This document shows positions 1 to 64,000 of a DNA stretch of 64,000 nucleotides, one piece after another. This stretch comes from Isurus oxyrinchus (taxonomy: Eukaryota), in assembly GCA_026770705.1 (NCBI GenBank), contig JANJGN010000010.1, positions 91,822,001 through 91,886,000 of the forward strand, given 5' to 3'. The position numbers and the translations under genes were made by a program. Below the pieces are notes generated by a model. It was given only the letters and a program-made list of their open reading frames with translations, had not been told where the DNA came from and searched no databases. Numbering within the stretch: position 1 is the stretch's first letter; every line of letters begins with the position of its first letter.

Positions 1-69
1 CTGAGTTTTTCCAGGTAATTCTGTTTTTGTTTGGATTTCCAGTATCTGCAGTTTTTTTTGTTTTTATTC
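1..69 (+). mobile_element. 3' end of a Penelope-like element terminal repeat with tail (truncated by window edge)
   Basis: ctgagtttttccaggtaattctgtttttgt matches 63041-63070; it continues as ttggatttccagtatctgcag, matching the reverse complement of the tail at ~61915-61938. Confidence 0.8.
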
Positions 70-123
70 TTTCATTTCCTGCTATTTTGACCCAGGCCCC
101 GTTTTCAATGCATTAAAATTTGA

Positions 124-736
124 GTGTCAGCTGTGGCTAGAAAAGCTGTCACTGGGGCAAAGTTTATCATTTTAATTTTCACTCCAGCATTTGAGCACAG
201 CGATCTGGGTGATACTCCAGTGCTGTACTGAGGGAGTGCTGCACTGTGGAGGTGGTGTCTTTTGCATGAATACTGGAAGTGCGGCCCTGTCTACACCCTC
301 AGGATGACATAACAAGGCATTATTTTGGGATAGAACTGATGGGTTATTTGCAGAGTCTTGTTGTATTTATGCTTCAATACACATGACAAAAACAGATTAT
401 CTTTTCATGATCACATTGCTATTCATGCAAGTTGCTGTGCTGTATTCCTCATCGCAGGTTGACATCAATAACCCCCAGCACTATTTGAGAAAAGAGTAGA
501 GCTGTTATTCTCCATAACTCGGTTAATATTGATCCCTTAATCAACATCACAAAAACATATTATCTTATAATCATTACTTGTCTGTTTGTGGGAATTTCCT
601 GTGTGCTAATTGGCTGTTGTTTTTCCTAAATTCCAAAAGTGCTGTCATTTGAAACGCACTTCATTGGCTTTAAAGTACTGTGTGACTACATTGGCCAAGT
701 AAGGTGAAATATAAATTTATACCTTTCTTTTTCATT
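124..736 (+). mobile_element. Decayed tRNA-headed DeuSINE (SacSINE1-like)
   Basis: gtcagctgtggct head, then ctccagtgctgtactgagggagtgctgcactgt Deu-like core, aaaacagattatc, gtttgtggga...aattggctg, cttcattggct and a tataaat...ctttcttt tail. Recognised from memory, not by database search. Confidence 0.7.
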
Positions 737-1144
737 GATGTTATTCCTGAACATTTGGAGTGCTGCATAATCCCTCGCTCTCGGACGATCATTACACTTC
801 CTCTACCTGGTCCAATGAGCATTGGTGTTTACACAATTATTGACATGAGCTGACCTCCTGACAACACACAGTTCAGCTGGACTGTGTAAATGGACAGTGT
901 TTGTTTTCTGAGATCTGGCGTTATACGGCCACTGGATGATGGACCATCTTCTGACACTTGGAAGGCAATGACACGATTTGTTTTTTTACAATTGTATAGT
1001 GAATTAAATTCACACTCGTATGAGAACCAAATGACGGTTTACGCAGCTTCTCTGGGAGCTCTGTTTCTGCCAAAACTATGGCGAGTGATCAGTTCGGCCC
1101 AGTGGACATTCATTGGCAATAACATTGACCAATGCTTATTATGA

Positions 1145-1288
1145 TTATTAGAAGCTCTCACTGATTCAATGCTGGGATCTCTATTTTCTCTCAAATTGAG
1201 GTGAGGGATTACTGGTGGCACAGTGGAATTTTGCAGTCAATGACATTGACCAGTGCTCCAGAATTAAATCAGTGAGAGATTCTAATAA
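1145..1288. repeat. ~31-bp inverted repeat (1145-1175 / 1258-1288), present upstream of exon A in units 1-29
   Basis: ttattagaagctctcactgattcaatgctgg versus the reverse complement of ccagaattaaatcagtgagagattctaataa. Confidence 0.9.
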
Positions 1289-1602
1289 ATGTGTGATTTG
1301 AACCATTTATTTTGCAATTTTGATCAGAATCACTCTAGGGTCAGTTTGGCATCCATTTGGCATCAACATAGCAGCCAGTGTGCTCCACAAATCTACAGGA
1401 TTAGTGCATTAAGACACTTGAGCCTATTCCTCAACCTCAACATGCTCAAATGTTCGACCATTCTGCTAAGGGGTCATCAGATTTTTGTAGTTTTGTGTCA
1501 TAAATTATCTTACGTTCTTCTTTCCGGTTACTTAAACGAAGATGTGTCAAACAATCTTCATTCTGCTTTAAATTCATTATAGTTTTCATTCTTCTTTTCC
1601 AG

Positions 1603-1629
1603 AGATGCCAACAGACTACTCTCCACCAG
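1603..1629 (+). CDS. micro-exon A1 EMPTDYSPP
   Basis: ttcttttccag|AGATGCCAACAGACTACTCTCCACCAG|gtaaaa. Confidence 0.72.
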
Positions 1630-4600
1630 GTAAAAAAATACATGCTAGTCAGTGACTATCTTTGATCTCCTGATATTTGGACTCCAGGACAAATAAGTCA
1701 AATAAGTAAAAATATCTGGACTGGTCATCTGGTATTGAGCTCAGCCATGGAGTCAACAAAGGCGCACCCAGCCCAGGGGACGCTGTAAAGTTCATCTCAC
1801 TACCATCTGGCGACTTGTGCCAAAATTGAGGGAGCTGCCCCACAGATTAGTCACACAACAGGTTGAGTCATAGTCATACTCACAGAATGCTAGATTTCAG
1901 CCAACATCCCAGACTCCTCCATCACCATTCCTGAGTATATCCTGTCAACAGGCAGGTAGACTCACCAGCCCTGTGGTGCCAAGTCACTCGAGCCTTTTCT
2001 GCAAACTTCAATTTCTGTTGCTGGAATGTTCGGCCATTCTGACAAGCGGGCATCAGCTGTCATTCTGTGAATGTAACTATGTCTGACTATGTGTGACAAA
2101 TCTGTGGGTCAGCGCTCTCAATTTTTGTATCAAATTGTTTTTTTTTTGTTAACGTACTGTTCGTCAAACAAACTCCAGTCAGTATAGATTAAAGTTTTGA
2201 TTCTTCTTTTTCTGATGAACCTAACGGCTACTACCAACCAGGCATGAATACACCTGCTAGTGAGAGACTATCTTTGATTTCCTGCTATTTTGCTGCTGGC
2301 CCCGTTTTTAATGCATTGAAATTTGAGTGTCAGCTGTGGCCTAGTTGGCAGAAAAACTGCCACTGGGTCAAAGTTTATAATTTTAAATTTCATTCCAGGA
2401 TTTGAGCACAGGGATCTGTGTGACACTCCAGTGCTGTACTGAGGGAGGGTTGCACTGTGGAGGTGATGCCTTTTGAATGAATAGTGGAAGCGAGGCCCTG
2501 TCTACGCCCTCAGGATGACATAACAAGGCATTATTTTGGGATAGAACTGATTGGCTACTTGCAAGACCTGGCGTATTTTTGCCTCAATAAACATGACAAA
2601 AACAGATTATCTTTTCATGATCACATTGCTATTCATGCAAGTTTCCGTGCTGTGTTCCTCACCGCAGGTCGACATCTATAACCCCCAGCACTATTTCAGA
2701 AAAGAGTAGAGCCGTTATTCTCCATATCTCGGTTAATATTTATCCCTCAATTAACGTCACAAAAACAGATTACCTGGTAATCGTTACTTGGCTGTTTGTG
2801 GGAATTTCCTGTGTGCTAATTGGCTGTTGTTTTTCCTAAATTAAAAAGTGCTGTCATTTGAAACGCACTTCATTGGCTTTAAAGTACTGTGTGACTACAT
2901 TGGCCAAGGAAGGTGAAATATAAATTTATACTTTTCTTTTTCATTGATGTTATTCCTGAACATTTGGAGTGCTGCATAATCCCTCGGTCTCGGACGATCA
3001 TTACACTTCCTCTACCTGGTCCGATGTGCATTGGTGTTTACACAATTATTGACATGAGCTGACTTCCTGACAACATACAGGTCAGCTGGACAGTGTAAAT
3101 AGACAGTGTTTGTATTCTGAGATCTGGCATTATACTACCACTGGATGATGGACCATCTTCTGACACTTGGAAGACAATGACACGATTTGTTTTCTCACAA
3201 TTGTATAGTGAATTACATTCACACTCATTTGAGAACCAAATGACAGTTTAAGCTGCTTTTCTGGGAGCTCCGTTTTTGCCAAAACTGTGGCGAGTGATCA
3301 GTGCGGCCCAGTGGACATTCATGGGCAATAACATTGACCAATGCTTATTATGTTAATTAGAAACTCTCACTGATTCAATTCTGGGATCGCTATTTTCTCT
3401 CAAACTGAGGTGAGGGATTACTGGTGGCACAGTGGAATTTCGCACTCAATGACATTGACCAGGGCTCCAGAATTAAATCAGTGAGAGATTCTAATAAATG
3501 TGTGATTTGAACCATTTATTTTGCAATTTTGATCAGAATCAATCTTGGGTCAGTTTGGCATCCATTTGGCATCAACATAGCAGCCAGTGTGCTCCACAAA
3601 TCTACAGGATTAGTGCATTAAGATACTTGAGCCTATTCCTCAACCTCCACATGCTCAAATGTTCGACCATTCTGCTAAGGGGTCATCAGATTTTTGCAGT
3701 TTTGTGTCATAAATTATCTTACATTCTCCCTTCTGGTTATTTAAACAAAGATATGTCAAACAATCTTCATTCTGCTTTAAATTCATTATAGTTTACATTC
3801 TTCTTTTCCAGAGAAACCTACTGACTACTCTCCACCAGGTAAAAAGTACATGCTAGTCAGTAACTATCTTTGATCTCCTGACATTTGGATTCCTGTCCAG
3901 GCTTCCAGTGTATCCAACTTTAAAATGCCAGCAATGGGCAGGATATGAGAAATCCGGCCCCTGAGGCTATATAAGTTCAAATCCCACTCCAGAACAAACA
4001 GGTCCAATAAGTGAAAATAAACGGACAGGTCATCTGGTATTGAGCTCGCCCATGGAGTCAACAAAGATGCACCCAGCCCAGGGGATGTTGTAAAGTTCAT
4101 CTCACTACCATCTGGCGACTTGTGCCAAAATTGAGAGAACTGCCGCACAGATTAGTCACACAACAGGTTGAGACATAGTCACACTCACAGAATCCTAGAT
4201 TTCAGCCAACATCCCAGACTCTTCCATCACCATTCCTGAGTATGTCCCATCAACAAGCAGGTAGACCCACCAGCCCAGTGGTATCAAGTCACTCGAGCCT
4301 GTTCCGCAAACTTCAGTTTCTTTTACTGGCATGTTCGGCCATTCTGACAAGCGGGCATCAGCTGTCATTCTGTGAATGTAACCATGTGTCAACCTTTGGT
4401 GTGACTAATCTGTGGGTCAGCTCTCTCAATTTTGGCATAAGTCACTAGTTTTGTATCAAATTGTTTCTTTTTTTTTGTTAACGTACAAACATCCTCCTGT
4501 CGGTATAGATTAAAGTTTTAATTCTTCTTCTTTAGATGAACCTACCGTCCACAATCCACCAGGCAAGTATACACCTGCTAGTGAGTGACTATCTTTGATT

Positions 4601-7600
4601 TCCTGCTATTTTGACCCAGGCCCCGTTTTCAATGCATCGAAATTTGAGTGTCAGCTGTGGCCGAGTTGGCAGAAAAGCTGCCACTGGGGCAAAGTTTATC
4701 ATTTTAAATTTCACTCCATCATTTGAGCACAGCGATCTGGGTGACACTCCAGTGCAGTACTGAGGGAGGGTTGCACTGTGGAGGTGATGTCTTTTGCATG
4801 AATACTGGAAGAGCGGGCCTGTCTACGCCCTCAGTATGACAGAACAAGGCATTATTTTGGGAGAGAACTGATGGGCTATTTGCAGAGTCTTGCTGTATTT
4901 ATGCCTCAATACACATGACAAAAACGGATTATCCTTTCATGATCACATTGCTATTCATGCAAGGTGCAGGGCTGTATTTCTCATCGCAGGTCGACATCTA
5001 TAACCCCCAGCACTATTTCAGAAAAGAGTAGAGCTGTTATTCTCCATATCTCGGTTAATATTTATCCCTTAATCAACGTCACAAAAACAGATTACCTGGT
5101 AATCATTACTTGTCTGTTTGTGGGAATTTCCTGTGTGCTAATTGGCTGTTGTTTTTCCTAAATTCCAAAAGTGCTGTCATTTGAAACGCACTTCATTGGC
5201 TTTAAAGTACTGTGTGACTACATTGGCCAAGTAAGGTCAAATATAAATTTATACCTTTCTTTTTCATTGATGTTATTCCTGAACATTTGGAGTGCTGCAT
5301 AATCCCTCGCTCTCGGACGATCATTACACTTCCTCTACCTGGTCCAATGAGCATTGGTGTTTACACAATTATTGACAAGAGCTGACCTCCTGACAACACA
5401 CAGTTCAGCTGGACTGTGTAAATGGACAGTGTTTGTTTTCTGAGATCTGGCGTTATACGGCCACTGGATGATGGACCATCTTCTGACACTTGGAAGGCAA
5501 TGACACGATTTGTTTTTTTACAATTGTATAGTGAATTAAATTCACACTCGTATGAGAACCAAATGACGGTTTACGCAGCTTCTCTGGGAGCTCTGTTTCT
5601 GCCAAAACTATGGCGAGTGATCAGTGCGGCCCAGTGGACATTCATGGGCAATAACATTGACCAATGCTTATTATGTTTATTAGAAGCTCTCACTGATTCA
5701 ATGCTGGGATCTCTATTTTCTCTCAAATTGAGGTGAGGGATTACTGGTGGCACAGTGGAATTTTGCAGTCAATGACATTGACCAGTGCTCCAGAATTAAA
5801 TCAGTGAGAGATTCTAATAAATGTGTGATTTGAACCATTTATTTTGCAATTTTGATCAGAATCACTCTAGGGTCAGTTTGGCATCCATTTGGCATCAACA
5901 TAGCAGCCAGTGTGCTCCACAGATCTACAGGAATGGTGCATTAAGACACTTGAGCCTATTCCTCAACCTCAACATGCTCAAATGTTCGACCATTCTGCTA
6001 AGGGGTCATCAGATTTTTGTAGTTTTGTGTCATAAATTATCTTACGTTCTTCTTTCCGGTTACTTAAACAAAGATGTGTCAAACAATCTTCATTCTGCTT
6101 TAAATTCATTATAGTTTTCATTCTTCTTTTCCAGAGAAACCTACCGACTACACTCCACCAGGTAAAAAATACATGCTAGTCAGTGACTATCTTTGATCTC
6201 CTGTCCAGGCTTCCAGTGTATCCAACTTTAAAATGCTGGCAATGGGGAGGTTATGAGAAATCTGAACCCCTGAGGCAAAGTAAGTTCAAATCCCACTCCA
6301 GGACAAAGAAGTCAAATAAATAAAAACATATGGACTGGTCATCTAGTATTGAGTTCGTCCATGGAGTCAACAAAGACGCACCCAGCCCAGTGGACGCTGT
6401 AAATTTCATCTCACTACCATCTGGCGACTTGTGCCAAAATTGAGAGAGATGCCCCACAGATTAATCACACAACAGGTTGAGTCATAGTCACACTCACAGA
6501 ATGCTAGATTTCAGCCAACATCCCAGACTCCTCCATCACCATTCCTGAGTATATCCTGTCAACAGGCAAGTAGACTCACCAGCCCTGTGGTGTCAAGTCA
6601 CTCGAGCCTTTTCTGCAAACTTCAATTTCTGTTGCTGGAATGTTCGGCCATTCTGACAAGCGGGCATCAGCTGTCATTCTGTGGATGTAACTATGTCTGA
6701 CTATGTGTGACAAATCTGTGGGTCAGCGCTCTCAATTTTTGTAACAAATTGTTTTTTTTTGTTAACGTACTGTTCGTCAAACAAACTCCAGTCAGTATAG
6801 ATTAAAGTTTTGATTCTTCTTTTTCTGATGAACCTAACGGCTACTACCAACCAGGCATGAATACACCTGCTAGTGAGAGACTATCTTTGATTTCCTGCTA
6901 TTTTGACCCAGGCCCCGTTTTCAATGCATTGAAATTTGAGTGTCAGCTGTGGCCTAGTTGGCAGAAAAACTGCCACTGGGTCAAAGTTTATAATTTTAAA
7001 TTTCATTCCAGGATTTGAGCACAGGGATCTGTGTGACACTCCAGTGCAGTACTGAGGGAGGGTTGCACTGTGGAGGTGATGCCTTTTGAATGAATAGTGG
7101 AAGCGAGGCCCTGTCTACGCCCTCAGGATGACATAACAAGGCATTATTTTGGGATAGAACTGATTGGCTACTTGCAAGACCTGGCGTATTTTTGCCTCAA
7201 TAAACATGACAAAAACAGATTATCTTTTCATGATCACATTGCTATTCATGCAAGTTTCCGTGCTGTGTTCCTCACCGCAGGTCGACATCTATAACCCCCA
7301 GCACTATTTCAGAAAAGAGTAGAGCCGTTATTCTCCATATCTCGGTTAATATTTATCCCTCAATTAACGTCACAAAAACAGATTACCTGGTAATCGTTAC
7401 TTGGCTGTTTGTGGGAATTTCCTGTGTGCTAATTGGCTGTTGTTTTTCCTAAATTAAAAAGTGCTGTCATTTGAAACGCACTTCATTGGCTTTAAAGTAC
7501 TGTGTGACTACATTGGCCAAGGAAGGTGAAATATAAATTTATACTTTTCTTTTTCATTGATGTTATTCCTGAACATTTGGAGTGCTGCATAATCCCTCGG

Positions 7601-10600
7601 TCTCGGACGATCATTACACTTCCTCTACCTGGTCCGATGTGCATTGGTGTTTACACAATTATTGACATGAGCTGACTTCCTGACAACATACAGGTCAGCT
7701 GGACAGTGTAAATAGACAGTGTTTGTATTCTGAGATCTGGCATTATACTACCACTGGATGATGGACCATCTTCTGACACTTGGAAGACAATGACACGATT
7801 TGTTTTCTCACAATTGTATAGTGAATTACATTCACACTCATTTGAGAACCAAATGACAGTTTAAGCTGCTTTTCTGGGAGCTCCGTTTTTGCCAAAACTG
7901 TGGCGAGTGATCAGTGCGGCCCAGTGGACATTCATGGGCAATAACATTGACCAATGCTTATTATGTTAATTAGAAACTCTCACTGATTCAATTCTGGGAT
8001 CGCTATTTTCTCTCAAACTGAGGTGAGGGATTACTGGTGGCACAGTGGAATTTCGCACTCAATGACATTGACCAGGGCTCCAGAATTAAATCAGTGAGAG
8101 ATTCTAATAAATGTGTGATTTGAACCATTTATTTTGCAATTTTGATCAGAATCAATCTTGGGTCAGTTTGGCATCCATTTGGCATCAACATAGCAGCCAG
8201 TGTGCTCCACAAATCTACAGGATTAGTGCATTAAGATACTTGAGCCTATTCCTCAACCTCCACATGCTCAAATGTTCGACCATTCTGCTAAGGGGTCATC
8301 AGATTTTTGCAGTTTTGTGTCATAAATTATCTTACATTCTCCCTTCTGGTTATTTAAACAAAGATATGTCAAACAATCTTCATTCTGCTTTAAATTCATT
8401 ATAGTTTACATTCTTCTTTTCCAGAGAAACCTACTGACTACTCTCCACCAGGTAAAAAGTACATTCTAGTCAGTAACTATCTTTGATCTCCTGACATTTG
8501 GATTCCTGTCCAGGCTTCCAGTGTATCCAACTTTAAAATGCCAGCAATGGGCAGGATATGAGAAATCCGGCCCCTGAGGCTATATAAGTTCAAATCCCAC
8601 TCCAGAACAAACAGGTCCAATAAGTGAAAATAAACGGACAGGTCATCTGGTATTGAGCTCGCCCATGGAGTCAACAAAGATGCACCCAGCCCAGGGGATG
8701 TTGTAAAGTTCATCTCACTACCATCTGGCGACTTGTGCCAAAATTGAGAGAACTGCCGCACAGATTAGTCACACAACAGGTTGAGACATAGTCACACTCA
8801 CAGAATCCTAGATTTCAGCCAACATCCCAGACTCTTCCATCACCATTCCTGAGTATGTCCCATCAACAAGCAGGTAGACCCACCAGCCCAGTGGTATCAA
8901 GTCACTCGAGCCTGTTCCGCAAACTTCAGTTTCTTTTACTGGCATGTTCGGCCATTCTGACAAGCGGGCATCAGCTGTCATTCTGTGAATGTAACCATGT
9001 GTCAACCTTTGGTGTGACTAATCTGTGGGTCAGCTCTCTCAATTTTGGCATAAGTCACTAGTTTTGTATCAAATTGTTTCTTTTTTTTTGTTAACGTACA
9101 AACATCCTCCTGTCGGTATAGATTAAAGTTTTAATTCTTCTTCTTTAGATGAACCTACCGTCCACAATCCACCAGGCAAGTATACACCTGCTAGTGAGTG
9201 ACTATCTTTGATTTCCTGCTATTTTGACCCAGGCCCCGTTTTCAATGCATCGAAATTTGAGTGTCAGCTGTGGCCGAGTTGGCAGAAAAGCTGCCACTGG
9301 GGCAAAGTTTATCATTTTAAATTTCACTCCATCATTTGAGCACAGCGATCTGGGTGACACTCCAGTGCAGTACTGAGGGAGGGTTGCACTGTGGAGGTGA
9401 TGTCTTTTGCATGAATACTGGAAGAGCGGGCCTGTCTACGCCCTCAGTATGACAGAACAAGGCATTATTTTGGGAGAGAACTGATGGGCTATTTGCAGAG
9501 TCTTGCTGTATTTATGCCTCAATACACATGACAAAAACGGATTATCCTTTCATGATCACATTGCTATTCATGCAAGGTGCAGGGCTGTATTTCTCATCGC
9601 AGGTCGACATCTATAACCCCCAGCACTATTTCAGAAAAGAGTAGAGCTGTTATTCTCCATATCTCGGTTAATATTTATCCCTTAATCAACGTCACAAAAA
9701 CAGATTACCTGGTAATCATTACTTGTCTGTTTGTGGGAATTTCCTGTGTGCTAATTGGCTGTTGTTTTTCCTAAATTCCAAAAGTGCTGTCATTTGAAAC
9801 GCACTTCATTGGCTTTAAAGTACTGTGTGACTACATTGGCCAAGTAAGGTCAAATATAAATTTATACCTTTCTTTTTCATTGATGTTATTCCTGAACATT
9901 TGGAGTGCTGCATAATCCCTCGCTCTCGGACGATCATTACACTTCCTCTACCTGGTCCAATGAGCATTGGTGTTTACACAATTATTGACAAGAGCTGACC
10001 TCCTGACAACACACAGTTCAGCTGGACTGTGTAAATGGACAGTGTTTGTTTTCTGAGATCTGGCGTTATACGGCCACTGGATGATGGACCATCTTCTGAC
10101 ACTTGGAAGGCAATGACACGATTTGTTTTTTTACAATTGTATAGTGAATTAAATTCACACTCGTATGAGAACCAAATGACGGTTTACGCAGCTTCTCTGG
10201 GAGCTCTGTTTCTGCCAAAACTATGGCGAGTGATCAGTGCGGCCCAGTGGACATTCATGGGCAATAACATTGACCAATGCTTATTATGTTTATTAGAAGC
10301 TCTCACTGATTCAATGCTGGGATCTCTATTTTCTCTCAAATTGAGGTGAGGGATTACTGGTGGCACAGTGGAATTTTGCAGTCAATGACATTGACCAGTG
10401 CTCCAGAATTAAATCAGTGAGAGATTCTAATAAATGTGTGATTTGAACCATTTATTTTGCAATTTTGATCAGAATCACTCTAGGGTCAGTTTGGCATCCA
10501 TTTGGCATCAACATAGCAGCCAGTGTGCTCCACAGATCTACAGGAATGGTGCATTAAGACACTTGAGCCTATTCCTCAACCTCAACATGCTCAAATGTTC

Positions 10601-13600
10601 GACCATTCTGCTAAGGGGTCATCAGATTTTTGTAGTTTTGTGTCATAAATTATCTTACGTTCTTCTTTCCGGTTACTTAAACAAAGATGTGTCAAACAAT
10701 CTTCATTCTGCTTTAAATTCATTATAGTTTTCATTCTTCTTTTCCAGAGAAACCTACCGACTACACTCCACCAGGTAAAAAATACATGCTAGTCAGTGAC
10801 TATCTTTGATCTCCTGTCCAGGCTTCCAGTGTATCCAACTTTAAAATGCTGGCAATGGGGAGGTTATGAGAAATCTGAACCCCTGAGGCAAAGTAAGTTC
10901 AAATCCCACTCCAGGACAAAGAAGTCAAATAAATAAAAACATATGGACTGGTCATCTAGTATTGAGTTCGTCCATGGAGTCAACAAAGACGCACCCAGCC
11001 CAGTGGACGCTGTAAATTTCATCTCACTACCATCTGGCGACTTGTGCCAAAATTGAGAGAGATGCCCCACAGATTAATCACACAACAGGTTGAGTCATAG
11101 TCACACTCACAGAATGCTAGATTTCAGCCAACATCCCAGACTCCTCCATCACCATTCCTGAGTATATCCTGTCAACAGGCAAGTAGACTCACCAGCCCTG
11201 TGGTGTCAAGTCACTCGAGCCTTTTCTGCAAACTTCAATTTCTGTTGCTGGAATGTTCGGCCATTCTGACAAGCGGGCATCAGCTGTCATTCTGTGGATG
11301 TAACTATGTCTGACTATGTGTGACAAATCTGTGGGTCAGCGCTCTCAATTTTTGTAACAAATTGTTTTTTTTTGTTAACGTACTGTTCGTCAAACAAACT
11401 CCAGTCAGTATAGATTAAAGTTTTGATTCTTCTTTTTCTGATGAACCTAACGGCTACTACCAACCAGGCATGAATACACCTGCTAGTGAGAGACTATCTT
11501 TGATTTCCTGCTATTTTGACCCAGGCCCCGTTTTCAATGCATTGAAATTTGAGTGTCAGCTGTGGCCTAGTTGGCAGAAAAACTGCCACTGGGTCAAAGT
11601 TTATAATTTTAAATTTCATTCCAGGATTTGAGCACAGGGATCTGTGTGACACTCCAGTGCAGTACTGAGGGAGGGTTGCACTGTGGAGGTGATGCCTTTT
11701 GAATGAATAGTGGAAGCGAGGCCCTGTCTACGCCCTCAGGATGACATAACAAGGCATTATTTTGGGATAGAACTGATTGGCTACTTGCAAGACCTGGCGT
11801 ATTTTTGCCTCAATAAACATGACAAAAACAGATTATCTTTTCATGATCACATTGCTATTCATGCAAGTTTCCGTGCTGTGTTCCTCACCGCAGGTCGACA
11901 TCTATAACCCCCAGCACTATTTCAGAAAAGAGTAGAGCCGTTATTCTCCATATCTCGGTTAATATTTATCCCTCAATTAACGTCACAAAAACAGATTACC
12001 TGGTAATCGTTACTTGGCTGTTTGTGGGAATTTCCTGTGTGCTAATTGGCTGTTGTTTTTCCTAAATTAAAAAGTGCTGTCATTTGAAACGCACTTCATT
12101 GGCTTTAAAGTACTGTGTGACTACATTGGCCAAGGAAGGTGAAATATAAATTTATACTTTTCTTTTTCATTGATGTTATTCCTGAACATTTGGAGTGCTG
12201 CATAATCCCTCGGTCTCAGACGATCATTACACTTCCTCTACCTGGTCCGATGTGCATTGGTGTTTACACAATTATTGACATGAGCTGACTTCCTGACAAC
12301 ATACAGGTCAGCTGGACAGTGTAAATAGACAGTGTTTGTATTCTGAGATCTGGCATTATACTACCACTGGATGATGGACCATCTTCTGACACTTGGAAGA
12401 CAATGACACGATTTGTTTTCTCACAATTGTATAGTGAATTACATTCACACTCATTTGAGAACCAAATGACAGTTTAAGCTGCTTTTCTGGGAGCTCCGTT
12501 TTTGCCAAAACTGTGGCGAGTGATCAGTGCGGCCCAGTGGACATTCATGGGCAATAACATTGACCAATGCTTATTATGTTAATTAGAAACTCTCACTGAT
12601 TCAATTCTGGGATCGCTATTTTCTCTCAAACTGAGGTGAGGGATTACTGGTGGCACAGTGGAATTTCGCACTCAATGACATTGACCAGTGCTCCAGAATT
12701 AAATCAGTGAGAGATTCTAATAAATGTGTGATTTGAACCATTTATTTTGCAATTTTGATCAGAATCAATCTTGGGTCAGTTTGGCATCCATTTGGCATCA
12801 ACATAGCAGCCAGTGTGCTCCACAAATCTACAGGATTAGTGCATTAAGATACTTGAGCCTATTCCTCAACCTCCACATGCTCAAATGTTCGACCATTCTG
12901 CTAAGGGGTCATCAGATTTTTGCAGTTTTGTGTCATAAATTATCTTACATTCTCCCTTCTGGTTATTTAAACAAAGATATGTCAAACAATCTTCATTCTG
13001 CTTTAAATTCATTATAGTTTACATTCTTCTTTTCCAGAGAAACCTACTGACTACTCTCCACCAGGTAAAAAGTACATTCTAGTCAGTAACTATCTTTGAT
13101 CTCCTGACATTTGGATTCCTGTCCAGGCTTCCAGTGTATCCAACTTTAAAATGCCAGCAATGGGCAGGATATGAGAAATCCGGCCCCTGAGGCTATATAA
13201 GTTCAAATCCCACTCCAGAACAAACAGGTCCAATAAGTGAAAATAAACGGACAGGTCATCTGGTATTGAGCTCGCCCATGGAGTCAACAAAGATGCACCC
13301 AGCCCAGGGGATGTTGTAAAGTTCATCTCACTACCATCTGGCGACTTGTGCCAAAATTGAGAGAACTGCCGCACAGATTAGTCACACAACAGGTTGAGAC
13401 ATAGTCACACTCACAGAATCCTAGATTTCAGCCAACATCCCAGACTCTTCCATCACCATTCCTGAGTATGTCCCATCAACAAGCAGGTAGACCCACCAGC
13501 CCAGTGGTATCAAGTCACTCGAGCCTGTTCCGCAAACTTCAGTTTCTTTTACTGGCATGTTCGGCCATTCTGACAAGCGGGCATCAGCTGTCATTCTGTG

Positions 13601-16600
13601 AATGTAACCATGTGTCAACCTTTGGTGTGACTAATCTGTGGGTCAGCTCTCTCAATTTTGGCATAAGTCACTAGTTTTGTATCAAATTGTTTCTTTTTTT
13701 TTGTTAACGTACAAACATCCTCCTGTCGGTATAGATTAAAGTTTTAATTCTTCTTCTTTAGATGAACCTACCGTCCACAATCCACCAGGCAAGTATACAC
13801 CTGCTAGTGAGTGACTATCTTTGATTTCCTGCTATTTTGACCCAGGCCCCGTTTTCAATGCATCGAAATTTGAGTGTCAGCTGTGGCCGAGTTGGCAGAA
13901 AAGCTGCCACTGGGGCAAAGTTTATCATTTTAAATTTCACTCCATCATTTGAGCACAGCGATCTGGGTGACACTCCAGTGCAGTACTGAGGGAGGGTTGC
14001 ACTGTGGAGGTGATGTCTTTTGCATGAATACTGGAAGAGCGGGCCTGTCTACGCCCTCAGTATGACAGAACAAGGCATTATTTTGGGAGAGAACTGATGG
14101 GCTATTTGCAGAGTCTTGCTGTATTTATGCCTCAATACACATGACAAAAACGGATTATCCTTTCATGACACATTGCTATTCATGCAAGGTGCAGGGCTGT
14201 ATTCCTCATCGCAGGTCGACATCTATAACCCCCAGCACTATTTCAGAAAAGAGTAGAGCTGTTATTCTCCATATCTCGGTTAATATTTATCCCTTAATCA
14301 ACGTCACAAAAACAGATTACCTGGTAATCATTACTTGTCTGTTTGTGGGAATTTCCTGTGTGCTAATTGGCTGTTGTTTTTCCTAAATTCCAAAAGTGCT
14401 GTCATTTGAAACGCACTTCATTGGCTTTAAAGTACTGTGTGACTACATTGGCCAAGTAAGGTCAAATATAAATTTGTACCTTTTTCATTGATGTTATTCC
14501 TGAACATTTGGAGTGCTGCATAATCCCTCGCACTCAGACGATCATTACACTTCCTCTACCTGGTCCAATGTGCATTGGTTTTTACACAATTATTGACATG
14601 ACCTGACCTCCTGAAAACATACAGGTCAGCTGGGCAATGTAAATGGACAGTGTTTGTATTCTGAGATCTGGCGCTATACGGCCACTGGATGATCGACCAT
14701 CTCCTGACACTTGGAAAGCAATGACACGATTTGTTTTTTAACAATTGTATAGTGAATTACATTCACACTTGTATGAGAACCAAATGATGGTTCAAGCTGC
14801 TTTTCTGGGAGCTCCGTTTTTGCCAAAACTGTGGCGAGTGATCAGTGCGGCCCAGTGGACATTCATGGGCAATAGCAGTGTCCAATGCTTATTATGTTAA
14901 TTAGAAACGATCACTGATTCAATTCTGGGATCGCTTTTTTCTCTCAAATTGAGGTGAGGGATTACCGGTGGCACAGTGGAATTTCGCAGTTAATGGCTTG
15001 ACCAGTGCCCCAGAATTTAATCAGTGTGAGATTCTAATAAATATGTGATTTGAACTATTTATTTTGCAATTTTGATCAGAATCAATCTTGGGTCAGGTTG
15101 GCATCCATTTGGCATCAACATAGCAGCCAGTGTGCTCCACAAATCTACAGGATTAGTGCATTAAGACACTTGAGCCTATTCCTCAACCTCCACATGCTCA
15201 AATGTTCCAGCATTCTTCTAAGGGGTCATCAGATTTTTGCAGTTTTGTGTCATAAATTATCTTACGTTCTTCTTTCCGGTTATTTAAACAAAGATGTGTC
15301 AATCTTCATTCTGTTTTAAATTCATTATAGTTTACATTCCTCTTTTCCAGAGAAACCTACTGACTACTCTCCACCAGGTAAAAAGTACATGCTAGTCAGT
15401 GAGTATCTTTGATCTCCTGACATTTGGATTCCTGTCCAGGCTTCCAGTATATCCACCTTTAAAATGCCAGCAATGGGCAGGATATGAGAAATCCGGCCCC
15501 TGAGGCTATATAAGTTCAAATCCCACTCCAGAACAAACAAGTCAAATAAGTGAAAATAAACGGACAGGTCATCTGGTATTGAGCTCGCCCATGGAGTCAA
15601 CAAAGACGCACCCAGCCCAGGGGATGTTGTAAAGTTCATCTCACTACCATCTGGCGACTTGTGCCAAAATTGAGAGAACTGCCGCACAGATTAGTCACAC
15701 AACAGGTTGAGACATAGTCACACTCACAGAATCCTAGATTTCAGCCAACATCCCAGACTCCTCCATCACCATTCCTGAGTATGTCCCATCAACAAGCAGG
15801 TAGACCCACCAGCCCAGTGGTATCAAGTCATTCGAGCCTGTACCGCAAAGTTCAGTTTCTTTTGCTGGAATGTTCGGCCATTCTGACAAGCGGGCATCAG
15901 CTGTCATTCTGTGAATGTAAGCATGTGTCAACCTTTGGTGTGACTAATGTTTGGGTCAGCTCTCTCAATTTTGGCACAAGTCACCAGTTTTGTATCAAAT
16001 TGTTTCTTTTTATTTGTTAACATACACACAACCTCCAGTCGGTATTGATTTAAGTTTTAATTCTTCTTTAGATGAACCTACCGTCTACAATCCACCAGGC
16101 AAGTTTCCTCCTGCTAGTGGGTGACTATCTTTGATTTCCTGCTATTTTGACCCAGGCCCCATTTTCAATGCATCGAAATTTGAGTGTCAGCTGTGGCCTA
16201 GTTGGCAGAAAAGCTGCCACTGGGGCAAAGTTTATCATTTTAAATTTCACTCCAGCATTTGAGCACAGCGATCTGGGTGACACTCCAGTGCAGTACTGAG
16301 GGAGAGTTGCACTGTGGAGGTGATGTCTTTTGCATGAATACTGGAAGTGCGGGCCTGTCTACACCCTCAGGATGGCATAACAAGGCATTATTTTGGGATA
16401 GAACTGATGGGCTATTTGCAGAGTCTTGCTGTATTTTTGCCTCAATACACATGACAAAAATGGATTATCTCTTCATGATCACATTGCTATTCATGCAAGG
16501 TGCAGTGCTGTATTCCTGATCGGAGGTCGACATCTATAACCCCCAGCACTATTTCAGAAAAGAGTAGAGCTGTTATTCTCCATATCTCAGTTAATATTTA

Positions 16601-19600
16601 TCCCTTAATCAGCGTCACAAAAACAGATTAGCTGGTAATCATTACTTGTCTGTTTGTGGGAATTTCCTGTGTGCTAATTGGCTGTTGTTTTTCCTAAATT
16701 ACAAAAGTGGTATCATTTAAATGCACTTCATTGGCTTTATAGTACAGTGTCACAACATTGGTCAGGTAAAGTGAAATATAAATTTATACCTTTCTTTTCC
16801 ATTGATGTTATTCCTCAATATTTGAAGTGCTGCATAATCCCTCGCTCTCAGATGATCATTGCATTTCCTCTACCTGGTCCAATGTTCATAGCTGTTTACA
16901 CAATTATTGACATGAGCTGACCTCCTGACAACACACAGGTCAGCTGGACTGTGTATATGGGCAGTGTTTGTATTCTGAGATCTGGCGTTATACGGCCACT
17001 GGATGATCGACCATCTTCTGACACTTGGAAGGCAATGACACGATTTGTTTGTTTACAATTGTATAGTGAATTACATTCACGCTTATATGAGAACCAAATG
17101 ACAGTTTACGCAGCTTCTCTGGGAGCCTGTTTCTGCCAAAACTATGGCGAGTGATCAGTGCGGCCCAGTGGACATTCATTGGCAATAACATTGACCAATG
17201 CTTATTATGTTTATTACAATCTCTCACTGATTCAGTTCCGGGATCTCTATTTTCTCTCAAATTGAGGTGAGGGATTACTGGTGGCACAGTGGAATTTCGC
17301 AGTCAATGACGTTGACCAGTGCCCCAGAATTAAATCATTGAGAGATTCTAATAAATGTGTAATTTGAACCATTTATTTTGCAATTTTGATCAGAATCAAT
17401 CTTGGGTCAGTTTGGCATCCATTTGGCATCAACATAGCAGCCAGTGTGCTCCACGAATCTACAAGATTAGTGCATTAAGACACTTGAGCCTCTTCCTCAG
17501 CCTCCAGTTGCTCAAATGTTCGACCATTCTGCTAAGGGGTCATCAGATTTTTGCAGTTTTGTGTCTTAAATTATCTTACGTTCTTCTTTCCGGTTATTTA
17601 AACAAAGATATGTCAAATAATCTTCATTCTGCTTTAAATTCATTATAGTTTTCATTCTTCTTTTCCAGAGATGCCAACAGACTACTCTCCACCAGGTAAA
17701 AAAATACATGCTAGTCAGTGACTATCTTTGATCTCCTGATATTTGGACTCCAGGACAAATAAGTCAAATAAGTAAAAATATCTGGACTGGTCATCTGGTA
17801 TTGAGCTCAGCCATGGAGTCAACAAAGGCGCACCCAGCCCAGGGGACGCTGTAAAGTTCATCTCACTACCATCTGGCGACTTGTGCCAAAATTGAGGGAG
17901 CTGCCCCACAGATTAGTCACACAACAGGTTGAGTCATAGTCACACTCACAGAATGCTAGATTTCAGCCAACATCCCAGACTCCTCCATCAACATTCCTGA
18001 GTATATCCTGTCAACAAGCAGGTAGACCCACCAGCCCTGTGGTATCAAGTCACTCGAGCCTTTTCTGCAAACTTCAATTTCTGTTGCTGGAATGTTCGGC
18101 CATTCTGACAAGCGGGCATCAGCTGTCATTCTGTGAATGTAACTATGTCTCAAGTTTTTGTGTGACTAATCTGTAGGTCAGCTCTCTCAATTTTGGCACA
18201 AGTCACCAGTTTTGTAAAAATTGTTTTTGTTTTTTGTTAGTGTACTGTTCGTCAAACAACCTTCAGTCTGTATAGATTAAAGTTTTAATTCTTCTTTTTT
18301 GGATGAACCTACTGTTCACTATCCACCAGGCAAGAATACACCTGCTAGTGAGTGACTTTCCTAAATTACAAAAGTGCTATTATTTGAAACGCACTTCATT
18401 GGCTTTATAGAAGTGTGTGACTACATTGGTCAGGTAAAGTGAAATATAAATATATACCTTTCTTTCTCATTGATGTTATTCCTGAATATTTGGAGTGCTG
18501 CATAACTGCTCGCTCTCGGATGATTATTACATTTCTTCTACCTGGTCCAATGTGCATTGGTGCCTACACAATTATAGACATGCTCTGACCTGACAACACA
18601 CAGGTCAGCTGGATTGTGTAAAGGAACAGTGTTTGTATTCTGAAATCTGGCGTTATACTGCCACTGGATGATCGACCATCTTCTGACACTTGGAAGGCAA
18701 TGACACGATTTGTTTTTTTACAATTGTAGAGTGAATTACTTTCACGCTTGTATGAGAACCAAATGACAGTTTATGCAGCTTCTCTGGGAGCTCTGTTTCT
18801 GCCAAAACTATGGCGAGTGATCAGTGCCGCCCAGTGGAAATTCATGGGCAATAACATTGACCAATGCTTATTATGTTTTTTAGAATCTCTCACTGATTCA
18901 ATGCTGGGATCTCTATTTTCTCTCAAATTGAGTTGAGGCATTACTGGTGGCACAGTGGAATTTCGCAGACAATGACATTGACCAGTGCCCCAGAATTAAA
19001 TCAGTGAGAGATTCTAATAAATGTGTAATTTGAACCATTTATTTTGCAATTTTGATCAGAATCAATCTTGGGTCAGTTTGGCATCCATTTGGCATCAACA
19101 TAGCAGCCAGTGTGCTCCACAAATCTACAAGATTAGTGCATTAAGACACTTGAGCCTCTTCCTCAGCCTCCAGTTGCTCCAATGTTCGACCATTCTGCTA
19201 AGGGGTCATCAGATTTTTGCAATTTTGTGTCATAAATTATCTTACGTTCTTCTTTCCGGTTATTTAAACAAAGATATGTCAAACAATCTTCATTCTGCTT
19301 TAAATTCATTATAGTTTTCATTCTTCTTTTCCAGAGATGCCAACAGACTACTCTCCACCAGGTAAAAAAATACATGCTAGTCAGTGACTATCTTTGATCT
19401 CCTGATATTTGGACTCCAGGACAAATAAGTCAAATAAGTAAAAATATCTGGACTGGTCATCTGGTATTGAGCTCAGCCATGGAGTCAACAAAGGCGCACC
19501 CAGCCTAGGGGACGCTGTAAAGTTCATCTCACCACCATCTGGCGACTTGTGCCAAAATTGAGAGAACTGCCTCACAGATTAGTCACACAAAAGGTTGAGT

Positions 19601-22600
19601 CATAGTCACACTCACAGAATCCTAGATTTCAGCCAACATCCCAGACTCCTCCATCACCATTCCTGAGTATATCCTGTCAACAAGCAGGTAGACCCACCAG
19701 CCCTGTGGTGTCAAGTCAGGCGAGCCTTTTCTGCAAACGTCAATTTCTGTTGCTGGAATGTTCGGCCATTCTGACAAGCGCGCATCAGATGTCATTCTGT
19801 GAATGTAACTATGTCTCAAGCTTTTGTGTGACAAATCTGTGGGTCAGCGCTCTCAATTTTTGTATCAAATTGTTTCTTTTTTTTTGTGAACGTACTGTTC
19901 GTCAAACGAACTCCAGTCAGTATAGATTAAAGTTTTGATTCTTCTTTTTCTGAAGAACCTAACGTCTACTATCCACCAGGCATGAATCCACCTGCTAGTG
20001 AGTGACTATCTTTGATTTCCTGCTATTTTGCTGCTGGCCCCGTTTTCATTGCTTCGAAATTTGAGTGTCAGCTGTGGCCTAGTTGGCAGAAAAGCTGCCA
20101 CTGGGGCAAAGTTTATAATTTTAAATTTCACTCCAGCATTTGAGCACAGCGATCTGGGTGACACTCCAGTGCTGTACTGAGGGAGGGTTGCACTGTGGAG
20201 GTGATGTCTTTTGCATGAATACTGGAAGCGAGGCCCTGTCTACACCCTCAGGATGACATAACAAGGCATTATTTTGGGATAGAACTGATTGGCTATTTGC
20301 CGAGTCTTGCTGTATTTATGCCTCAATACACATGACAAAAACAGATTATCTTTTCATGATCACATTGCTATTCATGCAAGTTGCTGTGCTGTATTCCTCA
20401 TCGCAGGTCGACATCTATAACCCCCAGCACAATTTGAGAAAAGAGTAGAGCCGTTATTCTCCATATCTCGGTTAATATTTATCCCTCAATTAACGTCACA
20501 AAAACAGATTACCTAGTAATCGTTACTTGGCTGTTTGTGGGAATTTCCTGTGTGCTAATTGGCTGTTGTTTTTCCTAAATTACAAAAGTGCTGTCATTGA
20601 AACGCACTTCATTGGCTTTAAAGTACTGTGTGACTACATTGTCCAAGTAAGGTGAAATATAAATTTATACCTTCCTTTTTCATTGATGTTATTCCTGAAC
20701 ATTTGAAGTGCTGCATAATCCCTCGCTCTCGTATGATCATTACACTTCCTCTACCTGGTCCAGTGTGCATTGGTGTTTACACAATTATTGACATGAGCTG
20801 ACCTCCTGACAACATACAGGTCAGCTGGACTGTGTAAATAGACAGTGTTTGCATTCTGAGATCTGGTATTATACTGCCACTGGATGATCGACCATCTTCT
20901 GACACTTGGATTTGTTTTTTACAATTGTATAGTGAATTATATTCGCACTCGTATGAGAACCAAATGATGGTTTACGCAGCTTCTCTGGGAGCTCTGTTTC
21001 TGCCAAAACAATGGCGAGTGATCAGTGCGGCCCAGTGGACATTCATTGGCAATAACATTGACCAATGTTTATTATGTTTATTAGAAGCTCTCACTGATTC
21101 AATTCTGGGATCTCTATTTTCTCTCAAATTGAGTTGAGGGATTGCTGGTGGCACAGTGGAATTTCACAGTCAATGACGTTGACCAGTGCCCCAGAATTAA
21201 ATCAGTGAGAGATTCTAATAAATGTGTAATTTGAACCATTTATTTTGTAATTTTGATCAGAATCAATCTTGGGTCAGTTTGGCATCCATTTGGCATCAAC
21301 ATAGCAGCCAGTGTGCTCCACAAATCTATAAGATTAGTGAATTAAGACACTTGAGCCTGTTCCTCAACCTCCAGTTGCTCAAATGTTCGAGCATTCTGCT
21401 AAGGGGTCATCAGATTTTTGCAGTTTTGTGTCATAAATTATCTTACGTTCTTCCTTCCGGTTATTTAAACAAAGATATGTCAAACAATCTTCATTCTGTT
21501 TTAAATTCATTATAGTTTTCATTCTTCTCTTCCAGAGAAACCTACCGACTACTCTCCACCAGGTAAAAAGAACATGCTAGTCAGTGACTATCTTTGATCT
21601 CCTGACATTTGGACTCCTGTCCAGGCTTCCAGTGTATCCAACTTTAAAATGCCAGCAATGGGCAGGATATGAGATATCTGGCCCCTGAGGCTATATAAGT
21701 TCAAATCCCACTCCAGGACAAACAAGTCAAATAAGTGAAAATAAACGGACAGGTCATCTGGTATTGAGCTCGCCCATGGAGTCAACAAAGACGCATCCAG
21801 CCCAGGGGATGTTGTAAAGTTCATCTCACTACCATCTGGCGACTTGTGCCAAAATTGAGAGAGCTGCCACACAGATTAGTCACACAACAGGTTGAGACGT
21901 AGTCACACTCACAGAATCCTAGATTTCAGCCAACATCCCAGACTCCTCCATCACCATTCCTGAGTATGTCCCATCAACAAGCAGGTAGACCCACCAGCCC
22001 AGTGGTATCAAGTCACTCGAGCCTGTTCCGCAAACTTCAGTTTCTGTTGCTGGAATGTTCGGCCATTCTGACAAGCGGGCATCAGCTGTCATTCTGTGAA
22101 TGTAACCATGTGTCAACATTTGGTGTGACTAATCTGTGTGTCAGCTCTCTCAATTTTGGCACAAGTCACCAGATTTGTTTCAAATTGTTTCTTTTTTAAC
22201 GTACACACAACCTCCAGTCGGAATAGATTAAAGTTTTAATTCTTCTTCTTCAGATGAACCTACCGTCTACTATCCACCTGGCAAGTATACACCTGCTAGT
22301 GAGTGACTATCTTTGATTTCCTGCTATTTTGACCCAGGCCCCGTTTTCAATGCATCAAAATTTGAGTGTCAGCTGTGGCCGAGTTGGCAGAAAGGCTGCC
22401 ACTGGGGCAAAGTTTATCATTTTAAATTTCACTCCAGCATTTGAGCACAGCGATCTGGGTGACACTCCAGTGCAGTACTGAGGGAGAGTTGCACTGTGGA
22501 GGTGATGTCTTTTGCATGAATACTGGAAGTGCGGGCCTGTCTACACCCTCAGGATAACATAACAAGGCATTATTTTGAGGTAGAACTGATGGGCTATTTG

Positions 22601-25600
22601 CAGAGTCTTGCTGTATTTATGCCTCAATACACATGACAAAAACGGATTATCTTTTCATGATCACATTGCTATTCATGCAAGGTGCAGTGCTGTATTCCTG
22701 ATCGCAGGTCGACATCTATAACCCCCAGCACTATTTCAGAAAAGAGTAGAGCTGTTATTCTCCATATCTCGGTTAATATTTATCCCTTAATCAACGTCAC
22801 AAAAACAGATTACCTGGTAATCATTACTTGACTGTTTGTGGGAATTTCCTGTGTGCTAATTGGCTGTTGTTTTTCCTAAATTACAAAAGTGCTGTCATTT
22901 GAAACACAGTTCATTGGCTTTAAAGTACTGTGTGACTACATTGGCCAAGTAAGGTGAAATATAAATTTATACCTTTCTTTTTCATTGATGTTATTCCTGA
23001 ACATTTGAAGTGCTGCATAATCCCTCGCTCTCGTATGATCATTACACTTCCTCTACCTGGTCCAGTGTGCATTGGTGTTTACACAATTATTGACATGAGC
23101 TGACCTCCTGACAACATACAGGTCAGCTGGACTGTGTAAATAGACAGTGTTTGCATTCTGAGATCTGGTATTATACTGCCACTGGATGATCGACCATCTT
23201 CTGACACTTGGATTTGTTTTTTACAATTGTATAGTGAATTATATTCGCACTCGTATGAGAACCAAATGATGGTTTACGCAGCTTCTCTGGGAGCTCTGTT
23301 TCTGCCAAAACAATGGCGAGTGATCAGTGCGGCCCAGTGGACATTCATTGGCAATAACATTGACCAATGTTTATTATGTTTATTAGAAGCTCTCACTGAT
23401 TCAATTCTGGGATCTCTATTTTCTCTCAAATTGAGTTGAGGGATTGCTGGTGGCACAGTGGAATTTCACAGTCAATGACGTTGACCAGTGCCCCTGAATT
23501 AAATCAGTGAGAGATTCTAATAAATGTGTAATTTGAACCATTTATTTTGTAATTTTGATCAGAATCAATCTTGGGTCAGTTTGGCATCCATTTGGCATCA
23601 ACATAGCAGCCAGTGTGCTCCACAAATCTATAAGATTAGTGAATTAAGACACTTGAGCCTGTTCCTCAACCTCCAGTTGCTCAAATGTTCGAGCATTCTG
23701 CTAAGGGGTCATCAGATTTTTGCAGTTTTGTGTCATAAATTATCTTACGTTCTTCCTTCCGGTTATTTAAACAAAGATATGTCAAACAATCTTCATTCTG
23801 TTTTAAATTCATTATAGTTTTCATTCTTCTTTTCCAGAGAAACCTACCGACTACTCTCCACCAGGTAAAAAGAACATGCTAGTCAGTGACTATCTTTGAT
23901 CTCCTGACATTTGGACTCCTGTCCAGGCTTCCAGTGTATCCAACTTTAAAATGCCAGCAATGGGCAGGATATGAGATATCTGGCCCCTGAGGCTATATAA
24001 GTTCAAATCCCACTCCAGGACAAACAAGTCAAATAAGTGAAAATAAACGGACAGGTCATCTGGTATTGAGCTCGCCCATGGAGTCAACAAAGACGCATCC
24101 AGCCCAGGGGATGTTGTAAAGTTCATCTCACTACCATCTGGCGACTTGTGCCAAAATTGAGAGAGCTGCCACACAGATTAGTCACACAACAGGTTGAGAC
24201 GTAGTCACACTCACAGAATCCTAGATTTCAGCCAACATCCCAGACTCCTCCATCACCATTCCTGAGTATGTCCCATCAACAAGCAAGTAGACCCACCAGC
24301 CCAGTGGTATCAAGTCACTCGAGCCTGTTCCGCAAACTTCAGTTTCTGTTGCTGGAATGTTCGGCCATTCTGACAAGCGGGCATCAGCTGTCATTCTGTG
24401 AATGTAACCATGTGTCAACATTTGGTGTGACTAATCTGTGTGTCAGCTCTCTCAATTTTGGCACAAGTCACCAGATTTGTTTCAAATTGTTTCTTTTTTA
24501 ACGTACACACAACCTCCAGTCGGAATAGATTAAAGTTTTAATTCTTCTTCTTCAGATGAACCTACCGTCTACTATCCACCTGGCAAGTATACACCTGCTA
24601 GTGAGTGACTATCTTTGATTTCCTGCTATTTTGACCCAGGCCCCGTTTTCAATGCATCAAAATTTGAGTGTCAGCTGTGGCCTAGTTGGCAGAAAAGCTG
24701 CCACTGGGGCAAAGTTTATCATTTTAAATTTCACTCCAGCATTTGAGCACAGCGATCTGGGTGACACTCCAGTGCAGTACTGAGGGAGAGTTGCACTGTG
24801 GAGGTGATGTCTTTTGCATGAATACTGGAAGTGCGGGCCTGTCTACACCCTCAGGATAACATAACAAGGCATTATTTTGAGGTAGAACTGATGGGCTATT
24901 TGCAGAGTCTTGCTGTATTTATGCCTCAATACACATGACAAAAACGGATTATCTTTTCATGATCACATTGCTATTCATGCAAGGTGCAGTGCTGTATTCC
25001 TGATCGCAGGTCGACATCTATAACCCCCAGCACTGTTTCAGAAAAGAGTAGAGCTGTTATTCTCCATATCTCGGTTAATATTTATCCCTTAATCAACGTC
25101 ACAAAAACAGATTACCTAGTAATCGTTACTTGGCTGTTTGTGGGAATTTCCTGTGTGCTAATTGGCTGTTGTTTTTCCTAAATTACAAAAGTGCTGTCAT
25201 TGAAACGCACTTCATTGGCTTTAAAGTACTGTGTGACTACATTGTCCAAGTAAGGTGAAATATAAATTTATACCTTCCTTTTTCATTGATGTTATTCCTG
25301 AACATTTGAAGTGCTGCATAATCCCTCGCTCTCGTATGATCATTACACTTCCTCTACCTGGTCCAGTGTGCATTGGTGTTTACACAATTATTGACATGAG
25401 CTGACCTCCTGACAACATACAGGTCAGCTGGACTGTGTAAATAGACAGTGTTTGCATTCTGAGATCTGGTATTATACTGCCACTGGATGATCGACCATCT
25501 TCTGACACTTGGATTTGTTTTTTACAATTGTATAGTGAATTATATTCGCACTCGTATGAGAACCAAATGATGGTTTACGCAGCTTCTCTGGGAGCTCTGT

Positions 25601-28600
25601 TTCTGCCAAAACAATGGCGAGTGATCAGTGCGGCCCAGTGGACATTCATTGGCAATAACATTGACCAATGTTTATTATGTTTATTAGAAGCTCTCACTGA
25701 TTCAATTCTGGGATCTCTATTTTCTCTCAAATTGAGTTGAGGGATTACTGGTGGCACAGTGGAATTTCACAGTCAATGACGTTGACCAGTGCCCCAGAAT
25801 TAAATCAGTGAGAGATTCTAATAAATGTGTAATTTGAACCATTTATTTTGTAATTTTGATCAGAATCAATCTTGGGTCAGTTTGGCATCCATTTGGCATC
25901 AACATAGCAGCCAGTGTGCTCCACAAATCTATAAGATTAGTGAATTAAGACACTTGAGCCTGTTCCTCAACCTCCAGTTGCTCAAATGTTCGAGCATTCT
26001 GCTAAGGGGTCATCAGATTTTTGCAGTTTTGTGTCATAAATTATCTTACGTTCTTCCTTCCGGTTATTTAAACAAAGATATGTCAAACAATCTTCATTCT
26101 GTTTTAAATTCATTATAGTTTTCATTCTTCTCTTCCAGAGAAACCTACCGACTACTCTCCACCAGGTAAAAAGAACATGCTAGTCAGTGACTATCTTTGA
26201 TCTCCTGACATTTGGACTCCTGTCCAGGCTTCCAGTGTATCCAACTTTAAAATGCCAGCAATGGGCAGGATATGAGATATCTGGCCCCTGAGGCTATATA
26301 AGTTCAAATCCCACTCCAGGACAAACAAGTCAAATAAGTGAAAATAAACGGACAGGTCATCTGGTATTGAGCTCGCCCATGGAGTCAACAAAGACGCATC
26401 CAGCCCAGGGGATGTTGTAAAGTTCATCTCACTACCATCTGGCGACTTGTGCCAAAATTGAGAGAGCTGCCACACAGATTAGTCACACAACAGGTTGAGA
26501 CGTAGTCACACTCACAGAATCCTAGATTTCAGCCAACATCCCAGACTCCTCCATCACCATTCCTGAGTATGTCCCATCAACAAGCAGGTAGACCCACCAG
26601 CCCAGTGGTATCAAGTCACTCGAGCCTGTTCCGCAAACTTCAGTTTCTGTTGCTGGAATGTTCGGCCATTCTGACAAGCGGGCATCAGCTGTCATTCTGT
26701 GAATGTAACCATGTGTCAACATTTGGTGTGACTAATCTGTGTGTCAGCTCTCTCAATTTTGGCACAAGTCACCAGATTTGTTTCAAATTGTTTCTTTTTT
26801 AACGTACACACAACCTCCAGTCGGAATAGATTAAAGTTTTAATTCTTCTTCTTCAGATGAACCTACCGTCTACTATCCACCTGGCAAGTATACACCTGCT
26901 AGTGAGTGACTATCTTTGATTTCCTGCTATTTTGACCCAGGCCCCGTTTTCAATGCATCAAAATTTGAGTGTCAGCTGTGGCCGAGTTGGCAGAAAAGCT
27001 GCCACTGGGGCAAAGTTTATCATTTTAAATTTCACTCCAGCATTTGAGCACAGCGATCTGGGTGACACTCCAGTGCAGTACTGAGGGAGAGTTGCACTGT
27101 GGAGGTGATGTCTTTTGCATGAATACTGGAAGTGCGGGCCTGTCTACACCCTCAGGATAACATAACAAGGCATTATTTTGAGGTAGAACTGATGGGCTAT
27201 TTGCAGAGTCTTGCTGTATTTATGCCTCAATACACATGACAAAAACGGATTATCTTTTCATGATCACATTGCTATTCATGCAAGGTGCAGTGCTGTATTC
27301 CTGATCGCAGGTCGACATCTATAACCCCCAGCACTATTTCAGAAAAGAGTAGAGCTGTTATTCTCCATATCTCGGTTAATATTTATCCCTTAATCAACGT
27401 CACAAAAACAGATTACCTGGTAATCATTACTTGACTGTTTGTGGGAATTTCCTGTGTGCTAATTGGCTGTTGTTTTTCCTAAATTACAAAAGTGCTGTCA
27501 TTTGAAACACAGTTCATTGGCTTTAAAGTACTGTGTGACTACATTGGCCAAGTAAGGTGAAATATAAATTTATACCTTTCTTTTTCATTGATGTTATTCC
27601 TGAACATTTGAAGTGCTGCATAATCCCTCGCTCTCGTATGATCATTACACTTCCTCTACCTGGTCCAGTGTGCATTGGTGTTTACACAATTATTGACATG
27701 AGCTGACCTCCTGACAACATACAGGTCAGCTGGACTGTGTAAATAGACAGTGTTTGCATTCTGAGATCTGGTATTATACTGCCACTGGATGATCGACCAT
27801 CTTCTGACACTTGGATTTGTTTTTTACAATTGTATAGTGAATTATATTCGCACTCGTATGAGAACCAAATGATGGTTTACGCAGCTTCTCTGGGAGCTCT
27901 GTTTCTGCCAAAACAATGGCGAGTGATCAGTGCGGCCCAGTGGACATTCATTGGCAATAACATTGACCAATGTTTATTATGTTTATTAGAAGCTCTCACT
28001 GATTCAATTCTGGGATCTCTATTTTCTCTCAAATTGAGTTGAGGGATTGCTGGTGGCACAGTGGAATTTCACAGTCAATGACGTTGACCAGTGCCCCTGA
28101 ATTAAATCAGTGAGAGATTCTAATAAATGTGTAATTTGAACCATTTATTTTGTAATTTTGATCAGAATCAATCTTGGGTCAGTTTGGCATCCATTTGGCA
28201 TCAACATAGCAGCCAGTGTGCTCCACAAATCTATAAGATTAGTGAATTAAGACACTTGAGCCTGTTCCTCAACCTCCAGTTGCTCAAATGTTCGAGCATT
28301 CTGCTAAGGGGTCATCAGATTTTTGCAGTTTTGTGTCATAAATTATCTTACGTTCTTCCTTCCGGTTATTTAAACAAAGATATGTCAAACAATCTTCATT
28401 CTGTTTTAAATTCATTATAGTTTTCATTCTTCTTTTCCAGAGAAACCTACCGACTACTCTCCACCAGGTAAAAAGAACATGCTAGTCAGTGACTATCTTT
28501 GATCTCCTGACATTTGGACTCCTGTCCAGGCTTCCAGTGTATCCAACTTTAAAATGCCAGCAATGGGCAGGATATGAGATATCTGGCCCCTGAGGCTATA

Positions 28601-31600
28601 TAAGTTCAAATCCCACTCCAGGACAAACAAGTCAAATAAGTGAAAATAAACGGACAGGTCATCTGGTATTGAGCTCGCCCATGGAGTCAACAAAGACGCA
28701 TCCAGCCCAGGGGATGTTGTAAAGTTCATCTCACTACCATCTGGCGACTTGTGCCAAAATTGAGAGAGCTGCCACACAGATTAGTCACACAACAGGTTGA
28801 GACGTAGTCACACTCACAGAATCCTAGATTTCAGCCAACATCCCAGACTCCTCCATCACCATTCCTGAGTATGTCCCATCAACAAGCAAGTAGACCCACC
28901 AGCCCAGTGGTATCAAGTCACTCGAGCCTGTTCCGCAAACTTCAGTTTCTGTTGCTGGAATGTTCGGCCATTCTGACAAGCGGGCATCAGCTGTCATTCT
29001 GTGAATGTAACCATGTGTCAACATTTGGTGTGACTAATCTGTGTGTCAGCTCTCTCAATTTTGGCACAAGTCACCAGATTTGTTTCAAATTGTTTCTTTT
29101 TTAACGTACACACAACCTCCAGTCGGAATAGATTAAAGTTTTAATTCTTCTTCTTCAGATGAACCTACCGTCTACTATCCACCTGGCAAGTATACACCTG
29201 CTAGTGAGTGACTATCTTTGATTTCCTGCTATTTTGACCCAGGCCCCGTTTTCAATGCATCAAAATTTGAGTGTCAGCTGTGGCCTAGTTGGCAGAAAAG
29301 CTGCCACTGGGGCAAAGTTTATCATTTTAAATTTCACTCCAGCATTTGAGCACAGCGATCTGGGTGACACTCCAGTGCAGTACTGAGGGAGAGTTGCACT
29401 GTGGAGGTGATGTCTTTTGCATGAATACTGGAAGTGCGGGCCTGTCTACACCCTCAGGATAACATAACAAGGCATTATTTTGAGGTAGAACTGATGGGCT
29501 ATTTGCAGAGTCTTGCTGTATTTATGCCTCAATACACATGACAAAAACGGATTATCTTTTCATGATCACATTGCTATTCATGCAAGGTGCAGTGCTGTAT
29601 TCCTGATCGCAGGTCGACATCTATAACCCCCAGCACTGTTTCAGAAAAGAGTAGAGCTGTTATTCTCCATATCTCGGTTAATATTTATCCCTTAATCAAC
29701 GTTACAAAAACAGATTACCTGGTAATCATTACTTGTCTGTTTGTGGGAATTTCCTGTGTGCTAATTGGCTGTTGTTTTTCCTAAATTACAAAAGTGCTGT
29801 CATTTGAAACACAGTTCATTGGCTTTAAAGTACTGTGTGACTACATTGGCCAAGTAAGGTGAAATATAAATTTATACCTTTCTTTTTCATTGATGTTATT
29901 CCTGAACATTTGGAGTGCTGCATAATCCCTCGCACTCAGACGATCATTACACTTCCTCTACCTGGTCCAATGTGCATTGGTGTTTACACAATTATTGACA
30001 TGACCTGACCTCCTGAAAACATACAGGTCAGCTGGACAATGTAAATGGACAGTGATTGTATTCTGAGTCTGGCGTTATACGGCCACTGGATGATCGACCA
30101 TCTTCTGACATTTGGAAGGCAATGACATGATTTGTTTTTTCACAATTGTATAGTGAATTACATTCACACTCGTATGAGAACCAAATGACGGTTTACGCAG
30201 CTTCTCTGGGAGCTCTGTTTCTGCCAAAACTATGGCGAGTGATCAGTGCGGCCCAGTGGACATTCATTGGCAATAACATTGACCAATGCTTATTATGTTT
30301 ATTAGAATCTCTCACTGATTCAGTTCCGGGATTTCTATTTTCTGTCAAATTGAGGTGAGGGATTACTGGTGGCACAGTGGAATTTCGCAGTAAATGACGT
30401 TGACCAGTGCCCCAGAATTAAATCAGTGAGAGATTCTATTAAATGTGTAATTATCCATTTATTTTGCAATTTTGATCAGAATCACTCTAGGGTCAGTTTG
30501 GCATCCATTTGGCATCAACATAGCAGCCAGTGTGCTCCACAAATCTCCAAGATTAGTGCATTAAGACATTTGAGCCTCTTCCTCAGCCTCCAGTTGCTCC
30601 AATGTTCGACCATTCTGCTAAGGGGTCATCAGACTTTTGCAGTATTGTGTCATAAATTATCTTACGTTCTTCTTTCTGGTTATTTAAACAAAGATATGTC
30701 GAACAATCTTCATTCTGCTTTAAATTCATTCTAGTTTTCATTCTTCTTTTCCAGAGATGCCAACTGACTACTCTCCACCAGGTAAAAAAATACATGCTAG
30801 TCAGTGACTATCTTTGATCTCCTGATATTTGGACTCCAGGACAAACAAGTCAAATAAGTAAAAATATATGGACTGGTCATCTGGTATTGAGCTCAGCCAT
30901 GGAGTCAACAAAGGCGCACCCAGCCCAGGGGACGCTGTAAAGTTCATCTCACTACCATCTGGCGACTTGTGCCAAAATTGAGAGAGCTGCCCCACAGATT
31001 AGTCACACAACAGGTTGAGTCATAGTCACACTCACAGAATGCTAGATTTCAGCCAACATCCCAGACTCCTCCATCACCATTCCTGAGTATATCCTGTCAA
31101 CAAGCAGGTAGACCCACCAGCCCAGTGGTGTCAAGTCACTCGAGCCTTTTCTGCAAACTTCAATTTCTGTTGCTGGAATGTTCGGCCATTCTGACAAGCA
31201 GGCATCAGCTGTCATTCTGTGAATGTAACTATGTCTCAAGCTTTTGTGTGACTAATCTGTAGGTCAGCTCTCTCAATTTTGGCACAAGTCACCACTTTTG
31301 TAAAAATTGTTTTTGTTTTTTATAAGCGTACTGTTCGTCAAACAACCTTCAGTCAGTATAGATTAAAGCTTTAATTCTTCTTTTGCGGATGAACCTACTG
31401 TTCACTATCTACCAGGCAAGAATACACCTGCTAGTGAGTGACTTTCCTAAATTACAAAAGTGCTATTATTTGAAACGCACTTCATTGTCTTTATAGAAGT
31501 GTGTGACTACATTGGTCAGGTAAAGTGAAATATAAATTTATGCCTTTCTTTCTCATTGATGTTATTCCTGAATATTTGGAGTGCTGCATATCTGCTCGCT

Positions 31601-34600
31601 CTCGGGTGTTTATTACATTTCTTCTACCTGGTCCAATGTGCATTGGTGCCTACACAATTATTGACATGAGCTGACCTGACAACACACAGGTCAGCTGGAT
31701 TGTGTAAAGGAACAGTGTTTGTATTCTGAAATCTGGCGTTATACTGCCACTGGATGATCGACCATCTTCTGACACTTGGAAGGCAATGACACGATTTGTT
31801 TTTTTACAATTGTAGAGTGAATTACATTCACGCTTGCATGAGAACCAAATGACGGTTTACGCAGCTTCTCTGGGAGCTCTGTTTCTGCCAAAACTATGGC
31901 GAGTGATCAGTGCGGCCCAGTGGACATTCATTGGCAATAACATTGACCAATGCTTATTATGTTTATTAGAATCTCTCACTGATTCAGTTCCGGGATTTCT
32001 ATTTTCTGTCAAATTGAGGTGAGGGATTACTGGTGGCACAGTGGAATTTCGCAGTAAATGACGTTGACCAGTGCCCCAGAATTAAATCAGTGAGAGATTC
32101 TATTAAATGTGTAATTATCCATTTATTTTGCAATTTTGATCAGAATCAACCTTGGGTCAGTTTGGCATCCATTTGGCATCAACATAGCAGCCAGTGTGCT
32201 CCACAAATCTCCAAGATTAGTGCATTAAGACATTTGAGCCTCTTCCTCAGCCTCCAGTTGCTCCAATGTTCGACCATTCTGCTAAGGGGTCATCAGATTT
32301 TTGCAGTATTGTGTCATAAATTATCTTACGTTCTTCTTTCTGGTTATTTAAACAAAGATATGTCGAACAATCTTCATTCTGCTTTAAATTCATTCTAGTT
32401 TTCATTCTTCTTTTCCAGAGATGCCAACTGAGTACTCTCCACCAGGTAAAAAAATACATGCTAGTCAGTGACTATCTTTGATCTCCTGATATTTGGACTC
32501 CAGGACAAACAAGTCAAATAAGTAAAAATATATGGACTGGTCATCTGGTATTGAGCTCAGCCATGGAGTCAACAAAGGCGCACCCAGCCCAGGGGACGCT
32601 GTAAAGTTCATCTCACTACCATCTGGCGACTTGTGCCAAAATTGAGAGAGCTGCCCCACAGATTAGTCACACAACAGGTTGAGTCATAGTCACACTCACA
32701 GAATGCTAGATTTCAGCCAACATCCCAGACTCCTCCATCACCATTCCTGAGTATATCCTGTCAACAAGCAGGTAGACCCACCAGCCCAGTGGTGTCAAGT
32801 CACTCGAGCCTTTTCTGCAAACTTCAATTTCTGTTGCTGGAATGTTCGGCCATTCTGACAAGCAGGCATCAGCTGTCATTCTGTGAATGTAACTATGTCT
32901 CAAGCTTTTGTGTGACTAATCTGTAGGTCAGCTCTCTCAATTTTGGCACAAGTCACCACTTTTGTAAAAATTGTTTTTGTTTTTTATAAGCGTACTGTTC
33001 GTCAAACAACCTTCAGTCAGTATAGATTAAAGCTTTAATTCTTCTTTTGCGGATGAACCTACTGTTCACTATCTACCAGGCAAGAATACACCTGCTAGTG
33101 AGTGACTTTCCTAAATTACAAAAGTGCTATTATTTGAAACGCACTTCATTGTCTTTATAGAAGTGTGTGACTACATTGGTCAGGTAAAGTGAAATATAAA
33201 TTTATGCCTTTCTTTCTCATTGATGTTATTCCTGAATATTTGGAGTGCTGCATATCTGCTCGCTCTCGGGTGTTTATTACATTTCTTCTACCTGGTCCAA
33301 TGTGCATTGGTGCCTACACAATTATTGACATGAGCTGACCTGACAACACACAGGTCAGCTGGATTGTGTAAAGGAACAGTGTTTGTATTCTGAAATCTGG
33401 CGTTATACTGCCACTGGATGATCGACCATCTTCTGACACTTGGAAGGCAATGACACGATTTGTTTTTTTACAATTGTAGAGTGAATTACATTCACACTTG
33501 TATGAGAACCAAATGACGGTTTATGCAGCTTCTCTGGGAGCTCTGTTTCTGCCAAAACTATGGCGAGTGATCAGTGCAGCCCAGTGGAAATTCATGGGCA
33601 ATAACATTGACCAATGCTTATTTTGTTTTTTAGAATCTCTCACTGATTCAATGCTGGGATCTCTATTTTCTCTCAAATTGACGTGAGGCATTACTGGTGG
33701 CACAGTGGAATTTCGCAGACAATAATGTTGACCAGTGCCCCAGAATTAAATCAGTGAGAGATTCTAATAAATGTGTAATTTGAACCATTTATTTTGCAAT
33801 TTTGATCAGAATCAATCTTGGGTCAGTTTGGCATCCATTTGCCATCAACATAGCAGCCAGTGTGCTCCACAAATCTACAAGATTAGTGCATTAAGACACT
33901 TGAGCCTCTTCCTCAGCCTCCAGTTGCTCCAATGTTTGACCATTCTGCTAAGGGGTCATCAGATTTTTGCAGTTTTATGTCATAAATTATCTTACGTTCT
34001 TCTTTCCGGTTATTTAAACAAAGATATGTCAAACAATCTTCATTCTGCTTTAAATTCATTATAGTTTACATTCTTCTTTTCCAGAGATACCAACTGACTA
34101 CTCTCCACCAGGTAAAAAAATACATGCTAGTCAGTGATTCTCTTTGATCTCCTGATATTTGGACTCCAGGACAAACAAGTCAAATAAGTAAAAATATCTG
34201 GACTGGTCATCTGGTATTGAGCTCAGCCATGGAGTCAACAAAGGCGCACCCAGCCTAGGGGACGCTGTAAAGTTCATCTCACCACCATCTGGCGACTTGC
34301 GCCAAAATTGAGAGAACTGCCCCACAGATTAGTCACACAACAGGTTGAGTCATAGTCACACTCACAGAATCCTAGATTTCAGCCAACATCCCAGACTCCT
34401 CCATCACCATTCCTGAGTATGTCCCATCAACAAGCAGGTAGACCCACCAGCCCTGTGGTATCAAGTCACTGGAGCCTTTTCTGCAAACATCAATTTCTGT
34501 TGCTGGTATGTTTGGCCATTCTGACAAGCGGGCATCAGCTGTTATTCTGTGAATGTAACTATGTCTCAAGCTTTTGTGTGACAAATCTGTGGGTCAGCAC

Positions 34601-37600
34601 TCTCAATTTTCGTATCAAATTGTTTCTTTTTTTTTGTTAACGTACTGTTCGTCAACCAAACTCCAGTCAGTATAGATTAAAGTTTTGATTCTTCTTTTTC
34701 TGATGAACCTAACGTCTACTATCCACCAGGCATGAATCCACCTGCTAGTGAGTGACTATCTTTGATTTCCTGCTATTTTGACCCAGGCCCCGTTTTCAAT
34801 GCATCAAAATTTGAGTGTCAGCTGTGGCCTAGTTGGCAGAAAAGCTGCCACTGGGGCAAAGTTTATCATTTTAAATTTCACTCCAGCATTTGAGCACAGC
34901 GATCTGGGTGACACTCCAGTGCTGTACTGAGGGAGGGTTGCACTGTGGAGGTGATGTCTTTTGCATGAATACTGGAAGCGAGGCCCTGTCTACACCCTCA
35001 GATGACATAACAAGGCATTATTTTGGGATAGAACTGGTTGGCTATTTGCCGAGTCTTGCTGTATTTATGCCTCAATACACATGACAAAAACAGATTATCT
35101 TTTCATGATCACATAGCTATTCATGCCAGGTGCAGTGCTGTATTCCTCATCGCAGGTCGACATCTATAACCCCCAGCACAATTTGAGAAAAGAGTAGAGC
35201 CGTTATTCTCCATATCTCGGTTAATATTTATCCCTTAATCAACATCACAAAAACAGATTACCTGGTAATCATTACTTGTCTGTTTGTGGGAATTTCCTGT
35301 GTGCTAATTGGCTGTTGTTTTTCCTAAATTACAAAAGTGCTGTCATTTGAAACACAGTTCATTGGCTTTAAAGTACTGTGTGACTACATTGGCCAAGTAA
35401 GGTGAAATATAAATTTATACCCTTCTTTTTCATTGATGTTATTCCTGAACATTTGGAGTGCTGCATAATCCCTCGCACTCAGACGATCATTACACTTCCT
35501 CTACCTGGTCCAATGTGCATTGGTGTTTACACAATTATTGACATGACCTGACCTCCTGAAAACATACAGGTCAGCTGGACAATGTAAATGGACAGTGATT
35601 GTATTCTGAGTCTGGCGTTATACGGCCACTGGATGATCGACCATCTTCTGACATTTGGAAGGCAATGACATGATTTGTTTTTTCACAATTGTATAGTGAA
35701 TTACATTCACACTCGTATGAGAACCAAATGACGGTTTACGCAGCTTCTCTGGGAGCTCTGTTTCTGCCAAAACTATGGCGAGTGATCAGTGCGGCCCAGT
35801 GGACATTCATTGGCAATAACATTGACCAATGCTTATTATGTTTATTAGAATCTCTCACTGATTCAGTTCCGGGATTTCTATTTTCTGTCAAATTGAGGTG
35901 AGGGATTACTGGTGGCACAGTGGAATTTCGCAGTAAATGACGTTGACCAGTGCCCCAGAATTAAATCAGTGAGAGATTCTAATAAATGTGTAATTATCCA
36001 TTTATTTTGCAATTTTGATCAGAATCAACCTTGGGTCAGTTTGGCATCCATTTGGCATCAACATAGCAGCCAGTGTGCTCCACAAATCTCCAAGATTAGT
36101 GCATTAAGACATTTGAGCCTCTTCCTCAGCCTCCAGTTGCTCAAATGTTCGACCATTCTGCTAAGGGGTCATCAGATTTTTGCAGTATTATGTCATAAAT
36201 TATCTTACGTTCTTCTTTCTGGTTATTTAAACAAAGATATGTCGAACAATCTTCATTCTGCTTTAAATTCATTCTAGTTTTCATTCTTCTTTTCCAGAGA
36301 TGCCAACTGAGTACTCTCCACCAGGTAAAAAAATACATGCTAGTCAGTGACTATCTTTGATCTCCTGATATTTGGACTCCAGGACAAACAAGTCAAATAA
36401 GTAAAAATATATGGACTGGTCATCTGGTATTGAGCTCAGCCATGGAGTCAACAAAGGCGCACCCAGCCCAGGGGACGCTGTAAAGTTCATCTCACTACCA
36501 TCTGGCGACTTGTGCCAAAATTGAGAGAGCTGCCCCACAGATTAGTCACACAACAGGTTGAGTCATAGTCACACTCACAGAATGCTAGATTTCAGCCAAC
36601 ATCCCAGACTCCTCCATCACCATTCCTGAGTATATCCTGTCAACAAGCAGGTAGACCCACCAGCCCAGTGGTGTCAAGTCACTCGAGCCTTTTCTGCAAA
36701 CTTCAATTTCTGTTGCTGGAATGTTCGGCCATTCTGACAAGCAGGCATCAGCTGTCATTCTGTGAATGTAACTATGTCTCAAGCTTTTGTGTGACTAATC
36801 TGTAGGTCAGCTCTCTCAATTTTGGCACAAGTCACCACTTTTGTAAAAATTGTTTTTGTTTTTTATAAGCGTACTGTTCGTCAAACAACCTTCAGTCAGT
36901 ATAGATTAAAGCTTTAATTCTTCTTTTGCGGATGAACCTACTGTTCACTATCTACCAGGCAAGAATACACCTGCTAGTGAGTGACTTTCCTAAATTACAA
37001 AAGTGCTATTATTTGAAACGCACTTCATTGTCTTTATAGAAGTGTGTGACTACATTGGTCAGGTAAAGTGAAATATAAATTTATGCCTTTCTTTCTCATT
37101 GATGTTATTCCTGAATATTTGGAGTGCTGCATATCTGCTCGCTCTCGGGTGTTTATTACATTTCTTCTACCTGGTCCAATGTGCATTGGTGCCTACACAA
37201 TTATTGACATGAGCTGACCTGACAACACACAGGTCAGCTGGATTGTGTAAAGGAACAGTGTTTGTATTCTGAAATCTGGCGTTATACTGCCACTGGATGA
37301 TCGACCATCTTCTGACACTTGGAAGGCAATGACACGATTTGTTTTTTTACAATTGTATAGTGAATTACATTCACGCTTGTATGAGAACCAAATGACGGTT
37401 TATGCAGCTTCTCTGGGAGCTCTGTTTCTGCCAAAACTATGGCGAGTGATCAGTGCAGCCCAGTGGAAATTCATGGGCAATAACATTGACCAATGCTTAT
37501 TTTGTTTTTTAGAATCTCTCACTGATTCAATGCTGGGATCTCTATTTTCTCTCAAATTGACGTGAGGCATTACTGGTGGCACAGTGGAATTTCGCAGACA

Positions 37601-40600
37601 ATAACGTTGACCAGTGCCCCAGAATTAAATCAGTGAGAGATTCTAATAAATGTGTAATTTGAACCATTTATTTTGCAATTTTGATCAGAATCAATCTTGG
37701 GTCAGTTTGGCATCCATTTGCCATCAACATAGCAGCCAGTGTGCTCCACAAATCTACAAGATTAGTGCATTAAGACACTTGAGCCTCTTCCTCAGCCTCC
37801 AGTTGCTCCAATGTTCGACCATTCTGCTAAGGGGTCATCAGATTTTTGCAGTTTTATGTCATAAATTATCTTACGTTCTTCTTTCCGGTTATTTAAACAA
37901 AGATATGTCAAACAATCTTCATTCTGCTTTAAATTCATTATAGTTTACATTCTTCTTTTCCAGAGATACCAACTGACTACTCTCCACCAGGTAAAAAAAT
38001 ACATGCTAGTCAGTGATTCTCTTTGATCTCCTGATATTTGGACTCCAGGACAAACAAGTCAAATAAGTAAAAATATCTGGACTGGTCATCTGGTATTGAG
38101 CTCAGCCATGGAGTCAACAAAGGCGCACCCAGCCTAGGGGACGCTGTAAAGTTCATCTCACCACCATCTGGCGACTTGCGCCAAAATTGAGAGAACTGCC
38201 CCACAGATTAGTCACACAACAGGTTGAGTCATAGTCACACTCACAGAATCCTAGATTTCAGCCAACATCCCAGACTCCTCCATCACCATTCCTGAGTATG
38301 TCCCATCAACAAGCAGGTAGACCCACCAGCCCTGTGGTATCAAGTCACTGGAGCCTTTTCTGCAAACATCAATTTCTGTTGCTGGAATGTTTGGCCATTC
38401 TGACAAGCGGGCATCAGCTGTTATTCTGTGAATGTAACTATGTCTCAAGCTTTTGTGTGACAAATCTGTGGGTCAGCACTCTCAATTTTCGTATCAAATT
38501 GTTTCTTTTTTTTTGTTAACGTACTGTTCGTCAACCAAACTCCAGTCAGTATAGATTAAAGTTTTGATTCTTCTTTTTCTGATGAACCTAACGTCTACTA
38601 TCCACCAGGCATGAATCCACCTGCTAGTGAGTGACTATCTTTGATTTCCTGCTATTTTGCTGCTGGCCCCGTTTTCATTGCTTCGAAATTTGAGTGTCAG
38701 CTGTGGCCTAGTTGGCAGAAAAGCTGCCACTGGGGCAAAGTTTATAATTTTAAATTTCACTCCAGCATTTGAGCACAGCGATCTGGGTGACACTCCAGTG
38801 CTGTACTGAGGGAGGGTTGCACTGTGGAGGTGATGTCTTTTGCATGAATACTGGAAGCGAGGCCCTGTCTACACCCTCAGATGACATAACAAGGCATTAT
38901 TTTGGGATAGAACTGATTGGCTATTTGCCGAGTCTTGCTGTATTTATGCCTCAATACACATGACAAAAACAGATTATCTTTTCATGATCACATTGCTATT
39001 CATGCCAGGTGCAGTGCTGTATTCCTCATCGCAGGTCGACATCTATAACCCCCAGCACAATTTGAGAAAAGAGTAGAGCCGTTATTCTCCATATCTCGGT
39101 TAATATTTATCCCTTAATCAACGTCACAAAAACAGATTACCTGGTAATCATTACTTGTCTGTTTGTGGGAATTTCCTGTGTGCTAATTGGCTGTTGTTTT
39201 TCCTAAATTACAAAAGTGCTGTCATTTGAAACACAGTTCATTGGCTTTAAAGTACTGTGTGACTACATTGGCCAAGTAAGGTGAAATATAAATTTATACC
39301 TTTCTTTTTCATTGATGTTATTCCTGAACATTTGGAGTGCTGCATAATCCCTCGCACTCAGACGATCATTACACTTCCTCTACCTGGTCCAATGTGCATT
39401 GGTGTTTACACAATTATTGACATGACCTGACCTCCTGAAAACATACAGGTCAGCTGGACAATGTAAATGGACAGTGATTGTATTCTGAGTCTGGCGTTAT
39501 ACGGCCACTGGATGATCGACCATCTTCTGACATTTGGAAGGCAATGACATGATTTGTTTTTTCACAATTGTATAGTGAATTACATTCACACTCGTATGAG
39601 AACCAAATGACGGTTTACGCAGCTTCTCTGGGAGCTCTGTTTCTGCCAAAACTATGGCGAGTGATCAGTGCGGCCCAGTGGACATTCATTGGCAATAACA
39701 TTGACCAATGCTTATTATGTTTATTAGAATCTCTCACTGATTCAGTTTCGGGATTTCTATTTTCTGTCAAATTGAGGTGAGGGATTACTGGTGGCACAGT
39801 GGAATTTCGCAGTAAATGACGTTGACCAGTGCCCCAGAATTAAATCAGTGAGAGATTCTAATAAATGTGTAATTATCCATTTATTTTGCAATTTTGATCA
39901 GAATCAACCTTGGGTCAGTTTGGCATCCATTTGGCATCAACATAGCAGCCAGTGTGCTCCACAAATCTCCAAGATTAGTGCATTAAGACATTTGAGCCTC
40001 TTCCTCAGCCTCCAGTTGCTCAAATGTTCGACCATTCTGCTAAGGGGTCATCAGATTTTTGCAGTATTGTGTCATAAATTATCTTACGTTCTTCTTTCTG
40101 GTTATTTAAACAAAGATATGTCGAACAATCTTCATTCTGCTTTAAATTCATTCTAGTTTTCATTCTTCTTTTCCAGAGATGCCAACTGAGTACTCTCCAC
40201 CAGGTAAAAAAATACATGCTAGTCAGTGACTATCTTTGATCTCCTGATATTTGGACTCCAGGACAAACAAGTCAAATAAGTAAAAATATATAGACTGGTC
40301 ATCTGGTATTGAGCTCAGCCATGGAGTCAACAAAGGCGCACCCAGCCCAGGGGACGCTGTAAAGTTCATCTCACTACCATCTGGCGACTTGTGCCAAAAT
40401 TGAGAGAGCTGCCCCACAGATTAGTCACACAACAGGTTGAGTCATAGTCACACTCACAGAATGCTAGATTTCAGCCAACATCCCAGACTCCTCCATCACC
40501 ATTCCTGAGTATATCCTGTCAACAAGCAGGTAGACCCACCAGCCCAGTGGTGTCAAGTCACTCGAGCCTTTTCTGCAAACTTCAATTTCTGTTGCTGGAA

Positions 40601-43600
40601 TGTTCGGCCATTCTGACAAGCAGGCATCAGCTGTCATTCTGTGAATGTAACTATGTCTCAAGCTTTTGTGTGACTAATCTGTAGGTCAGCTCTCTCAATT
40701 TTGGCACAAGTCACCACTTTTGTAAAAATTGTTTTTGTTTTTTATAAGCGTAATGTTCGTCAAACAACCTTCAGTCAGTATAGATTAAAGCTTTAATTCT
40801 TCTTTTGCGGATGAACCTACTGTTCACTATCTACCAGGCAAGAATACACCTGCTAGTGAGTGACTTTCCTAAATTACAAAAGTGCTATTATTTGAAACGC
40901 ACTTCATTGTCTTTATAGAAGTGTGTGACTACATTGGTCAGGTAAAGTGAAATATAAATTTATGCCTTTCTTTCTCATTGATGTTATTCCTGAATATTTG
41001 GAGTGCTGCATATCTGCTCGCTCTCGGGTGTTTATTACATTTCTTCTACCTGGTCCAATGTGCATTGGTGCCTACACAATTATTGACATGAGCTGACCTG
41101 ACAACACACAGGTCAGCTGGATTGTGTAAAGGAACAGTGTTTGTATTCTGAAATCTGGCGTTATACTGCCACTGGATGATCGACCATCTTCTGACACTTG
41201 GAAGGCAATGACACGATTTGTTTTTTTACAATTGTAGAGTGAATTACATTCACGCTTGTATGAGAACCAAATGACGGTTTATGCAGCTTCTCTGGGAGCT
41301 CTGTTTCTGCCAAAACTATGGCGAGTGATCAGTGCAGCCCAGTGGAAATTCATGGGCAATAACATTGACCAATGCTTATTTTGTTTTTTAGAATCACTCA
41401 CTGATTCAATGCTGGGATCTCTATTTTCTCTCAAATTGACGTGAGGCATTACTGGTGGCACAGTGGAATTTCGCAGACAATAACGTTGACCAGTGCCCCA
41501 GAATTAAATCAGTGAGAGATTCTAATAAATGTGTAATTTGAACCATTTATTTTGCAATTTTGATCAGAATCAATCTTGGGTCAGTTTGGCATCCATTTGC
41601 CATCAACATAGCAGCCAGTGTGCTCCACAAATCTACAAGATTAGTGCATTAAGACACTTGAGCCTCTTCCTCAGCCTCCAGTTGCTCCAATGGTCGACCA
41701 TTCTGCTAAGGGGTCATCAGATTTTTGCAGTATTGTGTCATAAATTATCTTACGTTCTTCTTTCTGGTTATTTAAACAAAGATATGTCGAACAATCTTCA
41801 TTCTGCTTTAAATTCATTCTAGTTTTCATTCTTCTTTTCCAGAGATGCCAACTGACTACTCTCCACCAGGTAAAAAAATACATGCTAGTCAGTGACTATC
41901 TTTGATCTCCTGATATTTGGACTCCAGGACAAACAAGTCAAATAAGTAAAAATATATGGACTGGTCATCTGGTATTGAGCTCAGCCATGGAGTCAACAAA
42001 GGCGCACCCAGCCCAGGGGACGCTGTAAAGTTCATCTCACTACCATCTGGCGACTTGTGCCAAAATTGAGAGAGCTGCCCCACAGATTAGTCACACAACA
42101 GGTTGAGTCATAGTCACACTCACAGAATGCTAGATTTCAGCCAACATCCCAGACTCCTCCATCACCATTCCTGAGTATATCCTGTCAACAAGCAGGTAGA
42201 CCCACCAGCCCAGTGGTGTCAAGTCACTCGAGCCTTTTCTGCAAACTTCAATTTCTGTTGCTGGAATGTTTGGCCATTCTGACAAGCGGGCATCAGCTGT
42301 CATTCTGTGAATGTAACTATGTCTCAAGCTTTTGTGTGACTAATCTGTAGGTCAGCTCTCTCAATTTTGGCACAAGTCACCACTTTTGTAAAAATTGTTT
42401 TTGTTTTTTATAAGCGTACTGTTCGTCAAACAACCTTCAGTCAGTATAGATTAAAGTTTTAATTCTTCTTTTTCGGATGAACCTACTGTTCACTATCTAC
42501 CAGGCAAGAATACACCTGCTAGTGAGTGACTTTCCTAAATTACAAAAGTGCTATTATTTGAAACGCACTTCATTGTCTTTATAGAAGTGTGTGACTACAT
42601 TGGTCAGGTAAAGTGAAATATAAATTTATGCCTTTCTTTCTCATTGATGTTATTCCTGAATATTTGGAGTGCTGCATATCTGCTTGCTCTCGGGTGTTTA
42701 TTACATTTCTTCTACCTGGTCCAATGTGCATTGGTGCCTACACAATTATTGACGTGAGCTGACCTGACAACACACAGGTCAGCTGGATTGTTTAAAGGAA
42801 CAGTGTTTGTATTCTGAAATCTGGCGTTATACTGCCACTGGATGATCGACCATCTTCTGACACTTGGAAGGCAATGACACGATTTGTTTTTTTACAATTG
42901 TATAGTGAATTACATTCACGCTTGTATGAGAACCAAATGACGGTTTATGCAGCTTCTCTGGGAGCTCTGTTTTTGCCAAAACTATGGCGAGTGATCAGTG
43001 CAGCGGACTGGAAATTCATGGGCAATAACATTGACCAATGCTTATTTTGTTTTTTAGAATCTCTCACTGATTCAATGCTGGGATCTCTATTTTCTCTCAA
43101 ATTGACGTGAGGCACAGTGGAATTTCGCAGACAATAACGTTGACCAGTGCCCCAGAATTAAATCAGTGAGAGATTCTAATAAATGTGTAATTTGAACCAT
43201 TTATTTTGCAATTTTGATCAGAATCAATCTTGGGTCAGTTTGGCATCCATTTGCCATCAACATAGCAGCCAGTGTGCTCCACAAATCTACAAGATTAGTG
43301 CATTAAGACACTTGAGCCTCTTCCTCAGCCTCCAGTTGCTCCAATGGTCGACCATTCTGCTAAGGGGTCATCAGAGTTTTGCAGTTTTATGTCATAAATT
43401 ATCTTACGTTCTTCTTTCCGGTTATTTAAACAAAGATATGTCAAACAATCTTCATTCTGCTTTAAATTCATTATAGTTTACATTCTTCTTTTCCAGAGAT
43501 ACCAACTGACTACTCTCCACCAGGTAAAAAAATACATGCTAGTCAGTGATTATCTTTGATCTCCTGATATTTGGACTCCAGGACAAACAAGTCAAATAAG

Positions 43601-46600
43601 TAAAAATATCTGGACTGGTCATCTGGTATTGAGCTCAGCCATGGAGTCAACAAAGGCGCACCCAGCCTAGGGGACGCTGTAAAGTTCATCTCACCACCAT
43701 CTGGCGACTTGCGCCAAAATTGAGAGAACTGCCCCACAGATTAGTCACACAACAGGTTGAGTCATAGTCACACTCACAGAATCCTAGATTTCAGCCAACA
43801 TCCCAGACTCCTCCATCACCATTCCTGAGTATGTCCCATCAACAAGCAGGTAGACCCACCAGCCCTGTGGTATCAAGTCACTGGAGCCTTTTCTGCAAAC
43901 ATCAATTTCTGTTGCTGGAATGTTTGGCCATTCTGACAAGCGGGCATCAGCTGTTATTCTGTGAATGTAACTATGTCTCAAGCTTTTGTGTGACAAATCT
44001 GTGGGTCAGCACTCTCAATTTTCGTATCAAATTGTTTCTTTTTTTTTGTTAACGTACTGTTCGTCAACCAAACTCCAGTCAGTATAGATTAAAGTTTTGA
44101 TTCTTCTTTTTCTGATGAACCTAACGTCTACTATCCACCAGGCATGAATCCACCTGCTAGTGAGTGACTATCTTTGATTTCCTGCTATTTTGCTGCTGGC
44201 CCCGTTTTCATTGCTTCGAAATTTGAGTGTCAGCTGTGGCCTAGTTGGCAGAAAAGCTGCCACTGGGGCAAAGTTTATAATTTTAAATTTCACTCCAGCA
44301 TTTGAGCACAGCGATTTGGGTGACACTCCAGTGCTGTACTGAGGGAGGGTTGCACTGTGGAGGTGATGTCTTTTGCATGAATGCTGGAAGCGAGGCCCTG
44401 TCTACACCCTCAGATGACATAACAAGGCATTATTTTGGGATAGAACTGATTGGCTATTTGCCGAGTCTTGCTGTATTTATGCCTCAATACACATGACAAA
44501 AACAGATTATCTTTTCATGATCACATTGCTATTCATGCCAGGTGCAGTGCTGTATTCCTCATCGCAGGTCGACATCTATAACCCCCAGCACTATTTGAGA
44601 AAAGAGTAGGGCCGTTATTCTCCATATCTCGGTTAATATTTATCCCTTAATCAACGTCACAAAAACAGATTACCTGGTAATCGTTACTTGGCTGTTTGTG
44701 GGAATTTCCTGTGTGCTAATTGGCTGTTGTTTTTCCTAAATTCCAAAAGTGCTGTCATTTGAAACGCACTTCATTGGCTTTAAAGTACTGTGTGACTACA
44801 TTGTCCAAGTAAGGTGAAATATAAATTTATACCTTTCTTTTTCATTGATGTTATTCCTGAACATTTGAAGTGCTGCATAATCCCTCGCTCTCGTACGATC
44901 ATTACACTTCCTCTACCTGGTCCAATGTGCATTGGTGTTGACACAATTATTGACATGAGCTGACCTCCTGACAACATACAGGTCAGCTGGACTGTGTAAA
45001 TAGACAGTGTTTGCATTCTGAGATCTGGTATTATACTGCCACTGGATGATCGACCCTCTTCTGACACTTGGATTTGTTTTTTTACAATTGTATAGTGAAT
45101 TACAGTCACACTCGTATGAGAACCAAATGATGGTTTACGCAGCTTCACTGGGAGCTCTGTTTCTGCCAAAACTATGGCGAGTGATCAGTGCGGCCCAGTG
45201 GACATTCATTGGCAATAACATTGACCAATGTTTATTATGTTTATTAGAAGCTCTCACTGATTCAATTCTGGGATCTCTATTTTCTCTCAAATTGAGTTGA
45301 GGGATTGCTGGTGGCACAGTGGAATTTCACAGTCAATGACGTTGACCAGTGCCCCAGAATTAAATCAGTGAGAGATTCTAATAAATGTGTAATTTGAACC
45401 ATTTATTTTGCAATTTTGATCAGAATCAATCTTGGGTCAGTTTGGCATCCATTTGGCATCAACATAGCAGCCAGTGTGCTCCACAAATCCATAAGATTAG
45501 TGAATTAAGACACTTGAGCCTGTTCCTCAACCTCCAGTTGCTCAAATCCTCGACCATGCTGCTAAGGGATCATCAGATTTTTGCAGTTTTGTGTCATAAA
45601 TTATCTTACGTTCTTCCTTCCGGTTATTTAAACAAAGATATGTCAAACAATCTTCATTCTGTTTTAAATTCATTATAGTTTTCATTCTTCTCTTCCAGAG
45701 AAACCTACCGACTACTCTGCACCAGGTAAAAAGAACATGCTAGTCAGTGACTATCTTTGATCTCCTGACATTTGGACTCCTGTCCAGGCTTCCAGTACAT
45801 CCAACTTTAAAATGCCAGCAATGGGCAGGATATGAGAAATCTGTCCCCTGAGGCTATATAAGTTCAAATCCCACTCCAGGACAAACAAGTCAAATAAGTG
45901 AAAATAAGCGGACAGGTCATCTAGTATTGAGCTCGCCCATGGAGTCAACAAAGACGCATCCAGCCCAGGGGATGTTGTTAGGTTCATCTCACTACCATCT
46001 GGCGACTTGTGCCAAAATTGAGAGAGCTGCCACACAGATTAGTCACACAACAGGTTGAGACATAGTTACACTCACAGAATCCTAGATTTCAGCCAACATC
46101 CCAGACTCCTCCATCACCATTCCTGAGTATGTCCCATCAACAAGCAGGTAGACCCACCAGCCCAGTGGTATCAAGTCACTCGAGCCTGTTCCGCAAACTT
46201 CAGTTTCTGTTGCTGGAATGTTCGGCCATTCTGACAAGCGGGCATCAGCTGTCATTCTGTGAATGTAACCATGTGTCAACATTTGGTGTGACTAATCTGT
46301 GTGTCAGCTCTCTCAATTTTGGCACAAGTCACCAGATTTGTATCAAATTGTTTCTTTTTTAACGTACACACAACCTCCAGTCGGAATAGATTAAAGTTTT
46401 AATTCTTCTTCTTCAGATGAACCTACCGTCTACTATCTACCAGGCAAGTATACACCTGCTAGTTGGTGACTATCTTTGATTTCCTGCTATTTTGACCCAG
46501 GCCCCGTTTTCAATGCATCGAAATTTGAGTGTCAGCCTTGGCCTAGTTGGCAGAAATGCTGCCGCTGAGGCAAAGTTTATCATTTTAAATTTCACTCCAG

Positions 46601-49600
46601 CATTTCAGCACAGCGATCTGGGTGACACTCCAGTGCAGTACTGAGGGAGGGGTGCACTGTGGAGGTGATGTCTTTTGCATGAATACTGGAAGTGAGGGCC
46701 TGTCTACACCCTCAGAATGACATAACAAGGCATTATTTTGGGATAGAACTGATTGGCTATTTGCAGAGTCTTGCTGTATTTATGCCTCAATACACATGAC
46801 AAAAACGGATTATCTTTTCATGATCACATTGCTATTCATGCAAGGTGCAGTGCTGTATTCCTGATCGGAGGTCAACATCTATAAACCCCAGCACAATTTG
46901 AGAAAAGAGTAGAGCTGTTATTCTCCATATCTCAGTTAATATTTATCCCTTAATCAATGTCACAAAAACAGATTGCCTAGTAATCATTACTTGTCTGTTT
47001 GTGGGAATTTCCTGTGTGCTAATTGGCTGTTGTTTTTCCTAAATTCCAAAAGTGCTGTCATTTGAAACGCACTTCATTGGCTTTAAAGTACTGTGTGACT
47101 ACATTGGCCAAGTAAGGTGAAATATAAATTTATACCTTTCTTTTTCATTGATGTTATTCCTGAACATTTGGAGTGCTGCATAATCCCTCGCACTCAGACA
47201 ATCATTGCATTTCCTCTACCTGGTCTAATGTGCATTGGTGTTTACACAATTATTGACATGAGCTGACCTCCTGAAAACATACAGGTCAGCTGGACAATGT
47301 AAATGGACAGTGTTTGTATTCTGAGATCTGGCGTTATACGGCCACTGGATGATCGACCATCTTCTGACATTTGGAAGGCAATGACACGATTTGTTTTTTA
47401 ACAATTGTATAGTGAATTACATTCACGCTCGTATGAGAACCAAATGACGGTTTACGCAGCTTCTATGGGAGCTCTGTTTCTGCCAAAACTATGGCGAGTG
47501 ATCAGTGCGGCCCAGTGGACATTCATTGGCAATAACATTGACCAATGCTTATTATGTTTATTAGAATCTCTCACTGATTCAGTTCCGGGATTTCTATTTT
47601 CTGTCAAATTGAGGTGAGGGATTACTGGTGGCACAGTGGAATTTCGCAGACAATGACGTTGACCAGTGCCCCAGAATTAAATCATTGAGAGATTCTAATA
47701 AATGTGTAATTTGAACCATTTATTTTGCAATTTTGATCAGAATCAATCTTGGGTCAGTTTGGCATCCATTTGGCATCAACATAGCAGCCAGTGTGCTCCA
47801 CAAATCTACAAGATTAGTGCATTAAGACATTTGAGCCTCTTCCTCAGCCTCCAGTTGGTCAAATGTTCGACTATTCTGCTAAGGGGTCATCAGATTTTTG
47901 CAGTTTTGTGTCATAAATTATCTTACGTTCTTCTTTCCGGTTATTTAAACAAAGATATGTCAAACAATCTTCATTCTGCTTTAAATTCATTATAGTTTAC
48001 ATTCTTCTTTTCCAGAGATACCAACTGACTACTCTCCACCAGGTAAAAAAATACATGCTAGTCAGTGACTATCTTTGATCTCCTGATATTTGGACTCCAG
48101 GACAAACAAGTCAAATAAGTAAAAATATATGGACTGGTCATCTGGTATTGAGCTCAGCCATGGAGTCAACAAAGGCGCACTCAGCCTAGGGGCGCTGTAA
48201 AGTTCATCTCACTACCATCTGGCGACTTTTGCAAAAATTGAGAGAACTGCCCCACAGATTAGTCACACAAAAGGTTGAGTCATAGTCACACTCACAGAAT
48301 CCTAGATTTCAGCCAACATCCCAGACTCCTCCATCACCATTCCTGTCAACAAGCAGGTAGACCCACCAGCCCTGTGGTGTCAAGTCACTCGAGCCTGTTC
48401 CGCAAACTTCAGTTTCTGTTGCTGGAATGTTCGGCCATTCTGACAAGCGGGCATCAGCTGTCATTCTGTGAATGTAACTATATCTCAAGCTTTTGTGTGA
48501 CAAATCTGTGGGCCAGTGCTCTCAATTTTTGTATCAAATTGTTTCTTTTTTTTTGTTAACATACTGTTCGTCAAACAAACTCCAGTTTGTATAGATTAAA
48601 GTTTTGATTCTTCTTTTTCTGATGAACCTAATGTCTACTATCCACCAGGCATGAATCCACCTGCTAGTGAGTTACTATCTTTGATTTCCTGCTATTTTGC
48701 TGCTGGCCCCGTTTTCATTGCATTGAAATTTGAGTATCAGCTGTGGCCTAGTTGGCAGAAAAGCTGCCACTGGGGCAAAGTTTATAATTTTAAATTTCAC
48801 TCCAGCATTTGAGCACAGCGATCTGGGTGACACTCCAGTGCTGTACTGAGGGAGGGTTGCACTGTGGAGGTGATGTCTTTTGCATGAATACTGGAAGCGA
48901 GGCCCTGTCTACACTCTCAGGATGACATAACAAGGCATTATTTTGGGATAGAACTGATTGGCTATTTGCCGAGTCTTGCTGTATTATGCCTCAATACACA
49001 TGACAAAAACAGTTTATCTTTTCATGATCACATTGCTATTCATGCAAGGTGCAGTGCTGTATTCCTCATCGCAGGTTGATATCTATAACCCCCAGCACTA
49101 TTTGAGAAAAGAGTAGAGCCGTTATTCTCCATATCTCGGTTAATATTTATCCCTCAATTATCGTCACAAAAACAAATTAGCTGGTAATCGTTACTTGGCT
49201 GTTTGTGGGAATTTCCTGTGTGCTAATTGGCTGTTGTTTTTCCTAAATTACAAAAGTGCTGTCATTTGAAACGCACTTCATTTGCTTTAAAGTACTGTGT
49301 GACTACATTGGCCAAGTAAGGTGAAATATAAATTTATACCTTTTTCATTGATGTTATTCCTGAACATTTGGAGTGCTGCATAATCCCTCGCTCTCGAACG
49401 ATCATTACACTTCCTCTACCTGGTCCAATGTGCATTGGTATTTACACAATTATTGACATGAGCTGACCTCCTGACAACATACAGGTCAGCTGGACTGTGT
49501 AAATTGACAGTGTTTGTATTCTGAGATTTGGCATTATACTGCCACTGGATGATCGACCATCTTCTGACACTTGGATTTGTTTTTTTACAATTGTATAGTG

Positions 49601-52600
49601 AATTACCTTCACACTCGTATGAGAACCAAATGATGGTTTACGCAGCTTCTCTGGGAGCTCTGTTTCTGCCAAAACTATGGCGAGTGATCAGTGCGGCCCA
49701 GTGGACATTCATTGGCAATAACATTGACCAATGCATATTATGTTTATTAGAAGCTCTCACTGATTCAATTCTGGGATCTCTATTTTCTCTCAAATTGAGG
49801 TGAGGGATTACTGGTGGCACAGTGGAATTTCGCAGTCAATGACGTTGACCAGTGCCCCAGAATATAATCAGTGAGAGATTCTAATAAATGTGTAATTTGA
49901 ACCATTTATTTTGCAATTTTGATCAGAATCAATCTTGGGTCAGATTGGCATCCATTTGGCATCAACATAGCAGTCTGTGCACCACAAATCTATAAGATTA
50001 GTGAATTAAGACACTTGAGCCTGTTCCTCAACCTCCAGTTGCTCCAATGTTCGACCATTCTGCTAAGTGGTCATCCGATTTTTGCAATTTTGTGTCATAA
50101 ATTATCTTACGTTCTTCCTTCCGGTTATTTAAACAAAGATATGTCAAACAATCTTCATTCTGCTTTAAATTCATTATAGTTTTCATTCTTCTTTTCCAGA
50201 GAAACCTACCGACTACTCTCCACCAGGTAAAAAGTACATGCTAGTCAGTGACTATCTTTGATCCCCTGACATTTGGACTCCTGTCCAGGCTTCCAGTGTA
50301 TCCAACTTTAAAATGCCAGCAATGGGCAGGATATGAGAAATCTGGCCCCTAAGGCTATATAAGTTCAAATCCCACTCCAGGACAAACAAGTCAAATAAGT
50401 GAAAATAAACGGACAGGTCATCTGGTATTGAGCTCGCCCATGGAGTCAACAAAGACGCACCCAGCCCAGGGGATGTTGTAAAGTTCATCTCACTACCATC
50501 TGGCGACTTGTGCCAAAATTGAGAGAACTGCCACACAGATTAGTCACACAACAGGTTGAGACGTAGTCACACTCACAGAATCCTAGATTTCAGCCAACAT
50601 CCCAGACTCCTCCATCACCATTCCTGAGTATGTCCCATCAACAAGCAGGTAGACCCACCAGCCCAGTGGTATCAAGTCACTCGGGCCTATTCCACAAACT
50701 TCAGTTTCTGTTGCTGGAATGTTCGGCCATTCTGACAAGCGGGCATCAGCTGTCATTCTGTGAATGTAACCATGTGTCAACCTTTGGTGTGACTAATCTG
50801 TGGGTCAGCTCTCTCAATTTTGGCACAAGTCACCAGTTTTTTATCAAATTGTTTCTTTTTTTTTGTTAACGTACACACAACCTCCTGTCGGTATAGATTA
50901 AAGTTTTAATTCTTCTTCTTCAGATGAACCTACCGTCTACTATCCACCAGGCAAGTATACACCTGCTAGTGGGTGACTATCTTTGATTTCCTGCTATTTT
51001 GACCCAGGCCCCGTTTTCAATGCATCAAAATTTGAGTGTCAGCCTTGGCCTAGTTGGCAGAAAAGCTGCCACTGGGGCAAAGTTTATCATTTTAAATTTC
51101 ACTCCAGCATTTGAGCACAATTATCTGGGTGACACTCCAGTGCAGTACTGAGGGAGGGGTGCACTGTGGAGGTGATGTCTTTTGCATGAATACTGGAAGT
51201 GCGGGCCTGTCTACACCCTCAGGATGACATAACAAGGCATTATTTTGGGATAGAACTGATGGGCTATTTGCAGAGTCTTGCTGTATTTATGCCTCAATAC
51301 ACATGACAAAAACGGATTATCTTTTCATGATCACATTGCTATTCATGCAAGGTGCAGTTCTGTATTCCTGATCGCAGGTCGACATCTATAACCCCCAGCA
51401 CTATTTCAGAAAAGAGTAGAGCTGTTATTCTCCATATCTCAGTTAATATTTATCCCTTAATCAATGTCACAAAAACAGATTGCCTAGTAATCATTACTTG
51501 TCTGTTTGTGGGAATTTCCTGTGTGCTAATTGGCTGTTGTTTTTCCTAAATTACAAAAGTGCTGTCATTTGAAACGCACTTCATTGGCTTTAAAGTACTG
51601 TGTGACTACATTGTCCAAGTAAGGTGAAATATAAATTTATACCTTTCTTTTTCATTGATGTTATTCCTGAACATTTGGAGTGCTGCATAATCCCTCGCAC
51701 TCAGACGATCATTACACTTCCTCTACCTGGTCCAATGTGCATTGGTGTTTACACAATTATTGATATGAGCTGACCTCCTGAAAACATACAGGTCAGCTGG
51801 ACAATGTAAATGGACAGTGTTTGTATTCTGAGATCTGGCGTTATACTGCCACTGGATGATCGACCATCTTCTGACATTTGGAAGGCAATGACACGATTTG
51901 TTTTTTTTCAAATGTTTGGTGAATTACATTCACACTCGTATGAGAACCAAATGACGGTTTACGCAGCTTCTCTGGGAGCTCTGTTTCTGCCAAAACTATG
52001 GCGAGTGATCAGTGCGGCCCAGTGGACATTCATTGGCAATAACATCGACCAATAAATTATGTTTATTAGAAACTCTCACTGATTCAATGCTGGGATCTCC
52101 ATTTTCTGTCAAATTGAGGTGAGGGATTACTGGTGGCACAGTGGAATTTTGCAGTCAATGACATTGCCCAGTGCTCCAGAATTAAATCAGTGAGAGATTC
52201 TAATAAATGTGTGATTTGAACCATTTATTTTGCAATTTTGATCAGAATCAATCTTGGGTCAGTTTGGCATCCATTTGTCATCAACATAGCAGCCAGTGTG
52301 CTCCACGAATCTACAAGATTAGTGCATTAAGATACTTGAGCCTCTTCCTCAGCCTCCAGTTGCTCAAATGTTCGACCATTCTTCTAAGGGGTCATCAGAT
52401 TTTTGCAGTTTTGTGTCATAAATTATATTATGTTCTTCTTTCCGGTTATTTAAACAAAGATATGTCAAACAATCTTCATTCTGCTTTAATTTCATTATAG
52501 TTTTCATTCTTCTTTTCCAGAGAAACCTACCAACTACTCTCCACCAGGTAAAAAAATACATGCTAGTCAGTGACTATCTTTGATCTCCTGACATTTGGAC

Positions 52601-55600
52601 TCCTGTCCAGGCTTCCAGTGTATCCAACTTTAAAATGCTGGCAATGGGGAGGTTATGAGAAATCTGAACCCCTGAGGCAAAGTAAGTTCAAATCCCACTC
52701 CAGGACAAAGAAATCAAATAAGTAAAAATATATGGACTGGTCATCTAGTATTGAGCTTGTCCATGGAGTCAACACAGACGCACCCAGCCCAGTGGACGCT
52801 GTGAAGTTCATCTCACTACCATCTGCAACTTGTGCCACTATTGAGAGAGATGCCTCACAGATTAGTCACACCACAGGTTGAGTCATAGTCACACTCACAG
52901 AATGCTAGTCAGCCAACATCCCAGACTCCTCCAGCACCATTCCTGAGTATATCCTGTCAACAAGCAGGTAGACCCACCAGCCCAGTGGTGTCAAGTCAGT
53001 CGAGCCTTTTCTGCAAACTTCAATTTCTGTTGCTGGAATGTTTGGCCATTCTGACAAGCGGGCATCAGCTGTCATTCTGTGAATGTAACTATGTCTCAAG
53101 GTTTTGTGTGACTAATCTGTGGGTCAGCTCTCCCAATTTTGGCACAAGTCACCAGTTTTGTAAAAATTGTTTTTGTTTTTCGTTAGCGTACTGTTCGTCA
53201 AACAACCTTCAGTCAGTATAGATTAAAGTTTTAATTCTTCTTTTTCGGATGAACCTACTGTTCACTATCCACCAGGCAAGAATACACCTGCTAGTGAGTG
53301 ACTTTCCTAAATTACAAAAGTGCTATTATTTGAAACGCACTTCATTGGCTTTATAGTACTGTGTGACTACATTGGTCAAGTAAAGTGAAATATAAGTTTA
53401 TACCTTTCTTTTTCATTGATGTTATTCCTGAATATTTGGCGGGCTGCATAACCGCTCGCTCTCGGATGATCATTACATTTCCTCTACCTGGTCCAATGTG
53501 CATTGGTGCTTACACAATTATTGACATGAGCTGACCTGACAACACACAGGTCAGCTGGATTGTGTAAAGGAACAGTGTTTGTATTCTGAAATCTGGTGTT
53601 ATACTGCCACTGGATGATCGACCATCTTCTGACATTTGGAAGGCAATGACAGGATTTGTTTTTTTACAATTGTATTGTGATTTACATTCACGCTCGTATG
53701 AGAACCAAATGACGGTTTACGCAGCTTCTCTGGGAGCTCTGTTTCTGCCAAAACTATGGCGAGTGATCAGTGCCGCCCAGTGGACATTCATTGGCAATAA
53801 CATTGACCAATGCTTATTATGTTTTTTAGAAGCTCTCACTGATTCAAAGCTGGGATCGCTATTTTCTCTCAAATTGAGTTGAGGCATTACTGGTGGCACA
53901 GTGGAATTTCGCAGACAATGACGTTGACCAGTGCCCCAGAATTAAATCAGTAAGAGATTCTAATAAATGTGTAATTTGAACCATTTATTTTGCAATTTTG
54001 ATCAGAATCAATCTTGGGTCAGTTTGGCATCCATTTGGCATCAACATAGCAGCCAGTGTGCTCCACAAATCTACAAGATTAGTGCATTAAGACATTTGAG
54101 CCTCTTCCTCAGCCTCCAGTTGCTCAAATGTTCGACCATTCTGCTAAGGGGTCATCAGATTTTTGCAGTTTTGTGTCATAAATTATCTTACGTTCTTCTT
54201 TCCGGTTATTTAAACAAAGATATGTCAAACAATCTTCATTCTGCTTTAAATTCATTATAGTTTACATTCTTCTTTTCCAGAGATACCAACTGACTACTCT
54301 CCACCAGGTAAAAAAATACATGCTAGTCAGTGACTATCTTTGATCTCCTGATATTTGGACTCCAGGACAAACAAGTCAAATAAGTAAAAATATATGGACT
54401 GGTCATCTGGTATTGAGCTCAGCCATGGAGTCAACAAAGGTGCACTCAGCCTAGGGGCGCTGTAAAGTTCATCTCACTACCATCTGGCGACTTGTGCCAA
54501 AATTGAGAGAACTGCCCCACAGATTAGTCACACAAAAGGTTGAGTCATAGTCACACTCACATAATCCTAGATTTTAGCCAACATCCCAGACTCCTCCATC
54601 ACCATTCCTGTCAACAAGCAGGTAGACCCACCAGCCCTATGGTGTCAAGTCAGTCGAGCCTTTTCTGCAAACTTCAATTTCTGTTGCTGGAATGTTCGGC
54701 CATTATGACAAGCGGGCATCAGCTGTCATTCTGTGATTGTAACTATATCTCAAGCTTTTGTGTGACAAATCTGTGGGTCAGTGCTCTCAATTTTTGTATC
54801 AAATTGTTTCTTTTTTTTTGTTAACGTACTGTTCGTCAAACAAACTCCAGTCAGTATAGATTAAAGTTTTGATTCTTCTTTTTCTGATGAACCTAATGTC
54901 TACTATCCACCAGGCATGGATCCACCTGCTAGTGAGTGACTATCTTTGATTTCCTGCTATTTTGCTGCTGGCTCCGTTTTCATTGCTTTGAAATTTGAGT
55001 ATCAGCTGTGGCCTAGTTGGCAGAAAAGCTGCCACTGGGGCAAAGTTTATAATTTTAAATTTCACTCCAGCATTTGAGCACAGCGATCTGGGTGACACTC
55101 CAGTGCAGTACTGAGGGAGGGTTGCACTGTGGAGGTGATGTCTTTTGCATGAATACTGGAAGCGAGGCCCTGTCTACACCCTCAGGATGGCATAACAAGG
55201 CATTATTTTGGGATAGAACTGATTGGCTATTTGCAGAGTCTTGCTGTATTATGCCTCAATACACATGACAAAAACAGTTTATCTTTTCATGATCACATTG
55301 CTATTCATGCAAGGTGCAGTGCTGTATTCCTCATCGCAGGTTGATATCTATAACCCCCAGCACTATTTGAGAAAAGAGTAGAGCCGTTATTCTCCATATC
55401 TCGGTTAATATTTATCCCTCAATTAACGTCACAAAAACAAATTAGCTGGTAATCGTTACTTGGCTGTTTGTGGGAATTTCCTGTGTGTTAATTGGCTGTT
55501 GTTTTTCCTAAATTACAAAAGTGCTGTCATTTGAAACGCACTTCATTTGCTTTAAAGTACTGTGTGACTACATTGTCCAAGTAAGGTGAAATATAAATTT

Positions 55601-58600
55601 ATACCTTTCTTTTTCATTGATGTTATTCCTGAACATTTGGAGTGCTGCATAATCCCTCGCTCTCGGACGATCATTACACTTTCTCTACCTGGTCCAATGT
55701 GCATTGGTGTTTACACAATTATTGAAAAGCGCTGACCTCCTGACAACATACAGGTCAGCTGGACTGTGTAAATGGACAGTGTTTGTATTCTGAGATCTGG
55801 CATTATGCTGCCACTGGATGATCGGCCATCTTCTGACACTTGGATTTGTTTTTTTACACTTGTATAGTGAATTACATTCACACTTGTATGAGAACCAAAT
55901 GATGGTTTACGCAGCTTCTCTGGGAGCTCTGTTTCTGCCAAAACTATGGCGAGTGATCAGTGCGGCCCAGTGGACATTCATTGGCAATGACATTGACCAA
56001 TGCTTATTATGTTTATTAGAAACTCTCATTGATTCAATTCTGGGATCTCTATTTTCTCTCAAATTGAGTTGAGGGATTACTGGTGGCACAGTGGAATTTC
56101 GCAGTCAATGACGTTGACCAATGCCCCAGAATTAAATCAGTGAGAGATTCTAATAAATGTGTATTTTGAACCATTTATTTTGCAATTTTGATCAGAATCA
56201 ATCTTGGGTCAGTTTGGCATCCATTTGTCATCAACATAGCAGCCAGTGTGCTCCACAAATCTACAAGATTAGTGCATTAAGACACTTGAGCCTCTTCCTC
56301 AGCCTCCAGTTGCTCAAATGTTCGAGCATTCTATTAAGAGGTCATCAGATTTTTGCAGTTTTGTGTCATAAATTATCTTACGTTTTTCTTTCCGGTTATT
56401 TAAACAAAGATGTGTCAATCAATCCTCATTCTGCTTTAAATTCATTATAGTTTTCATTCTTCTTTTCCTGAGATACCAACTGATTACTCTTCACCAGGTA
56501 AAAAAATACATGCTAGCCAGTGACTATCTTTGATCTCCTGATATTTGGACTCCAGGACAAACAAGTCATATAAGTATAAATACATGAACTGGTCATCTGG
56601 TATTGAGCTCAGCCATGGAGTCAACAAAGGCGCACCCAGCCCAGTGGACGCTGTAAAGTTCATCTCACTACCATCTGGCGCACTTGTGCCAAAATTGAGA
56701 GAGCTGCCCCACAAAAGCTTGAGACATAGTCACACTCACAGAATCCTAGATTTCAGCCAACATCCCAGACTCCTCCATCTGCATTCCTGAGTATATCCTG
56801 TCAACAAGTCACCAGTTTTGTATCAAATTGTTTGTGTTTTTGTTAGCGTACTGTTCGTCAAACAACCTCCAGTCAGTATAGATCAAAGTTTTAATTCTTC
56901 TTTTTCGGATGAACCTACCATCCACTATCCACCAGGCAAGAATACTTCTGCTAGTGAGTGACTTTCTTTCATTTCCTTCTTTTTTGGCGCATGCCCCGTT
57001 TTCAATGCATTGAAATTTGAGTGTCAGCTGTGGCCTAGTTGACAGAAAAGCTGCCACTGAGACAATGATTATATTTTTAAATTTCACTCCAGCATTTGAG
57101 CACAGCGATCTGGGTGACACTCCAGTGCAGTACTGAGGGAGGGCTGCACTTTGGAGATGTTGTCTTTTGCATGAATACTGGAAGCGCGGCCCTGTTTACA
57201 CCCTCAGGATGACATAACAAGGCATTATTTTGGGATAGAACTGATGGGTTATTTGCTGAGTCTTGCTGTATTTATGCTTGAATACACATGACAAAAACAG
57301 ATTATCTTTTCCTGATCACGTTGCTTATCATATAAGGTGCAGTGGTGTATTCCTCATCGCTGGTTGATATCAATAACCCCCAGCACTATTTGAGAAAAGA
57401 ATAGAGCTGTCATTCTCCATATCTCGGTTAATATTGATCCTTTAATCAACCTCACAAAAACACATCACCTGATAATCATTACTTGGCTGTTTGTGGCAAT
57501 TTCCTGTGTGCTAACTGGCTGTTGTTTTTCCTAAATTACAAAAGTGCTATCATTTGAAATGCACTTCATTGGCTTTATAGTACAGTGTCACAACATTGGT
57601 CAAGTAAAGTGAAATATAAATTTATACCTTTCTTTTTCATTGATGTTATTCCTGAACATTTGGAGTGCTGCATAATCCCTTGCTCTCAGATGATCATTAC
57701 ATTTCCTCTACCTGGTCCAATGTTCATAGCTGTTTACACAATTATTGAAAAGAGCTGACCTCCGGACAACACACAGGTCAGCTGGACTGTGTATATGGAC
57801 AGTGTTTGTATTCAGAGATCTGGCGTTATACTGTCACTGGATGATCGACCATCTTCTGACACTTGGAAGGCAATGATACGATTTGTTTTTTCACAATTGT
57901 ATAGTGAATTACATTCACACTCGTATGAGAACCAAATGACGGTTTACGGCGCTTCTCTGGGAGCCGTGTTTCTGCCAAAACTATGGCGTGTGTGCAGTGC
58001 GGCTCAGTGGACATTCATGGGCAATAACATTGACCAATGCTTATTATGTTTATTAGAATCCCTCACAGATACAATGCTGGGATCTCTATCTTCTCTCAAA
58101 ATGAGGTGAGGGATTACTATTGGCACAATGGAATTTCGCAGTCAATGACGTTGACCAGTGCCCCGGAATTAAGTCAGTGAGAGATTCTAATAAATGTGTA
58201 ATTTGAACCATTTATTTTGCTATTTTGATCAGAATCAATCTTGGGTCAGTTTGGCATCCATTTGGCATCAACATAGCAGCCAGTGTGCTCCACAAATCTA
58301 CAGGATTAGTGCATTAAGATACTTGAGCCTGTTCCTCAACCTCCAGTTGCTCAAATGTTCGATCATTCTGCAAAAGGGTCATCAGATTTTTGCAGTTTTG
58401 TGTCATAAATTATTTTGCGTTCTTCCTTCCTGTTATTTAAACACAGATATGTGAGCAATCTTCATTTTGCTTTAAATTCATTTTAGTTTTCATTCTTCTT
58501 TTCCAGAGAAACCTACCGACTACTTTCCACCAGGTAAAAAATACATGCTAGTCAGTAACTATCTTTGATCTCCTGACATTTGGACTCCTGACCAGGCTTC

Positions 58601-61600
58601 CAGACTTTTAAATACCGGCAATGGGCAGGTTATGAGAAATCTGGCCCCTGAGGCAAAGTAAGTTCAAATCCCACTCCAGGACAAACAAGTCAAAAAAGTA
58701 AAAATATACAGACAGGTCATCTGGTATTGAGCTCGGCCATGGAGTCAATAAAGACGCACCCACCCCAGGGTTCGCTGTAAAGTTCATCTAACTACCATCT
58801 GGCAACTTGTGCCAAAATTGAGAGAGCTGCCCTACAGATTAGTCACACAACAGGTTGAGACATAGTCATACTCACAGAATCCTAGATTTCAGCCAACATC
58901 CCAGACTCCTCCATCACCATTCCTGAGTATGTCCCATCAACAAGCAGGTAGACCCACCAGCCCAGTGGTATCAAGGCACTCGAGCCTTTTCTGCACGCTT
59001 CAGTTTCTGTTGCTGGAATGTTCGGCCATTCTGACAAGCGGGCATCAGCTGTCATTCTGTGCATGTAACTATGTCTCGACCTTTTGTGTGACTAATCTGT
59101 GGGTCAGCTCTCTCAATTTTGGCACAAGTCACCAGTTTTGTATCAAATTGTTTCTTTTTTTTTGTTAACATGCTGTTCATCAAACAACCGCCAGTCGGTA
59201 TAGATTAAAGTTTTAATTCTTCTTTTTCAGATGAACCTACCGTCTACTATCCACCAGGCAAGAATATACCTGCTAGTGAGTGATTATCTTTGATTTCCTG
59301 CTATCTTGACCCAGGCCCCGTTTTCAATGCATCGAAATTTGAGTGTCAGCCTTGGCCTAGTTGGCAGAAAAGCTGCCTCTGTGGCAAAGTTTATAATTTT
59401 AAATTTCACTCCAGGATTTTAGCACAGCAATCTGGGTGATACTCTTGTACAGTACTGAGGGAGGGCTGCACTGTGGAGGTATTGTCTTTTGCATCAATAC
59501 TGGAAGTGCGGCCCTGTGTACACCGTCAGGATGACATAACCAGGCATTATTTTGCGATAGAACTGATGGGTTATTTGCAGAGTCTTGGCGTGTTTATGCT
59601 TGAATACACATGACAAAAACAGATTATCTTTTCATGATCACATTGCTATTCATGTAAGGTGCAGTGTTGTATTCCTCATCTCAGGTCGACATCAACAACC
59701 CTCAGCACTATTTCAGAAAAGAGTAGAGCTGTTATTATCCGTATCTCGGTTAATATTTACCCCTCAAACAACGTCACAAAAACACATTATCTGGTAATCA
59801 TTATGTGGCTGTTTGTGGGAATTTCCTGTATGATAATTGGCTGTTGTTTTTCCTAAATTACAAAAGTGCTGCCATTTCAAGTGTCTTTAAAGTAATGTGT
59901 GACTACATTGGTCAAGAAAGGTGAAATATAAATTTATACCTTTCTTTTTCACTGATGTTATTCCTGAACACTTGGCATGCTGCATAATCCCTCGCTCTCA
60001 GATGTTCATTGCATTTCCTGTACCTGGTCCAATGTTCATAGCTGTTTACACAATTATTGAAAAGCGCTGACCTCCGGACAACACACAGGTCAGCTGGATT
60101 GTGTATATGGATAGTGTTTGTATTCTGAGATCTGGCGTTATACGGCCACTGGATGATCGACCATCTTCTGACACTTGGAAGGCAATGACACGATTTGTTT
60201 TTTTACAATTGTACAGTGAATTACATTCACTCTCGTATGAGAACCAAATGACGGTTTAAGCCGCTTTTCATGGAGCTCTGTTTTTGCCAAAACTATGGCG
60301 AGTGATCAGTGCGGCCCAGTGGATATTCATTGGCAATAACATTGACCAATGCTTATTATGTTTATTAGGAACTCTCATTGATTCCATTCTGGGATCTCTA
60401 TTTTCTCTCAAATTGAGGTGAGTGATTACTGGTGGCACAGTGAATTTCCCGGTCAATGATATTGACCAGTGCCCCAGAATTAAATCAGTGAGAGATTCTA
60501 ATAAATGTGTGATTTGAACCATTTATTTTGCAATTTTGATCAGAATCAATCTTGGGTCAGTTTGGCATCCATTTGGCATCAACATAGCAGCCAGTGTGCT
60601 CCACAAATCTCCAAGATTAGTGCATTAAGACATTTGAGCCTCTTCCTCAGCCTCCAGCTGCTCAAATATTCGACCATTCTGCTAAGCGGTCATCAGATTT
60701 TTGCAGTTTTGTGTCATAAATTATCTTGCTTCTTCCTTCCGGTTATTTAAACAAAGATATGTCAAACAATCTTCATTCTGCTTTAAATTCAATATAGTTT
60801 TAATTCTTCTTTTCCAGAGAGACCTACTGACTACTCTCCACCAGGTAAAAAATACATGCTAGTCAGTGACTATCTTTGATCTCCTGACATTTGGGCTGCT
60901 GTCCACGCTTCCACTGTATCCAACTTTTAAAGTGCTGGCAATGGCCAAGTTTTCAGAAATCCCTGAGGCAAAATAAGTTCAAATCCCACTCAATGACAAA
61001 CAAGTCAAATAAGTAAAAATATATGGAGAGGTCATCTGGTATTGAGCTCGGCCACGGAGTCAACAAAGGCGCACCCAGCCCAGGGGACACTGTAAAGTTC
61101 ATCTCACTACTATCTGACAACTTGTGCCAAAATTGAGAGAGCTGCCCCACAGATTAATCACACAACAGGTGGGGACCTAGTCACTCTCACAGAATCCTAG
61201 ATTTCAGCCAATATCCCAGACTTCTCCATCACCATTCCTGAGTATGTCGTACCCACAGGCAGGAAGACCCACCAAAGGAGGCAGCACAGAGATATCAAGT
61301 CCCTTGAGCCCGATCCGCAAACTTCAGTTTCTGTTGCTAGAATATTTAGCCATTCTGACAAGCGGAAATCACCATTTTCTGTGACACAGTTTTGTATCAA
61401 AAATTATTTATTGTTTGTCCATTTTTTTTGTTGATAGTGTCCAGTGTCAGGCAAACAATCTTCATTCTGTTTACTATTGATTAAAGTTTTAATTCTTCTT
61501 TTTCAGAAGAACCTACCGTATACTATCCACCAGGCAAGAATACACCTGCTAGTAAGTGACAATCTTTGATTTCCTGCTATTTTGACCTAGGCCTCATTTT

Positions 61601-63803
61601 CAATGCATCGGAATTTGAGTGTCAGCTGTGGCCTAGTTGGCAGAAAAGCTGCCACTAGGGCAAAATTTATAATTTTAAATTTCACTCCAGGATTTGAGCA
61701 CAGCAATCTAGGTGACACTCCAGTGCAGTACTGAGGGAGGTGGTGGTGGTGCTGTCTTTTTCATGTATATTCAAAGCGAGACCGTGTCTGCACCCTCAGG
61801 ATGACATAACAGACCCCAAGGTGTTATTTTGGGATGGAACTGCTGAGTTACTTGTGGAGTCTTGGCATATTTATCCCTCAATAAACATCACAAAACTGCT
61901 ATAAAAACAAAGAGAACTGCGGATGCTGGAAATCCAAAACAAAAACAGAATTACCTGGAAAAACTCAGCAGGTCTGGCAGCATCGGCGGAGAAGAAAAGA
62001 GTTGACGTTTCGAGTCTTCATGACCCTTCGACAGAACTTGATTTCGAGTCCAGGAAAGAGTTGAAATATAAGCTGGTTTAAGGTGTGTGGGGGGGTGGGG
62101 GGGGCGGAGAGAGAGAGAGAGACACCCCATGCCCACGCAAAAGATGTAACACCTGCCCCTTCACTTCCTCTCTCCTCACCGTCCAAGGGCCCAAACACTC
62201 CTTTCAAGTGAAGCAGCATTTCACTTGCATTTCCCCCAACTTAGTCTACTGCATTCGTTGCTCCCAATGTGGTCTCCTCTACATTGGAGAGACCAAACGT
62301 AAACTGGGCGACCGCTTTGCAGAACACCTGCGGTCTGTCCGCAAGAATGACCCAAACCTCCCTGTCGCTTGCCATTTTAACACTCCACCCTGCTCTCTTG
62401 CCCACATGTCTGTCTTTGGCTTACTGCATTGTTCCAGTGAAGCCCAACGCAAACTGGAGGAACAACACCTCATCTTCCGACTAGGCACCTTACAGCCTTC
62501 CGGTCTGAATATTGAATTCAATAACTTTAGGTCGTGAGCTCCCTCCCCCATCCCCACCCCCTTTCTGTTTCCCCCTTTTTTTCCCCCTTTTTTTTCCCTA
62601 TAAATTTTACAGATTTTTTTTCCCCCCTTTTTTTTTCCCTATAAATTTTACAGATTTTTCTTTTCCCACTTATTTTTAAATATTTTAAAATCTTTTATGC
62701 TCCCCCCACCCCCACTAGAGCTGTACCTTGAGTGCCCTACCATCCATTCTTAATTAGCACATTCGTTTAGATAATATCACCAACTTTAACTTTAACACCT
62801 ATGTGTTCTTTTGTCCCATTGTCACTGACATCTTTTGATGATCTGCTTCTATCACTGCTTGTTTGTCTACACAAGCACCTCTGTCTCTCTCTCTCTCTCC
62901 GCTCCCCCCCCCTCCCCCCCACACACCTTAAACCAGCTTATATTTCAACTCTTTCCTGGACTCGAAATCAAGTTCTGTCGAAGGGTCATGAAGACTCGAA
63001 ACGTCAACTCTTTTCTTCTCCGCCGATGCTGCCAGACCTGCTGAGTTTTTCCAGGTAATTCTGTTTTTGTATCACAAAACTGTTTATCTTTTCACCATTA
63101 CATAATCAACATTACAAAAACACATTATCTGGTAATCATTACTTGGCTGTTTGTAGGAATTTCCTGTGTGCTAATTGACTGTTGTTTTCCCTAAACTACA
63201 AAAGTGCTGTCATTTCAAACGCACTTCATCAGCTTTAAAGTACTGTGAGACTACATTGATCATGAAAGGTGAAATATAAATTTATACTTTTTTGATTGAT
63301 GTTATTCCAAAACACTTGGAGTGCTGCATGATCCCTCTCACTCTCCGACGATCATTACACTTCCTCTACTTGGTCCAATGTGCATTGGTGTTTGCTCGAT
63401 TATTGAAATGAGCTGACCTGACAACACACAGGTCAGCTGGACTGTGTAAATGGGCACTGTTTGTATTCTGAGATCTAGCATTATTTTGCCACTGGATAAC
63501 TGACCATCTTCTGACACTTGGCAGGCAATGACACAATTTGTTTTTTAAATATTGTGTAGTGAATTACATGCACGTTTGTATGAGAACTAAGTGATGGTTT
63601 ACGCTGTATCTCTGGGAGCTCAAATTTTCGACCATTCTGATAAGAGATCATCAGAGTTTTGTAGTTTTGTGTTAAAAATTATCTTGTGTTCTTCCTTCCT
63701 GTTGTTTAAACACAGATATGTCAAACCTTCTTCATACTGCTTTAAATTAATCAAAGATTTCATTCCTCTTTTCTAGAAAAGCCAACCAAATACTATCCAG
63801 CAG
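1603..63803 (+). CDS. Internal part of a multi-exon gene: up to 41 intact 27-nt phase-1 micro-exons encoding Pro/Thr/Tyr-rich nonapeptide repeats (start and stop outside the window)
   Basis: Polypyrimidine+AG acceptor, exactly 27 nt, GT or GC donor in each intact copy. Many differences are synonymous third-position changes in the phase-1 frame (CCA/CCT, ACA/ACT/ACC, GTC/GTT/GTA). The phase-2 frame has TGA stops. Confidence 0.75.
2215..2241 (+). pseudogene. micro-exon B1, acceptor lost (TG), DEPNGYYQP
   Basis: tttttctg|ATGAACCTAACGGCTACTACCAACCAG|gcatga. Confidence 0.6.
2327..2945 (+). mobile_element. Decayed DeuSINE copy (representative; ~23 such copies, one per long unit)
   Basis: A-box-like TGGCCTAGTTGG, degenerate B-box region (ttttaaatttcattcca), Deu-like core, internal ~190-bp duplication, tail. 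Confidence 0.7.
3812..3838 (+). CDS. micro-exon A2 EKPTDYSPP
   Basis: ttttccag|AGAAACCTACTGACTACTCTCCACCAG|gtaaaa. Confidence 0.72.
4092..4283 (+). mobile_element. Decayed non-LTR retrotransposon APE-endonuclease N-terminal fragment (representative; one per unit, between exons A and B)
   Basis: Hand translation across a frameshift gives KVHLTTIWRLVPKLRELPHRLVTQQ / DIVTLTES*ISANIPDSSITIPEY; the copy near 61270 gives RPTKGGSTEI. These resemble the APE motifs N-x-x-GL, DIVxLTE and RxGGGV. Confidence 0.6.
4112..4448. repeat. ~80-bp inverted repeat (4112-4193 / 4367-4448) with 173-bp spacer, in the A-B intron of most units
   Basis: ctggcgacttgtgccaaaattgagag...cactcacagaat versus attctgtgaatg...ctctcaattttggcataagtcactag (reverse-complement match). 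Confidence 0.92.
4536..4562 (+). CDS. micro-exon B2 DEPTVHNPP (GC donor)
   Basis: ttcttctttag|ATGAACCTACCGTCCACAATCCACCAG|gcaagt. Confidence 0.6.
6135..6161 (+). CDS. micro-exon A3 EKPTDYTPP
   Basis: ccag|27 nt|gtaaaa. Confidence 0.72.
6828..6854 (+). pseudogene. micro-exon B3, acceptor TG
   Basis: ctg|ATGAACCTAAC...|gcatga. Confidence 0.6.
8425..8451 (+). CDS. micro-exon A4 EKPTDYSPP
   Basis: ccag|27 nt|gtaaaa. Confidence 0.72.
9149..9175 (+). CDS. micro-exon B4 DEPTVHNPP (GC donor)
   Basis: ttag|27 nt|gcaagt. Confidence 0.6.
10748..10774 (+). CDS. micro-exon A5 EKPTDYTPP
   Basis: ccag|27 nt|gtaaaa. Confidence 0.72.
11441..11467 (+). pseudogene. micro-exon B5, acceptor TG
   Basis: ctg|27 nt|gcatga. 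Confidence 0.6.
13038..13064 (+). CDS. micro-exon A6 EKPTDYSPP
   Basis: ccag|27 nt|gtaaaa. Confidence 0.72.
13762..13788 (+). CDS. micro-exon B6 DEPTVHNPP (GC donor)
   Basis: ttag|27 nt|gcaagt. Confidence 0.6.
15351..15377 (+). CDS. micro-exon A7 EKPTDYSPP
   Basis: ccag|27 nt|gtaaaa. Confidence 0.72.
16072..16098 (+). CDS. micro-exon B7 DEPTVYNPP (GC donor)
   Basis: ttag|27 nt|gcaagt. Confidence 0.6.
17669..17695 (+). CDS. micro-exon A8 EMPTDYSPP
   Basis: ccag|27 nt|gtaaaa. Confidence 0.72.
18303..18329 (+). pseudogene. micro-exon B8, acceptor GG, DEPTVHYPP
   Basis: tttttgg|27 nt|gcaaga. Confidence 0.6.
19335..19361 (+). CDS. micro-exon A9 EMPTDYSPP
   Basis: ccag|27 nt|gtaaaa. Confidence 0.72.
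19953..19979 (+). pseudogene. micro-exon B9, acceptor TG (in-frame cryptic AG 3 nt downstream), EEPNVYYPP
   Basis: tttttctg|AAGAACCTAACGTCTACTATCCACCAG|gcatga. Confidence 0.55.
21536..21562 (+). CDS. micro-exon A10 EKPTDYSPP
   Basis: ccag|27 nt|gtaaaa. Confidence 0.72.
22254..22280 (+). CDS. micro-exon B10 DEPTVYYPP (GC donor, weaker CTG|gc)
   Basis: ttcag|ATGAACCTACCGTCTACTATCCACCTG|gcaagt. Confidence 0.5.
23838..23864 (+). CDS. micro-exon A11 EKPTDYSPP
   Basis: ccag|27 nt|gtaaaa. Confidence 0.72.
24556..24582 (+). CDS. micro-exon B11 DEPTVYYPP (GC donor, CTG|gc)
   Basis: ttcag|27 nt|gcaagt. Confidence 0.5.
26139..26165 (+). CDS. micro-exon A12 EKPTDYSPP
   Basis: ccag|27 nt|gtaaaa. Confidence 0.72.
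26857..26883 (+). CDS. micro-exon B12 DEPTVYYPP (GC donor, CTG|gc)
   Basis: ttcag|27 nt|gcaagt. Confidence 0.5.
28441..28467 (+). CDS. micro-exon A13 EKPTDYSPP
   Basis: ccag|27 nt|gtaaaa. Confidence 0.72.
29159..29185 (+). CDS. micro-exon B13 DEPTVYYPP (GC donor, CTG|gc)
   Basis: ttcag|27 nt|gcaagt. Confidence 0.5.
30755..30781 (+). CDS. micro-exon A14 EMPTDYSPP
   Basis: ccag|27 nt|gtaaaa. Confidence 0.72.
31389..31415 (+). pseudogene. micro-exon B14, acceptor GG, DEPTVHYLP
   Basis: ttttgcgg|27 nt|gcaaga. Confidence 0.6.
32419..32445 (+). CDS. micro-exon A15 EMPTEYSPP
   Basis: ccag|27 nt|gtaaaa. Confidence 0.72.
33053..33079 (+). pseudogene. micro-exon B15, acceptor GG
   Basis: gcgg|27 nt|gcaaga. 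Confidence 0.6.
34085..34111 (+). CDS. micro-exon A16 EIPTDYSPP
   Basis: ccag|27 nt|gtaaaa. Confidence 0.72.
34703..34729 (+). pseudogene. micro-exon B16, acceptor TG, DEPNVYYPP
   Basis: ctg|27 nt|gcatga. Confidence 0.6.
36298..36324 (+). CDS. micro-exon A17 EMPTEYSPP
   Basis: ccag|27 nt|gtaaaa. Confidence 0.72.
36932..36958 (+). pseudogene. micro-exon B17, acceptor GG
   Basis: gcgg|27 nt|gcaaga. Confidence 0.6.
37964..37990 (+). CDS. micro-exon A18 EIPTDYSPP
   Basis: ccag|27 nt|gtaaaa. Confidence 0.72.
38582..38608 (+). pseudogene. micro-exon B18, acceptor TG
   Basis: ctg|27 nt|gcatga. Confidence 0.6.
40177..40203 (+). CDS. micro-exon A19 EMPTEYSPP
   Basis: ccag|27 nt|gtaaaa. Confidence 0.72.
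40811..40837 (+). pseudogene. micro-exon B19, acceptor GG
   Basis: gcgg|27 nt|gcaaga. Confidence 0.6.
41843..41869 (+). CDS. micro-exon A20 EMPTDYSPP
   Basis: ccag|27 nt|gtaaaa. Confidence 0.72.
42477..42503 (+). pseudogene. micro-exon B20, acceptor GG
   Basis: tttcgg|27 nt|gcaaga. Confidence 0.6.
43497..43523 (+). CDS. micro-exon A21 EIPTDYSPP
   Basis: ccag|27 nt|gtaaaa. Confidence 0.72.
44115..44141 (+). pseudogene. micro-exon B21, acceptor TG
   Basis: ctg|27 nt|gcatga. Confidence 0.6.
45699..45725 (+). CDS. micro-exon A22 EKPTDYSAP
   Basis: ccag|27 nt|gtaaaa. Confidence 0.72.
46417..46443 (+). CDS. micro-exon B22 DEPTVYYLP (GC donor)
   Basis: ttcag|27 nt|gcaagt. Confidence 0.6.
48016..48042 (+). 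CDS. micro-exon A23 EIPTDYSPP
   Basis: ccag|27 nt|gtaaaa. Confidence 0.72.
48622..48648 (+). pseudogene. micro-exon B23, acceptor TG
   Basis: ctg|27 nt|gcatga. Confidence 0.6.
50200..50226 (+). CDS. micro-exon A24 EKPTDYSPP
   Basis: ccag|27 nt|gtaaaa. Confidence 0.72.
50924..50950 (+). CDS. micro-exon B24 DEPTVYYPP (consensus CAG|GCAAGT donor)
   Basis: ttcag|ATGAACCTACCGTCTACTATCCACCAG|gcaagt. Confidence 0.62.
52521..52547 (+). CDS. micro-exon A25 EKPTNYSPP
   Basis: ccag|27 nt|gtaaaa. Confidence 0.72.
53249..53275 (+). pseudogene. micro-exon B25, acceptor GG
   Basis: tttcgg|27 nt|gcaaga. Confidence 0.6.
54281..54307 (+). CDS. micro-exon A26 EIPTDYSPP
   Basis: ccag|27 nt|gtaaaa. Confidence 0.72.
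54887..54913 (+). pseudogene. micro-exon B26, acceptor TG
   Basis: ctg|27 nt|gcatgg. Confidence 0.6.
56471..56497 (+). pseudogene. micro-exon A27, acceptor mutated (cctg), EIPTDYSSP
   Basis: tcttttcctg|AGATACCAACTGATTACTCTTCACCAG|gtaaaa. Confidence 0.6.
56909..56935 (+). pseudogene. micro-exon B27, acceptor GG, DEPTIHYPP
   Basis: tttcgg|27 nt|gcaaga. Confidence 0.6.
58507..58533 (+). CDS. micro-exon A28 EKPTDYFPP
   Basis: ccag|27 nt|gtaaaa. Confidence 0.72.
59231..59257 (+). CDS. micro-exon B28 DEPTVYYPP (GC donor)
   Basis: tttttcag|27 nt|gcaaga. Confidence 0.55.
60818..60844 (+). CDS. micro-exon A29 ERPTDYSPP
   Basis: ccag|AGAGACCTACTGACTACTCTCCACCAG|gtaaaa. Confidence 0.72.
61507..61533 (+). 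CDS. micro-exon B29 EEPTVYYPP (GC donor)
   Basis: tttttcag|AAGAACCTACCGTATACTATCCACCAG|gcaaga. Confidence 0.55.
62000..62038 (-). ncRNA. Minimal hammerhead-ribozyme-like motif in the PLE terminal repeat (inverted copy)
   Basis: Reverse complement of 62971-63009. Confidence 0.55.
62125..62537 (+). pseudogene. Penelope-like GIY-YIG endonuclease C-terminal fragment (RT missing)
   Basis: CPRKRCNTC...LVYCIRCSQCGLLYIGETKRKLGDRFAEH...VACHF...LEEQHLIFRLGTLQPSGLN. Shows the VY...YIG motif with intervening CxxC, catalytic R/E, and terminal GLN typical of PLE endonucleases. Confidence 0.92.
62971..63009 (+). ncRNA. Minimal hammerhead-ribozyme-like motif in the PLE terminal repeat
   Basis: agtt-CTGTCGA-a-gggtc(atgaa)gactc-GAAA-cg-TC-aact: stem I, stem II and a palindromic ACGT helix III. 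The core deviates from CUGANGA (A to U). Confidence 0.55.
63777..63803 (+). CDS. micro-exon A30 EKPTKYYPA (divergent)
   Basis: ttcctcttttctag|AAAAGCCAACCAAATACTATCCAGCAG|gtataa. Confidence 0.65.
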
Positions 63804-64000
63804 GTATAAAATACATGCTAGTCAGTGACTATCTTTGATCTCCTGACATTTGGACTCCTGCCCAACTTTCCAGTACGTCCAAACTTTAAAGTGCCAGCAA
63901 TGGCCAAGTTATCAGAAATCTGGTCCCTACGGTAAAGTAAGTTCAAATTCCACTCCAGGACAAACAAGTCAAATAAGCAAAAGAATAAGGACAGATCATC

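Follow-up and report, generated by a model that had tools for sequence, protein, structure and literature searches.

Gel-forming mucins are secreted proteins that dimerize via a cystine knot and polymerize via their D3 region. Several biologically distinct systems are relevant to the locus considered here. Human MUC19 has many exons, the FIM mucins have Thr-rich repeats, with cassette splicing in the case of FIM-B.1, and mussel foot protein 1 and the plant extensins are composed of short, basic Pro/Tyr/Lys repeats that are cross-linked via tyrosine. In vertebrate MUC6, to which two paralogues of Callorhinchus milii belong (accessible text of PMC4948705), three VWD-C8-TIL units and a C-terminal cystine knot bracket one large central exon. 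In the SmPoMuc genes of Schistosoma mansoni, a 27-bp exon lies in a tandem genomic repeat of ~1 kb, each exon encodes one repeat unit, the introns are homogenised, and assembly is troublesome (available part of PMC2576457). Chicken Muc13 is a vertebrate mucin with one repeat unit per exon, for which a splicing-based control of length was proposed; it is not a VWD gel-former but a SEA mucin of the transmembrane type, and its repeat is a genuine PTS sequence (PMC1552070, in the parts available). The Xenopus proteins FIM-B.1 and FIM-C.1 are secreted skin mucins, the former with vWD domains, and the latter with trefoil domains and polymorphic via alternative splicing; they are compared here without orthology being implied (PMC7177656, likewise in part).

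The window analysed here, a stretch of 64,000 nucleotides from contig JANJGN010000010.1 (C10) of Isurus oxyrinchus, contains an array that probably makes up the repetitive centre of a MUC6-family mucin, secreted and gel-forming, whose gene would be one of three chondrichthyan paralogues in tandem. As in SmPoMuc, there is one symmetric exon per repeat in tandem exon-intron cassettes, and schistosome micro-exon genes were among the analogues suggested in a first-pass annotation of the DNA; the gene, which that annotation did not recognise, is a MUC6-family gel-forming mucin and neither titin nor triadin. SmPoMuc nevertheless encodes an unrelated protein, has at most ~20 repeats per gene and shows demonstrated transcript variation (PMC2576457, in part), whereas in the present array, known from DNA, exons of two types alternate and repeats of a higher order occur. 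The host gene resembles vertebrate MUC6 in its three VWD-C8-TIL units, its cystine knot and its position opposite Muc2/Muc5-like genes. It differs in having a Pro/Tyr/acidic centre instead of a PTS domain, a repeat region spread over ~84 usable micro-exons where MUC6 has a single large exon, no equivalent of MUC2 Cys1130, a VWC-like module and a span of at least 638 kb. The likeness to mussel foot protein 1 and extensins is of composition only: the shark repeat is net acidic and homology is not expected. The one-exon-per-repeat architecture is already known from SmPoMuc and chicken Muc13; scale and repeat chemistry are unusual. In the literature searched by titles and abstract openings, with few subscription journals and exclusive of the supplements of PMC4948705, no description of this array was found, and five repeat motifs occurred in no paper.

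The micro-exon array

A mismatch scan of the window recovered 59 copies of a 27-nt unit at 1603..63803, the number given in the first-pass annotation, all on the + strand and in strict alternation of 30 type-A and 29 type-B copies; the - strand has no copy even with 9 mismatches allowed. That annotation had also counted 41 intact exons, and 41/59 copies indeed combine AG with a GT or GC donor. Its assertion that every copy is 27 nt long was borne out by an indel-tolerant nhmmer search (113 matches), in which no window copy changed length and the 4 matches beyond the ungapped set all lay outside the window. Every window copy ends in G and begins with AG, AT or AA, so that each junction encodes Glu or Asp in phase 1, again as proposed. 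The type-B acceptor, quoted as general, exists in 12 of the 29 copies, always with a GC donor, and is missing from the other 17, while AG and a GT donor are present in 29/30 type-A copies. Of the 18 broken acceptors, 16 have no usable AG nearby and two have a shifted one. Features of the window, in window coordinates, are:

1603..63803, + strand: array of alternating A and B copies, 438-728 bp from an A copy to the following B and 1020-1599 bp from B to the following A (2270 bp in the last case)
Starts 1603, 3812, 6135, 8425, 10748, 13038, 15351, 17669, 19335, 21536, 23838, 26139, 28441, 30755, 32419, 34085, 36298, 37964, 40177, 41843, 43497, 45699, 48016, 50200, 52521, 54281, 58507, 60818, 63777, + strand: 29 intact type-A exons (AG..GT), usual product EKPTDYSPP
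4536..61533, + strand: 12 intact type-B exons with GC donors, starts 4536, 9149, 13762, 16072, 22254, 24556, 26857, 29159, 46417, 50924, 59231, 61507, usual product DEPTVYYPP
2215, 6828, 11441, 18303, 19953, 31389, 33053, 34703, 36932, 38582, 40811, 42477, 44115, 48622, 53249, 54887, 56909, + strand: 17 type-B copies without acceptor AG, lying with the copy at 56471 within 2215..56935
19953, + strand: the type-B copy with an alternative, in-frame AG at +3
56471, + strand: type-A copy without acceptor AG; an AG at +2 would shift the frame
19413..30837, + strand: recent tandem block, period 2.3 kb, 97.5% identity across 9.1 kb
31443..42531, + strand: recent higher-order block, period 3.9 kb, 98.1% identity across 7.2 kb

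A profile search was extended to 664 kb, comprising the window plus flanking sequence, of the 4.98-Gb genome. The best - strand score over this region was -10.5 against a cut-off of 12, which rules out chance as a source of the array, and the micro-exon array of the window is confirmed as real. The profile detected 109 ungapped copies with starts from C10 91,789,694 to 92,111,812, a run of 322 kb, giving the full array about five times the length of the window:

C10:91789694-91821564, + strand: 6 copies upstream of the window, 3 of them intact
C10:91886774-92111838, + strand: 44 older copies downstream, of which 28 are canonical and 5 dead, while in 11 the acceptor stands at +3 (24 nt)

By splice class, 72 of the 109 copies are canonical and 12 have the +3 acceptor, which yields an in-frame exon of 24 nt, making 84 usable; the 25 unusable ones comprise 24 dead copies and a single out-of-frame copy. 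Of the nhmmer matches beyond the ungapped set, three are copies with a clear change of length and the fourth is partial; some length-changed copies retain AG and GT and would shift the frame if included.

Copies outside the window are spaced more widely and are older. The median identity to the nearest copy is 82.5% there (49/50 with a match), as opposed to 99.5% in the window, which is a recent expansion of the array; the earlier suggestion that the copy number of the DNA unit contributes to repeat length agrees with this expansion by unit duplication. Such near-identity of nearest copies is also what would be expected if the copy number in the window had been inflated through assembly error. 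The long blocks, however, differ by 2-3% with gaps, above what is usual for false duplication, and 96 of the 109 units are distinct when compared over ~280 bases; such an error is very unlikely. The final two micro-exons (C10:92110892 and 92111812) rank with the most divergent copies and possess strong GT donors, in keeping with the edge of an array that is turned over by unequal crossing-over.

A run of Tandem Repeats Finder did not detect the array because its period limit was 500. At window positions 61900-63070 an insertion of ~1.1 kb with inverted terminal copies, presumably a fragment of a Penelope-type element, breaks the last unit, and a similar end is seen at 1-45. The long B-to-A introns (e.g. 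200-480) contain a decayed interspersed repeat, which we take to be of the SINE-like kind known from shark genomes, that was multiplied along with the cassette.

The host gene and its relatives

A splice-site scan of the low-repeat flanks uncovered cysteine-rich phase-1 exons on either side of the array, and searches with shark models placed these in a gene of about 640 kb. The first-pass annotation had called for a flanking + strand gene with phase-1 exons upstream and downstream, and both are present, with VWD exons upstream and a cystine knot downstream:

C10:91508968-91751754, + strand: three VWD-C8-TIL assemblies, D1, D2 and D3 in order, from tblastn with shark models
C10:91778248, + strand: 141-nt exon, phase 1-1, with His where MUC2 has Cys1130
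C10:91782976, + strand: 63-nt cysteine exon
C10:91787920, + strand: divergent 27-nt exon
G000:C10:91822001-91886000, + strand: the window, wholly inside the host gene
C10:92127294-92128155, + strand: three VWC-like exons of 29, 138 and 52 nt, labelled from inspection and without a Pfam match
C10:92134624-92147222, + strand: two cystine-knot exons, including the stop

The layout is thus three VWDs, repeat array, VWC-like module and cystine knot on one strand and in one frame. Exon phases are continuous from D3 through the array, and those of the subsequent exons (29, 138, 52 and 103 nt, and the last exon) lead without a break to the stop at 92,147,220, with AATAAA 152 nt past the stop codon. 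The flanking exons are 63-100% identical to shark models named 'mucin-6-like' and 'integumentary mucin B.1-like'. All five candidate matches of the 141-nt exon are chondrichthyan proteins, four of them named 'mucin-6-like', and the last exon matches three shark C-terminal mucin models (3/4 candidates), the best being the basking shark model P0006 (98%). Pfam matched none of three single exons submitted to it; the orthologous shark models carry Pfam VWD, C8, TIL and Cys_knot domains, and P0006 passes the Cys_knot cut-off, this being the only domain called by Pfam in that C-terminal part. Four tblastn VWD alignments (and a few more in another run) contain stops, apparently where the alignment crosses an intron or repeat. 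No signal-peptide exon was matched within 17 kb upstream of the first VWD exon, and no fourth VWD was seen between the array and the knot among the matches listed (150 of 256 candidates scored).

Two minor features of these exons may be recorded. The 63-nt cysteine exon is present in the bamboo shark and one skate model and absent from the whale shark and catshark models, and, with its 1-1 phase, may be either an optional cassette or a fault of the gene predictions. In the sevengill shark model P0008, a block of one repeat and the VWC-like module stands six times in tandem before the knot, which would reflect either exon duplication at a second level or an artefact of assembly.

Public models of the orthologues are all fragments, in which the N- and C-terminal halves are separate and differently named:

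Orthologous RefSeq fragments, most with 2-13 joined repeats: XP_078405719.1, XP_078405718.1, XP_048463234.1, XP_038661963.1, XP_043562379.1, XP_072447852.1, XP_067850395.1

Taken at face value, these could mean that the VWD gene and the cystine-knot gene are separate, with the array part of one or neither: XP_078405719.1 and XP_078405718.1 are separate models in the basking shark, and no model among those found spans the whole. Yet strand and phases agree throughout, the matches listed include no further VWD in the interval from D3 at 91.71 Mb to the first VWD of the following gene at 92.305 Mb, the repeats are attached to either half depending on the species' model, and a neighbouring paralogue is laid out alike, so that two genes appear very unlikely. 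If the locus is read as one gene, two pieces to which public shark annotation gives different names belong together. The claim that annotation would miss such a gene was partly right: shark models exist, and they split the gene and catch only some of the repeats. The gene was missed because ~2.2 kb of repeat code is scattered across 322 kb of satellite-like DNA.

Best matches and gene order indicate that the host gene is a chondrichthyan MUC6 paralogue. With the D3 of a bamboo shark fragment (P0002) as query, tetrapod MUC6 scored 295-350 bits, as against 201-217 bits for the solved MUC2, MUC5AC and MUC5B. The D3 of the host gene is 47-56% identical to that of tetrapod and coelacanth MUC6. A D3 tree of 31 rows, consisting of the host gene and 30 proteins (20 chondrichthyan and 10 others, without MUC2, MUC5 or MUC19 rows) and rooted at its midpoint, placed the host gene beside the basking shark (98/97), a position indicative of a lamniform, in a 12-row clade including rays and a chimaera (99/98). 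The two further chondrichthyan clades make three, which match three tandem + strand Muc6-like genes on C10, the first VWD exon of each lying near 90.35, 91.51 or 92.31 Mb. Head-to-head with these, minus-strand VWD exons lie at C10:89.33-89.78 Mb; the two that were tested have MUC2/MUC5AC as best mucin match, with FCGBP higher by summed score. On the other side, an alpha-adaptin match is found on the minus strand at 93.14 Mb; in the human genome, AP2A2 adjoins MUC6. As far as the accessible text of Lang et al. 2016 (PMC4948705) goes, Muc6 of cartilaginous fishes lies head-to-head with Muc2, and Callorhinchus milii has two Muc6 paralogues.

That the host gene might instead be an orthologue of MUC19, FIM-B.1 or spiggin is suggested by its C-terminal models, named 'integumentary mucin B.1-like' or 'intestinal mucin-like', and by the VWC-like module preceding the knot; the comparison also has no direct MUC19 score and no MUC19 row in the tree. 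Against this, mucin-2, -5 and -19 are absent from the names of the best 120 of 217 D3 matches, and the gene has on one side opposite-strand VWD genes whose exons are MUC2/MUC5-like and on the other an alpha-adaptin gene, a Muc6-opposite-Muc2 order that matches the published one and counts against MUC19. We regard this identity as highly improbable, and retain that of a MUC6 paralogue. MUC19/FIM-B.1 had been the first label, dropped after the D3 match names and gene-order evidence; titin, triadin, LCP2-type adaptors and zonadhesin were dropped as host genes once the VWD and cystine-knot exons were found.

Are the micro-exons used?

In automatic models of six shark species, repeats of this 9-residue kind are joined at the position of the array; these are predictions, several of which seem to read through into introns. 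Repeats are joined directly after D3 in the models of the whale shark (5 units), the basking shark (4) and the catshark, the last having an initial unit that matches the exon at 91,787,920, three more and then four, including an 8-residue unit such as the +3 acceptor predicts. In two bamboo sharks the joined units precede the VWC-like exon (XP_043562379.1 has 13 consecutive ones), as they do, in more divergent form, in the sevengill shark. The models of batoid orthologues have no repeats and end before the array, and the C-terminal model of Callorhinchus shows a Pro-rich lead-in without a clear repeat; among the models compared, the repeat thus appears evident in sharks only. A search of representative proteins with the model P0007 (32 matches) yielded no further protein with the repeat motif. 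The predicted non-PTS mucin would be common to galeomorph sharks at least, and probably to squalomorph sharks.

In-frame stops occur in none of the 109 copies; an alternative frame has them in 72. Using a spanning tree on intron-flank distances, the edges of which are not fully independent, 11.1 stops were expected and 0 observed over 70 usable pairs (P 1.6e-5), as against 0.7 expected and 0 observed over 12 dead pairs; within the window alone the expectation is 0.9 and the test has no power. The absence of stops where about 11 were expected makes the frame look translated, and with the flanking phase-1 exons it upholds the idea, already in the first-pass annotation, of phase-1 symmetric micro-exons of a vertebrate gene.

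The same annotation had argued from synonymous and conservative differences. Over 92 of the 95 tree edges (three with a flank distance >0.35 were left out), divergence per site is 0.098 in the flanks, 0.100 for pS and 0.101 for pN, giving a pN/pS of 1.02, or 1.23 with correction for the mutation spectrum. Intact pairs of the window (n=29) show 9 synonymous and 24 non-synonymous changes, with a pN/pS of 0.88. With pN/pS near 1 and exon divergence equal to intron divergence, the argument fails; moreover, indistinguishable divergence of exons and introns, which is what we find (0.10 versus 0.098 per site), had been set beforehand as one of three refuting results; a second, absence of a gene in the flanks, does not apply. 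The only unit position that is conserved is the last Pro (7 changes versus 17.2 expected, P 0.005 before correcting for 8 positions), which adjoins the donor, and position 5 has an excess of changes (30 versus 17.3 expected). Indels are fewer in exons than in flanks, a deficit of little weight because the set was chosen for being ungapped.

These values would sit comfortably with a host gene that uses only part of the exons, the expansion in the window being mostly a neutral, satellite-like amplification of intronic cassettes of which most are skipped. The 17 type-B copies that lost their AG and were then copied on in that state, and the want of power of the stop test in the window, are in line with this. 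It does not readily explain why AG and GT were kept in nearly all type-A copies, why stops are avoided over the whole array, or why a window-type unit occurs twice in the basking shark model, and we consider it rather unlikely. Our reading is that the array is translated, with selection appearing to act on the frame and perhaps on bulk composition. Each exon of 27 (or 24) nt would add one Pro/Tyr/acidic unit of 9 (or 8) residues, and the exon-plus-intron cassettes would multiply through unequal crossing-over, most recently in the window, with changes in copy number. With all exons in phase 1-1, the loss of an acceptor would remove that copy from the product without harm; hence dead copies could be amplified along with live ones, and the targets of selection would be the frame and the bulk composition, not the exact residues. 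The weak GC donors of type-B exons would favour skipping, and variation in length through exon skipping is plausible, with chances that we put at about even.

A search of sequencing runs with window positions 58400-63900 returned 24 runs, none with half of the query words; the RNA-type runs had shares of 0.03-0.12, which probably derive from the mobile element in this segment. Four RNA-type runs of the 24, from unspecified tissues, were mapped to 10 kb holding the VWC-like and first knot exons. Depth was 0 in bins 1-1336 in all four, leaving the first two VWC-like exons uncovered, which, given the unspecified tissues, speaks neither for nor against use; bins touching two other exons, beside repeats, had depths of 0.2-1.1. 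No GT..AG joint occurred among the 15 joints listed (468 more).

Composition of the repeat and the D3 cysteine

The 84 usable exons encode 744 residues, of which 29% are P, 20% D+E, 16% Y, 14% S+T and 7% K+R. In the 80 residues after D3, S+T amounts to 39-65% in three models of sister paralogues and rat Muc6. The repeat of the bamboo shark model has 11% S+T and the window exons 18.5%. With 14% against 39-65%, the host protein is set apart from typical PTS mucins; strictly, it would be a member of the MUC6 family that lacks a PTS domain of the typical kind. Of the 116 tyrosines, 109 have at least two acidic residues within 5 positions.

As regards polymerization, the MUC2 heads are joined through Cys1088 and Cys1130, and a Cys1130Ala head is a mixture of monomer and dimer (available part of PMC7599080). 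Alignment of the host gene to MUC2 locates an equivalent of Cys1088 in a GDCEC motif, whereas that of Cys1130 is absent, judging from the gene's own exons and the orthologue P0002 against the solved MUC2 chain. It is absent from 8/8 proteins of the host gene's clade (A) and kept in 5/5 of clade B, 1/4 of clade C and 100/100 other MUC6 matches listed; in the clade of the upstream paralogue, 3/4 proteins are without it.

From family knowledge, the host protein would dimerize by its cystine knot and polymerize by D3. We suggest that its repeat may form an extended, anionic and sparsely glycosylated spacer whose tyrosines could be sulfated or oxidatively cross-linked, offsetting the missing D3 disulfide, a suggestion to which we give somewhat less than even chances. 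That modified tyrosines take the place of glycans and of the missing disulfide is the step of which we are least sure, and its main rival is ordinary O-glycosylation: one or two Thr/Ser per unit could carry a conventional brush, leaving the tyrosines without special chemistry. Pro near Thr favours GalNAc transfer, position 4 of the unit is Thr, beside Pro, in 64 of the 96 distinct copies, and S+T is higher in the window exons than in the array as a whole. On the other hand, S+T is far below the comparison stretches both in the array and in the bamboo shark model, and Lys or Asn replaces the Thr of position 4 in 21/96 distinct copies. The conventional brush is a substantial possibility, if a lesser one than the tyrosine-rich spacer. 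In its fullest form, our proposal is that a glycan brush and one of two N-terminal disulfides were traded for a sulfated or cross-linked Tyr-rich spacer, the length of which, set by copy number and by skipping among ~84 micro-exons, would tune the mesh size or stiffness of a structural gel; this combination, as a whole, is doubtful. If it were true, egg jelly or capsule, gut and electrosensory canal would be candidate sites for such a gel. The protein would be a vertebrate gel-forming mucin with a non-PTS centre and a matched loss of a polymer-forming cysteine, allowing direct tests of mucin gels without dense glycans and of the ordered splicing of dozens of near-identical 27-nt exons.

Lys-Pro bonds resist trypsin, so the repeat would be largely missed by standard proteomics. 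Shark skin mucus contains mucin-5B-like, mucin-2-like and unnamed vWFD proteins, the term Muc6 being absent from the accessible part of the report (PMC10707392), and the oviducal gland contains neutral and sulfated mucins, given without gene names in the available text of PMC8471067.

The neighbouring paralogues also offer some observations. In the upstream Muc6-like gene (C10:90.35-91.21 Mb), the first and third VWD exons are ~860 kb apart, if this is one gene, and the five stretches sampled between its D3 and the host gene have no micro-exon candidates. The next Muc6-like paralogue extends ~830 kb from a first VWD at 92.305 Mb to a knot at 93.128 Mb; at C10:92.90-93.09 Mb, 5/9 sampled 10-kb stretches contain 6 candidate micro-exons, with 0 on the reverse strands. 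These are Thr/Ser-rich, of 30 and 24 nt and in phase 1, and three of them are identical and spaced ~51-53 kb apart.
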